In this document: positions 1-64,000 of the stretch, piece after piece
Layout of the letters: each line of letters opens with the position of its first letter
Numbering within the stretch: position 1 is the first letter of the stretch
Origin: a bacterium
Lineage (GTDB): Bacteria; Zhuqueibacterota; Zhuqueibacteria; Residuimicrobiales; Krinioviventaceae
DNA length: 64,000 bases
Direction: 5' to 3'
NCBI GenBank assembly: GCA_963674595.2
Contig: CAXXFV010000029.1
Location: 184,600-248,599, forward strand
Notes under the pieces: generated by a model
What the model saw: the letters and a program-made list of their open reading frames with translations, nothing else
Databases searched by the model: none
Told to the model about the DNA's origin: nothing
Made by a program: the position numbers and the translations under genes

Positions 1-63
1 GAACTGGACAACGCCAAACGCGCCGCCCTGCGCAAAAAAGAAAAATACGGCGACAGCGAATAG
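1..63 (+). CDS. 3' end of a gene running in from the window edge (ELDNAKRAALRKKEKYGDSE*)
   Basis: Open frame from base 1 to TAG at 61-63, followed by a long GC-rich hairpin. Confidence 0.5.
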   Translation, partial: ELDNAKRAALRKKEKYGDSE

Positions 64-95
64 ATTTTACCGCATCACTTACACATCATCACCTG

Positions 96-141
96 CGGGT
101 TTTGCCTCCCCCCTGTTTTGCTTACTGGGAGCCAAAACCCG
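96..141 (+). terminator. Stem-loop, possible terminator
   Basis: GCGGGTTTTG-CTCCC...GGGAG-CAAAACCCGT inverted repeat just after the stop codon. Confidence 0.45.
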
Positions 142-224
142 TACGGTTTATTATCCCCTGTACATTATCAACACACTTTCCCCGAACCGGCACTCTCAAT
201 AGATTAAAAAACCTCAATTACCCC

Positions 225-253
225 TTGCGCGGGTTTAAAATTATTTGTAAAAT
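225..253 (+). promoter_or_regulatory. Sigma70-type promoter
   Basis: TTGCGC-N17-TAAAAT; same -35 hexamer as repeated-element copies 3 and 4. Confidence 0.5.
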
Positions 254-375
254 AAATTAACGGGGCAAAGGACGTTTGTCCTGTTTTTCCACTATTATTT
301 TTGGGTTCGAGATATATAAAAAAATGATTATGTCCTATTAGAAATTAAACTCCTGTTGTATCTTTGTCATATTTA

Positions 376-1008
376 ATGGAGGAAAGAATTATGATTATTC
401 GCAAAAGGCCAGGATTTAGGAGTACGGATAGCAGCATATATCTTGTAAACATAGGAACAAACAATCAAGCTGAAAAGAGCCAGCCTTCCGGGCACCTTAA
501 AAAATCAGCATTTATACACGGGAGAAAAATTTTGACAAGGGGTATACTTTTTGTGTTTGTGCTCATTTTTTGCAGTTATTTCAATTATTTACGCGGATAT
601 AATATTGGAGTATCATATACATTAATTCAAGCGGAGATTATAAATAAAGATAATTCTCCAATTGAAATTATGGAATATACCGCCAGTATCTCACATGGCG
701 ATAATCCTTCTTATAATAACGGACTCAAACTTTACAACAAAAGTAATAAAAAAATTATACGTTTTGATATTCAATTTAAACTTTACGATGTTTATGGTGA
801 ACTTTTAGAGACATTAATAGGATATAGTACCAAGCCTATCGAAGGTGGCAATTTTTTAACAACTGATTGGTGTTTTGAAGAAAATATAGAAAATGAAGGT
901 ACCTTTATAAGTTTAAGAAGAGACGTCTCAACCGGGCACAAAACATTTGCAAGCGTTTCAAGACTTGCCTTTGAAGACGGTACGATTTGGCAGGCAGATT
1001 CAAACTGA
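376..1008 (+). CDS. Hypothetical membrane-anchored protein (beta-sandwich, FxLYD/DUF5780-like)
   Basis: One TM segment followed by 'NKSNKKI..F.I.F.LYD.YGE' and 'AFEDGTIW'; start codon uncertain. Confidence 0.6.
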   Translation: MEERIMIIRKRPGFRSTDSSIYLVNIGTNNQAEKSQPSGHLKKSAFIHGRKILTRGILFVFVLIFCSYFNYLRGYNIGVSYTLIQAEIINKDNSPIEIMEYTASISHGDNPSYNNGLKLYNKSNKKIIRFDIQFKLYDVYGELLETLIGYSTKPIEGGNFLTTDWCFEENIENEGTFISLRRDVSTGHKTFASVSRLAFEDGTIWQADSN

Positions 1009-1075
1009 TAAGGATTATTTCCTCGCCACGGAGATAGTGCCGTGTTATTCCTGTGAAACAGGAATCCAGATAAAA

Positions 1076-1155
1076 GCAGGGTGCTGGTTATGCCGCACCA
1101 TTCGGAGATCCATAAAATAAATACAGTTCAGTGGTGAAGCAAAACTACACCCTGC
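1076..1155. repeat. GTAG-type REP doublet (REPIN family A), copy 1
   Basis: GCAG-GGTGCTGGTTATGCCGCACC, ATAAATAC spacer, inverted partner GGTG...CACCCTGC. Confidence 0.7.
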
Positions 1156-1246
1156 AACTTAGCAGGCGATATTGTAATACTTATCTTTGAACTTGAGAAA
1201 AGGGCCAAAAATATTAAATTAGTCTATTATGAAAAATGGAGGCCCA

Positions 1247-1552
1247 ATGAGCAAACGAAGACGCTTTACTGCTGAAGAAAAAGTCCAAATTTTAAGAGAA
1301 CATTTAGAAAATAAGATCAGCATATCCGAAATAGCTAAACAATATAATATTCATCCTGTAGTTATACACAGATGGAAAAAAGAGCTCTTTGAAAATGCGC
1401 TTGACGGTTTTTCCGGCAAACATAAAAAGCGTAAAGGAAAATCTGTCAAAGAAGAACGTCTTGAAACCAAAGTCAGCAAAATGCAGGAAGTCATCACCGA
1501 ACTCTCCACAGAGGTCGTTGATTTGCGAAAAAAGTATTTTGGGGCAACCTGA
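1247..1552 (+). CDS. IS3 transposase OrfA (HTH)
   Basis: 'RRRFTAEEKVQIL...IAKQYNIHP..IHRWKK' HTH_Tnp_1 pattern; GGAGG RBS upstream. Confidence 0.9.
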   Translation: MSKRRRFTAEEKVQILREHLENKISISEIAKQYNIHPVVIHRWKKELFENALDGFSGKHKKRKGKSVKEERLETKVSKMQEVITELSTEVVDLRKKYFGAT

Positions 1553-2517
1553 AAAAGACATGGGTTGCTCCTGATGTTAGAGATGATGTTTTGTCTTCTC
1601 TGCAAACGTTAACGGCAAAGACCGGTGTTCCTTTGAGTTTATTACTCAAGACCATTGGTTTGTCCTGGACCCGGTACTATGACTGGCAAAAACGTTTTGG
1701 TCAACCAAATCAACATAACAGCGACACACCTCGCAGCTTTTGGCTGGAACCGTGGGAGTGTCAACGTATCATAAAATACAAAAAGGAACATATGCAGATC
1801 GGCTATAAACGACTGACCTATATGATGCTTGATGAAAATGTTGTTGCTGTGAGCCCGTCAACGACCTATCGTATTCTGCGGAACGCCGGACTCACAAGTC
1901 AATGGAATAACAGTACGTTACAATCAAATAAGAAAGGCTTTATTCAACCCAAAAGACCGCATCAGCATTGGCATATAGATATTTCCTATATTGCCTTTCA
2001 TGGTTCGCATCTCTTTTTGATTTCTGTACTGGACGGATTTTCAAGATTTATCGTTCACCATGAATTAAGAACTCATATGCAGGAATATGATGTCGAGATT
2101 GTACTGCAAAGAGCTTTGGAAAAATATCCAAATGAAAAACCTCGAATTATTTCCGATAATGGTTCACAGTTTATTGCCAATGACTTTAAATCTTTTTTAA
2201 GGTTAAATAATTTGACGCACGTTCGAACTTCGATTAATCATCCACAGTCGAATGGTAAAATTGAAGCTTTTCATAAAATCATTAAAAATGAATGCACCCG
2301 AATTCAAAGTATGATTAATCTGGAGGATGCCAGAAATAAAGTCGTACTTTATATCCATCAATACAACTATAACCGGTTACACAGTGCTATTGGATTTATT
2401 ACACCATTTGACAAATTATCAGGAAAAGCTGATAGTATTTTCAAAGAACGTGATATGAAACTTGAACAAGCCCGCCAAAGAAGGCAGGAAAACAATAAAA
2501 TTATAAAGGCAGCTTAA
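1528..2517 (+). CDS. IS3 transposase OrfB (DDE/rve), fused to OrfA by -1 frameshift
   Basis: A-AAA-AAG at 1528-1534 in the OrfA frame, with the -1 frame open into OrfB; WHIDISY, SDNGSQF and NGKIEAF catalytic motifs. Confidence 0.92.
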   Translation, partial: KKVFWGNLKKTWVAPDVRDDVLSSLQTLTAKTGVPLSLLLKTIGLSWTRYYDWQKRFGQPNQHNSDTPRSFWLEPWECQRIIKYKKEHMQIGYKRLTYMMLDENVVAVSPSTTYRILRNAGLTSQWNNSTLQSNKKGFIQPKRPHQHWHIDISYIAFHGSHLFLISVLDGFSRFIVHHELRTHMQEYDVEIVLQRALEKYPNEKPRIISDNGSQFIANDFKSFLRLNNLTHVRTSINHPQSNGKIEAFHKIIKNECTRIQSMINLEDARNKVVLYIHQYNYNRLHSAIGFITPFDKLSGKADSIFKERDMKLEQARQRRQENNKIIKAA

Positions 2518-2605
2518 AACTAACTTATTTCAAATATGCCTTTTCTCAAGTTTACCTTGAACCTTTACAATATGACTAATCATTCTTTCAACAAAGGAAT
2601 TATTA

Positions 2606-4135
2606 ATGATCAAAAAGATTAAATCTTTCCTGTTACTCAATTTTCTGCTTATTTCTTTTTTTTCTTGTAATTCATTAACTAAAAATGAAATAAATAATAA
2701 CGTTATCATAACAGGTCATATCGATCACTTTAATGAATACTCTAATAAATTTGTTTCAGTTAAAGCATTTGTAAATGAGTTTGCAAGCGGTGATCAAAAA
2801 GACTTTACTTCACTAATTAATGCAGATGGCGATTTTGAATTACAAATCAAAAAGGATTATCCTCAGGATATTTATCTGCTATATGCTGAAAGACTTTTTA
2901 CTATTTTTGTCGTACCAGGTGAAAAAATAAATACAAATTTCAATGCACGTCTATTAGCAAAAGGAGATGATATAAATAAGGCAATCACTTTTTCAGGTAA
3001 CAGTGCAATGCTAAACACAAATATCGTTAATTATCAAACACAATATTATCAATATGTTCCTGAAAAATTTCGTGGTGACCCAGACAAGATGGCACAAAAA
3101 TTAACACCTGATGAATATTCAAAATATATTTATAATCGGAGGGAAAAGCATCGTGAATTCTTGAATAATTTTATATCGAGAAATAAAGTAAGTGAAACTT
3201 TTATAAATTGGGCTACTTTTGAAATTGATTATGATTGTGCAGAAGCTTTATTAGATTATAGCAGTCAACAAAAAAAAAGAAGAAGAAAAGAAGGTAAATC
3301 TGATAACTACGATGCACCTGAATCATATTATAAGTTTGTTGAAGAATTTAAACTAGATAATAAAAAGGCTGTGATATCATCAGCTTATAAAAGTTACATT
3401 TCAGGATATAAACATTATTTAAAAAGAAAATATTTAAAAGAAGAAGATTGGAAGAATCGAAACACATTATACAAAAAATACTATGATATGCTTTCAAAAA
3501 ATGTACAAGGTTTTTGCAGAGAAGTTTTGTTAACACAATTATTCAGTGAAGTTTTAGAAAGCAGCTATTCAAATTCCTTAGACGATTATTATCAGTCTTA
3601 TCTAAAAACCGTTGAAACAGAATATTTAAAAAATTATATAGTCACTAAATATAATTTTGTTAATAGCGATACACTCATAGAATCACCTGAAAATGCGTCT
3701 CTAAATGAATTGACAGAGCAGGTTAATAAAGATTCTTTTTTATTATCAATAATAAATGAGCATAAAGGTAATGTTATTTATATAGATTTTTGGGCAACTT
3801 GGTGTGGTCCATGTTTAGCAGTAATGCAAATATTTAATAAATTACATGAAAAGTATAAAGGTAAAAACATTTCATTTGTTTATCTTTGTTCAAGATCATC
3901 AAGAAAAATGTGGGAATCGACAATTGCTGAAAAGAAGTTAAGTGGGCATCATTATTTTTTAAATAATAAACAATTTGAACTAATTAGCCCTTCATTCGGC
4001 ATTGTTAGTTTTCCTCATCATGCCATAATTGATAACAAAGGTAAGATAGTGAAAAAAAAGGCCGAAAGCCCAAGTATTGGTTATGGTAAAGAAATTAACC
4101 AAAAATTGATAAACGATTTAAATAATCTATTATAA
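2606..4135 (+). CDS. TlpA-family thioredoxin-like lipoprotein
   Basis: Lipobox FFSC; C-terminal 'YIDFWATWCGPC' and cis-Pro 'SFP'; AT-rich. Confidence 0.85.
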   Translation: MIKKIKSFLLLNFLLISFFSCNSLTKNEINNNVIITGHIDHFNEYSNKFVSVKAFVNEFASGDQKDFTSLINADGDFELQIKKDYPQDIYLLYAERLFTIFVVPGEKINTNFNARLLAKGDDINKAITFSGNSAMLNTNIVNYQTQYYQYVPEKFRGDPDKMAQKLTPDEYSKYIYNRREKHREFLNNFISRNKVSETFINWATFEIDYDCAEALLDYSSQQKKRRRKEGKSDNYDAPESYYKFVEEFKLDNKKAVISSAYKSYISGYKHYLKRKYLKEEDWKNRNTLYKKYYDMLSKNVQGFCREVLLTQLFSEVLESSYSNSLDDYYQSYLKTVETEYLKNYIVTKYNFVNSDTLIESPENASLNELTEQVNKDSFLLSIINEHKGNVIYIDFWATWCGPCLAVMQIFNKLHEKYKGKNISFVYLCSRSSRKMWESTIAEKKLSGHHYFLNNKQFELISPSFGIVSFPHHAIIDNKGKIVKKKAESPSIGYGKEINQKLINDLNNLL

Positions 4136-4167
4136 AAATGTAAAGCAGGTAACAAAGTAATACCCCC

Positions 4168-4863
4168 GCTCGCCCTGGAAAACATTTCCAGGGCGCAAAT
4201 CAGGCGGGGTATGTACCCCGATAAAACAAAATTTAAAGAAACCATTGTACAGATAAAATGAAACACTATAAAACCCAAAATGATTCTAATGTTTATTTTT
4301 CCACATGTACTATTGTGCAATGGCAATGTCTTTTTATAGAGCAAAAATATTTTCAGATAATAACAAACAGCTTAAACTATTGTATTAAAAACAAAGGACT
4401 GTCTATTATCGCGTATGTTATTATGCTTAACCATCTGCATTTAGTAACAGTTAATACAAAAGAAACCGTATTGTCCAACATCATGCGGGATTTCAAACGG
4501 TTTACATCCATACAGATTGCCGGACAATTGGAAAAAGACAACAAAAAATTGCTGCTGCATATTTTCAACAAAGCTGTGGAAGGCAGAGCAAAATCACAAC
4601 AATATAAAATATGGCAGGATGAATTCCATCCTAAAGCTGTTTATACACCCGATTTTTTAACACAAAAATTGGAATATATTCACAACAATCCGGTCAGAAA
4701 AGGACTGGTACAAGAACCTGAACAGTGGCGTTACAGCAGCGCACAAATGCTATTTATGAACGAAAAGAATGATGTAAACATTAATATGAATCTGCTATTT
4801 GAGGACTGATCAGGGCAAATGCCCCATTTTTTTAACGCCCTGGAAAAAATATCCAGGGCGAGC
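4168..4863 (+). mobile_element. RAYT (REP-associated tyrosine transposase) element bounded by palindromic ends
   Basis: Terminal GCTCGCCCTGG / CCAGGGCGAGC; hairpins at 4171-4195, 4205-4220, 4813-4824 and 4836-4860 flank tnpA. Confidence 0.85.
4258..4809 (+). CDS. tnpA: REP-associated tyrosine transposase (Y1 HUH, IS200-like)
   Basis: 'YF.T', 'AYVIMLNHLHL' HUH motif, 'IWQ..FH', 'YIHNNPV..GLV..PE.W.YSSA'. Confidence 0.92.
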   Translation: MKHYKTQNDSNVYFSTCTIVQWQCLFIEQKYFQIITNSLNYCIKNKGLSIIAYVIMLNHLHLVTVNTKETVLSNIMRDFKRFTSIQIAGQLEKDNKKLLLHIFNKAVEGRAKSQQYKIWQDEFHPKAVYTPDFLTQKLEYIHNNPVRKGLVQEPEQWRYSSAQMLFMNEKNDVNINMNLLFED

Positions 4864-4891
4864 AATTTTCTAACAAAATACTTTTAAGGCC

Positions 4892-5386
4892 ATGAAAATA
4901 TATCCTGTCACATTCGTTTTTATATTTACGGTATCGCTTACCTTATCGTGTATACGCCTTACTCTCAATCCGGATATTGATATTAAATCAAAAGTTATTG
5001 ATGCGGACACAAAGCAGCCGCTTAAAGGATGTGATATTATTCTAGTTGGTGTTTATTATCGGGTGACATCTCCACCGGATTATTTTTCGAATTGTGATAC
5101 GTTGAAAAACTCTGATAAATTTCAACCCATGCTCGAAAATTATATACGGAACTATAATCCTGAGGAAAAAACAATGTATAAAACGCAAACAGATGATAAT
5201 GGTGTATTTTTAATTACAAATATAAAACAAAAACATTGGTGGCCGATAGGTGTGGTAGATCCTCCTTTTTTTGTTGTGGTAGCATTAATAATTGAAAAAG
5301 ATGGCTATAATCGAAAAATTTTGGGTACAAGTAATACATGTAAAAATATTGATGCAACAATTGAGTTAAAAAGTTCGCATTTATAA
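4892..5386 (+). CDS. Hypothetical lipoprotein (carboxypeptidase-regulatory/transthyretin-like fold)
   Basis: Lipobox LSC; 'VIDADTKQPL.G', 'TDDNGVF', 'KDGY'. Confidence 0.65.
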   Translation: MKIYPVTFVFIFTVSLTLSCIRLTLNPDIDIKSKVIDADTKQPLKGCDIILVGVYYRVTSPPDYFSNCDTLKNSDKFQPMLENYIRNYNPEEKTMYKTQTDDNGVFLITNIKQKHWWPIGVVDPPFFVVVALIIEKDGYNRKILGTSNTCKNIDATIELKSSHL

Positions 5387-5400
5387 TCAGCACAGCAAAA

Positions 5401-5453
5401 ACAGGGCTTGCCCCTTATTAGTGGTCTAAAGACGGGGTATTTATCCCAAAATA
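5401..5453 (+). repeat. Degenerate RAYT-end fragments
   Basis: CAGGGCTTGCCCC and GACGGGGTATTTATCCC resemble the hairpins at 4811-4825 and 4205-4220. Confidence 0.45.
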
Positions 5454-5601
5454 AGCACAGAAAAGTAAAAAAATATAAATATGTTATTTGGGCAGGGCTT
5501 AAGTACAGGTAAATTATCGAACCTGGAAAAGAATATGAGTCAAGTGAATTTGGAATTTTAAATAATAAACAAGAAACCAAATATTAATTGAAAAAGGTAC
5601 C

Positions 5602-6393
5602 GTGATGTTTATCGCATACTATGACGAGTCAGGTGATGATGGATATCCATACTATTCATCTCCAATTTTTGTTTTAACATCCATATATCTTTATTATCTT
5701 AACTGGAAAGAAATTTATAAAAATATTAGAAATTTCCGGCACCAATTAAATGCTGATTTTGGAATTCCGGTAAAAATGGAGATACACACAAAATATCTTT
5801 TACTAAATAAGAATCCATATAGAAAATTAAATTTTTCTGACGATGATAGAATATTAATAATTGATTTATTTTGTGATTTAATATCCAGCCTGGAAATAAA
5901 AATCGTAAATGTTGTAATAAATAAAACAACTATTCAATCACCAGGTTATAAAGTATTGGATCGTGCTCTGACATATTCTATCCAAAGGATCGAAAATGAT
6001 TTGAATAAAATCGACCCGGCAAAAAAATTTCTTATTATAACGGATGAAGGCAGGGTCGGGAAAATGAAATATACTACAAGAAAAATCCAAAGATTAAATT
6101 TTATCCCTTCAAAATACAGCACAAATGTTTATCGGCAAGAAATTCTTTCTTTAATTGAGGATCCATTACCCAAAAATTCAAAAGAATCATATTTTATACA
6201 GTTGTCAGATTTAGTTGCTTATATTGTATACCTTTATTCAATTTTAAATTTAAAAACAGGAAATTTTTCAAATCGTCTACCAGACAAGGTAAATGAAAAT
6301 AAAATCATTGAATGGATGGAAAAACTTGAGGGAAGTTTGAATTTAGAAGCATCAAGCAGTGATAAATATGGTGTTGTCTGTTACCCAAAATAA
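5602..6393 (+). CDS. DUF3800 domain protein (RNase H-like fold)
   Basis: N-terminal 'YYDESGD', central 'ITDEG', C-terminal 'IQLSDLVAY' signature. Confidence 0.88.
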   Translation: MMFIAYYDESGDDGYPYYSSPIFVLTSIYLYYLNWKEIYKNIRNFRHQLNADFGIPVKMEIHTKYLLLNKNPYRKLNFSDDDRILIIDLFCDLISSLEIKIVNVVINKTTIQSPGYKVLDRALTYSIQRIENDLNKIDPAKKFLIITDEGRVGKMKYTTRKIQRLNFIPSKYSTNVYRQEILSLIEDPLPKNSKESYFIQLSDLVAYIVYLYSILNLKTGNFSNRLPDKVNENKIIEWMEKLEGSLNLEASSSDKYGVVCYPK

Positions 6394-6431
6394 AAACACC
6401 ACCTACGGCGCATTCGCACTTTCAGTGGTTC
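6388..6431 (-). ncRNA. Candidate small structured RNA convergent with the DUF3800 gene
   Basis: Minus-strand ACCACT/GGTGGT stem enclosing a GTGC-GAAT-GCGC hairpin, followed by a U-tract and preceded by a near-consensus promoter. Confidence 0.7.
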
Positions 6432-6437
6432 ATTAAA

Positions 6438-6466
6438 ATTATAATAAAATTAATTATAAAAGTCAA
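6438..6466 (-). promoter_or_regulatory. Sigma70 promoter for the antisense small RNA
   Basis: TTGACT-N17-TATAAT on the minus strand. Confidence 0.8.
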
Positions 6467-6597
6467 GTATTTTACCAGGTAATGATAATTAATTTTTTAT
6501 GCATCAGGAATGCTACCAAGGAAGCAATTAGCCGGGGGTTCCGGTCTGTGGGGATAAAAAAACAGTGGCTGGTCTTTATTAGCATCCCTCAGCAGCC

Positions 6598-6703
6598 TTT
6601 CGCCTCCGCTCGGAATGACGGATAGACAAACCTCAAGCGGACGCTGAGCGCGGTCGAAGCGGAATCAAAGCGGTGTCACCCTGAGCGGAGTCGAAGGGTG
6701 ACA
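6598..6703. repeat. Cluster of CGTC/TGTC-type REP palindromes
   Basis: TGTCACCCTGAGCGGAGTCGAAGGGTGACA (6674-6703), a related unit at 6642-6661 and an inverted unit at 6598-6620. Confidence 0.7.
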
Positions 6704-6712
6704 AAAAAAGGA

Positions 6713-6779
6713 CGGTTCTACCGCGCCATTAAAAGATCGATAAATACAACTAAACGATGCAGCAAAACGGCACACTGAC
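6713..6779. repeat. REPIN family A, copy 2 (5'-truncated)
   Basis: CGGTTCTACCGCGCC, ATAAATAC spacer, inverted GATGCAGCAAAACGGCACACTG. Confidence 0.65.
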
Positions 6780-6800
6780 TATTAAAAAAGGAATACATCC

Positions 6801-7517
6801 ATGAAAATTATAAGAATTGCTATTTTTGTTTTTACACTCTTTTCTATTTCATACGGACAAGATTCATTAAAAAATTCAATTACAACGTTTGGCACAGTTC
6901 AATTAAACATTCCGGCGGATTATGCGCAAGTGTCTTTTATCATTAATGCAAATGGATCAACATTAAGAGAAGCTGTTGACAAGGCGAAAAAAGTAGTCCA
7001 GTCAATTACCACTGATTTATTTGAAATGGGTCTAAGCAAGAATAGTATTTCCACAACTCACTTTTATAGCGGTGAAAATTTCGGGGGAAAATCTTTTTTT
7101 ACATCTAAAAATGACTATAAAACAGAGATAACTACTTTTGTTAGAGTTGACAGTCTTGATATTTTGGAGGATGTTGTATTAAAAATAAGCGATCATAAAC
7201 CGGACGAAATATCAGATATATCATTTCAACTAAATAATCCGGAAAATTATAAAATGAAGGCTATAAATGAAGCAATTAAAAAAGCAAAACAAAAAGCAAT
7301 TATACTGGCAAAAGAAATGGATGTAGAAATTGACAAACCGATAAAAATCAAAGAGCTATTCGTGTCACAAGAAGCAAATTACAATTTTCGTGGACAAAGG
7401 ACGAATCATTTAAATGCAGTTTATATGGTTGATGGCGTGGACCAACTTGGTCAATCGATATATTCTGAAAAAATTAAAGTCGAAGCCCAGGTAGAATTAA
7501 TTGTGCTAATCAAGTGA
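6801..7517 (+). CDS. SIMPL/DUF541 family periplasmic protein
   Basis: Signal peptide; 'ITTFG.V....PAD.A' and 'A...AK.KA..LA..M.V.I'. Confidence 0.85.
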   Translation: MKIIRIAIFVFTLFSISYGQDSLKNSITTFGTVQLNIPADYAQVSFIINANGSTLREAVDKAKKVVQSITTDLFEMGLSKNSISTTHFYSGENFGGKSFFTSKNDYKTEITTFVRVDSLDILEDVVLKISDHKPDEISDISFQLNNPENYKMKAINEAIKKAKQKAIILAKEMDVEIDKPIKIKELFVSQEANYNFRGQRTNHLNAVYMVDGVDQLGQSIYSEKIKVEAQVELIVLIK

Positions 7518-7662
7518 GTTCGTGATAGCTGCAAACAGGTTTTCTGCCCGCCCAGGCATTTTCTCAGGGCGTGAATAGCTGCGCGTAGTTAAAGCGGGAG
7601 CAAAAAGAAATCTCCAGGGTTAGCAGCCTGATCAAGTATAAATAAAAAACGGTAAAAAAATC

Positions 7663-8211
7663 ATGAAAAAAATAATTAAAAGTATTGCCTCAACTTTGCT
7701 TGCGTGTCTTTTTTACTGTTCAGCACAATATGTAAAACCGAATATTTCCGGCGCTCAGCTAGAATTTACAATCAGCAGTGATAATTCAATAGTAAACTCA
7801 CCGGACTCCTTGTTTAACGTATATTTAATGCTAACCAACAAGTCAACCCGGAAAATATGGGTAAAAAAAATGGGCTACATAAATTCCTATGGTGATAATA
7901 TATTTTTATACCTTCAAACACCGGATGGCAAATTGCTGGAATGGCCTGAAGGTTTTACTGAGCCTTTTTTACAAAAAATCTATTTTAAAAAATTAAATCC
8001 AGGTGATTGCATTATTGAAAAATATGAAATCGCGCTAAAATATTTTGTTTTAAGAGATACTACCAACCTTTGCTTTGAAAAACACGATTTTTCAAAAGGA
8101 TTGTATCAGGTAATTTGCATTTATGATAATGAACATTTCCCTTTTAGTATGAAATCTCCTTCGTTTGAGGGCAGGCTGGAAAGCAATAAATTGAATGTGT
8201 TATATCAATAA
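7663..8211 (+). CDS. Hypothetical lipoprotein/secreted protein
   Basis: Signal-like N-terminus with Cys; 'LTNKS', 'LNPGD', 'GLYQV', 'ESN.L' Ig-like pattern. Confidence 0.65.
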   Translation: MKKIIKSIASTLLACLFYCSAQYVKPNISGAQLEFTISSDNSIVNSPDSLFNVYLMLTNKSTRKIWVKKMGYINSYGDNIFLYLQTPDGKLLEWPEGFTEPFLQKIYFKKLNPGDCIIEKYEIALKYFVLRDTTNLCFEKHDFSKGLYQVICIYDNEHFPFSMKSPSFEGRLESNKLNVLYQ

Positions 8212-8266
8212 TTTAAAAAGCGCCATATCGTTAATTACTTTTTCAACAACATAAAGGCAACAACAA

Positions 8267-8797
8267 ATGGACATCCAAAATCTCAAAGAAATAAAACAAC
8301 AACTCATCACCGCATCCAATCCGGAATGGCAGAAAATTCTCGAATTAAGGTCTGCGGTACAAAAAGAGTTCCAGGACCATGAATCTTTATCCATACCCAC
8401 CTTTGCAAAAATATTAAACTGGAGACTGGAAAAAGAATCGCAAGCCCAAAAAATAATAGACAGCACGCCCGCTGATTTTTTAAAAAACATTACCCACTGT
8501 TATTACAAAACAGACTATCCCCATGACGAATTAAAAATCAAAATAAAAATGCACATCCTGCTCAGCATTCCCTGGATCGGCATCGGCATCGCTTCTGCGA
8601 TCATGGCTCTGCACGAGCCCCATCTTTATGGAACAATTGATGGACGGTCCTGGTCATCGTTATTTCAACAGCACAAAAAGACGTTGGCAATGAATGATTA
8701 TATAAAATATCTTGAAAACATTCGTCCGTTGGCTGAAAAAGCCGGTTGTGATGTTCAGGAGATTGATTATATTTTATGGAAACTGGATGGGTTATAA
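8267..8797 (+). CDS. Hypothetical protein with HhH DNA-glycosylase-like motif
   Basis: 'LLSIPWIGIGIASAIM...P..Y..ID.R' and 'EID..LW'. Confidence 0.55.
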   Translation: MDIQNLKEIKQQLITASNPEWQKILELRSAVQKEFQDHESLSIPTFAKILNWRLEKESQAQKIIDSTPADFLKNITHCYYKTDYPHDELKIKIKMHILLSIPWIGIGIASAIMALHEPHLYGTIDGRSWSSLFQQHKKTLAMNDYIKYLENIRPLAEKAGCDVQEIDYILWKLDGL

Positions 8798-8887
8798 ACA
8801 ATTACCCGCGTTTTATTTCAGGAATAATTTTATCATATTGGGTATTGGAATCCCTGGTCAAACGAACATTATTAAAAAAGGCATAAT

Positions 8888-9232
8888 ATGATAATAAGAA
8901 AAGAACATGCCGTCAAAATTGATTTTGACGGTTTAAACATAATGGATTATACATCAGGTCTTGATGAATTGTCATCTTTTGCTGTTATCAATGTTCCAAA
9001 GAACGTCAGGCATAAATTATCATGGTCAAAAAGATCTGATAAATATTATTATGTCATAGAAGGTGAGATAAAATTTTCAATAGATTCTGATTTGGTTATT
9101 CTTCATCAAGGTGATTTTTGCATTATAAAAAAAGGGACCCGGTTTTTTTATCACAACGAATCAGACCGTGATGTCAGGCTCATATTGGTCCATACTCCTG
9201 ACTTTGATATAAATGAAGAGGTATTTGAATAA
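8888..9232 (+). CDS. Cupin domain protein
   Basis: 'YYYVIEGE..F.I......L.QGD...I.KG......N' cupin motifs. Confidence 0.85.
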   Translation: MIIRKEHAVKIDFDGLNIMDYTSGLDELSSFAVINVPKNVRHKLSWSKRSDKYYYVIEGEIKFSIDSDLVILHQGDFCIIKKGTRFFYHNESDRDVRLILVHTPDFDINEEVFE

Positions 9233-9368
9233 ATTTATTAATGAATATACGATGAATTTATTAATTCCGTCATTCTATAAGAACCGTCCCGAAATAAAGG
9301 TCAGATTTTAAGCCAGGAAGGTACCTCCGGCATGACAATTCGGTTTTTTTAATTGCTACACAACTGAA

Positions 9369-9440
9369 ACAGGGTGCCGGTTCTACCGCACCATTCGTTA
9401 TAAATAAATACAATTAAAGGTATCGTTAAGCTGTATCCAA
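9369..9440. repeat. REPIN family A, copy 3
   Basis: ACAG-GGTGCCGGTTCTACCGCACC plus ATAAATAC spacer; degenerate inverted partner. Confidence 0.7.
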
Positions 9441-9478
9441 TGACTTTTTTAATTGTAAAAGTTTTTAATGGAAATAAA

Positions 9479-10144
9479 ATGAAAAAATTATTTTTAATTC
9501 ATTTTGCGGCATACTTTCTAATAACCAATCTTTATGGACAACAAATAAAATATTATCATAAATTTAGAACATCGGATTCGCATATTATTTTACTAAATTG
9601 GTGTATAGAGCCAAATGAAAAAGGTGAAAAATATATAATAGAAACTGTCGATGATTCCTCACGTGTTATTGAATTACGTTTTATTAATAATGGTTCTTTA
9701 ATAGAATGTGATTGTTATAACAATCCAATTATTAAATTTAAATATGAGCCCAATAAAATAATTCAATTTAACTATTGTAATGATTCAACATTATCTGCAG
9801 GGATAGAATGTGGAGCACCCGCCAAAATTGAATATAAATTAAAAGATAATCTTATTATAGATTGTCGCGAGTTTCCCGACTATGATACATATTTAAATGG
9901 TAATTTTGAACTAGATGATGAATTTAGAAAACAACTTGAAAATGAGAAAGAATTAAATAAGGACGGCATAAAAAGTAATTATACATATATTGAAGGGTAT
10001 GTTTTCTCAAGGTCTAAATATAAAGGATTTTTACCTGTTAGTAGTCAATTTGAGGCAGGTGATTTTTATTTACCTTATTCAGACAATGCACTCGACAGTG
10101 AATTTTCTATAAAATTTAGCAAGTTATTACATCAAAAAAATTAA
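9479..10144 (+). CDS. Hypothetical secreted protein
   Basis: Long AT-rich ORF with signal peptide MKKLFLIHF... Confidence 0.65.
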   Translation: MKKLFLIHFAAYFLITNLYGQQIKYYHKFRTSDSHIILLNWCIEPNEKGEKYIIETVDDSSRVIELRFINNGSLIECDCYNNPIIKFKYEPNKIIQFNYCNDSTLSAGIECGAPAKIEYKLKDNLIIDCREFPDYDTYLNGNFELDDEFRKQLENEKELNKDGIKSNYTYIEGYVFSRSKYKGFLPVSSQFEAGDFYLPYSDNALDSEFSIKFSKLLHQKN

Positions 10145-10255
10145 GAATAAAATAAATTCATATCAAGATATCTTGTTATTAATTCTATTTACCGGGGGCT
10201 GCAATCCCTCAACAAGCAAAACCAGGGAACTTTTTACCGGATAAACACGTAAACA

Positions 10256-10284
10256 TTGACAAAAAATATCATTCTCCCTAAAAT
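10256..10284 (+). promoter_or_regulatory. Sigma70 promoter
   Basis: TTGACA-N17-TAAAAT. Confidence 0.6.
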
Positions 10285-10405
10285 TCATAAGGATAAAAGG
10301 AACAGGGTATCAACCCGGAAAGAAATTTGGGTTTCCGGGCACGGCAGCCTCCGAACAAGCGGATAATATCAGAAAAAGTTATTCTCTAAATTACATGGAG
10401 TTCAA

Positions 10406-11008
10406 TTGAAAACAGCCAAGATCGACAATCAAAGGAAAAAAATTTTAAATAATTTTATCATTAATACCTTACTACTGCTTGCCGGAATTCTTGTGATTAT
10501 TTCCGGATTGAGCCTGCAAATCGGCTATCATATGGGAGGGCACGAAAAACATGATCGTGACAATTTTACAGCACAAGATCATACTAAAAATACCGGATAT
10601 GAAAATCAGGTATCCTATGAGCAAACAAGGGGAATTGATACGGCAAAAAGAGTACTGGCTCTTGACTATCACGATTGGTCGGCCCTTCACAAATATACCA
10701 TTATCTCTTTTTCACTGTTTATGATATTTCACATAACAGTTCACTGGAAATGGTATAAAGCAATACTATCCAAAAAGTTGTTAGGTAAAAACAAACAAAT
10801 GACGATATTAACGGCGTTATTTCTTTTGGTATCTTTAACCGGTTTAATTCCCTGGTTCATTGATTTGGCAGGGAGCACCGCCGAGATGCAATTGTTGCTT
10901 ATCGAACTGCACGATAAACTTGCCCTGTTGTTTATAATTTTTATCGTCCTGCATTTAACAAAAAGGACCGGGTGGTATACATTGGCATTAAAAAAATTGT
11001 ATCAATGA
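10406..11008 (+). CDS. DUF4405 (cytochrome b-like) membrane protein
   Basis: Two repeats of 'SG/TG....W..LH.........H' TM pattern; 'HITVHWKWY'. Confidence 0.75.
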   Translation: MKTAKIDNQRKKILNNFIINTLLLLAGILVIISGLSLQIGYHMGGHEKHDRDNFTAQDHTKNTGYENQVSYEQTRGIDTAKRVLALDYHDWSALHKYTIISFSLFMIFHITVHWKWYKAILSKKLLGKNKQMTILTALFLLVSLTGLIPWFIDLAGSTAEMQLLLIELHDKLALLFIIFIVLHLTKRTGWYTLALKKLYQ

Positions 11009-11222
11009 CATCGATAAAAAGTCCGGCATGTAATCAAGCCTGACGCTGCCCGCACAGTAACTGGAACCCCTCCCTGGACGGGCAAGTGTATCTCTGCTTC
11101 TCACCTTAAAAAAACTCATAAAATCAATAATAGTAATTGATATAATTAACAGTTCTGTGTATTTTAAGAATAAAACAATTCAACATTGTTATCATTCGTT
11201 CCACCGGAAAGGAGATCACAGA

Positions 11223-12083
11223 ATGTTAATAAATAATAATTTTACACGCCGTACGTTTTTTCAGCTAAGCGCAACAGCCCTGTCGGGAATGTGTTTCGCA
11301 GGTGTTAATTGCTGTAAAAAAGAGACCGCCAAAACAACTATTCCAATCGGTATGCAGCTCTATTGTGTGCGCCATGAATGCCAGGAAGACCTGCCCGGCA
11401 CCATTGCTAAAGTAGCCCAAATGGGTTACCAGGGCGTTGAATTTGCCGATTATTTTGGATATTCCGCACCGGAACTGCGAAAAATGCTGGATGATAACAA
11501 TCTGCAATGCTGTGGAACGCATATTCTTATCGAGACGTTGCAGGGCGATGAGCTGGAAAAGACCATCGAATTTAATAAAATACTCGGCAACAAGTATCTC
11601 ATTGTTCGTTCACTGGATCATAATGTCTATAACTCAAAAGAAAAATGGATTGAGGTATCCGGAATTTTCAACACTATTGCAGAAAAAGTAAAACCGCACG
11701 GTATGAAAGTGGGCTATCACAATCACGGTTACGAGTATAACGCCATTGACGGAGAAATTCCCTGGGATATTTTTGCGGACAATACCAGTAAGGACGTTAT
11801 CATGCAGTTGGATACCGGCAACTGCTCCAATGCAGGCGCTGACGCGCTGCATTACCTGAAACGAAATCCGGGCCGGACAGCCACCTGCCATTTAAAACCC
11901 TATTCCACAACCCATGAAAATGCCATTATCGGCGAAGACGAACTGGACTGGAAAGAGATTATAAAAACCTGTGAAACGACAGCCGGTGTCGAATGGTATA
12001 TTATTGAATATGAGAAAAAAGGTATAGAGCCGCTGCAAGCCATGAAAATGAATCTTGAAAATTTTAAGAAACTGCTGGGCTGA
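11223..12083 (+). CDS. Tat-exported sugar phosphate isomerase/epimerase (xylose-isomerase-like TIM barrel)
   Basis: TRRTFF Tat motif; 'GMQLYCVR', 'GYHNH', 'QLDTGN', 'HLK', 'IIEYE'. Confidence 0.88.
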   Translation: MLINNNFTRRTFFQLSATALSGMCFAGVNCCKKETAKTTIPIGMQLYCVRHECQEDLPGTIAKVAQMGYQGVEFADYFGYSAPELRKMLDDNNLQCCGTHILIETLQGDELEKTIEFNKILGNKYLIVRSLDHNVYNSKEKWIEVSGIFNTIAEKVKPHGMKVGYHNHGYEYNAIDGEIPWDIFADNTSKDVIMQLDTGNCSNAGADALHYLKRNPGRTATCHLKPYSTTHENAIIGEDELDWKEIIKTCETTAGVEWYIIEYEKKGIEPLQAMKMNLENFKKLLG

Positions 12084-12171
12084 TAATCGGATATTCCCTG
12101 TTTGCACCGGGATACCTTTCCGGTGCAAATGGACCCTGCTTTTTCACATGGTATAAATCCAGGAGCGAAAA

Positions 12172-13704
12172 TTGAAAAAAATTTTAATAACGGTCGTATT
12201 GTCCCTGTTTGTTTATCTGTCATGTCAAAACCTTAAACCTTATAAAGGCAATAATGTTGTCTTTATTTCGGAAAAAGACACGGCAAAAGACATTATTCAC
12301 AAAGCAGCAAACGTAACACCGGCGCCAAGACAGGTGGCGTGGCAGGAAATGGAATTTACCGCGTTTATTCACTTTACGGTAAATACGTTTACCGACGAAG
12401 AGTGGGGCCACGGTGACGAAGATCCGCAAATTTTTAATCCCACGGAACTGGATGCCCGGCAATGGGCACAGGTGTGTAAACAAGCCGGTATGAAAATGAT
12501 CATTTTAACCGCCAAACATCATGACGGATTTTGTTTATGGCCGAGTAAGTTTACCGAGCATTCCGTTAAAAACAGTCCATGGAAAAATGGTCAGGGCGAT
12601 GTGGTCCGCGATGTTGCAGATGCCTGTAAAGAGTTTGGACTAAAATTCGGCGTTTACCTGTCTCCCTGGGACCGTCATGAGCCGACTTATGGCGATTCAC
12701 CCAGGTATAATGAATATTTTAGAAACCAGCTCACCGAATTGCTGACAAATTATGGCCGGGTGGATGAAGTGTGGTTTGACGGCGCTTGCGGTGAAGGTCC
12801 GAACGGGAAACGGCAGGTCTATGATTTTCAAAGCTATTACAGCCTGATTCGAAAATTGCAGCCGCAGGCCGTTATTGCTATTGCCGGTCCGGATGTGCGC
12901 TGGGTGGGAACAGAAGCCGGTTACGGCCGGACAACAGAGTGGAGCGTTTTACCGGCGCAGTTAAGAAACCCTGATAAAGTTGCAGCAGAATCACAGCAGA
13001 ATGTTAATTTTAAACCCATGGGAAATTCTAAAGATGCCGACCTTGGCAGCCGTGACAAAATCATGGACGCCAAAACACTGATCTGGTTTCCCAGCGAGGT
13101 GGATGTGTCGATCCGGCCGGGATGGTTTTATCACGCTGCTGAGGACAGCCTGGTCAAGTCACCGGAAAAACTGGTGGATATTTATTTCAGTTCAGTGGGC
13201 AGAAATTCTTTGCTGCTGCTGAACATCCCCCCGGACCGCCGCGGTCTGATTAATGAAAACGACGTTAAAAGTTTACAGGGTATGCGTAAAATTCTGGATA
13301 TGACTTTTGCAGAAAACCTGGCCGCAGGAGCGAAAGTATCAGCAAGTTCAGTTTTAAAAGGCCACCAGCCAAACAAAACCATTGACGAAAACTATGACAC
13401 CTATTGGCAGGCGGCTGAAAATGAATCCAGCGCCGCGCTTGAATTTGATCTGGGCAGTGAAAAAGTTTTTGACCGCTTGATGCTGCAGGAACAGATCCGT
13501 GCAGGACAGCGCATTGAAAAATTTTCTCTTCAGGCGCAGATCGATCAGCAATGGCAGACAGTAGCCGGGGGCACAACCGTGGGTTATAAAAGACTGCTGC
13601 GGTTTCCGGCCGTCAAATCCGCCAAAGTGCGGCTGGTTATTGAAGAATCACGCACCACACCGACTATAGCCGAATTCGGTTTGTTTAAAGGGCCGCAAGA
13701 GTAA
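12172..13704 (+). CDS. Alpha-L-fucosidase (GH29) with F5/8 type C domain, lipoprotein
   Basis: 'AFIHF', 'TAKHHDGFCLWPS', 'YLSPWD', 'EVWFDGA', 'SIRPGWFYH', 'LLNIPPD'. Confidence 0.95.
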   Translation: MKKILITVVLSLFVYLSCQNLKPYKGNNVVFISEKDTAKDIIHKAANVTPAPRQVAWQEMEFTAFIHFTVNTFTDEEWGHGDEDPQIFNPTELDARQWAQVCKQAGMKMIILTAKHHDGFCLWPSKFTEHSVKNSPWKNGQGDVVRDVADACKEFGLKFGVYLSPWDRHEPTYGDSPRYNEYFRNQLTELLTNYGRVDEVWFDGACGEGPNGKRQVYDFQSYYSLIRKLQPQAVIAIAGPDVRWVGTEAGYGRTTEWSVLPAQLRNPDKVAAESQQNVNFKPMGNSKDADLGSRDKIMDAKTLIWFPSEVDVSIRPGWFYHAAEDSLVKSPEKLVDIYFSSVGRNSLLLLNIPPDRRGLINENDVKSLQGMRKILDMTFAENLAAGAKVSASSVLKGHQPNKTIDENYDTYWQAAENESSAALEFDLGSEKVFDRLMLQEQIRAGQRIEKFSLQAQIDQQWQTVAGGTTVGYKRLLRFPAVKSAKVRLVIEESRTTPTIAEFGLFKGPQE

Positions 13705-13922
13705 ACATTGAAAACCAGGTGCTGTTTTTATAAGCAGCATACCGGGGGATTGTTTTCATATCTAAAAAATCAGATCAGCCGATTTTTTTCTGCCTTGTCT
13801 GATTTTATTTTTTGACCTGCCTTATATTTTTTGTATTTTATACAATCATCTGATGTATTACTTTGCCCGCAAAAAGAGCAATCAACTCTACCCAAAATAT
13901 AAAAAGTGAGATTAATCTTCCT

Positions 13923-15059
13923 ATGAAATTTGATTTTGACAAGATTATAGACCGAAGGGGTACCAACAGCCTTAAATGGGAGGTTTACAAAAACCGGGAC
14001 ATTTTGCCCTTATGGGTGGCGGACATGGATTTTGAATCACCGCCCGCCGTCATGTCGGCGCTAAAAGAACGTATTGAGCACGGTGTTTTCGGCTATACGC
14101 TGGCCCCGATGCAATTAACGGAAACAGTTGTCGAGAGAATGGAAAATTTATACCAGTGGCGCATCCAGCCTGAATGGATTATCTGGCTGCCCGGATTGGT
14201 TACGGGCATCAATGTTGCCTGCCGGACCGTGGGCAATAAAGGCGACGGTGTTGTCACCAACGTGCCTGTTTATCCGCCGTTTCTGTCCGCACCGGTATTT
14301 GCAGACAAACAACTGATCACGTTTCCCGTGCAAAAAAACAATCAAAAATGGGAATTTGATTTTTCAGCATTTGAAAAGGCTGTAACAAAAGGAGCAAAAC
14401 TTTTCCTGCTTTGCAGCCCGCACAATCCCCTGGGACGTATTTTTTCACATGACGAATTGCATCAAATTTGTTCTATCTGTGATAAACATGATGTTATTAT
14501 CTGTTCCGATGAGATTCACTGTGAACTGCTGCTGGACGAACATAAAAAACACATTCCCACAGCCGCTTTGAATCCCAATATCTCCCAACGGACCATCACA
14601 CTCATGGCGCCTAGTAAAACCTTTAATATTCCGGGAATGGGGCTCTCTTTTGCCATTATCGAAAACCCGGAACTGCGGAAAAAGTTTGAACAGGCCATGG
14701 CCGGTATTGTACCGCATGTTAATGCGTTGGGCTACACCGCAGCGCTGGCCGCCTATTTACACGGAAAAGAGTGGAAAAAATCTTTATTGAATTATTTGCA
14801 GGGAAATCACGATCTTGTGCTGCAAAGGATAAACCAAATGCCCGGACTGGATACCACACCGGTTGAGGCCACCTATCTTTCATGGATCGACGCCCGGGAA
14901 ACCGGCATTGAAAATCCCCATACCTTTTTCGAACAAGCAGGTGTGGGCCTTTCCAACGGCAAAGAGTTCGGCGCTGAAGGATTTGTACGCCTTAATTTCG
15001 GCTGTTCCCGGCACACACTTTTACAGGCCCTTGAACGTATGGAAAAGGCGTTAACCTGA
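13923..15059 (+). CDS. patB: PatB/MalY-family PLP-dependent C-S lyase (cystathionine beta-lyase)
   Basis: 'PLWVADMDF', 'HGVFGY', 'CSPHNP', 'SDEIH', 'APSKTFN', 'RLNFG'. Confidence 0.93.
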   Translation: MKFDFDKIIDRRGTNSLKWEVYKNRDILPLWVADMDFESPPAVMSALKERIEHGVFGYTLAPMQLTETVVERMENLYQWRIQPEWIIWLPGLVTGINVACRTVGNKGDGVVTNVPVYPPFLSAPVFADKQLITFPVQKNNQKWEFDFSAFEKAVTKGAKLFLLCSPHNPLGRIFSHDELHQICSICDKHDVIICSDEIHCELLLDEHKKHIPTAALNPNISQRTITLMAPSKTFNIPGMGLSFAIIENPELRKKFEQAMAGIVPHVNALGYTAALAAYLHGKEWKKSLLNYLQGNHDLVLQRINQMPGLDTTPVEATYLSWIDARETGIENPHTFFEQAGVGLSNGKEFGAEGFVRLNFGCSRHTLLQALERMEKALT

Positions 15060-15208
15060 TTTTTAAAAACAGTTAATCAACATGAAACACGATTCTTGTC
15101 GTTACCAAAATGTTATTTCTACACACTTTAACAGAACCGGTAAAATATAAAATCCATATCAGGTACTTTTATTGAACGCAAAAAGTGTATTGTAATACGA
15201 ATAATAAA

Positions 15209-15745
15209 ATGGAAATTGCAAAACGAACAAAAAGCAATATGAATAGTTTATTCCGTCTTGTAAAAATCGAGCTGATACAGACGATCGGCATATCGACAAT
15301 GCTGACCGGGTCTCAACAAAAAAATTTTACCATCATTTCAGGACTGTGGAAACAGTTTAATGCTGAAATCCATAAAATAAAAAACAGGGGTTTAACTAAA
15401 GACAATTGGGAAAAATTTGGGATAACCTATACACAACATCACGAATATTTTTATGCAGCAACCATACAATACACGCCTGATATGATTCCCCCCAAATCAA
15501 TGATACGTAAAGACATTGTTCAGGGACAATATGCGTGTTTTGTCCATACCGGAAACTTTAACAAAATAAAATCAACGATTTATAACATTTATAAAAATAT
15601 TTTACCGGAAAACAACCTGATACCGGATAAAACAAAACTGATTTATTTTGAAAAATACGACAACAGATTTCATTGGAACAAACCAGGCTCTGTGATTGAG
15701 ATATTTGTACCCATAAAAACCGGTATCTCCTCTTCCCTGTCGTAA
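15209..15745 (+). CDS. GyrI-like small-molecule-binding domain protein
   Basis: 'I.GLW..F', 'GQYACFVHTG', 'FEKYD.RF', 'IEIFVPI'; start uncertain, may be a truncated AraC-GyrI regulator. Confidence 0.8.
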   Translation: MEIAKRTKSNMNSLFRLVKIELIQTIGISTMLTGSQQKNFTIISGLWKQFNAEIHKIKNRGLTKDNWEKFGITYTQHHEYFYAATIQYTPDMIPPKSMIRKDIVQGQYACFVHTGNFNKIKSTIYNIYKNILPENNLIPDKTKLIYFEKYDNRFHWNKPGSVIEIFVPIKTGISSSLS

Positions 15746-15771
15746 GAACCTCATCAGATAAGGAGCGAACA

Positions 15772-17171
15772 TTGAAAAACACATCCTATAACATGAAATA
15801 TATCTGGCAGATCAGTCTCGTCGCCGCTATGGGCGGTTTGCTGTTTGGTTACGACTGGGTTGTTATCGGCGGCGCCAAACCTTTTTACGAAAAATTCTTC
15901 AACTTAACAACGCCCTTTCAAATCGGCTGGGCCATGAGCAGCGCCCTGGCCGGTTGTTTGCTCGGTGCGGTGACCGCCGGAGGCCTGAGTGACAAATTCG
16001 GACGGAAAAAACTTTTAATCTCGGCAGGATTTCTGTTTCCCTGTCTGCCGTCGGAACGGCCCTGACACAGACTTATAATTTATTCATCATCTACCGGCTC
16101 ATCGGCGGAGTCGGAATCGGCATTGCCTCCACCCTCTCCCCCATGTATATTGCCGAAATTTCTCCGGCACAAATCAGGGGACGGTTTGTTTCCATTAATC
16201 AACTGACGATTGTTATCGGTATTTTGGCGGCACAGATCATAAACTGGCTGATTGCCGACCCGGTCCCTGAAAACGCATCGGCGGCGTTCATCCTCAGTTC
16301 CTGGAACGGACAATTTGGCTGGCGCTGGATGTTTGGCGCTGAAACGGTTCCGGCAATGTTATTTTTTATACTCATGTTCTTTATCCCCGAAAGTCCGCGC
16401 TGGCTGGTCAAAAACGCCAAAAATGACAACGCGGCACACATCCTGACCAAAATAGGCGGGCCATCCTATGCCGACCATTCTCTGGCTGATATTAATGAAA
16501 CACTGACCCGGGAAACTCATAAAGTCGATCTTAAAAACCTGTTCAAACCCGGCATGACAAAAATTCTGGGTATCGGTATCTTTTTGGCCGTGTTTCAGCA
16601 GTGGTGCGGTATCAATGTCATTTTCAATTACGCTGAAGAGATATTTTCACAGGCCGGTTACGGTGTCAGCGATATTCTGCTAAATATTGTCATTACCGGG
16701 GCCGTGAATTTGATTTTTACCTTTGTCGCAATTTTTACCGTGGACCGCTGGGGCCGACGCGCCCTGATGCTGACCGGTTCTGTGGGTTTGGCTGTAATTT
16801 ATCTGTTAATCGGATTTGGTTATTTTCTCGGCAGTCAGGGTATTCACATGCTGATACTGGTAGTAACGGCTATTGCCTGTTATGCCATGTCGCTGGCACC
16901 CATTACCTGGGTGATTATTTCTGAAATTTTCCCGAACCGGATCAGGGGAGCGGCCATGTCCATCGCCGTTTCAGCCCTGTGGATTGCCTGTTTTATTTTA
17001 ACAAGCACGTTTCCCTTTTTAAATAAAACCCTTGGCGCTTCCGGCACTTTCTGGATATATGCGGTGATTTGTGTGATCGGATTTGTGTTTATCAAAACAC
17101 AATTACCGGAAACAAAAGGCAAAACACTGGAACAGATAGAACACGAATTGGTCAAACAGAATAATCAATAA
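15772..17171 (+). CDS. Sugar porter MFS transporter (XylE-like), single frameshift near 16039
   Basis: 'GGLLFGYD', 'DKFGRK', 'YIAEISP..IRG', 'PESPRWL', 'QQWCGIN', 'PETKG'; adding one base near 16039 joins the two ORFs. Confidence 0.9.
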
Positions 17172-17317
17172 TACTCAAATAATTTCATGACAAAGGTGTC
17201 ATTTAAAAAGTAAATAATTATGTAATTTTTTACAAGAAATGATTATAATATACGCATCAACTTTTTAGTATTATTTTTGGAATCTCAAATACGCAAAACA
17301 ATACAAGAGAGAACACC

Positions 17318-19195
17318 ATGAAAAGCTTTATTAAATCTTTTACACTCGTACTTATTCTACTGACAAGCAGCATAGCACAAGAAAATAAAACCAACCTGCC
17401 GGACCATCCCAGAATCATGTGGCAGGCAGATCAGGAAGCGGTGATTAAACAAAAATTATCCCAAAACAAAACGCTGAATGGTTTGCATAATATAATCATG
17501 GAACAAGCCGACAATTTAATTGCCACAGATGAGGTCGAACGGATAAAAACCGGGCGTAGATTGCTGGCTGTTTCGCGGAAATGTTTAAAGCGTGTTATAA
17601 CACTTTCCTATGCCTACAGAATGACGCAGGATGAAAAATATCTTAAAAAAGCAGAGGCAGAAATGCTGGCAGCGTCCGCTTTTTCAGATTGGAATCCATC
17701 CCATTTTCTGGATGTGGCGGAAATGACCATGGCCCTGGCTATTGGTTATGACTGGCTTTATAACAATCTCAGTGAACAATCTCGTAACACTATTAAAAAA
17801 GCTATTTTAAACAAGGGCCTGCTGCCGTCATTAAGCGGTAATGAAGAATATGTCTGGTGGCTGGATATTTCGCACAACTGGAACCAGGTCTGTAATGCCG
17901 GTATGGTTTATGGCGCTTTGGCGATTTATGAAGACGAACCGGAAACAGCAAACCGGATTATTGATCGGGCAAAACAAACAATAGGCCTGGCGCAGGAAGA
18001 GTATGAACCGGATGGCGCCTATCCGGAAGGGCCCACCTATTGGAGCTATGGCACGACATTCAACCTGATGCTGATCGATGCGTATTATTCTCTCTGGCCC
18101 GATAAAAACGACCTGGTTATAGGAGACGGGTTCTTAAAAACAGGTGAATATGTTTTGCATGCTCACGGTCCGGTTGGAAGTTATAATTATTCAGACGGCG
18201 GGATCTATCACAATTTTTTACCAGCCATGTTCTGGTTTTCTGCCCGGACACATGATCCTGAGATTTTATGGAACCAAAAATTACCTATAGAAAAAATATT
18301 TAATGATGAGGGAAGTCAGGTATTAAGACAAAGTTTAAGATTTTTACCACTAGCTGTTTTGTGGGCTAGCCGGGTGGAAACGTTTCAATTTACACTGCCA
18401 ACATCAACATCATGGGTGGGACACGGTTCTAATCCGGTTGGTTTTCACCGGACATCCTGGGATGATGACGCATTATTTATCGGTATAAAAGGCGGCGCGC
18501 CGGTTAATAATCACGGTCACATGGATGTAGGTTCGTTTATTATGGACGCTCAGGGTGTGCGCTGGGTAAAGGACCTGGGCGCGCATGGTTATCACAAGCT
18601 GGAAGCTCAGGGCATTGACCTGTGGAATAAAGCACAAGACAGCCAACGCTGGCAAATTTTTCGTTACAACAATTCATCTCACTCAACGCTGGTCGTTAAT
18701 GGAAAAGATCAAAAGGTTGAAGCAAAGGGTGATATAGTCAAACATTCCGGGGAAAATATGGATTTTAAATATACCATCGTCGACATGACGCCGGTTTACG
18801 AAGGTCAACTGGCCCGGGCAACTCGCGGTATTGCGCTTGTGGATTCGAAATATGTTATGGTCCGTGATGAAATTGCCAATGTGGATTCCTCAGGTCAGGT
18901 CAGATGGGCCATAACAACATTTGATAGTGTTGAAATAACAGATAATCGTACGGCGGTTATTCGCCGGGACGGCAAATCGATGACGGTACGGATCGTCCAG
19001 CCGGAAAACGCAAAAATAGAAACCTTTTCAACCGATCCGCAAAATGATTTTGAGGACAAAAATCCGGGCACCATTATGGTCGGATTTAAAACAGATTTGG
19101 CGCCCAATGAAAAAACAAATCTGATTGTTCAGCTCTGTCCGCAAGGGGCTGGTTTAAAAGATCAGGTTAGTTTGAAAAAACTGGCAGAATGGTAA
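17318..19195 (+). CDS. Heparinase II/III-like polysaccharide lyase
   Basis: 'HPR', 'WNPSHFLDVAEM', 'NWNQVC', 'YPEGPTYW.YG', 'HGHMD.GSF'. Confidence 0.9.
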   Translation: MKSFIKSFTLVLILLTSSIAQENKTNLPDHPRIMWQADQEAVIKQKLSQNKTLNGLHNIIMEQADNLIATDEVERIKTGRRLLAVSRKCLKRVITLSYAYRMTQDEKYLKKAEAEMLAASAFSDWNPSHFLDVAEMTMALAIGYDWLYNNLSEQSRNTIKKAILNKGLLPSLSGNEEYVWWLDISHNWNQVCNAGMVYGALAIYEDEPETANRIIDRAKQTIGLAQEEYEPDGAYPEGPTYWSYGTTFNLMLIDAYYSLWPDKNDLVIGDGFLKTGEYVLHAHGPVGSYNYSDGGIYHNFLPAMFWFSARTHDPEILWNQKLPIEKIFNDEGSQVLRQSLRFLPLAVLWASRVETFQFTLPTSTSWVGHGSNPVGFHRTSWDDDALFIGIKGGAPVNNHGHMDVGSFIMDAQGVRWVKDLGAHGYHKLEAQGIDLWNKAQDSQRWQIFRYNNSSHSTLVVNGKDQKVEAKGDIVKHSGENMDFKYTIVDMTPVYEGQLARATRGIALVDSKYVMVRDEIANVDSSGQVRWAITTFDSVEITDNRTAVIRRDGKSMTVRIVQPENAKIETFSTDPQNDFEDKNPGTIMVGFKTDLAPNEKTNLIVQLCPQGAGLKDQVSLKKLAEW

Positions 19196-19267
19196 AGCAG
19201 GATTTTTTAACAATTTCTGTGTCACAATTATCAATAGTTCGGATAGAACCAGATACCAGGTAAAGAA

Positions 19268-21073
19268 ATGAAAAAAAATTTCAACATTAAAATAATTTTA
19301 TTTTCTCTGATCTTTTTGTTTTCATATTCTTTAAAGGCAAACGACATGATGAAACCTATATGCACCAGCAAAATCAACGTCGGCGGAGAAATCGGCCGAC
19401 GCATCAATATAACCATCAATAATAATTTACTGGCCGCAGATATCGATAACGATTTCCTCAAACCCTTTCAGCAAAAAAAGGACGATGACGGCTATGTCGG
19501 TCTGGGTAAAACCATTGATGCGGCTGTTAGACTGGCGATTTATTCCGGCGATGATAACGTAATCAAACTCAAACAACATTTGGTTGACGAAACCATCAAA
19601 GCGCAGTTAAACGATGGTTATCCGGGCAAATTAAAATCAGATAACCGTATGTGGGTGTTTTGGGATATCCACGAAATGTCCTATATCATTTACGGACTGG
19701 TAAGTGACTATATCTTTTTCAATGAAAAAAAATCTTTGCAGGCCGCCCAAGAAGCAGCGGATTATATTATAAACCATTGGTCCGACATGCCAAAAAACTG
19801 GCCGGAAAATACACAAAGAATTATGCCGACAACCGGTATTGATCGTGCTTTTTTGGCCCTTTCAAAAGCTACCGGTAACAACCGTTATCAGGATTTTCTC
19901 ATCAATCAACTGGATTTAACGGATTGGGACCTGGACATTGTTGAAGGAAGAAGCAAAGGTTTTAAAGGTCATGCCTATGTATTCATGGCAGTTGCCCTGG
20001 CCCAGGCGGAATTGTATCGTGAACTGGCTGACGAAAAACTATTGTCCCAGGCAAATAAAGTGATTGATTTTATCACCAAACAGGACGGCTTGTTGATCAA
20101 CGGTGCGGTCGGTTATCAGGAATGCTGGCACAGCAGCCAGATCGGTTTTTTCAAACTGGGCGAGACCTGCGCCACGGCCTATCTCATTCGCACGCTGGAC
20201 AACCTGCTCAGGCTGAACGGGAACTCTCTATACGGCGATTTGATGGAACGAAGCATTTACAACGCGCTTTTTGCCGCCCAGTCACCGGACGGCGGTAAAC
20301 TGCGTTATTATGTTCCTTTTGAAGGAGAACGCATATACTTTGATCTTGATACCTACTGCTGCCCCTGTAATTTCCGCCGGATTATTGCCGAACTGCCGGG
20401 CATGGTTTATTATCAATCAGAAGGCGGTGTTGCGGTGAATTTGTATACGGAATCCCGGGCGGACTTTAATCTGGGCAATAATATTAACCTGAACATTAAA
20501 CAGGAAACCGATTATCCGAATTCGGGCGAATCAGTTTTTACGTTAACGCTGAACAAATCCGTACAATTTCCGTTAAAATTCCGTATTCCCCGCTGGTGTG
20601 ATCAGGGAGCCCAGTTGACAGTTAATAATGAACCTGTTTTGAAAAACATCACGTCCGGCTCGTTTTTTACGGTTGACAGAATTTGGAATTCCGGCGATAT
20701 AATTAAACTGGAACTGCCCATGACCTGGCGCATTGTCAACGGACGAAAAGCACAATCCGGCAAAGCAGCGGTTATGCGGGGTCCGGTTTTGTTTACGCTG
20801 AACCCGGCGTTAAATAAAAACATAAGCCCTGAAAATATACGCCTGCTGCGTATCGATCCGGAATCGGTAACCGGACCGTTCAGCGATTCAACCCTGCGGC
20901 CAAATGGGATGGCCTGTCGTGTAAAAGCATGGGATCCGAACGAATATTCAAGCACACCGAACCTGGAACTTTTGCTGACCGAGTTCCCGGACCCGGACGG
21001 CCTTTCTTCTTACTTTATACTGCCCGACCCAAAGTCGAAGGTGCTTGTTGACGACGAGCTTTTAGTTAAATGA
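19268..21073 (+). CDS. GH127 beta-L-arabinofuranosidase-like glycosidase
   Basis: 'GHAY', 'ETCAT', 'MERSIYN', 'CCPCN', 'TDYP.SG', 'RIPRW', 'RGPV'. Confidence 0.9.
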   Translation: MKKNFNIKIILFSLIFLFSYSLKANDMMKPICTSKINVGGEIGRRINITINNNLLAADIDNDFLKPFQQKKDDDGYVGLGKTIDAAVRLAIYSGDDNVIKLKQHLVDETIKAQLNDGYPGKLKSDNRMWVFWDIHEMSYIIYGLVSDYIFFNEKKSLQAAQEAADYIINHWSDMPKNWPENTQRIMPTTGIDRAFLALSKATGNNRYQDFLINQLDLTDWDLDIVEGRSKGFKGHAYVFMAVALAQAELYRELADEKLLSQANKVIDFITKQDGLLINGAVGYQECWHSSQIGFFKLGETCATAYLIRTLDNLLRLNGNSLYGDLMERSIYNALFAAQSPDGGKLRYYVPFEGERIYFDLDTYCCPCNFRRIIAELPGMVYYQSEGGVAVNLYTESRADFNLGNNINLNIKQETDYPNSGESVFTLTLNKSVQFPLKFRIPRWCDQGAQLTVNNEPVLKNITSGSFFTVDRIWNSGDIIKLELPMTWRIVNGRKAQSGKAAVMRGPVLFTLNPALNKNISPENIRLLRIDPESVTGPFSDSTLRPNGMACRVKAWDPNEYSSTPNLELLLTEFPDPDGLSSYFILPDPKSKVLVDDELLVK

Positions 21074-21189
21074 TTAATTGGGGTGAGTTGAAAAAATATC
21101 CATCAAACTGAAACACATTCAATAATCATCCGTAATAACAACAGACATTTCAAATCATAATCCACATATTCATTCGAAAAGGTCTGCTT

Positions 21190-23481
21190 ATGAAATCGAA
21201 ATTCGCTGTTATCACCCTCATGTCTACAACGTTCATCTCCCTGGAAATGACCTGGACCCGCATTCTTTCGGCCGAATTTTTCTACACCTTTGCCTTTCTG
21301 GTGCTGTCTCTGGCAATTCTCGGCCTGGGTATGGGCGCTCTGGCGCTGCGCCTGTTTCCGGTTTTAAATCGTGAAAAGAATATCGGTCCGCTGCTTTCTT
21401 TAACCGGACTCATGACCCTGGCCGGTCCGCCGATTGTGTTTAAACTGGGACTGGATTTTTCACAACTGTTAAACAGTCCGCTCATGATCGGCAAACTGGT
21501 CTTAACGATTCTCATCCTCAGTTCGGCGTTCTTTTTCGGCGGGATCGCCCTGGCTGTTATTTTCAGAAACAACCACAAAGAGATGCCCAATCTTTACATG
21601 GCAGACCTGCTTGGCGCCGGTTTGGGTGTGGCTGTTGCCATTGTTTTTATGAACGTTTTCAGCACACCGACGGCCTCGTTTCTTATTGCCCTGCCGGTGC
21701 TGCTGGCATCCCTGATCTGTTCGAAAAAATTTTTCAGGATGGTGCCGCTGTTGCTGATGCTTGCCTCGGTCCTGCTTTCGCCCTATGCTTTAAACCTGCT
21801 GGAAGCCCCGCAGCGTGAACGCGGTCCGCTTATTTACAAACACTGGGACGCTATGGGAAAAATTAAAATGTTCAGCTATCCCAATGACGAAGGCCGGGGA
21901 ATGGTTATCGATAACATTGCCAACACGCCGGTTTACAAATTTGACGGCGATTATACGGTTCCCGACAGCACACCCAAAGACCAGTGGGCGATTCCGGTCG
22001 GTGACCTGATTCGTCGATTCAAGTCCTGCACGTTCCTATCCCTTGGTGCAGGCGGCGGCGGGGATGTGTTACAAGCCCTGTGCGAAGGCGCCAAAGAGGT
22101 GCACGCTGTTGAAGTCAATCCCTGGATCAACAAAATGATGACCGTGGGCGATCCGGACGGTTATGTCAAAACCTATACCGATTCGCTTGACACTACGTTA
22201 GTGGATTTGCCCGACTATACCGGCGGCTTGTATAAAGATCCCAGGGTCACTGTCGTAAGCGAAGACGCCCGTGCCTATGTGCGTCGGTTTAAAAATAAAT
22301 TTGATGTCATTTATTCACTCAGTTCCAATACATTCTCTGCGCTGGCATCCGGCTCTTTTGCCATGGCGGAAAACTATTTGTTCACCACCCAGGCGTTTCA
22401 GGATTACTGGACCGCGCTTTCAGACAGCGGTTTTATGATGATGGAACACCAGTTTTACATGCCCCGGCTCGTCAGCGAGGTAATACAGGCGTTGACAAAC
22501 CTGGGTGTGGAAAATCCCAAAGCACATTTTGCGGTTTACAATCTGCCGCAAATGCGGCGTAACGCGTTGCTGCTGTCTAAAAAACCGTTGACACAGCACA
22601 TCCTGCAAACCGCGTTAATAGACCTGTCCCCGGAAAATTTCGCATCGATCCATCTTTTATATCCGGCGGCAGATTCGGTCAAAAACAATCTCATTCAGCG
22701 CATTGTTGATAACGGCTGGCAAGCCCAGGCAGACAGCATGCGGTTTGATATTTCGCCCAACAACGACAACCGGCCCTTTGCCGCACAAATGGGCATGTGG
22801 AAAAACCTCAAACTCAAAGGTGTGGAAAAACTGCTGCCCTATGAATTTTATGGTTTTCCCCTGACCAAAATGATTATCGTTGTTATTATGATCGTGGTGT
22901 TTGTGCTGATCATTCCCCTCAACCTGTTACCCTATCTGCAAAAAGGGCCCAAACTCGGCGCCGCGCCCTGGCTGTACTTTTTTATCATCGGTATGGCCTT
23001 TATGATGATCGAAGTGGTGTTGATCCAAAAATACACGCTGTTTGTCGGGCCGTCGGTGTACAGTATTGCCACGATTCTGCTCACCCTGCTGGTGAGTTCA
23101 GGCATCGGCAGCCGCTTTTCCAACCGGGTTCATGATCTTGTTCCATTTTACGGTATTGTTTCCTGGCTCATTCTCGATTTATTCGTTTTCACATACCTGA
23201 CCGCAAGTCTTGGCGGTCTCACACAGGTATCGAGAATTTTAATCACAGCCCTGCTTATTCTGCCACTGGGATTTTTTATGGGCATGCCCTTTCCAAAAGC
23301 AGCCCTGCGGGTCCGTGAACTGGTGGACTGGGGATTCGCTGTTAACGGTGCCGCGTCCGTGCTTGGTTCCACGCTGATTATGCTGGTCGTTTTTGCCTGG
23401 GGCTATTCAGCCGGACTGCTGCTGAGCGCCGGTTTGTACTTGCTGGCAATGCTGCTGCTGAACACGAAAAAAGGCTGGTAA
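21190..23481 (+). CDS. Membrane-embedded spermidine-synthase-like SAM-dependent transferase
   Basis: Multi-TM N- and C-termini; 'LGAGGGGDV', 'AVEVNP', 'EDAR', 'ENYLFT'. Confidence 0.85.
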   Translation: MKSKFAVITLMSTTFISLEMTWTRILSAEFFYTFAFLVLSLAILGLGMGALALRLFPVLNREKNIGPLLSLTGLMTLAGPPIVFKLGLDFSQLLNSPLMIGKLVLTILILSSAFFFGGIALAVIFRNNHKEMPNLYMADLLGAGLGVAVAIVFMNVFSTPTASFLIALPVLLASLICSKKFFRMVPLLLMLASVLLSPYALNLLEAPQRERGPLIYKHWDAMGKIKMFSYPNDEGRGMVIDNIANTPVYKFDGDYTVPDSTPKDQWAIPVGDLIRRFKSCTFLSLGAGGGGDVLQALCEGAKEVHAVEVNPWINKMMTVGDPDGYVKTYTDSLDTTLVDLPDYTGGLYKDPRVTVVSEDARAYVRRFKNKFDVIYSLSSNTFSALASGSFAMAENYLFTTQAFQDYWTALSDSGFMMMEHQFYMPRLVSEVIQALTNLGVENPKAHFAVYNLPQMRRNALLLSKKPLTQHILQTALIDLSPENFASIHLLYPAADSVKNNLIQRIVDNGWQAQADSMRFDISPNNDNRPFAAQMGMWKNLKLKGVEKLLPYEFYGFPLTKMIIVVIMIVVFVLIIPLNLLPYLQKGPKLGAAPWLYFFIIGMAFMMIEVVLIQKYTLFVGPSVYSIATILLTLLVSSGIGSRFSNRVHDLVPFYGIVSWLILDLFVFTYLTASLGGLTQVSRILITALLILPLGFFMGMPFPKAALRVRELVDWGFAVNGAASVLGSTLIMLVVFAWGYSAGLLLSAGLYLLAMLLLNTKKGW

Positions 23482-23510
23482 CGGTTTTTAAAAGAATATA
23501 AAAATTCATT

Positions 23511-23542
23511 AAACCACGGACCTGTTTGTCCGTGGTTTTTTT
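23511..23542 (+). terminator. Rho-independent terminator
   Basis: AAACCACGGA-loop-TCCGTGGTTT followed by a T-tract. Confidence 0.85.
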
Positions 23543-23657
23543 ATATAAAATTATTGAAATCGGTTCATTTATATCAAAAAGAATTTCAGGAATTCCCTGA
23601 ATTTTTGTATATTGGCTAAAGTATTAATCAGAAATTACCTCCAAAAGGAGATTTTAT

Positions 23658-24881
23658 ATGGACTTGAAATTTGGTGAAAATGTAAAACAACAGGCAGCAG
23701 AATTACAGGCCCAGGGAAGAGACGCCAATCAAATCGCCAAAATACTGTTTGATCGTGATGATCAGGGCAGCAATTACGGCATCGGCATTATACTTGATAA
23801 TGAAGGCAAACCGGCAAAAAGCTCATCGGTCCTGAAAAAATATCTGCAACAGGAGCTGGACAACTGTACGGCCGGCACCTATATGAATTCCGCAAAAATA
23901 ATGGACCAGCTTAAAGAAGCGGTTTTACGCTGGCAGCGGGTTCCTGAAAAATACTGGTCATCTTTTTCTTTGGCGATACCGTCTGATGCCGGGACCGGCG
24001 CGGTAAAATCATCCGTGGAAATGGCATTGATGATGGACACGCAAAAAAACAGCATCGGTGTGGAAGAACTGGGCTGGCCCGCTTACAAGGCCATTGCCAA
24101 ACTGGCGCGAATCGGTATTAAAGAATTTCCCCAGGACAGTGTGATGGAAGGCGATAACCTTCAGCCGCTTTACCAGGCAGGTCCCATGAATACCACCGGT
24201 CAAGTCCGTAACGCCGCTGTTATTCAGGCGCGTGCCGAAGCGGCCGCCAAAACCGGAACACCCGTCATTCTGGACCGTGCCTATTCCGGATTCGAGTTTG
24301 CCCGTCTCATCGAAACAAACTCTTATGACGACATTATGGCAAAAAGTTTTGAACTGCAAATTAAACCCTTTCTTGATGCCGGCATCAGGACAACACTTGC
24401 CCTGAGTCCCACAAAGGCGTTTGTCACCTTTGCTTTTCGCCCCTGTGGATTTTTGCTGGTATATAATCCCGACCCGGCTGAAAACAAAAACGTAACCCTG
24501 GCTATGAACGCCACCATTCGCGCACGGGGTTCTTCTTTTGAACACCCGGTTACCCGGGCCTTTGCTAAAGCCATGGTCAACGACCTGGCCGGTCTGGAAA
24601 ACGAACACCTGTCCGCCCTGAAGAGGCTGGCAGAATCTGAAAAATTGTGGAGCAAACTTGTAAAAGGCACAGCCATAGAAGCCCTGTTCTCCGAAAAATA
24701 TGCCGGACTGTTTAGAAATCCGCTGGCCAAAGACGATGCCCCGGAAAACATTTACGGGTCACATCTTTACCCGGTTTTCTCACAGGGCCGCTGCCGCCTC
24801 AACGCCACGGGTCTGCCCTCCAATGAAGAACTGGCACAGCAGCACGTTCAGGTCTTTGCCAAATTTTGTATGGAAAAATAA
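23658..24881 (+). CDS. Divergent fold-type I PLP-dependent aminotransferase
   Basis: 'AGTGAV', 'NTTG', 'ILDRAYSG' (D-x-A-Y) and 'SPTKAF' PLP lysine; AGGAG RBS. Confidence 0.75.
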   Translation: MDLKFGENVKQQAAELQAQGRDANQIAKILFDRDDQGSNYGIGIILDNEGKPAKSSSVLKKYLQQELDNCTAGTYMNSAKIMDQLKEAVLRWQRVPEKYWSSFSLAIPSDAGTGAVKSSVEMALMMDTQKNSIGVEELGWPAYKAIAKLARIGIKEFPQDSVMEGDNLQPLYQAGPMNTTGQVRNAAVIQARAEAAAKTGTPVILDRAYSGFEFARLIETNSYDDIMAKSFELQIKPFLDAGIRTTLALSPTKAFVTFAFRPCGFLLVYNPDPAENKNVTLAMNATIRARGSSFEHPVTRAFAKAMVNDLAGLENEHLSALKRLAESEKLWSKLVKGTAIEALFSEKYAGLFRNPLAKDDAPENIYGSHLYPVFSQGRCRLNATGLPSNEELAQQHVQVFAKFCMEK

Positions 24882-24909
24882 TACAGGAATAAATTTGTTT
24901 TAAAATTAC

Positions 24910-24944
24910 CAGCCCTGATCGGTTTAACCGGTCAGGGCTGTTTT
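24910..24944 (+). terminator. Rho-independent terminator
   Basis: CAGCCCTGATCGG-TTTAA-CCGGTCAGGGCTG then TTTT. Confidence 0.8.
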
Positions 24945-25117
24945 GTCTTAAGGACCGTTTCAGTGATTGAATAATTTTAATTTGGCAACAACCTCCTCCC
25001 TCTTTTCCCCACTATCCTTCAACTGTTTGTATTCTTAAATAAAATTGATTCTGTTAAACATATCACACAAATATTTTACAGGTTTTGTATTTTTCAGGAT
25101 AAAAATACGGAGCGAAT

Positions 25118-26272
25118 ATGAAAAATCTCTCACATATATTACTGCTGCTGGTGACGGTTACGACCGCCTCTTTTGCACAATCAGCTTTTGGTACATGGAT
25201 AAACAGGCAATACAATCTGAGTATGACACTCAATCAGGATGGAACATTTGTGCTTGTCGGTCCTAATGGACAAATAAACGGTCTGTGGGGCGCACAGGGG
25301 CAGTTGTTTCAAATGCAGGACGCCATGGGCCAGATATCTCAATATACCATAACACATTTCAGCCAAAACGCACTGCATTTTGTCGATGTCAACGGTGCGG
25401 CTTTTCAATATGAACGACAGACGCCGCAAACACAGGAACCGGTCACCTTACTGGCGGAAGCGCAGGGCCTGCAATTGACCAGCGCACATGTAAAAACCGC
25501 TGTGGGTATTGTCCAGTTTGTCATCGGGCAGCAGATCAAACCCGGCGAAGTTGACGAATTAACCCAATCATCCATACCCGAGTTTAAAACAGATCCGCAG
25601 GAATTCACCCGGCAGATCCAGGGCCTGCAGCAGTCATTAAATACCATGCAGTCATTGCAGGACCCCTTACAAATCGGCACACTGCGGCAAATGCTCATTG
25701 CCGAATTTCATAAGGCCACCTTACCCATGGCTGAAACGGATAAACCTTTGCTGATTCGTATTATAAACCGTTACGTAAAAGTCATGGCCTATGATGCAAC
25801 CAACAATCTCGCCCTGACCGATGCGGACATATCAGCAATGATCGATTATGTCCAGTTTTCCAATCAGCTTTCCGGCATGCAATACACTTTTACAGAGGCT
25901 GAACGCGAGCAATATTCTCAGCAATTAATCAATGATTTTGCGGCCGCACCATTACAGCAAAAACAATTTTTATGTTCCGCAAGTCTGGCGTGGACCCTTG
26001 TCAAAGCAAACTGGGACAATATGAACAGCATGCAGCGAAACCAGGTACAGCAAAATTATGCCGGAACACTGAACACACAAAACCAGCAAACCAGCAGCGG
26101 CAATGTTACCCAATATGACATTGACAAATTACGCCGGGAAAACATGGCCCAACAAAATATGTTTAACATGATGAACAACATGTCTTTGCAAAACCATGCA
26201 ACAATGCTGAACACCATAGAAAATTTCGGAGGCACCGGTAATTATTGGGAAGTAACAAACAGTCTTTATTAA
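25118..26272 (+). CDS. Hypothetical secreted Q/N/M-rich protein
   Basis: Signal peptide, small N-terminal beta-barrel-like region, helical Gln-rich remainder. Confidence 0.7.
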   Translation: MKNLSHILLLLVTVTTASFAQSAFGTWINRQYNLSMTLNQDGTFVLVGPNGQINGLWGAQGQLFQMQDAMGQISQYTITHFSQNALHFVDVNGAAFQYERQTPQTQEPVTLLAEAQGLQLTSAHVKTAVGIVQFVIGQQIKPGEVDELTQSSIPEFKTDPQEFTRQIQGLQQSLNTMQSLQDPLQIGTLRQMLIAEFHKATLPMAETDKPLLIRIINRYVKVMAYDATNNLALTDADISAMIDYVQFSNQLSGMQYTFTEAEREQYSQQLINDFAAAPLQQKQFLCSASLAWTLVKANWDNMNSMQRNQVQQNYAGTLNTQNQQTSSGNVTQYDIDKLRRENMAQQNMFNMMNNMSLQNHATMLNTIENFGGTGNYWEVTNSLY

Positions 26273-26410
26273 TAAAAAAATCAACGCAAAAAAACACACA
26301 TTACGAATGCTCAAACGGTCCTCCCCTCTTTATATTGCTGTTGCTTTTAGTGGAAATAGATAGTAACTTGTGCCCAACACACGATTTTTCGGTTTAGGAG
26401 ATAAAATATA

Positions 26411-27673
26411 ATGACATTACCCATGATTGTCCTGCTGATTCTGTTTATTTGTGTAACAGCATTCAAATACGGACTAAAATTTATAAACCTGAATTACCTG
26501 AAAATACACGGACTTAAAATACCGGAGGTCTTTGCAGGACAAATTGATGAGGAGATGCTGCAAAAAACCAGCGACTATACGGTTGAACACAACCGCTTTG
26601 ACACAATAGACTCTATTTTTGATAATATTCTCATATTAATTTTTATCTTTGGCGGCCTGCTCTCTATATACAACGAATGGATACTCACATTTCAACTGCC
26701 GTTTATACTGTCCGGACTGGTGTTTTTTGCCATTCTCAGTCTTGTCTCAACTGTTCTGGACATCCCCTTTGACCTGTACAGCACATTTAAAATCGAAGCC
26801 AAATACGGATTCAACACCAAAACCGTCACACTGTGGCTCACAGACCTGCTCAAATCAATTGTTATTTCACTCGTTCTCATGGCAATTATCGGCGGCATCG
26901 GTTTCTGGATCATCACGGCCAGTCCCCATTACTGGTGGGTCTGGATCTGGGCCTTTTTCCTGGTGTTCAGCCTTTTTCTGATGTACATTTCGCCCTATGT
27001 CATCGAACCGCTTTTTAACAAGTTTACCCCCATTGCCGAAGATTATAAAGAGCTGGAAGAAAAGATAAAAACCATGTTTGAAAAAATCGGCATAAAGGTC
27101 AGCCGCGTGTTTAAAATCGATGCGTCCAAACGCAGCAAACACACCAACGCCTATTTTACCGGCATCGGCAAGGTGAAACGCATCGTGTTGTACGACACCC
27201 TGCTCGACAATATGACCGAACAGGAAATTCTGGCGGTCCTGGCCCACGAAGCCGGACACTGGAAGAAAAAGCACATTCTCAAACGTATTCTCGTTTCCGA
27301 GATAATCGGCTTTATCGGCATATACATTTCGTTCCGCCTGCTGGAATCGGACCTGTTATCATCCTGGTTCAACATGCATTCCGATACGTTTTTTGCCAAA
27401 CTGATCCTGCTCAGTTTTGTCGGCGGCATTATCACCTTTCCCTTTTCACCGTTAAGCGCCTATTTTTCCAGAAAACACGAACGACAGGCCGACCAGATTG
27501 CCGTTAATTTAACCGGCGCCCCGGACGGACTGTTCAGCGCCCTGGTTAAGCTGTCCAAGGACAACCTGTCCAACCTGCACCCGCACCCGTTTTTCGCCAA
27601 ATGGTACTATTCCCATCCGCCCATTGTGGAACGGCTCAACTATATCAAAAATTTAAAACCGGAAAAGGTTTAA
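26411..27673 (+). CDS. M48A/Ste24-family zinc metalloprotease
   Basis: 'PLFNKF', 'D.SKRS..NAYF.G', 'LYDTL', 'HEAGH', 'E..AD', 'YSHPP'. Confidence 0.95.
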   Translation: MTLPMIVLLILFICVTAFKYGLKFINLNYLKIHGLKIPEVFAGQIDEEMLQKTSDYTVEHNRFDTIDSIFDNILILIFIFGGLLSIYNEWILTFQLPFILSGLVFFAILSLVSTVLDIPFDLYSTFKIEAKYGFNTKTVTLWLTDLLKSIVISLVLMAIIGGIGFWIITASPHYWWVWIWAFFLVFSLFLMYISPYVIEPLFNKFTPIAEDYKELEEKIKTMFEKIGIKVSRVFKIDASKRSKHTNAYFTGIGKVKRIVLYDTLLDNMTEQEILAVLAHEAGHWKKKHILKRILVSEIIGFIGIYISFRLLESDLLSSWFNMHSDTFFAKLILLSFVGGIITFPFSPLSAYFSRKHERQADQIAVNLTGAPDGLFSALVKLSKDNLSNLHPHPFFAKWYYSHPPIVERLNYIKNLKPEKV

Positions 27674-27708
27674 CATTATAAACCGGGGAAACATTTTTAT
27701 ACCACTTG

Positions 27709-27739
27709 AGGGATTTAAAATTTTAAATCCCTTTTTTTT
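27709..27739 (+). terminator. Rho-independent terminator
   Basis: AGGGATTTAAAA/TTTTAAATCCCT palindrome followed by a T-tract. Confidence 0.75.
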
Positions 27740-27758
27740 AACATTTTTCAAAAACCGC

Positions 27759-27993
27759 TTGCCTTGATTTTATTTAATTTGTATTATTCTTCTATCAGCA
27801 CAAAGGACTGTTTTTCAGGACGATTTGGTCGCGCATGGGTGTCCCGATGACTTTTGCTGATTATCCATTTTAATATTTATATTCGGGAAGTTACAACACA
27901 CACGAGGAGAGATTGCGGCGGTCACAAGATCATATTCCGGTTGGTTCGTTGCTCAAATGTTTTGGGTTGGGTGGGGTGTGCGTGGTTATTGAT
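27759..27993 (+). ncRNA. Dispersed promoter-bearing structured element, copy 1
   Basis: TTGCCT-N17-TATTAT; ATCAGCA/TGCTGAT and GGAC/GTCC stems; ACACACGAGGAGAGATTG..CGG..CCGGTT..TTTTGGGT blocks shared with three other copies. Confidence 0.7.
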
Positions 27994-28159
27994 TAACATT
28001 ATTTAAATCATTTTTTTGCAAATGATTATATTGGCATATGTGTTATATAAATTTGTTACCAGCAATATAATTATAACAATTGGAAATATTATTATTATGA
28101 TATAAGAAACTAAATATTATTTGATAAAGGTAGCTAGACTATGTGTTACAGGGAAAAAT

Positions 28160-28580
28160 ATGAATATTGAAAACGTATCAACAGTATTAGGATTACTTGG
28201 ATTGGGCGGATTGCTTTGAACATATTTCCGAATATTATGGGAACGAAAAAACACAACATTATTACAAAAACAAGAAGTTAAAGAAAAAAGATATAAATGT
28301 ATTATTATTCTTTTTTATCTCTTTTAGATTTAAAAAAAACAAATATTTATTACACCAAAATAATCGAGAATATATTAAAACACCTGAAGATTTAATTGAT
28401 AAACTTAAAATTGAATGAAATAACATGATTCTGTTCGTATCAGACGAAGTTATTTACTCAATGAATAAATTTATCAAAAATCCTTCACCAGAGGATTATC
28501 GTAAAATGGCTATCGCTATGAGAAAAGATCTTTGGGGAGGGAAAATATCATCCAAAAATATTGAAAATTTAAACCTATGA
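28160..28580 (+). pseudogene. Decayed AT-rich membrane-anchored hypothetical gene
   Basis: Reads MNIENVSTVLGLLGLGGLL*TYFRILWERK...(frameshift)...LKIE*NNMILFVSDEV...AMRKDLWGGK; two in-frame TGA and one frameshift. Confidence 0.7.
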
Positions 28581-28585
28581 CGATC

Positions 28586-28727
28586 CTCAAGACGCGATTA
28601 GACGGGGGTATTTACCCCGATAACAAATAGTTTAAAAATGTAAATATCAATTTGAGCCCTTTATTTGAAAACAGATCAGGGCACATGCCCTGGTTTATAT
28701 ACCACCCTGGGGAAAATTTCCAGGGGC
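28586..28727 (+). mobile_element. Miniature RAYT-derived element, copy 1
   Basis: GGGGTATTTACCCCGATAA, then sequence homologous to the tnpA 3' tail, GATCAGGGCACATGCCC and the CCCTGG..CCAGGG hairpin. Confidence 0.8.
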
Positions 28728-28865
28728 AAAAATTTACTGCTTATGTTTTGTAAATCATTCTTTTAAATACATATTTATTAATTACAAATGCCTAAAGGAG
28801 AAAAGTATCTTACTGAAAAATCAAGGAAACATAGAAACCACAATCCTTAAAAGAAGGAAGATCCT

Positions 28866-31067
28866 ATGAAAAATGTTTTACGATTATTTGTATTCCTGTT
28901 TATAATGCAATTTGGTTTCACTACCATTGCACACGCACAAAGAACAATAACGAAAGGCAGCCACCAGGATTTCAGAGAGGGAGTAGCTCATACACTAAGG
29001 ACTGCTCGCTTGAGCGATAATAAAATCCTTGTAACATATAAAGAGTCTTCGTCCAGTACCTCAGATTTATATGCCATTGCCGGTACTGTAAATTCGAGTA
29101 CAAGAGAAATCGCATGGGGTACAAGAACTTTTTTAGGATCAGGATACGGAACCGCTCAAGATATTGTTGCTCTATCCTCAACAAAAGCAGCTATATTTTT
29201 TGAATATTGGCCCAGTACTCCCGACACAATGCAATATTGTGTGTTGGATATTGACGGTACTGATATTACAAAAGGAGCGATAACAAAGTTTACTGATCAT
29301 CAGGTTTCGTATAATGCTTCTTTTAGAGCTGCAGCACTATCAAATGATCAGGTTGTTGTTTGTTATGAAACAACGACAGATTCGAGATTATTAGCAATGA
29401 CCGGAACAGTTAGCGGAACAACAATTACATGGGGCGGAGCTGCAACATTTAATGCTACAGATGCTGCTTTTACAGCCATTTGCAGGCTTAGTGACACAAA
29501 ATTTGCCATTGCTTACGAAGATGACGATAATAGTGATCGAGGCCAAATTCGTATTGGTACAGTAAGCGGCACAACAATTACTCCCGGGGCCAGTGCATAT
29601 ACGTTTAATACAGGCAGCGCGGTTGGCGCTTTAGCGATAACAGCTTTAGGTGAAGATAGATTGGCACTTGCATGGGAAGACGATGGAGATGCCAACGATG
29701 TTGCACAGGTATCACTTGCAACAGTAAGTGGTACTGCGGTTTCATTCCCTGGTAATGCACCGAGTTTTTTACAAAATGTAAATAGTGATTTAACAATTTC
29801 CGCTTTGTCAGAGTCTGAAGTTATCGTTGCCATGAGCGCAGGAGCAGGATCACCAGATTCCTATGCTTATTGCGTTTTGTCTGGTAATGATTTCAGTGTA
29901 AGCACAGATGTCCTTCTAAATGATAGAGCAGAGGATGCCAGTGTAAACTGCCTGACTTCAGACCTTTTTGTGATTAGTTTTATCGACTATTACGACGCGG
30001 AAGGCGCTGGTGCCCAATATGGGATGTCCAAAGTTTTTACAGTTGCAAGCGGTTCCTATCCGGAAATAAATGTACAGGGAAACAGTATAGATATTGTTTC
30101 AGGTGATAACACACCAACAACAGCCGACCATACGGATTTCGGCACAGGAGCTACGCTATCTCGAACGTTTACAATACAAAACCAGGGTGCAGGCACGCTC
30201 ACACTGGGCTCAAACGCTGTTACAATTACAGGTACAGATGCTGCAAACTTTAGTGTTGACACACAACCAGCAACTACCGTTTCCGGCAGTTCCAGCACAA
30301 CATTTGTGATTGATTTTGCATCTGCCAGCGCTACTTCTCATTCTGCAGAAATTCATATCAACAGTGATGACATTCACGAACGGGACTATTTCTTTTCAAT
30401 TACAGCAGAAGGCGCAGCATCTTCAAACGTCCGCGCCCAAATCAAAGTCTTTCTCGAAGGGCCGTACAATTCGACCAACAATGAAATGAATATTGACTTA
30501 AAGACAGCAGCGGTCATCCCTACAACATCACCCTATTCTGAAGACGCCCGCACCATTGGTTCCATTCCCGCAGAAATTGTAGATTGGGTGTTGGTGCAGC
30601 TTCGCTCCACGTCGGATGGAGCAGCCGTGGTTTCCAAAAGCGCATTGCTGCACAAAAGCGGTTCCATTGTTGCCGATGACGGTATAACAGATTACATAGA
30701 GCTGGAAACGGATGCGGATGATTATTTTATTGTTATTAAACACAGAAATCATATAGCCGTTATGAGCGCTGTTGTTCACAGCCTCACTGCCGGCAGTTCG
30801 ACTCTTTATGATTTTACAATAAACAAAAATAAATATTGGGAAAACGATGCCATAGAAGTGGATACCGATCCTCAAACAATTTACGGCATGTACGCCGGAG
30901 ACACCGATGCCCTCGGCACAGTAGACGCCGATGATAGGGCAGCCACATGGAACGACAGAAATAAATCCGGCTACGAAAACAGTGACTGTAAACTCACCGG
31001 TTCAGTCGATGCAGACGACAGGGCAGTCACCTGGAACAACAGAAATAAATCAACCAAATTGCCGTAA
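28866..31067 (+). CDS. Secreted protein: beta-propeller repeats, choice-of-anchor D Ig domain and C-terminal dockerin-like module
   Basis: Repeated 'TVSGTTIT.G'; 'PEINVQGN...TDFG..FTIQN.G'; 'KVFLEGPY', 'HRNH', duplicated 'G.VDADDRA.TWN.RNKS'. Confidence 0.8.
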   Translation: MKNVLRLFVFLFIMQFGFTTIAHAQRTITKGSHQDFREGVAHTLRTARLSDNKILVTYKESSSSTSDLYAIAGTVNSSTREIAWGTRTFLGSGYGTAQDIVALSSTKAAIFFEYWPSTPDTMQYCVLDIDGTDITKGAITKFTDHQVSYNASFRAAALSNDQVVVCYETTTDSRLLAMTGTVSGTTITWGGAATFNATDAAFTAICRLSDTKFAIAYEDDDNSDRGQIRIGTVSGTTITPGASAYTFNTGSAVGALAITALGEDRLALAWEDDGDANDVAQVSLATVSGTAVSFPGNAPSFLQNVNSDLTISALSESEVIVAMSAGAGSPDSYAYCVLSGNDFSVSTDVLLNDRAEDASVNCLTSDLFVISFIDYYDAEGAGAQYGMSKVFTVASGSYPEINVQGNSIDIVSGDNTPTTADHTDFGTGATLSRTFTIQNQGAGTLTLGSNAVTITGTDAANFSVDTQPATTVSGSSSTTFVIDFASASATSHSAEIHINSDDIHERDYFFSITAEGAASSNVRAQIKVFLEGPYNSTNNEMNIDLKTAAVIPTTSPYSEDARTIGSIPAEIVDWVLVQLRSTSDGAAVVSKSALLHKSGSIVADDGITDYIELETDADDYFIVIKHRNHIAVMSAVVHSLTAGSSTLYDFTINKNKYWENDAIEVDTDPQTIYGMYAGDTDALGTVDADDRAATWNDRNKSGYENSDCKLTGSVDADDRAVTWNNRNKSTKLP

Positions 31068-31105
31068 TAAATTGAATTTGAATTGAAAGACAAGAGGAAC
31101 CTCTC

Positions 31106-32248
31106 ATGAAAATAAAGATGATACTCATAGCAATGCTGGTAAACATAACCGCACTTTTTGCGCAATATGAATTCACTGCATCGGTACAAAACCAAACAGT
31201 CAACGGCACAGATTTCACCTTTGACATTTATATGCAGCAAACCGGCGCTGAAGCAATCTATCTCGGACAGAGTGATTTTGCCTTTACATTTAACAACGAA
31301 AACTTTACAAGCGCTGCGGCTACTGTCGAGGCAGACCTTTCTCTCTTTTATGGAAGCAGCGCCACAGTTATTTCACCTAACATCATTGTTGTTAATATCA
31401 ATGCACCTGCCCCCGGCAATCAAAGTGAATTCGATGCAATGGTTGCCCAAATGTCAGCGTCCGGAAATGGAAGTTTTATTGCGACAGTTAAAATCAGCAC
31501 AATCTCCAATCCATCCGGCTTTATGGGGCTGGCATGGAGAACTTCCGGCCTTAACAGCACCAAAATAAATCGATTTGACAACAGTGCTCCCTGGGCACAA
31601 TCCAGCATCACCTCAAGCGGCACATACTCTGGTATTTCCGACACCTCCCTGCCAGTGGACATCTCATCCTTCTCTGCAAGATGCGAAGGGCAATCTGTCA
31701 TTATCAACTGGACAACCGAATCTGAAACAGATAATCTGGGATTCATCCTCGAACGGTCTTTGGATAAAACTGTCTGGACAACCATTGCCAGCTACCAAAC
31801 AGACGATGCTTTGAAAGGCCAGGGAAATACCTCCTCTGCCACAGAATATACATTCACCGATTCGAAAATTAAACATGATGCAACCTACGCTTACCGACTT
31901 TCAGATGTGAACACAAACGGCAAGGTCAGCGTGTACTCTTCTCTTAACATCACGGTGGATACGCTTCCGAAAATGACAGACATGGAAAAGGCCTATCCCA
32001 ATCCTTTCAATCCCCAAACGCACATTGCCTATCATCTCGCAAAAGAGGCAGATGTAGAAATCACAGTTTTCAACATACTGGGCCGGCAAATTAAAACATT
32101 ACATTCAGGCAGACAGGTTGCAGGAAGCTATCATGTCTACTGGAACGCCACAAACAATTCAGGAGACAACGTACCCACAGGGACTTTTCTTATCTGTATG
32201 CAAGCTGGTGATATTTATAAAATTCAAAAAGTCCTGTTAATTAAATAA
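31106..32248 (+). CDS. Secreted protein: cohesin-like N-domain, Ig-like 'LPV' linker domain and FlgD/T9SS-type C-terminal domain
   Basis: 'F.FDIYM......LG...F.F.FN'; 'LPV..SSF', 'W.T.SE..N.GF..ERS'; 'YPNPFNP...G.Y...W'. Confidence 0.8.
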   Translation: MKIKMILIAMLVNITALFAQYEFTASVQNQTVNGTDFTFDIYMQQTGAEAIYLGQSDFAFTFNNENFTSAAATVEADLSLFYGSSATVISPNIIVVNINAPAPGNQSEFDAMVAQMSASGNGSFIATVKISTISNPSGFMGLAWRTSGLNSTKINRFDNSAPWAQSSITSSGTYSGISDTSLPVDISSFSARCEGQSVIINWTTESETDNLGFILERSLDKTVWTTIASYQTDDALKGQGNTSSATEYTFTDSKIKHDATYAYRLSDVNTNGKVSVYSSLNITVDTLPKMTDMEKAYPNPFNPQTHIAYHLAKEADVEITVFNILGRQIKTLHSGRQVAGSYHVYWNATNNSGDNVPTGTFLICMQAGDIYKIQKVLLIK

Positions 32249-32310
32249 GGAAAATTTTACAATAGGTTTTGTCAAAAAGGTGGTAATTTACAAGTCGTAG
32301 ACCTTAATTA

Positions 32311-32372
32311 CGCCTTGAGAATTTTTCTCAAGCGCACAATAAGTCAGGATATTTACCCCGGTAAATATCAAT
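32311..32372 (+). repeat. Partial RAYT-derived element (left end)
   Basis: CGCCTTGAGAA..TTCTCAAGCG hairpin, TATTTACCCCG and GTAAATATCAAT. Confidence 0.65.
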
Positions 32373-32561
32373 TATATAAAATACGCATAATTTTCCCGGT
32401 GTGAAAAATATTCATAGCAAATCCGTAAAATCAACCAATAACGGGATTTTTCAAACTTGTTCTCCCGGTTCTTTTGTGGAACGGTTGTTGTAATATTCTA
32501 TTCGATTTGAATGTTTCTCAGGACCATCAAAAAACGATACTAAACCTTAACAGGACTTTTT

Positions 32562-34145
32562 ATGTTAACGAGAAGAGATTTTTTAAAAATTGCGGGAGCA
32601 GCCACCGGTGCAGTTGCCGCCAATCCGTTAAGCGCTTTTAGCTATCCTTTTAAAAGAACGGCAAATTACTTCACAGTTCATCCCTTTATTGAACAAAATC
32701 CCGATGCTGTTTTTATCATGAAGACGAATGTTGATGTAAAGACAAATTCCGAGGCGGTAAAACAGGCTGGTCTTGCGTTCGGACAATCTGTATTTCAGTT
32801 AACAGATGACGACCAAACCGGCGTTCCATTGGACTATATGTTCCCCATTAAACCAAACCTAACATCATGGGCGTGGGATACGCCGCAGGATGCTGATTTT
32901 AAACAGGTGATGGGGGCTGTAACGGATGTAAATTTTGTGGAAGGTGTCATCGAAAGTATGAAAGCGCTTGGCATCAATGCCGAACAATTTTATATTCGCG
33001 ATGCGAATGGCTCTGAAAATTATGACAGGGCCGGTTACAGCGCTATGGGAGAACGTACCGGTGTGGATATCCAGTTAAACGCTCAAAATCCGCAACTGCA
33101 ATGGGTGGATGTCCCCAAAGGCGTGTGGTTTAAACGTATCCCCTATTTATGGCCGATCAACACCCCCAATAGCTGGTTGTTAAACATTGCGAAATTTAAA
33201 GCACATGGAATGGGATTGACATTGAGCGCCAAAAATCTTCAGGGAAGCATTCCGGCCCCTTATGTTTGTCATTGTGCGGCCTGGGGCGCATCAATGGGCA
33301 TGGATCCCGCAGATATACAGCCCAATGCTTTTGACGTGATTGCTGAAAATTATAATCGTCACAGAGATGCGGGAATTCCACGATGGGACGTAGAAGGATT
33401 GGACGTTAACGGCGGTCAGGGAATGGAGACATGGGCCGCGCGCTGCATCGATAATAATTCTGTTTTAAAACCGGGACTAAATGTTATTGAAGGTATCTAT
33501 GGCCGGGATGGAAACGGTTTTTATCAGGGTCCGCATAATGGCGCTGCCCAGGATTTTTTAACCAATATTATTATCTTTGGTAAAAATACTTTTTACGTAG
33601 ATATTATCGGAAAATGGCTTGGCGGACATGAACCGGGAAATTTTGGTCTTTTTCACATCGCCAAAGAACGTAACATGATTGATACCTTTAATCCAAAAGA
33701 AATTTCTTTATACGAATGGAATGCAAACGGACAAGCAACACTTGCTGATCTAGCAAATTTTGAACGCACTGCCCTGCAAACATATTATTTAACAAAGCCG
33801 GGTGAAGATAAATATCATCTTTGCAACGAGCCTTATGATTACAAACCCTCCATTATTGTGGATAATACAACGAGCAAACCGTCAAGTTTTATTCTCCAAC
33901 AAAACTATCCGAATCCGTTTAACGGTTCAACGTCCATTACGTTTACCCTTCCCAGGAGCGGCAGGACACGGTTGGAAATTTTTAACAGCCGGGGTGAAAT
34001 TGTTGATGTCATTGCAGAGGGATATTATCAGCAAGGAACACATTTAGCCCTTTGGAGAAACGATAATTTACCATCAGGTACCTATTTCTATCGATTACGA
34101 TTCGATTCCTTTAATGAAATGAAAAAAATGGTATTGGTAAAATAG
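32562..34145 (+). CDS. Tat-exported DUF362 domain protein with T9SS-type C-terminal tail
   Basis: TRRDFLK; 'IKPN', 'LNIAKFKAH..GLTLSAKNLQG', 'EGIYGRDG.G'; 'QNYPNPFN'. Confidence 0.85.
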   Translation: MLTRRDFLKIAGAATGAVAANPLSAFSYPFKRTANYFTVHPFIEQNPDAVFIMKTNVDVKTNSEAVKQAGLAFGQSVFQLTDDDQTGVPLDYMFPIKPNLTSWAWDTPQDADFKQVMGAVTDVNFVEGVIESMKALGINAEQFYIRDANGSENYDRAGYSAMGERTGVDIQLNAQNPQLQWVDVPKGVWFKRIPYLWPINTPNSWLLNIAKFKAHGMGLTLSAKNLQGSIPAPYVCHCAAWGASMGMDPADIQPNAFDVIAENYNRHRDAGIPRWDVEGLDVNGGQGMETWAARCIDNNSVLKPGLNVIEGIYGRDGNGFYQGPHNGAAQDFLTNIIIFGKNTFYVDIIGKWLGGHEPGNFGLFHIAKERNMIDTFNPKEISLYEWNANGQATLADLANFERTALQTYYLTKPGEDKYHLCNEPYDYKPSIIVDNTTSKPSSFILQQNYPNPFNGSTSITFTLPRSGRTRLEIFNSRGEIVDVIAEGYYQQGTHLALWRNDNLPSGTYFYRLRFDSFNEMKKMVLVK

Positions 34146-34329
34146 TATCTTTTGCCCGAGTTGGAAAAAATTCTCCGAACCGGCAAAACATACTGTAGAA
34201 TTTTCAGAATTTATATTGATGAATAATGTTGAAAACGTTAAATTGGCAGAATAAGAACAATAGTGTTTGCCCACATAGACTTGCTGAATCAACACCAGCC
34301 ATCCAAAATTTAATGAACAAAGGGAAAAA

Positions 34330-34582
34330 ATGACGGAAAAAGAATTAGCAGAATTAACGGACGAAGAATTGTTGCAAAAAGCAAAAAAAAATGAAATCAA
34401 CTTCCATAACAAATGCCGTACTGGTTGGATTTCTGATAGGAATAATATTTTACAGCATTTTAAAAAACAGTTTAGGATTTTTTACACTAATCCCTTTATT
34501 TATAGCATACAAATTGATTAATAATTCAAAAGATGATAATAAAGAATTAGAAAATCTTTTAAAAGAACGAAATTTAAAATAA
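34330..34582 (+). pseudogene. Small two-TM hypothetical protein split by a frameshift in an A9 run
   Basis: MTEKELAELTDEELLQKAKK joins MKSTSITNAVLVGFLIG... across the poly-A at 34383-34391. Confidence 0.7.
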
Positions 34583-34642
34583 GAAACAGCAAAAAATTGT
34601 CAAAACCGTAATGAAATCATTATAAAGATTGAATGATTCTGA

Positions 34643-34800
34643 TCGCTTTGGTAAAAATTTCCCAGGCGAAATGAATCAGGTTTTTACCCCGATAACAAAA
34701 GCTTTAATCATGTAAATATTAATACAGACCCGTTATCTGAGAACGAATCAAAGAACATGCCCTGCTTTATTTAACGCCCTGGGATAAATTTTCAGGGGCC
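34643..34800 (+). mobile_element. Miniature RAYT-derived element, copy 2
   Basis: Left hairpin CGCTTTGG..CCAGGCG, TTACCCCGATAA, tnpA-tail homology, right TTAACGCCCTGG..CAGGGGC. Confidence 0.8.
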
Positions 34801-34868
34801 GGTAAAGTATTAATTAAACAATGGGGCAAAAGCCCGGTTTATAACAGGCATACATTAGAGGTGTTGAA

Positions 34869-35954
34869 ATGAAAACTATTATTTCTATTATAGCATGTTT
34901 CATTTTATTTAGTTTTTGTTATTGTGAGCGGGAATCAGTAACGGCTATTAATTCTGATAATGCAGGCACTGGAAGTATAACATTTTCATTTAAAAAAAAT
35001 AATAGTGCCGATGGTGTTTGTAAAATTATTTTGGCCCTGTCAAGGACCGGTTTTGCGACAATTAATGATACTGTTGCCGTTACCAATGAAAACACAAGCA
35101 TGGTGTTTATTTCAAGCATTCCATTGGGTACATGGCAATTAAACGTTGATGGTGTGGATAATAACAACGCCGTATTATATAGCGGGCAAACAGAAGTCGA
35201 AATACAAGCGAATCAAACGACACAAGTAGATTTAACCCTTCGACCGGCCACAGGCTCTATTAATATTAACATTCAGTGGGGTAATAATGCGGGTAAAGCC
35301 GTTTATTTTACGAATGGTGAAAATTATATCAAGGTTAATAACTCACCTTTGCTTAATAATATGACAGATCAACTCACATTGGAAGCCTGGGTAAAACCGA
35401 TTAATCAATATTATAACTATATAATAAATAAAACAGGTCACCAATATACAATGGAACTGATAAACGGCTTAAGGCCGGCATTTAGATTTGATGGTCTAAC
35501 AGTTGATTATAATGACATGAATGATTATTGGGGACGGATCGTATTAAACACAACAATACCCGAAAATGAATGGACTCACATTGCGTATTCATATAACAGT
35601 ATGGAATCAAACGTTGATATATTTATTAACGGGGAACTTTATCAAACTCTTTATTCAACAGGTTTATTACAAACAAACACAGGAGATTTGTTAATAGGTG
35701 CCTATCTAAGTGATAATTATCGTTTATTCTACAAAGGTTATATTGATGAAGTTCGGATTTGGAACGTATCACGTTCTCAAAGTGAAATACAAGAAAACAT
35801 GGCTTGTCCGCTTGAAGGAAATGAAGACGGACTCGTTGCTTATTGGCGTTTTGATGAAATAGTTGATAATAATATAGTTGTAGACAAATCAGGAAATCAT
35901 AACAATGGTTATATTGTCGGAGAATTAAACCTGGCAGATTCTTTTGCATTTTGA
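34869..35954 (+). CDS. LamG/concanavalin-like domain lipoprotein
   Basis: 'TLEAWVKP', 'WTHIA..Y', 'IFING', 'G.IDEVRIWN..RS..EI', 'GLVAYWRFDE', 'DKSGN'. Confidence 0.85.
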   Translation: MKTIISIIACFILFSFCYCERESVTAINSDNAGTGSITFSFKKNNSADGVCKIILALSRTGFATINDTVAVTNENTSMVFISSIPLGTWQLNVDGVDNNNAVLYSGQTEVEIQANQTTQVDLTLRPATGSININIQWGNNAGKAVYFTNGENYIKVNNSPLLNNMTDQLTLEAWVKPINQYYNYIINKTGHQYTMELINGLRPAFRFDGLTVDYNDMNDYWGRIVLNTTIPENEWTHIAYSYNSMESNVDIFINGELYQTLYSTGLLQTNTGDLLIGAYLSDNYRLFYKGYIDEVRIWNVSRSQSEIQENMACPLEGNEDGLVAYWRFDEIVDNNIVVDKSGNHNNGYIVGELNLADSFAF

Positions 35955-36099
35955 AATAAACTTGTTCCGCACACAGAGACTCCTTGCCAAGTGCGTAATT
36001 AGTAGTATGCAGTGTTCCCCTGCGGCGCCCGATAAAAAACATGAGAAAATATTCACACAAAAAGAAAAAAAAGCATCAATAGATAAAAGGTTTTACAAT

Positions 36100-36729
36100 A
36101 TGTCTTTCAAGTTCATACTGCTGTTTTCAACAACTGTTTTTGTTGCCTCAATAATACCGGGGCCAAGTATGTTATTAGCCTTAACCCATGGTATGCATTA
36201 CGGAGCGAGACGAACCATCGCCTCTGCTATGGGGAATATTACAGTAACCCTCATTCAAGCGTCTGTTTCCATTGCAGGGTTAGGCGCCATTTTAATTGCT
36301 TCTGAAACAATATTTCAATTAATTAAATTGGCAGGAGCGGCATATCTTATCTATATGGGAATCGTCATATTACGATCACCAAAAATGTCGTTATCGCCGA
36401 TTAAAGCCGGAGATTCCACAAAAGGTAACTCTTTAAAAAGGATGTATCTGCAGGCTGCATTTGTTACGGCGGGGAACCCCAAAGCAATTGTATTTTTTAC
36501 AGCCGTTTTTCCTCAATTTATTGATCCTGATGCCGGCTTTTTAACTCAATCCTGCACGCTTTTGAGCATTGGCGCTTTTATAGCGTTTAGCTGTTTTATG
36601 ATTTATGCAATGGCCGGCCAAAAGATAGTTTCGCTGTTTTCCCAGGCCACTGTTGGAAAATATATAAAAAGAGTTATTGGCGGCACTTTTATTGGAGCAG
36701 GTATTGGCCTTGCTGTAAGCAGCAAATAA
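36100..36729 (+). CDS. LysE/RhtB family amino-acid exporter
   Basis: 'IPGPS', 'K..GAAYLIYMG', 'NPKAIVFF.A.FPQF'. Confidence 0.92.
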   Translation: MSFKFILLFSTTVFVASIIPGPSMLLALTHGMHYGARRTIASAMGNITVTLIQASVSIAGLGAILIASETIFQLIKLAGAAYLIYMGIVILRSPKMSLSPIKAGDSTKGNSLKRMYLQAAFVTAGNPKAIVFFTAVFPQFIDPDAGFLTQSCTLLSIGAFIAFSCFMIYAMAGQKIVSLFSQATVGKYIKRVIGGTFIGAGIGLAVSSK

Positions 36730-36931
36730 AAAACAAAACACAATATAAAGCAATTTTGCTCATCCGGGGATTCCGTTCTCCGGTTATAAATGACAAGGAG
36801 TACCTGCTCCATATTGCTCACCTTGAGAGTGTTTTCCAAGACGTGGTCGAGCAGGATATTTACGCTCTATAAAATTTACGAAAAAATAATTTCTCCCCTT
36901 TGCCCTTTTTTCAACATTTTTCAAAAACAGC

Positions 36932-37140
36932 TTGCCTGGATTTTTTATAATTTGTATAATTCATTTGTCAGCAAAAGGGACCGTTATTCAGGATGATATG
37001 GGTGTTCCTGGATTGCCTCTTACTGATTTATAATTTCATCTTAAAAAACGGGTTTTAACAACACACACGAGGAAGAGATTTCGCCGGTTATCAAATTATA
37101 TTCCTGTGGTCTCACTTGTAAATGATTAGGCTGGATGCGT
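36932..37140 (+). ncRNA. Dispersed promoter-bearing structured element, copy 2
   Basis: TTGCCT-N17-TATAAT; GTCAG/CTGAT and GGGAC/GTTCC stems; AACACACACGAGGAAGAGATT block; homology to copy 1 starts about 30 nt upstream of the -35. Confidence 0.65.
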
Positions 37141-37316
37141 TAAGTATCCCGGTTACCAGTTCTGTTTTGCAGCAGGATAATTTTATTCCTTGTAAAAAAC
37201 AGATATGTTCCCATATGGAAATATAGAATTTGCCGGTAAAAATTAACAATATTGGTTTTATAATAATTGAGTGCTATGCTAAACAAATAATTGAATTCAC
37301 AGGGAGATTTAAGACG

Positions 37317-38333
37317 ATGAAACAGACATGGAAATCCGGCAGCATCACATTATTAATTTTTATTCTATTTTTACTTTCCGGTCCGGCAAATGCTCAACAG
37401 GATATCGACACAAATAACGATATTGAAAAATGGAAAGGGAAAAAACCGGCTTTAATATTAAAAGAAAATAAAACCAAAGTAATAACCGGAAAAATTATTA
37501 AAGTTGATGAAAACGGAGTGATATTCGATCCAAAAAAGGAAAGTCTGTTTTATAATCCTCCGCAAAAGTTTTACTCATTTGATGAAATTGAAACACTGGT
37601 TGGTAACAATGGTAAATATATTATCAATCAGGGTAAACGAATTGGTGAAAATTACGAGTCGGCGCAACAGGCCAGGAGACCGACCCAAAGAAGTAAAAGT
37701 AGTAAAAGTAGAAGTAAAAAATCTTTTTCTCATAAATTCAGGTTTAATGCAGAATATGGATATAGCTCGCTCAGAATAAAACCGGAAGACAATATTGATC
37801 CCATTTTCAAGGATTATGTAAATGAATTAAAATCAGGCAGCAATTTTAGTATGGATGTCTGTTGTTTTGTTTCTTACTATTATGGAGTTGGACTTGTATA
37901 CTCAAATTTTTCAACATCCGGTTTTATTGACGGAATTTATGCGGTGGATATTACCACAGGCAGAGAGTTAGGTCCCGGTAGGATTGAAGACAACATAACA
38001 GTATCTTTTATTGGTCCAGCTTTTTTTGAAAGAAAAGCGTTAATTCCGCAAAAATTACTGCTTATTTCCAATATAGCTATTGGCCGTATATCCTATGTTA
38101 ATGACGGCACGATTATAACGGAACCGGTTACAATAAAGGGAAATACTATCGGTTTTAGTGGGGCAATCGGATTAGATTTTTTTATAGCTAAAGATTTTGC
38201 AATTGGTATAGATTTTTCATACCTGATTGGAAAAATCGGCAAATACAAAATTAACAATCAAACCGTCGATCTTGAAGAAGATGAAAGTATGAATCGCTGG
38301 GATTTTAATATAGGTTTAAAATATTATCTTTAA
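37317..38333 (+). CDS. Outer-membrane beta-barrel protein
   Basis: Signal peptide; alternating aromatic/Gly strands; C-terminal 'FNIGLKYYL'. Confidence 0.75.
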   Translation: MKQTWKSGSITLLIFILFLLSGPANAQQDIDTNNDIEKWKGKKPALILKENKTKVITGKIIKVDENGVIFDPKKESLFYNPPQKFYSFDEIETLVGNNGKYIINQGKRIGENYESAQQARRPTQRSKSSKSRSKKSFSHKFRFNAEYGYSSLRIKPEDNIDPIFKDYVNELKSGSNFSMDVCCFVSYYYGVGLVYSNFSTSGFIDGIYAVDITTGRELGPGRIEDNITVSFIGPAFFERKALIPQKLLLISNIAIGRISYVNDGTIITEPVTIKGNTIGFSGAIGLDFFIAKDFAIGIDFSYLIGKIGKYKINNQTVDLEEDESMNRWDFNIGLKYYL

Positions 38334-38369
38334 AATTTCACGAGTATCTTGTAAATTATTATTTTCTAC

Positions 38370-38397
38370 CCGCTCAAGGATTGCTTTCCCTGAGCGG
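38370..38397. repeat. REP-like hairpin related to the RAYT ends
   Basis: CCGCTCAAGGA..TCCCTGAGCGG, 36 nt after a stop codon. Confidence 0.45.
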
Positions 38398-38449
38398 AAA
38401 ACAGGAGTAACTATCCCCTCTTTAATCAGCTTCCAACATTAATATGACC

Positions 38450-38769
38450 TTTACCCGGATAAAGAGTGCCGAGTGAAAACGGCCGTATTCTGCTTTACCA
38501 TTAAAGGTATGGAACCTTCGGATATCGGGTATATCCTTTAAAATAATTTCGGTATCGTGGTACGCTCCGGACTGCATGGCGCACCGCTTATCCACAAACA
38601 TATCGGCACATTTCCGATCGGCTCCGTTCGTGTCAATCCGTCACATCTCACCAGTGATGATGAAATAGAGGCATTTACCGATGCCGTACATTTAAAAAAT
38701 CCCGGGGAATACCCGGCTGATATGTTTATTAAAAATATAGAAAAAATCAGGGAGCACAACCAGTCGTAA
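38450..38769 (+). pseudogene. C-terminal remnant of a class V aminotransferase/cysteine desulfurase
   Basis: FTIKGMEPSDIGYIL*NNFGIVVRSGLHGAPLIH...GSVRV; matches R-x-G-x-H-C-A-P with Cys changed to Gly; in-frame TAA; no 5' half. Confidence 0.8.
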
Positions 38770-39054
38770 CAGCAGGCGTTACTTGCCGGATTAAATTGTG
38801 GGACCCGGCAAATATACGATTTGATCCAGTAAGTTCACCCGCCAAAACAGGTTACACTAAAAATCATTATGGTTTGCCCCTGTTCAGTAAATATCTCTGG
38901 AAAAATATAATTATTTTCCCTTGTAAAATATACAAAAATGTATAAATTGTGGAATAAAAACAATTTAATACTAATTTAGAATAGAAACCGACAATTTATC
39001 CGAACCTGGTGCGTACAAACCAGAGAGTATAACCTGGGTTACAGGAGACGGCGC

Positions 39055-39429
39055 ATGCCTTTTAAAATCGTATTTTTAGAAAATGATGGTATAGTCCACG
39101 TTACCTATTCCGGGACAGTGACTAAAGACAATCACTATTCGGCGTTAAAAGAAGCACTCGAATTATGCGCAGAAAAAAAATCCACAAAATTGCTTGTTGA
39201 TTTTTCGAAACTGAACGAAGCAAAACTTTCCACTTTGGACGCATTTTCATTAGCTGAACACATCTCAACAATAAAACCAGTCATGCATATCGCCCATGTA
39301 TACACCAAACAACGCAAATACCACGAAAATATAAAATTTGCATCCAGCGTTGAAACCAATAGAGGCAAGATAACAGGAGAATTTAAAAGCGTTAAAGATG
39401 CATTGACCTGGCTGCGCAGCATTGGATAA
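39055..39429 (+). CDS. STAS/SpoIIAA-like (SEC14-like) small protein
   Basis: 'V.YSG.V', 'LLVDFS', C-terminal 'F.S..DA..WL'; AGGAG RBS. Confidence 0.75.
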   Translation: MPFKIVFLENDGIVHVTYSGTVTKDNHYSALKEALELCAEKKSTKLLVDFSKLNEAKLSTLDAFSLAEHISTIKPVMHIAHVYTKQRKYHENIKFASSVETNRGKITGEFKSVKDALTWLRSIG

Positions 39430-39598
39430 AGCCGGCCCCATTAAAACAGAAAATTGTTTAAAAACAATTTCATTATGATTATCCAGGGGATTATTTTAAA
39501 CTTTTTAAAAAAAGTCGTAAGCATTTTACTTGTTTTGGCGCTATAAAAATATGTGAAAATCGGGAATCCGGATAATAACTAAGAAAAGGGAGCGTAGA

Positions 39599-41395
39599 AT
39601 GATTTCGAAAAAAACTGGTCTCGTATGGAACCTCATCTCGTTTTGTATCATCATTTTAACCATTTCTGCATCAGCACAAGATCCCGGAACAAACACATTT
39701 ACAGGAGCGGTAAACGCTAACTGGTATGAACCCGGCAACTGGAGCGAAGGACATTGTCCGACTTACAGCGATTATGTGCTTATTCCGGAAGGTAAAACCG
39801 TTGCTATCAATACAGAGGGAGATAGAATTGATGCAAAGAATATTACAAATAATGGAACCATAAAAATTGAAAAAACCTCGTTTCAATCAATAGCTAGTAT
39901 CAATGCCGGTAACTATTTTACAAATAACGGGACCATTGAAGGTGACGATATTTATCTCACGATAACCGGATATAAGAACTTTGATAACAGAGGAACGATT
40001 AAAAGCAATGACACTGTTAAAATATTCTCGTCCGGAAAAGCAACCAATTTGGAAGCCGGAAAGATAACCGGAGGATCTCTTGAAATTTTTGGACTTAAAG
40101 GTATTGATAATAAAGGAGAGATGGTATCCGGCAATGCTACAGACACCAAAGAAGCCGGACACATTAACCTGTACGCAGGCGGCGAAGAGTATGAATCCGG
40201 TGATATAAATAATTGGGGAATGATCCGCCTGGGTAACGGTGGATCAAATAGCAGAGGCGGTAAAGCACATATTACAGCAAAAAATGTCAACTGTTTTCCG
40301 GGCAGTTATCTTTTCGGAGGGATGGGAGCGGTATTCGGCGGTATTATTCGTATCAACGTTCGAGGTAAACTTGTTATCGCCGGAGAGTCTGCCACCGGAA
40401 CAGGAATTCCGGCTGTTAAAAATCCAGCCAATCAAACCGAATTTGTAAATCTGGACGACTATACTTATTATAAAATGACGGGTGACACCATTATTTTTGC
40501 CGGGGCTATCACAAACACCTATGGCGACTATATTTTGGCCCGGGCCAATGTAATTAAATTCGAAGCTGCCACCGGCAGCAATGTGTTAATGGCGGAAAAC
40601 GGCATAACACTGGAAACCCCGCCGGGAGGAACCATTGATTTTTCCGGACTCACCACTGAAAATTCCATCTCCACAACCAGTGATTCCATATTTCTGTACA
40701 GCGACTACATCGTCCCCCCTGCCGCCGGCATCGGCAGCATTTCCGAACAGCCTGTAGTGCCGCAAGCCGCTAATGATGAACAGGTCGATGCAGAGCTGTT
40801 GTGCTTGGGACAAAAACATGCTACATTAACAGCAGACACAGTGATATATAACCTTCAAAATACCGGAACGAAAGAACAGAGTTTTAGCTATTCTGTTTCT
40901 TCAGAACTGGGTTCCTGCACAGCAGAAGGCAGCACCCCGGTATTAGGTCCCTTTGAATCAACCATTCTGGAAGTACTTCTCTACAGACCGGAAAACGTAA
41001 CAACAGACACCCTTGATACCCTGACCCTGACAGTTTCAGGCGATAACGATTTTTCCACATCACTAACGACAACTGTTTCTATCTCAAAGGACATAATCAT
41101 CAGTGATGTTCCTGAAAAAGCAGCCATGCCGGAAAACTATTTTATGGTCCGCACGTTTCCAAATCCGTTTAATCCGGCAACAAACGTCGTGTTTAATCTG
41201 GATAAATTACAAAACGTATCCTTTAAAGTTGTAAATGTTATGGGCAAGGTGGTATATCAACAAAAACTGGGACGATTAAATGCCGGTGAACACACTATAT
41301 CCTGGGACGGGTCTCAATATGCTTCCGGTACCTATTATATGGTCATTGAAACCGAATCCGCAAAATGTGTAACAAAAGCGTTAATGCTGAAATAA
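39599..41395 (+). CDS. Secreted beta-helix-like protein with T9SS-type C-terminal domain
   Basis: 'W..PGNW....P...D.V.I'; repeated 'N.GTI'; 'FPNPFNP...ASGTYY'. Confidence 0.8.
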   Translation: MISKKTGLVWNLISFCIIILTISASAQDPGTNTFTGAVNANWYEPGNWSEGHCPTYSDYVLIPEGKTVAINTEGDRIDAKNITNNGTIKIEKTSFQSIASINAGNYFTNNGTIEGDDIYLTITGYKNFDNRGTIKSNDTVKIFSSGKATNLEAGKITGGSLEIFGLKGIDNKGEMVSGNATDTKEAGHINLYAGGEEYESGDINNWGMIRLGNGGSNSRGGKAHITAKNVNCFPGSYLFGGMGAVFGGIIRINVRGKLVIAGESATGTGIPAVKNPANQTEFVNLDDYTYYKMTGDTIIFAGAITNTYGDYILARANVIKFEAATGSNVLMAENGITLETPPGGTIDFSGLTTENSISTTSDSIFLYSDYIVPPAAGIGSISEQPVVPQAANDEQVDAELLCLGQKHATLTADTVIYNLQNTGTKEQSFSYSVSSELGSCTAEGSTPVLGPFESTILEVLLYRPENVTTDTLDTLTLTVSGDNDFSTSLTTTVSISKDIIISDVPEKAAMPENYFMVRTFPNPFNPATNVVFNLDKLQNVSFKVVNVMGKVVYQQKLGRLNAGEHTISWDGSQYASGTYYMVIETESAKCVTKALMLK

Positions 41396-41406
41396 ATAGT
41401 TTGAAT

Positions 41407-41432
41407 ACCGGGCCCCTGGTCAGGGTCCGGTA
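41407..41432 (+). terminator. Stem-loop after gene
   Basis: TACCGGGCCC..GGGTCCGGTA inverted repeat. Confidence 0.55.
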
Positions 41433-41666
41433 AACCTGTTAAAAATACAAAAAAACAAAATAGAGAAGTAAATAATATAGTTATTATTATATTATGGACA
41501 GGTAACGAATATTCTATTCTATTCTATTCAACCCCGGCTCGGTAAAGAAATTAATTTTCAGAGCTATACTCCAGTCTATTCCACAATTCTATGATCCGCA
41601 ACCTTGCAACAGCTTTGAATGTTATACCTAATTTTTAAGGGACTAACAAAGTAAGGAAACAGGACC

Positions 41667-42416
41667 ATGGCAAACGCAAATTTCTCAACGTTATACAAAA
41701 ATGCTCATTTCAAGGCAACTCATAATTCCTATTCCGGAGACAAAGGTGGATTAAGGGGACCTATAAGAAAACAGTTGGATTCCGGTATACGATTTTTAGA
41801 GCTTGATGTTCATGCAAAAGGAGAACAGTTTGAAATAGGACACAGCAAAATTGGAGATCAAGTTGATAATAATGGTGAAAATCCACGAACGACAGAATTT
41901 AGCGCATGGCTTGAAATTATTGCTCAATGGTCGAATGAACATACAAATCACGTTCCGATAACAATTGGACTTGATGTCAAAAGTAATCTGTTAATACAAA
42001 ATGGGGTAATTATCAAATTTGAAAATTTGATTAAAGAAATATTCAAAAACAAACTTTACCCGGCCCACAAATTTAAAAAAAATGAGACAACAATCGAACA
42101 TCTTTTAGACCGGGTGCTTGTCGTTCTTTCAGGCAATGCGGAAACGCGTTCAATCTATCAAAACTCTTCCGTAAACAAATCACTCTTTGTAGAACTTAAA
42201 AAGGGAGAAAGTAACAAATTAGATAATAATATTTTTTATGCTGCAAGGTCCAGATTTGCATCATGGGGCCAGGAACAAAAAGAAAGAGGAAAGATTGTAC
42301 GAATCTGGGAATTTGATGAAAAGAGCACAAATGTCGATATAAATTTTCCGGCGACAGATGATCCCTATTCGGATTGGTATCAGGACTATTGTAAAAGAAT
42401 CAATACAATTTCTTAG
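41667..42416 (+). CDS. PI-PLC-like phosphodiesterase (TIM barrel)
   Basis: 'KATHNSY', 'QLDSGIRFLELDVH', 'WS..H.NH.PI'. Confidence 0.8.
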   Translation: MANANFSTLYKNAHFKATHNSYSGDKGGLRGPIRKQLDSGIRFLELDVHAKGEQFEIGHSKIGDQVDNNGENPRTTEFSAWLEIIAQWSNEHTNHVPITIGLDVKSNLLIQNGVIIKFENLIKEIFKNKLYPAHKFKKNETTIEHLLDRVLVVLSGNAETRSIYQNSSVNKSLFVELKKGESNKLDNNIFYAARSRFASWGQEQKERGKIVRIWEFDEKSTNVDINFPATDDPYSDWYQDYCKRINTIS

Positions 42417-42472
42417 TTTTTATTGATATAATCATTAATTCGGCTGAACCGGCTGAAAGAAAGTGAGGAATT

Positions 42473-43915
42473 ATGAATATAAGAAAGAGTTTTGGTCTGG
42501 CAGGGGTCCTTGTACTGTTGCTGCTTTTTACAGACAGTTTAATCTACGCACAAAACTGGCCAATGGTAAATGCAAACAAAGAACGGACATCCTGGGCGTC
42601 TAAAGAAACCACACTTTATCCGCCGCTTGAACAGAAAAAGGAAATTGCCGTCAAGTCGGAAGGGGATTATATCGTTCTCAATTACATAACAGTCTATGAA
42701 AATCTGCTTGCCTTGGGAGTCGGCAGATATCCAAATGTTCTGGAGGCAGCGGATATTTCCAGCGGTGACACATTGTGGACGTTTGAGGTTCCTGAGTCAA
42801 GAGCAAGTATGAATTTTGCCTGCGCTCAAAACGATTCCATGATTTTTGCCGGAGGCCAGCAAGGTTTGGGGCTTTATGCATTAAACAAATCGACAGGCGA
42901 GCTAAAATGGAGTAAACCCATGGGCACACTTTATACAAAAAGCCCAATACTCGATAATGAGTATTTATACATTTTAGGAGACAGTCTGTATTGTTTATCC
43001 ATAAAAGACGGGGCAACAATCTGGTCCAAATATCTCAAAATTCAGGGTACCCCGACTGTAGATGATTTATATGCCTATATTATTGGAAAAGGTAAAATAC
43101 AACTATTTGATAAAATGACCGGAGAACTGGAATGGTGGAAACCAAATACCCAAAATTCCGGGAGTGGATTAACGCTGGATGAGCAATGTTTTTATACATT
43201 CTCAAGTGATACAATATATGCCCACGTAAAAGAGAGCAAGAATATAAAATGGTTCTTTCATAATCCAGGGCATACAATTATTTGCGGAGGACAAAATGCA
43301 TTTGCTGTTGCAGAAACTAAATTATGCATTACCATGGAAGACACTGCAAACTCGCAGGTAAAGCTCGTTACGTTAAATAAAGAAAACGGAGAGCTTTTAT
43401 GGGACCATACCTTTTCCGGTAACTGGCTTTATACGCCAACAATTGCCAATGGTGTTGTTTATATCGTTTCAGTTGAAGGGGATTTGTATGCTTTTGACCT
43501 GGAAACCGGAACACAGATGTTTTACGATAATTCAAATAATTATCATTATCAAACTGCTGTTGCAAATCATGAGCTTTATGTGCCGACACGATCCAAAGTC
43601 GTTATATTTGGCAACGAAGATACAGGTATAGATAAAAACCATTCATTGCCGCAGGGTATCGAACTTTTGCAAAATTATCCCAATCCCTTTAATCCGGCAA
43701 CAACAATAAAATTTTACCTGTCTGAAAATGAATTTGTTACCTTGGCCATTTATGACAATCTTGGCAGAAAAATAAAGACGCTTTTAAATGAAAAAAGAGC
43801 AAAAGGGCATCACAGGGTTAATTTTGACGGCAGCGATTTGTCGAGCGGTATATACTATTGCCGGCTCTCGGCAGGTTCGTTTGTCAACACAAAAAAATTA
43901 TTACTACTTAAATAA
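42473..43915 (+). CDS. PQQ-like (BamB-type) beta-propeller protein with T9SS-type tail
   Basis: 'WPM...N..RT'; repeated 'AL...TG..W'; 'QNYPNPFNP...LSSGIYY'. Confidence 0.88.
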   Translation: MNIRKSFGLAGVLVLLLLFTDSLIYAQNWPMVNANKERTSWASKETTLYPPLEQKKEIAVKSEGDYIVLNYITVYENLLALGVGRYPNVLEAADISSGDTLWTFEVPESRASMNFACAQNDSMIFAGGQQGLGLYALNKSTGELKWSKPMGTLYTKSPILDNEYLYILGDSLYCLSIKDGATIWSKYLKIQGTPTVDDLYAYIIGKGKIQLFDKMTGELEWWKPNTQNSGSGLTLDEQCFYTFSSDTIYAHVKESKNIKWFFHNPGHTIICGGQNAFAVAETKLCITMEDTANSQVKLVTLNKENGELLWDHTFSGNWLYTPTIANGVVYIVSVEGDLYAFDLETGTQMFYDNSNNYHYQTAVANHELYVPTRSKVVIFGNEDTGIDKNHSLPQGIELLQNYPNPFNPATTIKFYLSENEFVTLAIYDNLGRKIKTLLNEKRAKGHHRVNFDGSDLSSGIYYCRLSAGSFVNTKKLLLLK

Positions 43916-44003
43916 AACAACAACAATTAACAGCGACACCGGATTGAGCAGATTTAATACATGCTGTTCAATCCGGGCTTGCACATTGAAAGGGGTAAAC
44001 CTG

Positions 44004-44588
44004 ATGGATATTAAAAATATCATCACTCAAACAATAGAGGGACTGAAAGAGAAAGCCAGTAAAGATAATTCACAAGGTTCAGAAATGGACAGAAATAAAA
44101 AGAGAGCCAAAATGTGGGTTGAATCGCTGGCAAACAATTTAAAAGAGGCTGTGGATAAAGACGCCCTTATGTTTTACAAAGGTTATGAAGAAAATAAAGA
44201 ACAGTTCGGTTTAACGGAATACCTTCACGACATTTTGATCTGCACCACTGAAAAGCTTCCATCACCTGGAAAAGGAAAAGAACTACAAACTGTAAAAAGA
44301 GTGATCTGGCAAATTGAATCGGAATTAATCGCAAGCAGAGATACCAGAACATTACTTACAGATTTTAACAAACTCACGCTCGGTTCTGCTCAAAACAAAC
44401 TTTTTGTTATGAGCCATGCAAAAAACAACAGTAATAAAGAGTTACTAAAATTCTTTGAAAAACCGGCATCCTTTTGTTCAGGGAATCTTTATTTAGCATT
44501 TATCCCGCATCCGGGTGTGTGGACGACAAGTAAGGATAAAGCAGAAGTTTATGAATATGTATCGCACTGGAAAACAATTGATTTATAA
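44004..44588 (+). CDS. Hypothetical protein, possible PD-(D/E)xK-like nuclease fold
   Basis: 'EYL.DI', 'WQIESE', 'DF.KL......KLFV' pattern. Confidence 0.55.
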   Translation: MDIKNIITQTIEGLKEKASKDNSQGSEMDRNKKRAKMWVESLANNLKEAVDKDALMFYKGYEENKEQFGLTEYLHDILICTTEKLPSPGKGKELQTVKRVIWQIESELIASRDTRTLLTDFNKLTLGSAQNKLFVMSHAKNNSNKELLKFFEKPASFCSGNLYLAFIPHPGVWTTSKDKAEVYEYVSHWKTIDL

Positions 44589-44756
44589 ACAGGACGGTCA
44601 TAAAATTCCTTATTATAAAAATAAAGGGAGAAACCAGAACACTCTTGCCGCAAGGATGGTATATTATTTAAAAAGCCCTTGCACCAGGGACACGAAATTT
44701 GTATCATTTATTTGTCAGAATGAGAGTTGTATCAACATCAAAAATTGGAGCATCTC

Positions 44757-45512
44757 TTGAAAAAAAGACAAAAAGTCAGACTTGGAATTTTACTCTTTTC
44801 CTTTTTTTTATTTCCGGTTACATTTTACTATCTGTCACCCTACCTCATTGTCCAGGCAACCAGTGAAGGCATCATCAACGGAAGTTTTATTTTATTTTCC
44901 CTTTTATTTTTATCATCATTAATATTGGGACGCGCTTTTTGCGGCTGGGTATGCCCGGCAGCAGGCTGTCAGGAGGTAATCACCAATGTACGTGAAAAAA
45001 GGGTAATCAAAGACAACTGGATAAAATGGGTGATATGGCTTCCATGGATTTCGGCAATTATTGTCATGGCGGTTCGAAACCATGGGTATGACAAAGTTAA
45101 TTTCCTATATCAAACAACCTATGGTTTTTCCATTAATAATATTTATTCGAGTATTACCTATGTTTTTGTCCTGCTGCTCATCGTACTTCCGGCCTTTATA
45201 ATCGGCAAACGATCATTTTGCCACCACATTTGCTGGATGGCTCCCTTTATGATCATCGGCAGAAAAATCCGAAACCTGTTTAAATGGCCGGCCCTGCAGC
45301 TCGTTGCGGACAAGGACCAATGCACACAATGCCAGACATGCACCAATCATTGTCCGATGAGTCTGCCGGTAAACAAGATGGTCCAGTCAAGTCACATGGA
45401 AAACGCGGAATGTATATTGTGCGGTTCCTGTATCGACGGCTGTCCCCAGAGTGTCATTCATTATAAATTCACCCATACCAAAAATCCAACCCGGGACACA
45501 AACAAGGGATAA
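44757..45512 (+). CDS. Membrane 4Fe-4S binding protein (NapH/MauN-like polyferredoxin)
   Basis: 'GRAFCGWVCP', 'FCHHICW', CxxCxxCxxxCP twice; GGAG plus TTG start. Confidence 0.9.
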   Translation: MKKRQKVRLGILLFSFFLFPVTFYYLSPYLIVQATSEGIINGSFILFSLLFLSSLILGRAFCGWVCPAAGCQEVITNVREKRVIKDNWIKWVIWLPWISAIIVMAVRNHGYDKVNFLYQTTYGFSINNIYSSITYVFVLLLIVLPAFIIGKRSFCHHICWMAPFMIIGRKIRNLFKWPALQLVADKDQCTQCQTCTNHCPMSLPVNKMVQSSHMENAECILCGSCIDGCPQSVIHYKFTHTKNPTRDTNKG

Positions 45513-45532
45513 CATATTATTTTAAAAATACC

Positions 45533-45744
45533 TTGCGCTAATATTTCAGAATTCGTATTATTGATTTATTATTTTAAGGATTGTTTTTCATCATGATTTG
45601 ACCGGGCAGGGGTGTTCCTGATTTTTCACATATAAAATGTGATTTAACAGTACACACAAGGAAGAAATTGAGCCGGTCACAAAATCACAATCCGGTTATT
45701 TCACGTCAAAATTTTTGGGTGGGTAAAGAGCATGGATAATTGAT
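45533..45744 (+). ncRNA. Dispersed promoter-bearing structured element, copy 3
   Basis: TTGCGC-N17-TATTAT; AAGGATTGTTTTTCA..GGGTGTTCC; ACACACAAGGAAGAAATTGAGCCGG..CCGGTT..TTTTTGGGT. Confidence 0.65.
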
Positions 45745-45748
45745 ATTA

Positions 45749-45800
45749 GCAAGGTGCCGCTCCTGCCGCACCATCTATAACCGATATAAAAAATACCGAG
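45749..45800. repeat. REPIN family A, copy 4 (degenerate)
   Basis: GCAAGGTGCCGCTCCTGCCGCACC plus AAAATAC spacer, directly after element copy 3. Confidence 0.6.
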
Positions 45801-45840
45801 TAACATAAATACATTTGATCTGCAACTTTATTAAACAGGA

Positions 45841-48800
45841 ATGAATATGAAAATAATGAAAATAGGTGTCTGTCTTTTAGCGCTGCAGGCAAGCTATGTC
45901 GGAACGCCATTGTATGCGCAGCAGTTGCCGGCTGGTTACGAAGTAAGGTATTTTTCAAAAAACCCGCAAGCCAACGGTGAAACTGATTTTAAAGGAGAAA
46001 CGTCAACTTTAAATACGGACCAGCGTATTGAATTCCTGAAATTTTATGCCGACCAGGTTTCAACATATTATGGAGATAAAGACCTTGATACTAAAGTGGT
46101 TAGCAACAAAGAGGCCCTCGATTTTTTTAACAGTATAAAACCCCAGCCTCTTCCTTCCATCAGAAAAAGAGTAAATCTTGGTCAATGGAAATGGCTGAGT
46201 TCCAAAAAAGGAAAATGTCAAGAAAGCATCCAAAAACTTTTAAAATTCAACGGTGCAAAAGATATTCTGTTAAAAGAGGGCGTGCTGAATTTTCAAAACA
46301 ATGCCGCATGGAAGTGGAATTTCCCGGCACAAACATGGCGTTTTTCCCTCCAATGGAAGGCCCGTTTGCTGGATGACAATTCAAACGCTGAATTCCTGTT
46401 GCTTGATGGCAGAACAGATAAAATATTCGCAAAAATTGAAATGATTAAAAATACCTGCTCCTACTATTCCCTGGGCGAAAAAATGCAGGCGACCCGCTGC
46501 CGCACTGGTGCCTGGTACGATATCAAAATCGAGGCGGACCTGGACGGTGACGACGGCAGACCGCATTATAATGTGTTTATCAACGGAGAACAGGTTGGCG
46601 ATTATGTTGCTGCGAACGAAATCACCGGTCAAATCGATGCTTTTATGGTTAAAACCTCGGGAGGGATTGAAACGGATGAACTGTACGGCGTTGGCTATCA
46701 CAAAACCACGGATGTGTCACAACCCTATTATCCCAAAACCTTTATTGATGAGCGGTTTGACAGGGAACCCTGCATTGACGGCTGGCAGGACAACAGCTAT
46801 GATGACACCTGCTGGCAGATAACCGACCTTCCGCATGTGGTGGGATCGGAAAGATATGAAGGACAAGATCTGTTTCTCAGAAAAACCGTTAAAATTGAAA
46901 ATCTGCAGCGGGCTTATTTAAATATCGAAACGCTTGATCCGGGCGGGGAAATATGGATAAACGGTAAAATGGCCGCACTTGTCAAGGACCGCTATCCCAT
47001 CCGATTGGACGTCACGGATTACCTGCTCCCCTATTCGGAAAACCTGATCGCCATCAAAGTGAATGCCTTTTATCTGACGCCAAAACTAGGCGTGCCCCTT
47101 GGACAGACCTACCTCGATCATAATTACGGATGGTTTGCAGGGCGGGCATTCCTCGACCTGGTCGGAGAGACCTTTGTAAATAACGTATTTTTTTATACAA
47201 AATCCATAAAAGATGACAAAGCTCTGGTCCACGCAAAAATTGATCTTGAACACAGGGGAACGCTTGGGTTCAAAGGGAAAATCAAAATTAAAACAGTTAT
47301 CTGGGACGAGAATACCCAAACCGGGACAACGCCGGCGGCAGAGGTGCCGGATGTGTTGATCGGACCCGGAATTAAGGAATTTACGACTGACTTTGAGATG
47401 GAAAATCCGAAACTGTGGTCGCCTGAATCACCCACGCTTTATAAAGTGATAGTCGAACTGGAAAAAGACGGCATTGTGGTTGATGATTATGTATTTACCA
47501 CCGGCATCCGCACCGTTTCCCAGGAAGGCGGCACCTTTCGTCTTAACGGAAAACCCGCCATGCTGAACGGCGTGCAGATATTCGGGTTCCGAGGCCCGAT
47601 AGAAAACCTGGCTACATGGCTGCGCTGCCCTCCGGATTACTGGGTCGCCAAAGAGATGCTCATGACGCAAAAGATGAACAGCAACCTGCTCAGAATGCAT
47701 GCTCACGGATGGAAAGAAAAAGCGGTCGGCGTGAATGACGAACGCTACTGCGAACTGGCTGACCAGATGGGCATTATGCTGATATGGAGTCCTCCGGCGT
47801 GGCTGCGGGAAGGTGACTGGGGAAGGGCCGATTTTGACGGGTATAACAAATATATGAAACAGGTCCAAAACCACCCGAGTATTGTAATGTGGGAGGTTTC
47901 AAACCATCCCAATACCTTTAAAAAACACGAAACCTACGAAAGCGATCTGTTTTGTGAAGCGGCCTACCAGGCAGTTTATCCCTACGACCCCAGCCGGCTG
48001 ATTTCGCTCACATCTCATATCGGTCATCTGCATTACGGTAATGATGAGGGGACCATAGATCAGCGCGGGGGCAAAATCTCACTGCCAAAAACCGCCGTTG
48101 CCGACCAGGGCAACCAGGACGCCCTTACCGGCTATGGCACATCAAAAGATTTTTACGGCGATAGCCTCAAGTCCTCGAAAGCATGGACAGCCCCCATGGT
48201 AACCCGGGGCAATCAGGACGCGCCCACAGGCTATGGCAATGATTGGAGCCAGTTGCGCACCTGGCCGGGGGCCTATCGCCAGGATTTTCTGGACAGTAAG
48301 GAAAGGGCCTTTTTTAATTTTGAACACCAGGAATCCATCGGTCAGCCCAACTGGGACCTATGCAAAGGAAAACCCTGGTATCATTTACCGTCTTATGAAT
48401 GGCCTTATGACGAGGGAAGCATCGGTAAAAAGCTGTCATTTGACGAATGGCGGGTGAGCCAGGCCTGGCAGGCCTTTTCGGCCTATGAGGCGATTAAAAA
48501 AATGAGAAAACTTGATTATGACGGTTTTTCATGGTGCTGCCTCCACGGTGGGGCCAATTCCGTAACCTACAGGAAACCACTGATCGACTTTGAAGACCAC
48601 GCCAAACTGGCTTTTCATATTCACAAAACCGTTTTTAACAAGGTTCTTGCCGGCAGCAATAATGTTGATGTGGTTTATGGGCCGGACGATATGATCACCC
48701 CAATGGTGCTTAACCTGGGCGAGCAAAAAAATGTCAATGTGGCTGTCATTATCCGTAACAAATTCAATGGCCGGGAGCTTGAAAAAAAGGTCTACCATGA

Positions 48801-48906
48801 TGTTGTACTGCCGGCAGGAAGAACAGTCACGGAACTGGCGCCTTTTAAACCCGCCCTGGACCAGGAAGGGCTTTACTGGATAGAGTACAGGGTGGAAAAC
48901 AAATAA
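45841..48906 (+). CDS. Glycoside hydrolase family 2 (beta-galactosidase/glucuronidase-like)
   Basis: 'IWING', 'PKLWSPESP.LY', 'GIRT......F.LNG', 'N..R.H', 'DQMGI', 'NHPSIVMWE..N'. Confidence 0.88.
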   Translation: MNMKIMKIGVCLLALQASYVGTPLYAQQLPAGYEVRYFSKNPQANGETDFKGETSTLNTDQRIEFLKFYADQVSTYYGDKDLDTKVVSNKEALDFFNSIKPQPLPSIRKRVNLGQWKWLSSKKGKCQESIQKLLKFNGAKDILLKEGVLNFQNNAAWKWNFPAQTWRFSLQWKARLLDDNSNAEFLLLDGRTDKIFAKIEMIKNTCSYYSLGEKMQATRCRTGAWYDIKIEADLDGDDGRPHYNVFINGEQVGDYVAANEITGQIDAFMVKTSGGIETDELYGVGYHKTTDVSQPYYPKTFIDERFDREPCIDGWQDNSYDDTCWQITDLPHVVGSERYEGQDLFLRKTVKIENLQRAYLNIETLDPGGEIWINGKMAALVKDRYPIRLDVTDYLLPYSENLIAIKVNAFYLTPKLGVPLGQTYLDHNYGWFAGRAFLDLVGETFVNNVFFYTKSIKDDKALVHAKIDLEHRGTLGFKGKIKIKTVIWDENTQTGTTPAAEVPDVLIGPGIKEFTTDFEMENPKLWSPESPTLYKVIVELEKDGIVVDDYVFTTGIRTVSQEGGTFRLNGKPAMLNGVQIFGFRGPIENLATWLRCPPDYWVAKEMLMTQKMNSNLLRMHAHGWKEKAVGVNDERYCELADQMGIMLIWSPPAWLREGDWGRADFDGYNKYMKQVQNHPSIVMWEVSNHPNTFKKHETYESDLFCEAAYQAVYPYDPSRLISLTSHIGHLHYGNDEGTIDQRGGKISLPKTAVADQGNQDALTGYGTSKDFYGDSLKSSKAWTAPMVTRGNQDAPTGYGNDWSQLRTWPGAYRQDFLDSKERAFFNFEHQESIGQPNWDLCKGKPWYHLPSYEWPYDEGSIGKKLSFDEWRVSQAWQAFSAYEAIKKMRKLDYDGFSWCCLHGGANSVTYRKPLIDFEDHAKLAFHIHKTVFNKVLAGSNNVDVVYGPDDMITPMVLNLGEQKNVNVAVIIRNKFNGRELEKKVYHDVVLPAGRTVTELAPFKPALDQEGLYWIEYRVENK

Positions 48907-48956
48907 TAAAACAAACCTGATTTGATATTTACCAAAACATAAATATTGTTATAAAT

Positions 48957-48982
48957 CACCCGGAGGTTCCGGCCTCCGGGTG
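48957..48982. terminator. Strong GC hairpin after the GH2 gene
   Basis: CACCCGGAGG-TTCCGG-CCTCCGGGTG. Confidence 0.6.
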
Positions 48983-48992
48983 TAAAAATCCC

Positions 48993-49219
48993 TTGCGCTA
49001 ATATCAGGGAATTCGTATTATTCTCTATCAGCATTAAGGACTGTTTTTCAGGACAATTTTGTCGGACACGGGAGTCCATGAAAACCTTTAGCTGATTTAC
49101 CATTTTATTAATTACGGGATTCAACAGTACATACGAGGAAGAGATTGCGTCGGTTACAATGTTATTTTTCGGTTGTTATACTCTCAAAATTTTTGGGTTG
49201 GGTGGAGTGTGGATTATTC
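48993..49219 (+). ncRNA. Dispersed promoter-bearing structured element, copy 4
   Basis: TTGCGC-N17-TATTAT; ATCAGC/GCTGAT, GGACT/AGTCC and GACAA/TTGTC stems; ACGAGGAAGAGATTGCGTCGG; TTTTGGGTTGGGTGG. Confidence 0.7.
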
Positions 49220-49225
49220 AAAACT

Positions 49226-49284
49226 GTAGGGTGCCGGTTCTACCGCACCTTTCCGTGATTTATATAAAAAATACGATTAAAAGG
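49226..49284. repeat. REPIN family A, copy 5 (canonical GTAG REP)
   Basis: GTAG-GGTGCCGGTTCTACCGCACC plus AAAATAC spacer, directly after element copy 4. Confidence 0.75.
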
Positions 49285-49294
49285 AGTTATTATT

Positions 49295-49549
49295 ATGCGT
49301 GATACAAAATATGCAAGAGAATTGGCAAGTGTATCCTATGATTGGAAGGATTCAGAAGCAAGAATTGAAAGGCTTTTTATTAAGGCACGTGGACATGAAG
49401 AGATCAGATTCTCTTGGTGGCGTGGTAATAGATTGATTCCCAGACCTCTTGACGTAACTGAGGATGAACTTTTTGAATTATTAAAAAGTGCAAGAAAGAA
49501 AAATATTTTCTCAGAAAATTTTCTTGAAAAGGTAAAAAAAATTTTATAA
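49295..49549 (+). CDS. Small hypothetical protein
   Basis: AGGAG RBS; 84-aa ORF with 'EEIRFSWW....PRPLD..E..L..L'. Confidence 0.75.
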   Translation: MRDTKYARELASVSYDWKDSEARIERLFIKARGHEEIRFSWWRGNRLIPRPLDVTEDELFELLKSARKKNIFSENFLEKVKKIL

Positions 49550-49580
49550 AACCTAACTAAAATTATTTTTTGCTCTGAAA

Positions 49581-49708
49581 AAGTTGCAGGCCGAGTTCTC
49601 ATGTGAAACCCGACAAAAAGATAGCTAGAAGGAAAATATTTATACAAATACTAAAAAATTGATAAAAGTATCAATTAAATGATGGCCCAAATAACCCATC
49701 ATACAACT
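49581..49708. repeat. REPIN family B, copy 1 (~130 bp)
   Basis: Direct repeat of 50361-50491; GTTG...CAAC ends with two internal hairpins. Confidence 0.8.
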
Positions 49709-49720
49709 TTAAAGGAAACA

Positions 49721-50383
49721 ATGAAAACGATCTTCTATGAAACTGATATATCAAGTTTTGAGGATTTTCACGATAGTGATTGGGTACAGAAAATCATCAC
49801 TCTTGTAAAAGGTACTGATATTGAACCTGTGGCAGAAGAATTTGTCTCACATTGGTGGGGGTGCGCTAAAGCTTTTGTCTTACCTTGGTTGTTAGTAAAT
49901 GGAGTCTATGACAGTGTTTATAGTGCAATTTTATTTCCACCCAACAAGTCGCGTCAGGATGTATGGAATGAGTATTTGCAGCATAACGAGTTTAAAGGAG
50001 CATTGTGGAAACTAGCAGAAGGTATGTATTGTAGTTTATACTATGCTTATGAAAATTTAGTTGTCAATACACTTATAAAAATAAAGAATAGACGTATACG
50101 CGTAACTGACCAGGACTTTAAAAAAGTATTGGTTGAAGTTTATGGAGATAAATTTACACATAGGATATGGAATGACAATTTTATCGCCGTGTCGAGAGAG
50201 ATAAGGAATTGTATTGTTCACAACGTCGGTAAATCATCCCCACGACTTCAGAAAATGAGCCCATTGCCACTTATTAAGAAAGGAAATATATTAATATCAG
50301 CTTCCGACACTCGAATGTTATACAACACATTAAAACCACTTGCTTTTGAGATTTTGAGTGAAGTTGTAGGCCGGATTCCATGA
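49721..50383 (+). CDS. Hypothetical protein with HEPN-like R-N-x3-H motif
   Basis: 'Y.AYE' helix and 'REIRNCIVHN.G'; stop codon lies inside the downstream repeat. Confidence 0.6.
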   Translation: MKTIFYETDISSFEDFHDSDWVQKIITLVKGTDIEPVAEEFVSHWWGCAKAFVLPWLLVNGVYDSVYSAILFPPNKSRQDVWNEYLQHNEFKGALWKLAEGMYCSLYYAYENLVVNTLIKIKNRRIRVTDQDFKKVLVEVYGDKFTHRIWNDNFIAVSREIRNCIVHNVGKSSPRLQKMSPLPLIKKGNILISASDTRMLYNTLKPLAFEILSEVVGRIP

Positions 50384-50491
50384 GAGAACCCGGCAAAAAG
50401 ATAGCCTGAGAAAATATTTATATATATACTACAAAATTGATAAAAGTAAGTTTCAGTTAAGTGATAGGGCATCATAGCCCATTCTACAATT
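50361..50491. repeat. REPIN family B, copy 2
   Basis: TTGTAG-GCCGG..CCGGC ... GGGC..GCCC-ATT-CTACAA: two inverted GTAG REPs. Confidence 0.8.
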
Positions 50492-50578
50492 ATCTACATT
50501 TTCAACAGAAATATCCCCTATCACATTATCCCAGGAAACGAAAATCCAGAAACAGTAAAAAAATAAAGGAGAAATGTG

Positions 50579-50983
50579 ATGAAATGTCCGTTATGTGGTT
50601 TAGAGAACCCTGAATCTGCAATGCAGTGTGATTGTGGTTATTACTTTATTAAACCAAAAGAAACTACAACAAAAACAACGACAACAACAACTGATAATTC
50701 GCAAAGTTCATTTAAACAATTTGAAGTAAAATCACATTTTAAAACCTTGTTAGCATATGGCAACTTTACATCAGGATTCGGTTGGGTAATAATCTTCTTA
50801 GGAATAATTGGAATAATTGGCGGATTAGCTAGCGGTAAAGACATTGGATTTGGTATAGCTGTTGGAGGAATATTCATAATTTTATCTGGACTTAGTATGA
50901 TAATTTTGGGCCAATTGATTAGCTGTTTTGTCTCAATAGAAAGAAATACAAGGGTAACTTATGAGTTACTACAGGCAAAATAA
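50579..50983 (+). CDS. Zinc-ribbon plus two-TM membrane protein
   Basis: 'MKCPLCGLENP.....CDCGY.F'; two hydrophobic helices; 'IERNTR'. Confidence 0.75.
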   Translation: MKCPLCGLENPESAMQCDCGYYFIKPKETTTKTTTTTTDNSQSSFKQFEVKSHFKTLLAYGNFTSGFGWVIIFLGIIGIIGGLASGKDIGFGIAVGGIFIILSGLSMIILGQLISCFVSIERNTRVTYELLQAK

Positions 50984-51007
50984 AATATCAAAATAATAGT
51001 TATTTCA

Positions 51008-51169
51008 CTCGCCTTGAAAACCTTTCCCAAGGCGCAATTTAGAGGGAAATTTACCCCGATGACAATTGGCATAATCATGTAACTATCAATATAGGCCCGT
51101 TATTTAAGAACGGATCAGGGCAAATGCCCTGTTTTATTTTAGGCCCTAAAAAACATTTCCAGGGATAGC
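51008..51169 (+). mobile_element. Miniature RAYT-derived element, copy 3
   Basis: CTCGCCTTG..CAAGGCG, TTTACCCCGAT, tnpA-tail homology, GATCAGGGCAAATGCCC, GCCCT..CCAGGG. Confidence 0.8.
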
Positions 51170-51187
51170 GAAACATCAGCCACATCA

Positions 51188-51251
51188 AATCCCGAAGGGA
51201 TGTTATTATTATAACCAAACTATCACCTTCCCATTTAATCCCGAAGGGATG
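51188..51251. repeat. Tandem palindromic repeat AATCCCGAAGGGATG, two copies
   Basis: Exact 15-mers at 51188-51202 and 51237-51251. Confidence 0.7.
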
Positions 51252-51620
51252 ACATAAACAATCACACCGCTCCCACCTTATCTCTCCTCCAATTAAAACC
51301 ACCACACGTTTTTTCTTTTGACATTTTTTAAAAATATTATATATTGTTAACTAAACTAAATCTTAAATCACACAATTCTTTCGGGAGAACAGAGCATAAC
51401 ACTCTGCGGCATTATCTTATGATCTTGAATTGAGGTATCATTGGCCGTTTTTATGAATTCCGGGTGTGATAAAATGAAACGCTAATAACCATCTAACAAT
51501 TACAACCATAAAAAAAGCAGCCTTTTCAATGGACCGGCTGCTCACAAAGCTAAAACAAATTCCTTGTAAACCGGCTAAAAGCCACAAAATTATTCATCCT
51601 AACCAGGTATGGGAGAAAAC

Positions 51621-53678
51621 ATGAAAAATATCTTAAAAACGATTATGCTGTTACTGGTCTGCACAATGGCGGCATTTTCTCAAAATACCGACATGAACGG
51701 TAAATGGACAATGATCAGCAGTAAAAGTTCATTTTTGGACTATTACAGATACCTGACAGTGGACATAACCGTTAATCCGCATGACGCCGTCATCATCACT
51801 GAAATGGGACCCAAAAGAATATACAAAGACAGACTAGCTTTTACGACAGACGGCAAAGTCAACAAAATCGAAATAAAAGACGGCACCTTTGCAACCAATA
51901 TCCACATGGGCGTTAGACTGCCGCTGGGTGAGCAAAAAAAGGTCACAGCAACCTGGGAAGATGACAATACCCTCAAGGTCGTGGAAAAATATGAATACTA
52001 TGCTTCTCAAGGGAAAAAACAGGGCACAGCGACTTATACATACTCCTTATCTCCGGAAGATGACATATTGACCTGTGAGATCAACCGGTCTACACGCCAG
52101 AACAGTCCGGTAATCAAGTTTGTTTTCAAACGAATTGACGCATACAACGCTTATACCTTTCAGATGGAAGATGACTGGGACATTTTTTCCAAATTACCGG
52201 AACAAGCCTGCTGGATATCTCTTCAGGGAATTGTAAATGAAAAAGCCCCCCTGCTCTATTTCACGTTCGGTCCCAAATACCCCTTTAACCAAACTAAAAA
52301 TATGGCAAAATATCTGGAAACAGAAAAGTATTTTACCTTTACTAAACTGAATACCCTGGAACAGGGACTGGAAGCCTTGAAAGATCATGTCAAAGGATAT
52401 ATTATCTGGGATAAAAATGAACGCACATCTTTAATTGTGGCTTATACACTGGCCGGTTTGGAAAAGGGCATTGTCATTACCGAAGACATGCTGCCGATGG
52501 TACAGAAACTCGGATTAAAAGAGATTGATGATTTTCGCGGCCGTTTTACAGGACAAACCGATTATGAAATTTATACATGGGCCAAGGAAAAATATTGGGA
52601 CCGCTGTTCCAGAAAAATTATCGTTTGGCTTGGCGGCGTTCATGGCACGGCCCTTATGCCGGCAGCCGCAGATTATGGAATGATGCACAAAGGCTTTTGC
52701 TCGGATCTGTCCGCCCGCTCTACAGATACATTAGAGTTTAAAATGACCAATGAGCTTTTTTCCGAAATGCAGCCTTTTGGTACGGTTTGGGGCTGGCACT
52801 CTTATAAAAAAGACCTGGAAGAACAGATGACAACGCTTCTGTCTTCTTATGGCTTAACTTCCGACGCATTGAATACAAGTCCCAATACAAGTTTTCTATG
52901 TCACGTCCGCGTTGCTCCCGAATTTAAATTTAAAAACAATCACAATATCGAACCCGGTAAAAAGTATATCCCGGAAAAAAAGATATATCTTTCGCTTATA
53001 CAAACCGACGGAATCGGTATTGGTGCATGGTTAAAACCGGGCCGGGGCACCATCCCCTATGCATGGGAAGTTACAATGAAGTTTCTGGATTATTCTCCTG
53101 CATTGCTGGAATACTATTATAACCAGTCAACACCCAATGATTTTTTTATCGGATCGCTTTCCGGTTCTTCATACATGTATCCCAAAGCGTTTAACAAAAA
53201 ATATCGTCCCAAAGAGCTTCAACGGGCTGCCAGCTATATGAAAAAACTTGATCTCAACGTATTCGAGATTATGGATTATTCCGAAGGCGGCAGCGAAACC
53301 TGTGATAACAATCTGCCGAAAGACCTGGTAGACGAATATTACGAAAACATGCCGGACGCGATTGGTTTTGTCAACGGATACCGGTCATCAAATACGTTTA
53401 CCGTTCGCGACAAACGACCAATGATCTCTTATGACTATTATCTGGCCGCAGAAAAACCGGAAGAAGAAGTTGTAGCCGATTTGGAAGAGCTTGTCACCAT
53501 GAATTCCGAATTGCCCTATTTTCTGCTGGTTCATGTACGGGAATCAAGTGAGGTTGCCAGAGTAAAATCGATCTGCAGCCAACTTGGGAATAATGTTGAA
53601 GTTGTTCCTCTCGATATCTTTCTGAAAATGGCCGGTGAGAACCCAACCTTTAAAGAATATTTTTACAAAGGCAAATAA
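51621..53678 (+). CDS. GxGYxYP-family putative glycoside hydrolase
   Basis: 'SLQGIVN', 'GYIIWD', 'V.GWH', 'N.SF', 'RG.IP..W', 'SGSSYMYP'. Confidence 0.8.
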   Translation: MKNILKTIMLLLVCTMAAFSQNTDMNGKWTMISSKSSFLDYYRYLTVDITVNPHDAVIITEMGPKRIYKDRLAFTTDGKVNKIEIKDGTFATNIHMGVRLPLGEQKKVTATWEDDNTLKVVEKYEYYASQGKKQGTATYTYSLSPEDDILTCEINRSTRQNSPVIKFVFKRIDAYNAYTFQMEDDWDIFSKLPEQACWISLQGIVNEKAPLLYFTFGPKYPFNQTKNMAKYLETEKYFTFTKLNTLEQGLEALKDHVKGYIIWDKNERTSLIVAYTLAGLEKGIVITEDMLPMVQKLGLKEIDDFRGRFTGQTDYEIYTWAKEKYWDRCSRKIIVWLGGVHGTALMPAAADYGMMHKGFCSDLSARSTDTLEFKMTNELFSEMQPFGTVWGWHSYKKDLEEQMTTLLSSYGLTSDALNTSPNTSFLCHVRVAPEFKFKNNHNIEPGKKYIPEKKIYLSLIQTDGIGIGAWLKPGRGTIPYAWEVTMKFLDYSPALLEYYYNQSTPNDFFIGSLSGSSYMYPKAFNKKYRPKELQRAASYMKKLDLNVFEIMDYSEGGSETCDNNLPKDLVDEYYENMPDAIGFVNGYRSSNTFTVRDKRPMISYDYYLAAEKPEEEVVADLEELVTMNSELPYFLLVHVRESSEVARVKSICSQLGNNVEVVPLDIFLKMAGENPTFKEYFYKGK

Positions 53679-53718
53679 TTCTCACGCCATAATTTAAATT
53701 AACATATCCCACTTTTTA

Positions 53719-53750
53719 TAGAAACACCTGTAAATTTACAGGTGTTTCTA
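53719..53750. terminator. Perfect palindrome after gene, possible bidirectional terminator
   Basis: TAGAAACACCTGTAAA/TTTACAGGTGTTTCTA. Confidence 0.65.
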
Positions 53751-54072
53751 TGAAAATAAATTCCTTATTATTTTTATCAAATACCGGCCCCGGGGAAAAG
53801 GTTTTCTTTTTTTAAACCCTATTATAAAATTTAACTTTGTTTTTGAAAGAGCTGATGACTCTACTGCAATAGCACTTTCACCGGGCATTGGTCTACAATT
53901 GCAAGAGGTGCAGAACCGGGTAAAGGCCCCACCGGCCATCAGGCTGATGATGAAAACAAGGCAAAAATCCGGAATAACGGCATAATTTATTAATAAAAAG
54001 ATTGTTGAATCTCTTTAATAAATTGTTTAAATTTTTATAAACATGGTAATCTTTATTACGTTGACTTTAGTA

Positions 54073-54384
54073 ATGATAAAATTCACTGACAAAAAAAAAT
54101 TACAAATAAAAAAAGCTATATTAAATAGCTTAAAACAAGAAAAAGAGATTAATAAAATTTTTATCTTTGGATCGTTTTTAGAGTCAGAAACACCAAACGA
54201 TATTGATATAGCAATTTATCAAGACAGTCAAGAACCATATCTAAATTTGGCTATGAAATATCGGCGATTGACGCGGGCCATTGCACGAACTATACCTGTC
54301 GAAATTATTCCAATTAAATCAAATGCTTCGGACAATAGTTTTCTTTCCGAAATAGAAGCAGGAGAATTGATTTATGAAAAATGA
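54073..54384 (+). CDS. Minimal nucleotidyltransferase (MNT antitoxin-like)
   Basis: 'IFGSF.....PNDIDIAI' GS-x-DxD motif; 'EIE.G..IYE'. Confidence 0.88.
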   Translation: MIKFTDKKKLQIKKAILNSLKQEKEINKIFIFGSFLESETPNDIDIAIYQDSQEPYLNLAMKYRRLTRAIARTIPVEIIPIKSNASDNSFLSEIEAGELIYEK

Positions 54385-54424
54385 AACACCGATATGGTTA
54401 AACTATTCAAATTTTATCCTGTAG
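54374..54424 (+). pseudogene. Probable 5' stub of the partner HEPN gene
   Basis: Overlapping start; MKNETPIWLNYS resembles HEPN N-termini ('W...A') and then stops. Confidence 0.5.
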
Positions 54425-54451
54425 ACCGTTACGCCCCCAATTTTATCTTTA

Positions 54452-55515
54452 TTAATTGTCAATCATCAGGTAATACTGTTGTGAGTTTATTATAATGCCG
54501 TCATACCGTTTTTGTGCAAAAGGCAACAAAACCAGCGCCGCCATAAAAATCAAACAAACCGGTACCCATAAAGCAAACAGTGAAAGGGACAAACTATCGT
54601 AAATCAAAAAGCCGGCGATTTTATACAACAGAACAGAGAATATAAACACCAGAAAAACCACCAGCAGGCCGGCCGTCCTGTTGCCGTAAAAGACCAGACC
54701 GGAAAACATGCCCAATAAAAATAAACCCATTACTGAAACTGTTAGAGCAATTTTTCGGTGATATATAAGATTTTATCTCTCAATCTGTGTAAAATGTAAA
54801 TTTTGTAACTATTATCATTAATTCGATCTATAAAGTCCTTCATTTCTTCTTTTGTTTCCACACCGGATACAGGCAGCCACTCAAAATCTTTTTCGGCAAA
54901 TGCAACTCCATTGTTTAATTTATCAACAACCCGCTTTTCCTTTTTCAAAATATACCCGTGAATTTCCAGCCGTTCAAAGGCATTATCATACCAAAATTTA
55001 TATTCTTTATCAGCCTCTTTATTAATTTCCTGCAACTCCCGGCTGTTTTTTTCATCTTCAAACCAGTAACCGTTATAGGTCATTATCTTTTCCACGGCAG
55101 AGGGTCCCAAATAATCCCTCATCTCTTTGTATTGCATTCTTGCTTTATAATTCGCTTTGGGTAACAACTGAAAATTGAAATAACACATACCAATACAAAG
55201 AATTAAACATCCCAAAAAGGGAGCGATTAAAAAATATCTGAATCTGTAATTTTTATCAGGATTTATGTTTTGGTATATTTTCGGACGGCCAAAAATTAAA
55301 ATTGCCGAAATGAAAACAGCAACAGGAACAGTCAAAACAAACATGCCGGCAAGATTGTAAAAAGAAAACAAGGCAAACACTTTTAAAGGCGCCTTGTAAA
55401 TCAGTCCCATATAGTCTGTTATAAAACACAAAAACAACAGTCCTAAAACAATCAACAGACTTTTAAAAAAGCATAATATTCCGGATGTAAAAACTCTTTT
55501 ATACAGCGTAAACAT
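54452..55515 (-). CDS. LptF/LptG-like permease, frameshift near 54765
   Basis: 'L.KR....', 'PVA.FIS....FGR', 'LLPKAN'; alternate frame gives 'YHRKIAL..S' continuing into the 54452-54730 ORF. Confidence 0.7.
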
Positions 55516-55529
55516 GAAATCCTTTCCTG

Positions 55530-56186
55530 TTACTCTCTTTCAAGATAATAATTTATCTTGAGACAAAAGGTTATAAATTCTCCATTTATTCCGAGCGTAC
55601 CATGAAGGTCATCAGCGCTTCCCAAAATATCAATTCGTGTCAACAGTTCAAGTGAAAAATCGTTAAACTTTTTTCCCACACCAAAACAAACGTCGGTCAC
55701 TGAACTGGAAAATTCCGGTATAAAAGGATCATAATCAGGAAAATAATCCGCTTTTTCCCGGGGGAAATCTCCGGGATCTCTTCGAAAAATGTAAAATTTC
55801 TGCGATTCGTCGACAATAGACAGACAGGGCGTCACCCCGGCGACGATATAACAGCTGGATTTGTTTGAAAGCATGTATCTCCATCGGATTGGAAAGGCCA
55901 GATACCCCACCATCCAGTTGGCGTTTATATAAGAGAGCCATTCCTCAGCATAAACATATTTATTTTCAACCCGGGCGCCGCGATACATGTATTCAATCGC
56001 CAGACTAAAATATCTCCGTTGACTTTTTTGCCACTCTTTACCGATCTGAATATTAAATCCGGAACGTGATTTTGATTTTTGGTCGTAAAATGTGGACTGG
56101 TTAAACCCGGCGCTTAAAAATTTTTCCCCGGCAAAACCGAAACGGACAGACAGAAACAAAAAAATCAGAATTATTTTGTTTTTCAT
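55530..56186 (-). CDS. Outer-membrane beta-barrel (PorT-like) protein
   Basis: Signal peptide; 'AGFN.S', 'E.MYRG', 'YL.FPI..RY'; C-terminal aromatic residues. Confidence 0.75.
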   Translation of the reverse strand: MKNKIILIFLFLSVRFGFAGEKFLSAGFNQSTFYDQKSKSRSGFNIQIGKEWQKSQRRYFSLAIEYMYRGARVENKYVYAEEWLSYINANWMVGYLAFPIRWRYMLSNKSSCYIVAGVTPCLSIVDESQKFYIFRRDPGDFPREKADYFPDYDPFIPEFSSSVTDVCFGVGKKFNDFSLELLTRIDILGSADDLHGTLGINGEFITFCLKINYYLERE

Positions 56187-56352
56187 AAAACTCCCCAAAA
56201 GACCCTGGATTTATGTTGTTTGTATTATTATATCCACTTTTTGTGTACAAATCAAGTATTTTTACAATTATTCTTTTAGAAAAACATTTCATCCGCATTT
56301 TGCATTCTTTCCCCTATAGTTACATAAAAGCGTTATAAAACATGAGGATTTG

Positions 56353-57156
56353 ATGCGAGATATTATTGCGGCTGCCGGTCAGTTTAGTGCCGTTTCCGGA
56401 GAAAAACAAAAAAATATTGAAAAAATCCTGGATATTTCTCAGGCTGCCAAAAAAGACCAGTGTGAATTGATTGTGTTCCCGGAACTGGCGTTAACAGGCT
56501 ATTTACCTCCGGCTGAAATTTTATCACTGGCCGAACCCCTTGACGGCGGTTCCCTGCAAAAACTTGCAACCGGCGTTAAAAAAATCGGCATTTCCCTGGT
56601 ACTCGGCATTCCGGAAAAAGACGCCGCCACAAATAAAATATACAACAGCGCAGTTTTTATAAACAGCTCGGGACAAATCTCCGGAGTGTATCGGAAAATG
56701 CAATTGTGGAGCACGGAAAAACAATGGGCAATGCCGGGAGAGTCTGTCAGGATAATGACAGATAATAACATCCTGCACACCTGCTGGATTTGTTATGATA
56801 TTCGTTTTCCGGAAATAGCCCGTCTCTCCGCCCTGTCCGGCGCTGAAATTGCCTGCGTGCCGACGGCCTGGCTCGGCCCTCAGGAAGAATGGGAACTGGC
56901 CGTTCGTTCACGAGCCCTGGATAATTCCATGTTTGTTATCGGGTCGGACCTGATTAATAACATACCGGGCTCAACCTGTTATGGCTTCAGCATGATTGCC
57001 GGTCCCACAGGTAACACCCTGGCCAAAGCAGAACCCGGAAAAGAGGGATTTATTAAAGCCCAATTGAGCCAAAAAGAGTTTGATAACCAACGACAACTTG
57101 TTCCGCTTTTTAATGACCGGTTGCCGAATAAATATAAAAACCTTTGTCAACAGTAA
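56353..57156 (+). CDS. Carbon-nitrogen hydrolase (nitrilase superfamily)
   Basis: Catalytic E-K-C: 'VFPEL..TGY', 'YRK', 'ICYD.RFPE..R'. Confidence 0.93.
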   Translation: MRDIIAAAGQFSAVSGEKQKNIEKILDISQAAKKDQCELIVFPELALTGYLPPAEILSLAEPLDGGSLQKLATGVKKIGISLVLGIPEKDAATNKIYNSAVFINSSGQISGVYRKMQLWSTEKQWAMPGESVRIMTDNNILHTCWICYDIRFPEIARLSALSGAEIACVPTAWLGPQEEWELAVRSRALDNSMFVIGSDLINNIPGSTCYGFSMIAGPTGNTLAKAEPGKEGFIKAQLSQKEFDNQRQLVPLFNDRLPNKYKNLCQQ

Positions 57157-57165
57157 AGAAATCCT

Positions 57166-58050
57166 ATGCTTAAAAATATAATTTTTAAAACAGTCAGATT
57201 TTCCGGCCTGCCCTGGCTCATTCGCAATACGATACAAAAACAAAGGGTTACGGTCATACTTTTTCATAACACACAGCCGGAATTGTTTGAAAAACATATT
57301 CAGTGTCTGCAAAAACGATTCAATATCATTTCTCTGCAGCAATATTTAAAAGCATATTACAACAACTCGATAAAAACCCTGCCGCCAAAATCCCTTGTCA
57401 TAACTTTTGACGACGGACACGCGGGGAATTATAAATTATTACCGGTTTTAAAAAAATATGGGGTTCCGGTTACAATTTTTTTATGTAGCAGCATTATTAA
57501 TACAAACCGCCACTACTGGTTTCGCGAAGCTGCAAAACACCGGCTGGACCAGGAAAAGCTAAAAGTCATGCCTGACGATGAACGTCTGCAAAAACTGTCC
57601 GAAATACAGTTCACGGAAGAAAAAGAGTATTCCCAGCGACAGGCCCTGAACGCTGACGAAATATCGGAAATGAAACAGGCTGTTGATTTTCAATCACACA
57701 CCAATTTTCATGTTATCCTGCCCTTTTGTTCCGATGACAAAGCACAAAAAGAAATTTTTGAATCAAAAACCGATCTGGAAAAGGAACACGACTTGTCGAT
57801 AAACACCATCTCTTATCCAAACGGTGATTATTCAGACAGGGACATAAACTTTGCAAAACAGGCCGGTTATGTCTGCGGCATTACGGTTGACTGTGGATTT
57901 AATTCCGAAAAAACAGACATGTTTAAAATTAAAAGAATGAATATAAACGATGATGCAACAATTGATGAAGTGATTGTTAAAGCCTCGGCTTTATGGGATA
58001 AAATCAGGGTCATGTTCAAAGGACAGGATTACGGTTTTCGAAAAATATAA
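57166..58050 (+). CDS. Polysaccharide deacetylase (CE4/NodB)
   Basis: 'ITFDDG', 'SHT..H', 'SYPNG', 'AGY'. Confidence 0.92.
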   Translation: MLKNIIFKTVRFSGLPWLIRNTIQKQRVTVILFHNTQPELFEKHIQCLQKRFNIISLQQYLKAYYNNSIKTLPPKSLVITFDDGHAGNYKLLPVLKKYGVPVTIFLCSSIINTNRHYWFREAAKHRLDQEKLKVMPDDERLQKLSEIQFTEEKEYSQRQALNADEISEMKQAVDFQSHTNFHVILPFCSDDKAQKEIFESKTDLEKEHDLSINTISYPNGDYSDRDINFAKQAGYVCGITVDCGFNSEKTDMFKIKRMNINDDATIDEVIVKASALWDKIRVMFKGQDYGFRKI

Positions 58051-58161
58051 CTTATATAAACATACTTGGGGATGATTAAAAATGCTATTGTATTAGAGTG
58101 TCAGAATTTATATTTTTATTGTCTGATAGATATTTTACCAACTTTCCCGGAGACACAAAAC

Positions 58162-59194
58162 ATGACATCCAGCTCCCTGATTACACCCCGCGAACGTATG
58201 CTGAAAACCTTTGATTTTAAAGATCCGGATAAGATGCCGGTTGTCTACCATCCCTCACCTGCCGGGTTATATACACACGGACAAAAACTGCTGGATTTGT
58301 TTAATGAATTTCCGCCGGACAATCCCGTCACATTTGATACAATTCCCCAGCCGCATCCGTCAACAATTTCATCTGATAAAAAATATCACGAAATCAAAAA
58401 AGACGAATGGGGCACGGAATGGGAATATCTTATTTTCGGGATTCAGGGACATCCCTATACATATCCCCTGGAAAACCGGCACAGTGAAAAGTTTGTCTTT
58501 CCGGATATTTACAGTACCTTTGAATTTCCAAAATCCGAAATTCCCCGGTTAAAACAGAATTTTCTCGTCTTTACCGGCTGGATTTCTGTTTTTGAAAAAC
58601 TGCATGCACTACGTCCCATGGATGAATTGCTCATGGACCTTTATACAAAAGACAACTCTCTGTTGTCTTTTATTGACAGAATGACGGAACACTGGACCAG
58701 GGTCATCGATGCATTAATTGATGCCGGCACAGACGTCATTATGTTCGGAGATGACTGGGGCACACAATCTTCGACGATTATCTCACCGGACCTGTTTCGG
58801 GAAATATACAAACCCGTTTACCAAAAATTGTTCGCCCGGGTTAAAAATGCTGATCGAAAAATATTTTTTCATTCCTGCGGTTTTTTAGGGGAAATATTGG
58901 ATGAACTGTTTGAGCTGGGAATAGACGGTTTATGGCCGCAAATTTCACTCTATGGAACGGATGGTTCCTTTGCACAAAAATGCAAGGAACACAAGGTTAC
59001 TATTTATATTCACCCGGACCGCCAATATCTGGTCCCCAAGGGCACACCGAATGAAATAAAAAAGACCATTGAAATATATGCCGACAGGTACCATAAACTT
59101 GGCGGGCGGCGGTATTTTTTATGTGGAAATAGAAAACGACGCCCCCTTTGAAAATGTGGACGCACTTGTCAGGGCTATTCACAAATATAGATAG
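58162..59194 (+). CDS. Uroporphyrinogen decarboxylase/methylcobamide methyltransferase family, frameshift near 59105
   Basis: 'TPRER', 'DEWG', 'GDDWGTQ...ISP..FRE..KP', 'HSCG'; alternate frame gives 'GGIFYVEIENDAPFENV'. Confidence 0.88.
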
Positions 59195-59612
59195 TGTCAG
59201 GCTTACCAGTCGGATCAAAAAGTCCTTTATTAATGATTGATTGCTGCCTTGTTTTATAAAACACCTGCACAGTAACCTGCCATTTTTCCCGATATACGGA
59301 CACTCACGGATTTTTTAATTCAAACTAATTACGGGTCACCTAAACATCCTGAAAAACTTAAATCATGCCTTTCATCCAGGTATGGAAGGCAAATAAACTT
59401 TTTAACGGATTACTTGTACAGCATTATTTGTTATAAAAGTGTAAACATATAGAATCTGAACAACTCCATACATCTTCTTTCCGAAATATCCAATATTCCA
59501 AACGTTTCCTATTCTACTGTTAAACTCACTAGTATTTTGCAATACAATTCATCCACTATTATGAGAGCGACGAAAATAAAGTTGTCGTAAAAAGTATTTA
59601 GAGGATTTGATC

Positions 59613-60937
59613 ATGAAAACAAAAATTCTTTTTTTAGTGATTTGTGGGATACTGTTGACGAAAAGTCAATATGGGGCCGGAGTACCGGCAGAAACAAGTA
59701 ATACAGGTTCCAATATCACTCTTGTGGGAATTTGGAAAATGGGGAATGAGACCTTTATGAAAGTTCATGTGTCCGGCAACACCGCCTATCTGACAAATAG
59801 TGATGGTGAAAAATTTCACATTGTAGATGTGAGCACACCAACATCACCAAGCGAAATCTCTTCCCTTGTTGTAGGATACCCCCCAAATGGATTTTTTGTT
59901 TCCGGTAGTTGCGTATACTGTACAGGCGGGAGGTTCTTTGACGTCATTGATGTCAGTGCACCGGATAATCCGCAAAAAATTTCCTGTTGTGAAATAGGTT
60001 ACTTTGGAATGGATATATATGTCTCTGGTTATTATGCCTATGTAGCAACCTATGATTATGGTTTTGACATTGTGGATATCAGCTTGCCGTGTATGCCCCG
60101 GGTAGTGACGAGTATTGAAAAAAGGCTTTTTAATGCCACTTTTGTTTATATTTCAGGCAATTATGCTTATTTAGGAGAAACGTGTTCTTCAGGACCGAAT
60201 CCTTTAGAGCCGGCCGCATGTTTTCGCATTTTCGACATCACTGATCCCACCATAGCCCAATGAAATCTGGCACTGCAGCAGCAGAAAGTATATAAGCGGT
60301 GATTTATATATCAGCAGAAACTATGTTTATTGTGCAGACATGGAATCGTTGAATATTATTGATATATCAGCAATCCGAATATGCCTCAATTTGTCTCGTC
60401 AATACCAATGGATGCCGGGTCCGGTATCCACGGCTCCGGTAACTATATATATATTACAGACAGGCAGGATTCCCTGCATGTCATCGATGTGAGCATACCC
60501 TCATCACCGCAAAAAGTTGGTTATTTTGCAACCCTGGGTTATAAAACAACCGATGTTTATGCCGCCGACACCTATATTTATCTGGCGCAGAAACACGGAC
60601 TATATATTTTACAAAATGATATTTTAACAGGTGTTAAGATGACAGAACCCAGGCCCCGGCAAAGTTCCGGCTCCGTCAAAATTACCCCAATCCATTCAAT
60701 CCGGCAACGTCCGTTTCATACGAGCTGCAAAAGGCAATGTATGTTCAGCTTACCATCAGTGATATCTGCGGCTGCCATATCCGAACGCTGGTAAATCAAC
60801 AGCAGAATCCGGGTTATTATCAAACTATGTGGGACGGCACGAATGAACAGGGCTTACCTGTATCAGCCGGAATCTATTTCTGTAAAATGCAGGCAAATCA
60901 GTCCACCAAAATAATCAAAATGATTTTGGTGCGATAA
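59613..60937 (+). pseudogene. LVIVD-repeat beta-propeller with FlgD/T9SS-type tail, several frameshifts
   Basis: Repeated 'V.VSG.YAY......I.D.S.P'; 'QNYPNPFNP' recoverable at ~60677; 'WDG.N..G..V.AG.YF'. Confidence 0.8.
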
Positions 60938-60954
60938 AATTCCAAAAAAAAATC

Positions 60955-61001
60955 TTGACATTTAAAAAATTTTGGTGTATACTTAATCGTGAACTTTCAC
61001 G
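60955..61001 (+). promoter_or_regulatory. Sigma70 promoter with palindromic LacI-type operator candidate
   Basis: TTGACA-N17-TATACT followed by CGTGAA-CT-TTCACG at 60988-61001. Confidence 0.75.
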
Positions 61002-61059
61002 CTTAAGTAAAACCGTGCTATTTTCCTAACAACAGTGAATACAAACCTTTAAAGGCTTT

Positions 61060-62075
61060 ATGACACACATCAAGCAGCAGGATATAGCAAACATTCTCAA
61101 AGTTTCACGAGTAACCGTCTCTAAAGCACTCCGAGACCACCCCGACATTTCGGAAGAAATGAAAAAAAAAAGTAAAACAAGTTGCCAATCAACTTGATTA
61201 CACTCCCAACTTTGTTGCCCGCAGTCTGAGTCAAAAAGAACAAATACGATTGGCGTTGTTATACCTGATACTACAAACTCTTATTTTTCTCATGTTATAA
61301 ATGGCATTATGATGCAGCCCTGGAAAAAGGTTACCAGATCTCCTGACCATTTCCAGAGAAAATCATGAACTGGAAGAAAAAAACATAAAATCATTGATGG
61401 CCATGCGTGTAGACGGATTGCTGGTTTGTATTACACAGTCTACAAAAAAACGCCAAATCATTGAATTTTATAAGATAAAAACAATATTCCGCTGGTATTG
61501 TTTGACCGATCATTAATCGGTTGAAAAATTTAATACTGTTCTTTGTAATGACCGTTGAAGCGGCCTTTTCAGCAATTGATTTTGCTATCAAAAAAAGGAT
61601 ACCGTAAAATAGCCCATTTTGGCCGGGCAATCTCCGATAAATGTCGGAGAGAGAACGGCTGGAAGGTTATAAACAAGCGCTCATTTTCAAATGATATTGA
61701 AATCAGGAATGAGTGGATCATTCAGGGCGGTCACCAGAAAGAAGACGGCTATAAAGGTTTTAAAAAACTTTATGCAAAAGGTGATCTTCCGGAACTGGTT
61801 TTTTGTCCAGCAACAGCTTTATCGCCTGTGGTGTGTCATGAAAGCTGTTAAGGAATTGGGTTTAAAAATACCCGAGGATATTGCTGTAATCGGTATTGGT
61901 GATGAGGATACTCTAACCTTTTATCACCGTCCCTTACGTTTTATGCGGCAATACCCGGACGAAATTGGTCAACAGGCTGCCAGATTTACTGGTTGATAAA
62001 ATAGAAAAACCGGAAAATGGCAAAATAACAAATATTACAATTCCAATGAAACTCGTTGCTCGAGAATCAACATAA
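61060..62075 (+). pseudogene. LacI-family transcriptional regulator, multiple frameshifts
   Basis: 'DIA..L.VS..TVSKAL.D', 'Y.PN..ARSL', 'VDGL', 'PEDIAVIG', 'LV.REST'. Confidence 0.88.
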
Positions 62076-62103
62076 ATCAAGTTTTCTATTTCCTCCTTCT
62101 TAT

Positions 62104-62143
62104 AAAGATGCCCCGCTATTGACAAAAGGGCATCTTTTTTTTT
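62104..62143 (+). terminator. Rho-independent terminator
   Basis: AAAGATGCCC..GGGCATCTTT followed by a T-tract. Confidence 0.8.
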
Positions 62144-62323
62144 TGTACCTACAAGTAATTTTTATATATTATTAAACATCCTGCTCTTCCCTGCCGTTTT
62201 AATATCTCTCCATTTCCCAAACAAGATCAAAAACCTCTTAAAAGGCATTGATATAAAGCCGGAATTTTCCTATAATATATTCAACCAAATCGGGAATTAT
62301 AACATTTATGGCAGAGAGCAATC

Positions 62324-64000
62324 ATGATTCGGAAATGTCTATTCATCATCCTTCTAATTGTCTGTTCAGGGGCAGATGCGGAGAGTTAACAAAAAAACAA
62401 ATCAGATTGTTTTGGGAAAACGAGTTATTCAAAACAACAATCCGCTATTACTGAAAACGCAAACGCCGGTCCGATTCAATTGTCCCTGTCTGCAAAAAAT
62501 GGCGACAATCCAAAAGAAATACTTTTTTCACAAACACCGTTTTTTTTGAGTGTGTAATTAATAATCATTTATTAACGGCCCAGGATAACCTCTGGTGTTA
62601 CGATTCGCATAAAACACGAAAAATGCAAAACGGCGAAGAACTGGTTGTTATATTCAAGGCTGTGCAGGGAGATTTCTAAGGACCTGCAGCTTGTTTTGTA
62701 TCAGCAAATTTTTCCGCAAACGACCTTTGTCAGGGAAAAAATAATCTTTCGTACCTCTGGAAATAAAAAATTCACCCTGAACAAACGCAATAACAAACTC
62801 TATTTTAAATTCCCACAGTACAGTCTGATAAACAACAATATTGAAAATTCCACAGAAATTCGGATTGCCTCCTGGGCGAATGAACTGATTGACATTGATC
62901 GCAGGCGAGCTCTGATGAACGTTTTGTTGATAGAGCCTATAACGACCACAATCTAGCCCAGAACCACATGTTTCATCCGGCTTACAGCACCATTGACCTG
63001 ATTGAGAATATAACCAAAACGGTTAAAGGTCCGATTAATATTGTCACAGGTAATAATTTTAGCTGGATAACCACCTATGAGCACGCCTCTCAGGATAATA
63101 CCCGGGGCATGATAAAAAAGGACAATGATACAAATTCACATGCACTGCGTGACGGCTTGCAGGGAATTGACGGTTGAGTTTGATTTTACCCTGACAGATG
63201 AGCATTTTCAATTTTTGGGGATTGCCCAAACTTTAAAATCAGACCGGTTGAACATATCTGTTGATATTCTCCGGGGAGGTTATCTGGACGGGGAAATAAT
63301 CGACAGCGCACATCCCTATGCTTCGGTGTGGACGGCCGGCGCTTTTACAAATAATAATAACCAGGATGATGCCAAATCTCTGATTCGGGATTATCTATAC
63401 CGGTGTATTTGTGAAAAACCGGCTTCCAGGCAGCCGTTGTTTTATTACAATACCTGGGGTATGCAGCGAAAACTCTCCAGCCAGGGGCAGCCGATTCGCG
63501 GTCTTATGACCCAGGAAAAACTTTTACAGGAAATTCAATATGCGGCCGAACTGGGTATTGATATTTTTGTTCTCGATGACGGTTGGGAACAGGCCCAGGG
63601 GGTTATGGACGCCGCACAGCGAACGCCTGCCAAATGGATTGGCGCCGATTAAAGCAGAGCTGGATAAATATGATATTAAAATGGGTGTGTGGTTTTCGCC
63701 GATGGGTATAGACAGTATGACCCAACGGTATAAAGATCATCTCGACTGGGTCATTAAAGATTCCCAAGGCCGCCCGGTCAAGGCACAATGGGGCCTTCCG
63801 GTGTTTGATTTTGTCGGTGATTTTTATGATCTGTTTGTTGACGATTGTAAAAAAACTCATTGATCAGGGCGTTCGCTTTTTTAAATGGGACGCGATTAAC
63901 ACTTTTTTCAGCACTCTGCCCAATATGCGGCACGGGTGATCGACAGCTATCCCCCTGAAGAACTTATGGCGAGATACGAATATCTGCTGCCGATTTATGT
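62324..64000 (+). pseudogene. GH36 alpha-galactosidase-like gene, multiple frameshifts, runs off the window
   Basis: 'YYNTWG', 'FVLDDGW', 'R.P.GL', 'GVWFSP' and 'FFKWD' spread over different frames. Confidence 0.85.

Follow-up and report, generated by a model that had tools for sequence, protein, structure and literature searches.

The intergenic DNA of the window, a stretch of 64,000 nucleotides on contig C29, is best explained as a patchwork of repeat families that are independent of one another and lie in a plastic accessory compartment; the termini of one short repeat, MINI, would be recombination and cleavage hot spots, probably through a RAYT protein. This explanation as a whole, with the reading of each repeat family given below, has a probability of about 0.5. 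The window is part of a strain-variable accessory compartment composed of C29, C13, and parts of C26, C18 and C10, which contains many defence genes, toxin-antitoxin pairs and low-GC singletons. Together, C29 and C13 make up 0.33 of the 6.6 Mb of the genome, and both are GC-heterogeneous. Three repeat families are of note here: LEADER, MINI and REP-A. The copies of these families, the RAYT element and the genes described in the window all lie on the + strand, and the gene calls throughout are a crude longest-ORF set. Every repeat, hairpin and RAYT gene that an earlier, sequence-only reading of this DNA had named is present where it was placed. The window also holds an IS3-family insertion sequence with two ORFs (1229..2517, + strand; Pfam HTH_Tnp_1 and rve), which has 100% identical copies on other contigs in the paralogue table, and two copies of a ~90-nt repeat (49583-49673 and 50363-50452).

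The RAYT element and MINI

The complete RAYT element, or REPtron, at 4165..4866 is composed of a left hairpin (4171-4195), the RAYT gene (4258-4809) and a right hairpin (4836-4860) followed by AGCA. The gene is intact, and its product scores 108.8 bits against the NCBIfam model REP_Tyr_transpos (NF047646; cut-off 80). Classification as an IS200 transposase was rejected, the IS200 model giving 20.6 bits against a cut-off of 55. The translation contains NHLHLV and YIHNNP, which we take to be the HUH motif and the catalytic tyrosine. The two palindromes that bracket the gene are 92% alike. Homologues in other genomes, 68-71% identical, keep this end architecture, and in one of them the stem changes are apparently paired and the hairpin is preserved. 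The genome holds several RAYT genes, each with its own REP type, and the parent element described here is not multi-copy.

MINI is a ~160 nt repeat in which both hairpin ends of the intact RAYT element are joined; by nhmmer, positions 2-73 of its model match the left of the RAYT gene and positions 69-161 the right. Its termini are inverted repeats (TGCTCGCC... and ...GGCGAGCA) with a RAYT-derived core of ~110 nt between them. Dispersed copies retain ~40 nt from the 3' end of the RAYT coding sequence, which marks them as deletion derivatives of the whole element and not plain REP doublets, and an intermediate form, which has lost most of the RAYT gene, is found at C6:27756-28361. Judged from these sequences, MINI may well be a non-autonomous, internal-deletion derivative of the RAYT element that has retained both terminal hairpins. 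The hairpins are preceded by (T)GCT, and the alignment of copies has no GTAG or CGTC tag at their foot. Of 22 copies that could be read, at least 16 have C|T ahead of the stem, where the dinucleotide is part of the conserved terminus. The left flanks vary, and a conserved target tetranucleotide is not evident at MINI insertions. MINI is predicted to fold as a string of local hairpins and not as one attC-like hairpin.

Genome-wide, nhmmer locates 46 MINI loci, in addition to degenerate copies found by eye. The repeat is not equally frequent beside core genes; it stands beside low-GC singletons, and 38 of the 46 loci are on C29 and C13. At only ~70-90% likeness, the copies give no evident sign of recent activity. 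In the window, nhmmer places copies 1, 2 and 3 at 28579..28726 (score 124.8), 34640..34798 and 51008..51170, and the left part of a further copy at 32311..32366, 63 nt past the stop of a T9SS-tailed gene (31106-32248). Looser end-like motifs previously pointed out near ~7547, ~10223 and 38370 proved to be a solo hairpin and two degenerate MINI. The solo hairpin (7543..7575) resembles the MINI left end and is read from the sequence 26 nt past the stop of the SIMPL gene. The first degenerate copy is a fragment (10205..10270) recognized by eye against the MINI alignment, 3' of the ORFan at 9440-10144; the second (38370..38470) is read from the sequence 37 nt past the stop of an outer-membrane-barrel-like gene (37230-38333).

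LEADER, REP-A and the neighbouring genes

LEADER is a ~200 nt element with a sigma-70-like promoter and a ~150 nt leader that carries a Shine-Dalgarno-like site and a UUG start. It has 126 nhmmer matches genome-wide, 91 of 94 near-full copies point at a gene, and a search of 40 related genomes found no copy. On this evidence, LEADER is plausibly a lineage-specific portable module that places a promoter, 5' leader, Shine-Dalgarno-like site and UUG start ahead of very different genes. Copies 1 and 2 are found at 27747..27949 (promoter TTGCCT-17-TATTAT at 27759-27787) and 36920..37115 (TTGCCT-17-TATAAT at 36932-36960). A weak, divergent copy lies at 220..363 (nhmmer score 40.8, model positions 8-201; 220-363 is C29:184819-184962), upstream of an ORF at 364-1008. 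Copies 3 and 4, at 45522..45705 and 48983..49181, are followed by the same REP, as had been noticed earlier, and this is REP-A, at 45745 and 49222. With this common extension (45745-45778; hairpin 49230-49249), copy 3 spans 45522..45778, upstream of a GH2 gene (45841-48906), and copy 4 spans 48983..49257.

REP-A is a small GCAG/GTAG-tagged hairpin, often present as an inverted doublet; by reading, about half of 23 copies have an inverted partner ~25-30 nt away. A REPIN-like inverted doublet is found at 1072..1150, where the GCAG-tagged hairpin has its partner ~30 nt downstream. Another doublet (6710..6790) precedes the SIMPL gene (6801-7517), and a hairpin at 9367..9399 precedes the ORFan at 9440-10144, which the MINI fragment follows.

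The sequence-only reading had treated the promoter element and the RAYT-end element as one unit. They are not paired: LEADER-to-MINI transitions along C29 and C13 number 16, against 15.7±2.0 in shuffles (P 0.54). Their order is no different from random interleaving, and the three-part "cassette" is therefore not a unit.

The position of MINI relative to genes is less random. Among 36 copies with a left end, 31 lie behind an ORF on the same strand, 20 of these within 61 nt of its stop, which bears out the earlier description of RAYT-end palindromes shortly behind stop codons in one orientation. In co-oriented spacers, MINI is closer to the upstream stop in 13 of 16 (P 0.02). The genes ahead of MINI are AT-rich, again as described, with a median GC of 0.29 for 23 genes versus 0.39 for the genes of C29 and C13 (p 1.6e-7). 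In the paralogue table, no MINI-upstream cargo gene has a paralogue and none occurs at two sites in the genome. Spacers of 19-622 nt, most of 70-450 nt, separate cargo genes from the next gene. The cargo includes toxin-antitoxin pairs, immunity-like and TIR proteins, and many proteins without a family, a content that presumably resembles that of chromosomal integron cassettes. In the window, it is represented by a thioredoxin-fold gene of GC 0.27 (2606..4135; Pfam Redoxin/Thioredoxin_8), whose stop is 32 nt ahead of the left end of the RAYT element, a LamG-like gene of GC 0.34 (34869..35954; Pfam Laminin_G_3), and three ORFans, open reading frames without a family (49295-49549, 49679-50383 and 50576-50983). 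At C13:75-85 kb, unrelated low-GC singletons form a co-oriented array with MINI 5-42 nt behind each.

Strain differences and their explanation

The window was compared with assembled contigs from public runs of other studies, 95-99% alike and with depths of 2-4. At least three structural differences were found among the matches listed, all from assembled contigs. Cargo is lost and swapped between strains, with breakpoints at the left and at the right end of MINI, at the right hairpin of MINI copy 2 and at a REP-A end; breakpoints of cargo presence and absence coincide with MINI and REP termini. Of 8 breakpoints among the matches listed, 4-5 are no more than 5 nt away from the end of a repeat (P 1e-6 to 1e-8).

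In one 7336-nt contig of X4, position 49177 is linked to 51008, where MINI copy 3 begins. At the joint there are 16 other letters, 12 of which match the window to ~49189, and there is no homology between the two sides. All three ORFans (49295-50983) are absent, and LEADER abuts MINI without cargo. This LEADER is without the REP-A extension common to copies 3 and 4, which argues for deletion in X4, and by appearance the difference is a deletion with one side fixed at the MINI end, not a capture. In one 6803-nt contig of X5, 50461 is linked to 51171, the next base after MINI copy 3. The first ORFan (49295-49549) is replaced and the third (50576-50983) is absent; what is missing is the third ORFan together with MINI, up to exactly the right terminus of MINI. 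Likeness to X5 also ends at 34777, where the right hairpin of MINI copy 2 begins. Here the window from 34778 to 36014, with the LamG-like gene, is unmatched, and at least 3.1 kb of other sequence is found instead. A further end of likeness, at 49249, is the last base of the REP-A hairpin.

In the parts of the E. coli study used here, TnpA-REP cuts single-stranded DNA at C|T, up to >400 nt from a functional REP, and carries out strand transfer in vitro, and its authors proposed a circle-excision model (PMC3333891). In the favoured explanation, the RAYT protein would bind the terminal hairpins on single-stranded DNA and nick beside them, and a nicked MINI end would be joined to a second nick at a loosely specified nearby site. 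The outcome would be a deletion anchored at the MINI end, or excision of MINI together with a neighbour. Leftward deletions would be tolerated up to a gene under selection, leaving MINI a few bases behind the stop codon. The low GC of the genes upstream of MINI is a feature that a deletion model does not account for.

It is rather unlikely, though a real contender, that the repeats are passive markers. Ordinary REP/MITE-type repeats would accumulate where insertion is tolerated, and gene gain and loss would come from homologous or illegitimate recombination, with imported DNA recombining via conserved flanks and no part played by RAYT. Proximity to stop codons would reflect insertion preference and selection against disrupting the next promoter; E. 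coli REPs commonly sit close behind stop codons, which counts in favour of passive markers. Two young duplications of ~400 nt, 96.5% and 96.8% identical, are composite modules of MINI, REP and the LEADER start around 1-3 genes. Their limits ignore the MINI termini and extend past them into neighbouring repeats, which recombination or duplication would yield and RAYT excision from left to right end would not. LEADER-higB-higA units are likewise duplicated in tandem (97-99% identical at the protein level), the LEADER 3' end and the ~90-nt repeat, neither of them a RAYT1 end, also carry breakpoints, and IS copies of the compartment are 100% identical to copies on other contigs. However, three breakpoints are 1-2 nt from a MINI terminus or hairpin foot and outside shared homology, the sides of the X4 joint are without homology, and MINI adjoins low-GC singletons more tightly than co-residence on C29 and C13 would give (p 1.6e-7).

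The sequence-only reading had proposed an integron-like platform for capture and expression: single-gene cassettes (an ORF with its 3' MINI) would be inserted and excised by RAYT/REP chemistry behind a promoter module. The breakpoints at MINI and REP ends and the low-GC singleton neighbours stood up, and the C13 array, the exact loss of the third ORFan with MINI in X5, the LEADER directly against MINI in X4, the integron-like cargo (a resemblance we presume) and the intact RAYT gene all point the same way. The platform itself fared worse and is doubtful: LEADER and MINI are unpaired (P 0.54), cargo genes have upstream spacers of their own instead of lacking a promoter, MINI has no attC-like fold, no cargo gene is duplicated or at two sites, a deletion is the better reading of the X4 state, the MINI copies are diverged, and no circular junction or insertion event was seen among the contigs. 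Equally doubtful is that the RAYT terminal hairpins are recombination sites through which single genes with a 3' hairpin module would leave as single-strand circles and enter again at other hairpins. A true integron, with the arrays as cassettes for the integrase that the genome encodes and MINI or a neighbouring repeat as attC, is highly improbable: a bona fide integrase gene with a LEADER copy directly upstream exists at C3:115823-116767 (TIGR02249, 453.7 bits, cut-off 265), but MINI is absent from C3, its alignment reads without a RYYYAAC...GTTRRRY pair, it folds as several local hairpins, and a crude genome-wide scan for attC-like sites gave 4 unclustered candidates, none on C29, C13 or C3.

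Relation to known systems

The RAYT element is closest in kind to the REPtron and RAYT-REPIN systems of E. coli, Pseudomonas and Stenotrophomonas: a Y1 HUH protein passes the NCBIfam RAYT model, cognate palindromes that bracket its gene recur in extragenic DNA with stems that keep pairing in homologues, and each of several RAYT genes has its own REP type. Classic REPINs are dispersed along the core chromosome, whereas MINI, with 38 of 46 loci on two contigs, is found beside low-GC accessory genes. Its hairpins have a GCT triplet and not GTAG/CGTC, although REP-A does carry GCAG/GTAG. MITE-like derivatives of IS200/IS605 are named palindrome-associated transposable elements. MINI is similar to these in its left and right ends with subterminal hairpins, deleted interior, non-autonomous nature and known intermediate form, but its parent scores as a RAYT and is not multi-copy, and no conserved target tetranucleotide is evident.

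Integrons and integrase-less attC clusters share the co-oriented, unrelated small genes with a structured repeat at each 3' end, the strain differences at the repeat boundary, and the accessory and defence cargo. Unlike in integrons, long spacers separate the genes, and the array has neither a tyrosine recombinase nor attC architecture nor a single Pc-type promoter. IS91 and ISCR elements encode Y2 HUH enzymes, have ori and ter ends, carry their transposase gene along, and mobilize neighbours through one fixed and one variable end. HUH chemistry with one fixed and one variable end is common to both, but the enzyme here is a Y1 RAYT that would act, if at all, in trans. In mobile promoters and in the Correia/dRS3 regions of Neisseria, which are repeat-flanked variable islets, a promoter segment likewise lies ahead of unrelated genes, or short repeats bound strain-variable genes. 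LEADER differs in its ~150 nt leader, Shine-Dalgarno-like site and UUG start, and none was found in the 40 related genomes.

A full-text literature search, at the level of listings and abstract openings, returned no paper that connects RAYTs or REPINs with gene cassettes or with hot spots of accessory genes. What RAYTs do in the cell is an open question (PMC8266576, PMC5581495). The window offers a natural case: in a compartment rich in defence genes, the exact ends of a RAYT-derived element coincide with the loss and swap of genes in closely related strains. The RAYT question becomes directly testable on one enzyme and a few defined ends. If the coincidence is causal, RAYT/REP systems would shape accessory-gene content. 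If the hairpins are recombination sites, they would constitute an HUH-based counterpart of the integron, and the shuffling of accessory and defence genes would be a physiological role for RAYTs.

MINI and its RAYT parent

MINI is a repeat of ~160 nt made of the ends of a RAYT element, where RAYT is an HUH single-strand nuclease of the TnpA-REP type. Between its left hairpin (TGCT-CGCCYTGGRAA...TTYCCARGGCG) and its right hairpin, which AGCA follows, lies a core containing three small hairpins. Repeat families, three of them main ones, were defined by direct-repeat search, alignment and iterative nhmmer. The intact RAYT gene of the window (4258-4809) is flanked by MINI model positions 2-73 and 69-161, and MINI therefore corresponds to both ends of the RAYT element minus the gene. 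A copy on contig C6 that keeps the RAYT start and 3' end and has lost the middle is an intermediate between the full element and MINI. The RAYT protein scores 108.8 bits against the NCBIfam RAYT model (cut-off 80) and possesses the NHLHLV and YIHNNP motifs. Its nearest homologues are 68-71% identical and come from assemblies labelled candidate division KSB1 and Syntrophaceae, labels that are a taxon-level hint only. Homologous RAYT elements from other genomes have retained these ends, and in one of them paired stem changes preserve the hairpin (judged by eye). Of the looser end-like motifs that had been pointed out near window positions 7547, 10223 and 38370, the first is a left hairpin on its own and the other two are degenerate copies of MINI.

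At least three further RAYT genes are found in the assembly (C29:40576-41121, C26:87966-88496 and C23:97828-98376), each with a different flanking palindrome family, and one of the three has an in-frame TAG. Apparent copies of the palindrome families of the C29 and C26 genes are scattered through the same intergenic regions, and LEADER, a promoter and leader repeat, lies directly upstream of the C23 gene. Five MINI copies on C13, C26 and C29 (e.g., C29:72120-72200) share one junction with another hairpin element (GTAGGGGTTAAAAATTTTTAACCCCTAC...), which takes the place of the 5' half of the MINI left hairpin. Copies with this junction make up a composite subfamily, which has reached several sites.

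LEADER, REP-A and the other repeats

LEADER (~204 nt) is composed of a sigma-70-like promoter (TTGCCT-17-TATTAT or TATAAT) and a conserved leader of ~150 nt. There are 126 nhmmer matches genome-wide, 94 of them near full length, and 91 of these 94 face a same-strand ORF, mostly 28-350 nt away. The genes fronted by LEADER include an integron integrase (C3), a fourth RAYT-like gene (C23), higB, hsdR, gmrSD and a GH2 gene, among others, and LEADER density is 5-10x higher on the MINI-bearing contigs. MINI comes next after LEADER 16 times along C29 (+) and C13 (-), compared with 15.7±2.0 when the order was shuffled 10,000 times (P 0.54), and the three-part promoter-cargo-end cassette of the sequence-only reading finds no support in this order. 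Rather than forming the 5' half of a MINI cassette, LEADER is a portable promoter-leader of a general kind.

BLAST finds LEADER in 0 of 40 related genomes, none of the same genus. Rfam gives LEADER no match, the score for LEADER copy 4 being at chance level (E 0.84), and no Rfam family reaches the gathering score anywhere in the window. RNAalifold on 76 full copies yields no consensus structure. LEADER carries a conserved GAGGAAGAGA and then a UUG that opens a short frame (e.g., window 49133-49200), with a median of 34 codons over 30 copies vs 22 and 13.5 for the other two frames. A leader peptide under coding constraint is not supported, because this frame lacks codon periodicity and its conserved positions are each dominated by single codons. 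The UUG frame may represent an upstream ORF, or the conservation may be that of a ribosome-binding module alone.

REP-A, a hairpin tagged with GCAG/GTAG, occurs in 23 copies; about half of these have an inverted, REPIN-like partner (by eye). REP-A and a ~90-nt repeat are restricted to the same few contigs as MINI, with the exception of one weaker ~90-nt match on C6. Composite noncoding modules of 400-430 nt, composed of MINI, other repeats and the LEADER start, are duplicated at 90-97% identity around unrelated genes (C13:69950-70358 and 75433-75840; C29:68159-68554 and 72183-72580; C29:116202-116630 and 118308-118741). A noncoding tandem array of ~6 copies of a ~280-nt unit, 89-92% alike, is present at C29:170610-172308. 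A 26-nt DNA repeat inside genes (window 43592-43703, 41158-41183 and 60685-60710) lies at the type IX secretion C-terminal sorting domain; it is protein-level conservation and no mobile repeat.

Cargo genes and the accessory compartment

The window, C29:184600-248599, belongs to an assembly of 6.62 Mb in 37 contigs, with an overall GC near 0.385. Gene-based counts use a crude longest-ORF set of 5264 ORFs that covers 89% of bases. The 46 MINI loci are distributed as 20 on C29, 18 on C13 and 8 on C26, C18 and C6. A same-strand ORF precedes 31 of the 36 copies that have a left end, and 20 of the 31 lie no more than 61 nt from the stop. In co-oriented spacers, MINI is closer to the upstream stop than to the downstream start in 13 of 16 (P 0.02). 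Median GC is 0.29 in the 23 genes immediately upstream of MINI vs 0.39 in C29 and C13 genes (p 1.6e-7). At C13:75-85 kb, unrelated small genes succeed one another with MINI after each; tandem duplication does not account for this array, because its genes lack paralogues. The repeats and positions described in the sequence-only reading are largely right and above chance.

The MINI-bearing contigs have the gene content of an accessory and defence island. Gene-GC standard deviation is ~0.07 on them vs 0.03-0.06 on most others, and genes below 0.32 GC make up 16-28% vs 6.7% genome-wide. They encode three HigB/HigA-type pairs, a type I restriction-modification system, an EcoRII-Dcm-Vsr set, GmrSD, SIR2-TPR, Schlafen-like and RelA/SpoT-like proteins, Imm26, a TIR effector domain, and many proteins without a Pfam family. 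Almost all of their genes, the MINI-adjacent ones included, lack paralogues. Bin contamination by C29 and C13 is unlikely, given the LEADER copies shared between contigs and the 100% identity of IS copies on different contigs.

A sugar/MFS transporter gene lies in two ORFs (window 15772-16065 and 16143-17171; model positions 2-86 and 125-450) and is probably broken. Short ORFs with LVIVD repeats and a periplasmic-binding/LacI-type domain fragment (59607-60263, 60381-60794 and 61555-61996) look like remnants of broken genes.

Strain differences and their possible origin

A scan of metagenome contigs for closer strains with the GH2 protein gives three loci, the best 56% identical. For window 44000-53999, 16 public runs are listed, none of them from RNA; 15 contain at least part, and four of them (X1, X3, X4 and X5) were compared over 34000-53999 at 85% likeness or more. 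The compared data are assembled contigs at depth 2-4, with at least three events among the matches listed. X1, which may be the source run, matches throughout, and X3 spans 45125-51095 with gaps and no rearrangement within that span. Parts of 37335-40669 are without cover in X3 and X4.

In X4, one 7336-nt contig covers 44743-49177 and 51237-53747, with a joint of 49177 to 51008 and 16 letters between. Twelve of the 16 match the window to ~49189, and with the remainder a canonical left terminus, TGC-TCGCC, is complete. The contig therefore lacks REP-A and the three ORFans, and the LEADER 3' end stands against the first MINI base. Since LEADER copies 3 and 4 both carry the REP-A extension, X4 has more likely undergone a deletion with its anchor at the left end of MINI. 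In X5, one 6803-nt contig covers 46123-49249 and has a joint of 50461 to 51171 with 14 letters between. From record positions and loose ends, we infer ~246 unlike letters after 49249, with likeness back at 49630; thus ORFan1 is replaced, and ORFan3 and MINI are absent. This difference is bounded by the final base of the REP-A hairpin (49249), by the ~90-nt repeat, and by the position one base beyond the MINI right terminus. Two other X5 contigs lose the match at 34777, the start of the right hairpin of MINI copy 2, and regain it at 36015, with at least 3.1 kb of other sequence instead of the LamG gene. X5 also has a depth-2 joint of 36935 to 44687. Of eight breakpoints, four to five are no more than 5 nt away from a repeat terminus (P 1e-6 to 1e-8); the 22 termini counted take up 1.2% of the stretch.

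In E. coli, TnpA-REP requires a functional REP, yet its cuts in single-stranded DNA, at C|T dinucleotides, can lie up to >400 nt away (PMC3333891), and it also transfers strands; its authors propose circle excision through two cuts at different sites (PMC3333891; PMC8266576). If a RAYT did the same at MINI hairpins, each resulting deletion or excision would end exactly at a MINI terminus on one side and at a loosely placed point on the other, and this is the pattern of the X4 and X5 differences. RAYT-linked end activity in a plastic compartment is the leading reading, with a probability of about 0.5.

Passive repeats together with ordinary recombination are a less likely second reading. Two kinds of observation suggest that ordinary recombination is also active: two young duplications of ~400 nt (96.5% and 96.8% identical) extend across MINI and reach into adjacent repeats, with 1-3 genes enclosed between the copies, and a LEADER-higBA unit is present in tandem duplicate. 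A dedicated HUH capture platform, as the sequence-only reading had proposed, is doubtful. In the titles and abstract openings of listed papers, RAYTs or REPINs are not tied to gene cassettes or accessory-gene hot spots. An IntI/attC integron behind the arrays is highly improbable: the genome has a true integron integrase (C3:115823-116767 (-); locus L031:15820-16812; TIGR02249 453.7 bits, cut-off 265), but MINI is absent from that contig, its alignment shows no attC core pair by eye, its fold is several local hairpins, and a crude attC-like scan (a script, no curated model) gives four unclustered candidates.

LEADER lies directly upstream of this intI, and its UUG frame continues into the intI reading frame. 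No cassette array is recognised beside the integrase, which has an adjacent upstream phage terminase gene and a CRISPR-Cas locus near. The CRISPR arrays there (L031:1426-2352 and 8317-11843; C3:101426-111843; 74-75-nt period) adjoin Cas1, Cas2, a reverse transcriptase-primase fusion and a Card1-like CARF nuclease.

The sequence-only reading partly survives the refutation tests it set, because the repeats mark low-GC cargo and strain breakpoints; its promoter-cargo-end cassette and integron analogy are unsupported as stated. Under RAYT-linked end activity, leftward deletions halted by selection at the next gene would leave MINI a few bases behind stop codons.

Follow-up and report, generated by a model that had tools for sequence, protein, structure and literature searches.

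Putative mobile promoters are homologous noncoding sequences that stand before non-homologous genes of one genome; sought at a threshold of ≥80% identity over ≥50 nt, their families are mostly pairs with an average identity of 92%, some carry RNA motifs, and their way of spreading is unknown (Nijveen, Matus-Garcia and van Passel 2012, PMC3575422). The same paper names Correia, ERIC and REPIN as transcribed intergenic repeats. Another dispersed family, the FopS sRNAs of Bacteroides thetaiotaomicron, is reported to comprise 14 paralogs with conserved promoters, spread over the genome at intergenic, antisense or 3′UTR-derived positions; its members carry a seed that is single-stranded and end in a Rho-independent terminator, phages being their suggested carriers (PMC11697453).

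The window, a 64,000-nt stretch of a bacterial contig, contains four blocks that resemble mobile promoters in being homologous noncoding sequence upstream of non-homologous genes in one genome. They differ in that their family has 85-101 members, whose median identity is 66%, and includes an entire conserved promoter along with ~150-200 nt of RNA whose structure covaries. Each block is very probably a cis-acting cassette of promoter and 5′ leader. We posit that this lineage has reused one standard expression cassette at least 85 times and that its RNA would be the 5′ leader of whichever gene comes next, not a separate gene.

Family size and sequence divergence

The window blocks lie at 27759-27993, 36932-37140, 45533-45744 and 48993-49219 (all window features given here and below are on the + strand) and align as 4 sequences over 280 columns with a mean column identity of 75%. 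A preliminary description presented them as a four-copy element; the homology is far beyond chance, but four is only the window's share. A covariance model (R1, E≤0.01) finds 85 copies of promoter plus leader in the 6.6-Mb genome, and nhmmer finds 101 element matches in the same genome, 77 of them with E<1e-10. Pairwise identity among copies has a median of 0.66 and a maximum of 0.88, with a nearest-neighbour median of 0.75; blocks within the element stay conserved despite this median, which we count as a mark of age and selection. The nhmmer matches have a fixed 5′ boundary and a 3′ boundary that varies: the promoter end is kept in 101 of 101, domain 2 is reached by 64 and the tail by 40, so that the leader is partly dispensable.

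Comparison with Rfam gave no match to any family, in line with the earlier proposal of an undescribed structured RNA, and the family, in which a single promoter and a predicted folded RNA leader are joined in no fewer than 85 copies, is without match to described RNA families. The element was not found in 40 relatives searched, and motif scans of 185,579 species' genomes, JGI metagenomes and IMG/VR found no copy.

The promoter and the folded leader

The cassette would open with an A/T-rich UP-like tract and a σ70-type promoter, TTGCnn, 17 nt, TAtnAT. Sequence statistics establish this promoter across the family: TTGnnn-(16-18)-TAnnnT stands at the expected place in 85/85 copies (control rate 66/1498), the spacer is exactly 17 nt in 78, and AAAA directly precedes the −35 hexamer in 77. 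The −10 hexamer ends 3-4 nt ahead of model position 1 in 75/85 copies, placing the predicted start at ~+7 on the first bases of P1. The TTGC-17-TA..AT strings previously reported at the start of each window block can be read directly in all four. Copy 1 has the UP-like tract TTTTTCAAAAACC and promoter at 27740..27787 (−35 TTGCCT at 27759-27764, 17-nt spacer, −10 TATTAT at 27782-27787); copy 2 has the same arrangement at 36913..36960, with TTGCCT-17-TATAAT at 36932-36960, also recovered in the promoter scan. The promoters of copy 3 (45514..45561, first base 45533, also found by motif scan) and copy 4 (48974..49021, first base 48993) both read TTGCGC-17-TATTAT.

The transcript most likely begins at the first bases of a three-stem hairpin of 68-70 nt (domain 1), composed of P1 AUCAGC/GCUGAU, P2 AAGG/CCUU and P3 UCAGGAC/GUUCCUGA with a conserved apical loop, ..UUUGGUCG..AyGGGAG. 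Then would follow an A/U linker that repeats the AyGGGA motif, another hairpin (domain 2) and often a G/U-rich tail (C 10%, G+U 68%); both AyGGGA motifs sit in unpaired regions. The computed fold of copy 1, whose core lies at 27792..27946 (R1 match G000:C29:212391-212545, 135.3 bits), has domain 1 at 27794-27861 and, beyond the A/U linker with AyGGGA, domain 2 at about 27902-27942; its tail (..CAAATGTTTTGGGTTGGGTGGGGTGTG..) was read at 27947..27985. The core of copy 2 (36965..37112; C29:221564-221711, 120 bits) folds with domain 1 at 36967-37027; in its domain 2 TTT replaces TTG, and its tail has diverged. Copy 3, the most diverged in the window (core and G-rich tail, read from the sequence, at 45566..45735; C29:230165-230300, 66.5 bits), has no recognisable P1, and copy 4 folds into domain 1 at 49027-49096 and domain 2, with core and G/U-rich tail spanning 49025..49212 (C29:233624-233777, 140.3 bits). 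The closing stems noted earlier, ATCAGC/GCTGAT in copies 1 and 4 and GTCAG/CTGAT in copy 2, are present in the sequence, and the inner GGAC/GTCC-type stem appears in both sequence and folds.

Apparent compensatory changes had been noted from four copies, which are too few; covariation holds on 80 distinct sequences, in an alignment that was fitted to the model and is thus biased towards the structure. There, 87.9% of 1903 cells pair, as against 31.3-53.5% with partners slid; 20 of 26 base pairs have two-sided changes; and the AGGAA/UUCCU stem of domain 2 pairs in 90.1% of cells. Compensatory cells number 90 versus 33.6 in shuffles, 0 of 500 of which reach 90, a test that overstates the case because the alignment is model-fitted and the copies are mutually related. 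Paired cells contain 205 G·U/U·G and 66 A·C/C·A, an excess that assigns pairing to the + (transcribed) strand. Single-sequence folding energies are unremarkable, the reverse strand doing as well or better: z-scores for domain 1 on the + strand were -1.24, -1.36 and -2.85, versus -1.58, -3.34 and -3.92 on the reverse, and the whole copy 4 leader has z = -0.24.

A predicted masked start site and a candidate gate

The second hairpin contains an SD-like AGGAA together with a TTG, both predicted to be masked by UUCCU. The TTG follows AGGAAGAGA in 50/72 copies and is absent from 22/72; 6 of the 50 frames that it opens stop within 5 codons, and two real proteins, the integron integrase (330 aa) and a DUF6438 protein (186 aa, 89.9 bits), open at the leader TTG. 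A CsrA-type GGA-binding protein, or the hairpin itself, could gate ribosome access to this site, where, in most copies, translation of a short upstream frame would begin and, in two or more, that of the real gene; access would in turn set both message stability and read-through downstream, and the 5′-terminal hairpin might also protect the transcript 5′ end. We offer this gate tentatively, as possible yet somewhat doubtful: the leader lies at a considerable and inconsistent distance from the real start (10th-90th percentile, 68-509 nt), which is awkward for a purely translational gate. The broader reading, a reused cassette whose leader would act in cis after initiation as a cargo-independent gate, is the best explanation as a whole, and we hold it with evenly balanced confidence.

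GGA is enriched ~2.2-fold (4.0 per core vs 1.86 expected), with five conserved places occupied in 39, 46, 44, 46 and 63 of 80 copies, and the genome has a csrA gene (86.9 bits). These features leave the earlier hint at CsrA unrefuted and agree with a CsrA-regulated leader no less than with the sponge then suggested. The analogy with CsrA/RsmA leaders and CsrB/RsmZ sponges would lie in the several GGA motifs, one overlapping an SD-like sequence, and in the presence of csrA; the family differs in that 3/5 conserved GGA sites lie inside stems and the frame opened by the SD-like site is mostly short and distant from the real gene. CsrB/RsmZ-type sponges are terminated free RNAs, and no CsrA target is known to have a leader reused at least 85 times.

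The leader might instead control elongation, either protecting RNAP from Rho-dependent and other termination across foreign units, which are often long, or exposing it to such termination, as do leaders such as HK022 put, EAR, the LoaP leaders and λ PR′ with Q. In HK022 put, Bacillus EAR and λ PR′/6S, structured RNA directly behind a strong promoter acts in cis whatever follows, and a portable leader calls for just such cargo-independent control. The structure here begins at or near the predicted +1; promoter, spacer and initially transcribed region are conserved, as in factor-loaded promoters; the C-poor tail would be a poor Rho loading site; the genome has a second NusG-family gene; and downstream units can be long (~9 kb and five genes behind copy 1). 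We nonetheless consider elongation control unlikely. Many downstream units consist of one small gene (1-2 kb), leaving antitermination little to do; terminators to overcome were not detected behind the leader (terminator-like sites in 7/85 copies); the genes identified include no partner protein; and the likeness to put and EAR would be one of arrangement, with no sequence or Rfam similarity and a far higher copy number here.

Downstream genes and genomic context

The cassette reading, with its leader acting in cis, agrees with the position of the copies: 83/85 are intergenic, and the first downstream ORF of ≥100 aa is co-oriented in 81/85, at a median distance of 167 nt. A terminator-like site lies ≤260 nt behind the core in 7/85 copies versus 84/598 controls; read-through and the transcript 3′ end are predicted. 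The portable promoter/leader module considered in the preliminary description fits these counts and the promoter end kept throughout, and its other option, a free-standing multicopy sRNA, is disfavoured by them. Such an sRNA family, either a CsrA sponge or FopS-like base-pairing RNAs released by processing or Rho, would account for a strong promoter on each copy, the GGA enrichment with two unpaired AyGGGA motifs and the csrA gene, and multicopy families with conserved promoters across one genome do exist, FopS being an example (PMC11697453). Against the Rho-independent terminator reported there for FopS, few copies here have a terminator-like site and most head a nearby co-oriented ORF; the 3′ extent varies, and two copies continue in frame into real proteins, all of which leaves free sRNAs improbable.

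The element heads unrelated accessory, defence and mobile-element genes, among them toxin-antitoxin, TIR, restriction and T9SS cargo genes, ORFans and one integron integrase. That unrelated genes follow the copies genome-wide strengthens the earlier argument against a metabolite riboswitch. A sensor of a global signal (second messenger, temperature or ion) heading a large regulon would suit such genes, and the leader has a structured core, conserved down to certain unpaired nucleotides, behind which the putative SD-masking hairpin resembles an expression platform. Known riboswitch classes are broadly distributed, though, and this element was found neither in the 40 relatives nor in the genome, JGI metagenome and IMG/VR scans; with a promoter conserved together with the RNA, a leader truncated in many copies and no Rfam match, a global sensor is highly improbable.

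Copies are dense on three contigs (C29, 20; C13, 8; C26, 10), at 6-9 per 100 kb versus 0.5-1.5 elsewhere, and the genes they head are of the kind usual in cassettes and islands. A true integron integrase (454 bits vs a cut-off of 265) lies immediately beside one copy; phage-like islands whose terminase genes are nearly identical stop a short distance upstream of copies; two related strains have contigs that diverge from the window at 49177 and 49249, at the 3′ edge of copy 4; and one related strain has a copy ahead of a gene that is copy-less here. These observations, together with the fixed 5′ and variable 3′ boundaries, could point to a mobile or recombinogenic DNA repeat (MITE-, Correia-, ERIC- or BOX-like, or a capture or attachment site for the integron integrase or the islands), its promoter a by-product. 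Correia, ERIC, REPIN and pneumococcal BOX, an intergenic repeat of the same kind, are likewise numerous, intergenic, hairpin-forming when transcribed and able to affect neighbours, but they have terminal inverted repeats or dedicated transposases, both orientations and near-identical copies. Here near-identical copies are absent (identity at most 88%), so that none has moved recently; orientation relative to genes is fixed, with a complete promoter always 5′; inspection by eye showed no terminal inverted repeats; and there are compensatory changes and a one-strand G·U excess. Integron arrays hold small, co-oriented, unrelated cassettes, toxin-antitoxin genes included, separated by a lineage-specific attC repeat; the element shares similar size, lineage specificity, imperfect dyad symmetry and placement between unrelated co-oriented genes, and in one copy adjoins an integrase. 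It lacks the RYYYAAC/GTTRRRY core of attC/attI, is upstream of genes and promoter-bearing, often heads multigene units, and the integrase is not adjacent to an array; in a crude test, RYYYAAC..GTTRRRY pairs numbered 86 genome-wide on both strands (C29, 6; C13, 4; C26, 2), without excess. A DNA repeat is thus an explanation of low probability.

Within the window, the copy 1 unit has as its first long ORF one of 733 aa without a Pfam family (28866..31067), preceded by ~870 nt with only ORFs of ≤73 aa. Copy 2 is followed by a 367-aa ORF, also without a Pfam family (37230..38333), copy 4 by an 84-aa ORFan (49295..49549) and copy 3 by a GH2-family glycoside hydrolase gene (45841..48906; Glyco_hydro_2, E 6.3e-17). 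A hairpin, ACCCGGAGG..CCTCCGGGT, closes the GH2 unit just 5′ of the copy 4 promoter.

Copy number, anatomy and promoter

The preliminary description had reported four homologous intergenic blocks in the window (27759-27993, 36932-37140, 45533-45744 and 48993-49219), and direct reading together with a four-sequence alignment (A1; 280 columns, mean column identity 75%) confirms both the blocks and their common 5′ end, TTGC(CT/GC) followed by exactly 17 nt and TAT(T/A)AT. The copy number of four, however, is true of the window only. In the genome to which it belongs (G000; 6.62 Mb in 37 contigs, with the window at C29:184600-248599), copy 1 as a DNA query gave 40 scored matches from 96 candidates, and a profile built from the four copies returned 101 nhmmer matches at E<1e-3, 77 of them below 1e-10. 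A covariance model of the leader core (R1; 158 positions and 26 pairs, derived from 22 copies and a hand-written structure on alignment A3) finds 85 matches at E<=0.01, all of which are also among the nhmmer matches. The element is a real, large and lineage-restricted family of promoter-plus-structured-leader cassettes that is absent from Rfam. Sixteen nhmmer matches without an R1 match are promoter-only or promoter-plus-stub fragments, for example at G000:C29:88903-88983, C8:51306-51383 and C3:175423-175492.

The consensus of 64 long copies opens with an A/T tract, AAATTTTTTAAAAACC, and continues with a promoter composed of CTTGC, a 17-nt spacer with AATTTG at its end, and TAtnAT. Domain 1 begins 3 or 4 bases past the -10 and contains the stems P1 (AUCAGC/GCUGAU), P2 (AAGG/CCUU) and P3 (UCAGGAC/GUUCCUGA) beneath a conserved apical loop, AAUUUGGUCGnGCAyGGGAG. 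The domains are separated by UUUACCA, an A/U-rich linker and AyGGGAUU; domain 2 reads ACACACGAGGAAGAGAUUG-loop-AAUCAUAUUCCUGUU, with stems P4 (AGGAA/UUCCU) and P5 (GAUU/AAUC), and is followed in many copies by a tail, CACGGUCAAAAUUnUUGGGUUGGGUGGGGUGUG. All 101 nhmmer matches keep the promoter end, starting within the first 20 profile positions, while 64 reach domain 2 and 40 reach the tail: the 5′ boundary of the element is fixed and the 3′ boundary is not.

The promoter pattern TTGnnn-(16-18)-TAnnnT is present at the expected offset in 85/85 copies, compared with 66/1498 control windows searched for the same pattern and offsets. Its spacer measures 17 nt in 78 copies, 18 in six and 16 in one; the commonest -35 hexamers are TTGCGC (29), TTGCAC (21) and TTGCCT (9), and the commonest -10 hexamers are TATTAT (28) and TATAAT (25). 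Directly 5′ of the -35, 77/85 copies carry AAAA, a tract that we take to resemble an UP element. Neither the letters nor the spacing fit a Sigma-54 or a Bacteroidetes-type (-33/-7) promoter. A generic promoter scan lists the copy-2 site (36932-36960), among 73 sites where 55.8 are expected, and is uninformative in such A/T-rich DNA. Since the -10 ends 3-4 nt before R1 position 1 in 75/85 copies, an RNA start 6-8 nt past the -10 would sit on the first bases of P1, and this helix probably buries the RNA's 5′ end. In other bacteria, a buried 5′ end protects messages from 5′-end-dependent decay. Genes of this bacterium show sigma-70-type promoters and clear Shine-Dalgarno (SD) sequences, although its proteome is rich in T9SS cargo.

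Leader structure and comparison with known elements

On plain MAFFT alignments, RNAalifold yielded no structure or the wrong one, a failure attributable to 3′ stem halves that shift among copies: in P2 and P3, the 3′ strand takes up different registers on a constant 5′ strand. The proposal that the stems covary is upheld in an alignment made with Infernal (A4; 92 rows, 80 distinct), which spans five helices, with three provisos: the fitting of A4 to the model, the kinship of the copies and the mostly invariant sequence of domain 2. In A4, 87.9% of 1903 cells pair, a fraction that falls to 31.3-53.5% once the 3′ partners have been shifted by 1-3 columns; two-sided changes occur at 20/26 pairs (for example GC 44, AU 14 and GU 10 at pair 33-83), and the 90 compensatory cells, against 33.6 in shuffles, were reached by 0/500 shuffles. 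Cells with G·U or U·G number 205 and those with A·C or C·A 66, an excess that assigns the pairing to the strand transcribed from the promoter. Single-sequence folding energies are ordinary: in six short folds and one long one, the z-scores were -1.24, -1.36 and -2.85 for domain 1, -1.58, -3.34 and -3.92 for the reverse complements, and -0.24 for the whole leader of copy 4.

Covarying pairs are also seen in the loop of P5 (columns 187-192; UA 25, AU 19) and 5′ of domain 2 (columns 142-156). A loop-linker pseudoknot between UGGU and ACCA is possible, with compatible cells in 55/74, 61/73, 69/73 and 37/72, and these positions are nearly invariant. The tail is G/U-rich and C-poor (C 10%), but a G-quadruplex is not a feature of the family: four G2 runs are present in 10/85 copies and the strict TTGGGYKGGG motif in only 16/85.

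Pairwise identity among 72 copies has a median of 0.66 (interquartile range 0.63-0.69) and a maximum of 0.88; nearest neighbours have a median identity of 0.75, and 20/72 lie within 20 kb of each other. There has been no recent copying, and local duplication contributed. Blocks conserved against a nearly saturated background argue for selection acting on the promoter, stems and loops. The maximum identity of 0.88 is incompatible with near-identical copies of the MITE, Correia, ERIC, BOX or REPIN type, and no terminal inverted repeats or target duplications were seen by eye in the consensus and its flanks.

R1 detects no copy among 40 relatives, of which 18 belong to the same family (10 other genera) and 22 to the same order, all of them distant (Lnt identity 36-41% in three and 31% in two others); upstream of the relatives' lnt orthologues, with filters off, there was no leader, the best score being 14.3 bits (E 0.13). 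Exact-motif scans, which need 21-22 exact bases and exclude the genome of the window and its near kin, returned three chance-like loci, at 19.9 and 13.3 bits, in one genome for each of 185,579 species (genome_contigs), 10 loci with a best score of 15.6 bits in JGI metagenome contigs (metagenome_contigs), and one locus in IMG/VR (viral_contigs), on a contig as long as that of the metagenome locus L146, which had no model match. The best model scores over these scans, 19.9, 15.6 and 14.1 bits, are chance-like, and blastn of one copy against phage records gave no match.

The leader also had no counterpart among described RNA classes, as the preliminary description had supposed. Rfam 15 gave no matches at the families' gathering scores in the 64-kb window; at E<=10 copy 1 had only three weak and unrelated matches, and at E<=1 the 15 loci holding copies had three, none at the leader. 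The argument made there against a ligand-specific riboswitch also stands: 81 scanned downstream ORFs share no pathway or ligand, the leader is present in 0/40 relatives, and the motif scans are chance-like. An integron attC site is likewise rejected, the element consensus having no RYYYAAC ... GTTRRRY core 45-134 nt apart; exact complementary pairs of this kind number 86 genome-wide on both strands, with no enrichment in copy-rich contigs by a test that is crude and not IntegronFinder's model. Correia, ERIC, BOX, attC, put/EAR and CsrA leaders each have one or two traits in common with the element and fail on the others. The nearest general category is that of putative mobile promoters, in which, as here, similar upstream sequence precedes non-paralogous genes; these occur mostly as pairs with an average identity of 92%, whereas the identity among copies of the element lies mostly under the 80% threshold of the published screen (PMC3575422).

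Genomic position, cargo and a possible gate in domain 2

With long ORFs standing in for genes, 83/85 copies are intergenic, and in 81/85 the first downstream ORF of at least 100 aa lies on the same strand, at a median of 167 nt from the model end (10th-90th percentile 68-509). Among the four exceptions is copy 4, which is followed by an 84-aa ORF in the same orientation. The upstream ORF is co-oriented as well in 69/85 copies, so strand runs account for part, not all, of the orientation bias. Terminator-like sites within 260 nt behind the core follow only 7/85 copies, compared with 84/598 windows upstream of random ORFs. Together these data mark the element as a promoter joined to a 5′ leader and not as a separate RNA gene, and they fit one of the two readings offered in the preliminary description, a portable promoter/leader module. 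The other, a multi-copy sRNA, would as a free-standing RNA of the FopS or CsrB kind draw on the putative promoter that each of the 85 copies possesses, and is disfavoured by the scarcity of terminator-like sites and the co-orientation with the next ORF. Multicopy RNA families with conserved promoters do exist, as FopS shows (PMC11697453), but its members are terminated sRNAs with a seed, unlike the element. The cis-leader reading is well supported by sequence statistics.

A Pfam scan of 81 ORFs (the first ORF behind 80 copies plus the integrase discussed below) left 35 without a family. About 10 of the 81 carry a T9SS C-terminal sorting domain, and the remainder includes Gp49/HigB-like toxins (2), a nucleotidyltransferase, TIR, Schlafen/AlbA_2 and GmrSD proteins, and a type I restriction R subunit. 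An SNF2 helicase, a KAP NTPase, a caspase-like protease, RHS, Bro-N and DUF4238 proteins and an IS200-like transposase also lie downstream, as do histidine kinases, GH2, Lnt, a radical SAM enzyme and others. Contigs C29 (20 copies), C26 (10) and C13 (8) are dense in copies, with 6-9 per 100 kb against 0.5-1.5 elsewhere, and here copies may be 1-2 kb apart, each heading a single small gene. On C29, two copies stand back to back at 96442-96552 (minus) and 96787-96942 (plus), with ~235 nt between them, each driving one of two divergent genes (a beta-lactamase-family ORF and an LVIVD/T9SS protein). Behind copy 1, the ~870 nt of window 27994-28865 are A/T-rich and hold only ORFs of up to 73 aa; this segment represents either the decayed remains of a gene or a very long untranslated region leading to a 733-aa ORF.

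If the cis-leader reading is right, about 85 transcription units in one bacterium, most of them carrying accessory, defence, toxin-antitoxin, secreted-protein or mobile-element genes, run from a single reused promoter-plus-leader design, which would offer a specific and testable example of the way in which incoming genes are brought under host expression and control. The structured RNA motif would be a new one, and structural work on it could draw on an unusually large alignment of paralogues; the element would also provide a ready-made strong promoter and leader part for a poorly studied group of T9SS-bearing bacteria.

Domain 2 looks like a masked translation start. Its AGGAA, which is SD-like, pairs with UUCCU, and TTG follows AGGAAGAGA in 50/72 copies; clear SD sequences occur in this genome, for example AAAAGGAG 5′ of the copy-4 ORF. 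A small ORF or leader peptide opening at this TTG is rejected: the codon is present in only 50/72 copies, the frames that it opens in most copies are 1-78 codons long, and residues 2-6 vary freely. No codon position varies in the constant "HIPV" (CAUAUUCCUGUU), which supplies the 3′ strand of P4 and is therefore not a conserved peptide. A real protein starts at the TTG in two copies: an integron integrase (330 aa), whose family match begins at residue 16 with, by eye, no other in-frame ATG, GTG or TTG upstream of that residue, and a DUF6438 protein of 186 aa (89.9 bits) with a signal-peptide-like N-terminus.

GGA trinucleotides number 4.0 per core against 1.86 expected. Five places are conserved, in 39, 46, 44, 46 and 63 of 80 copies, two of them in unpaired AyGGGA motifs and three in stems, and one falls within the SD-like AGGAA. 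The genome encodes CsrA (PF02599 at 86.9 bits, G000:C23:706346-706504); no match to Hfq was found in it. We posit that the leader acts as a gate independent of its cargo, in which either a protein bound at the GGA sites or the hairpin itself would set ribosome access at the masked start, and this access would in turn set the fate of the downstream message. The main rival is a leader that would instead control elongation; the masked TTG start, the GGA motifs, the buried 5′ end and the tail lead us to favour the cargo-independent gate. A second NusG-family protein is encoded at C7:125383-125658.

The integron integrase, phage-like islands and strain differences

The integrase that opens at the element's TTG matches TIGR02249 at 454 bits, where the cut-off is 265, and is the only true integron integrase of this genome to pass it. 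The gene lies outside the window, at G000:C3:115823-116767 on the minus strand (locus L134/L150), and the element copy at C3:116779-116929, also minus, is directly upstream of it and runs into it. No attC-like array lies beside the integrase, and the crude pair count gave no canonical attC signal. Upstream of this copy is a phage-like module that encodes a replication initiator, an HNH protein, a ParB-like protein and a terminase large subunit, with a 64-aa gene after them. Three further loci carry the terminase at 97-98% identity, in addition to a partial copy, 92% identical, at a contig end (C25) and a 62% paralogue (C26); modules or terminases are located at G000:C3:117284-119008, C10:52448-54172, C3:27810-29375, C9:140400-141965, C25:4793-5221 and C26:26024-27643. 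Four of the modules end just 5′ of an element copy; the adjoining copies are only ~75-80% alike, and the cargo behind them differs (the integrase, a TIR protein, a hybrid kinase and a small ORF). At four other copies the upstream gene is of a second kind but ends at the same terminator hairpin, from which it follows that the unit in this subfamily is terminator, promoter and leader.

Related strains are represented in public metagenome runs, and contigs from them match the GH2 gene and copy 4 and then depart from the window, at 49177 in run X5 and at 49249 in run X4. In one X5 contig, the 3′ part of an element copy is joined to 32338, ~220 nt upstream of a DUF362/T9SS gene that has no element copy in front of it in this genome. 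These contigs are of low depth, and the strain differences at the element are a hint only.

The fixed 5′ and variable 3′ boundary, the two in-frame fusions right after CCUGUU, the strain differences from the 3′ edge of copy 4 and the islands that end just upstream of copies raise a further, in our judgment improbable, reading: that the element is the socket of a gene-capture system. A standard unit of terminator, promoter and leader would receive new cargo just after ..AUUCCUGUU, at its 3′ edge, joined by the solitary integron integrase or by the integration machinery of the phage-like islands. Any defence, toxin-antitoxin or secreted-protein cassette acquired in this way would at once gain expression from the same promoter and would also come under one lineage-specific post-transcriptional regulator. 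Such an integron-like system, in which promoter and regulatory RNA are part of the recombination site itself, would extend the integron concept.

Genes for proteins with a T9SS C-terminal sorting domain form a series in the window within 31106-43915 (31106-32248, 32562-34145, 39599-41395 and 42473-43915), and at ~43173-43839 a depth spike and many loose ends are present in all four runs, as expected for a repeated domain. Other repeat families lie just 5′ of many element copies, among them a palindromic GTCACCCTGAGCGG..GTCGAAGGGTG unit, runs of CTTTGTG-like short repeats, GTAGAGACGCA..TGCGTCTCTAC hairpins and tandem ACAGGATATTTACCC units; examples of such flanks are found at G000:C29:49537-49657, C26:16365-16485 and in the flank of C13:69923.
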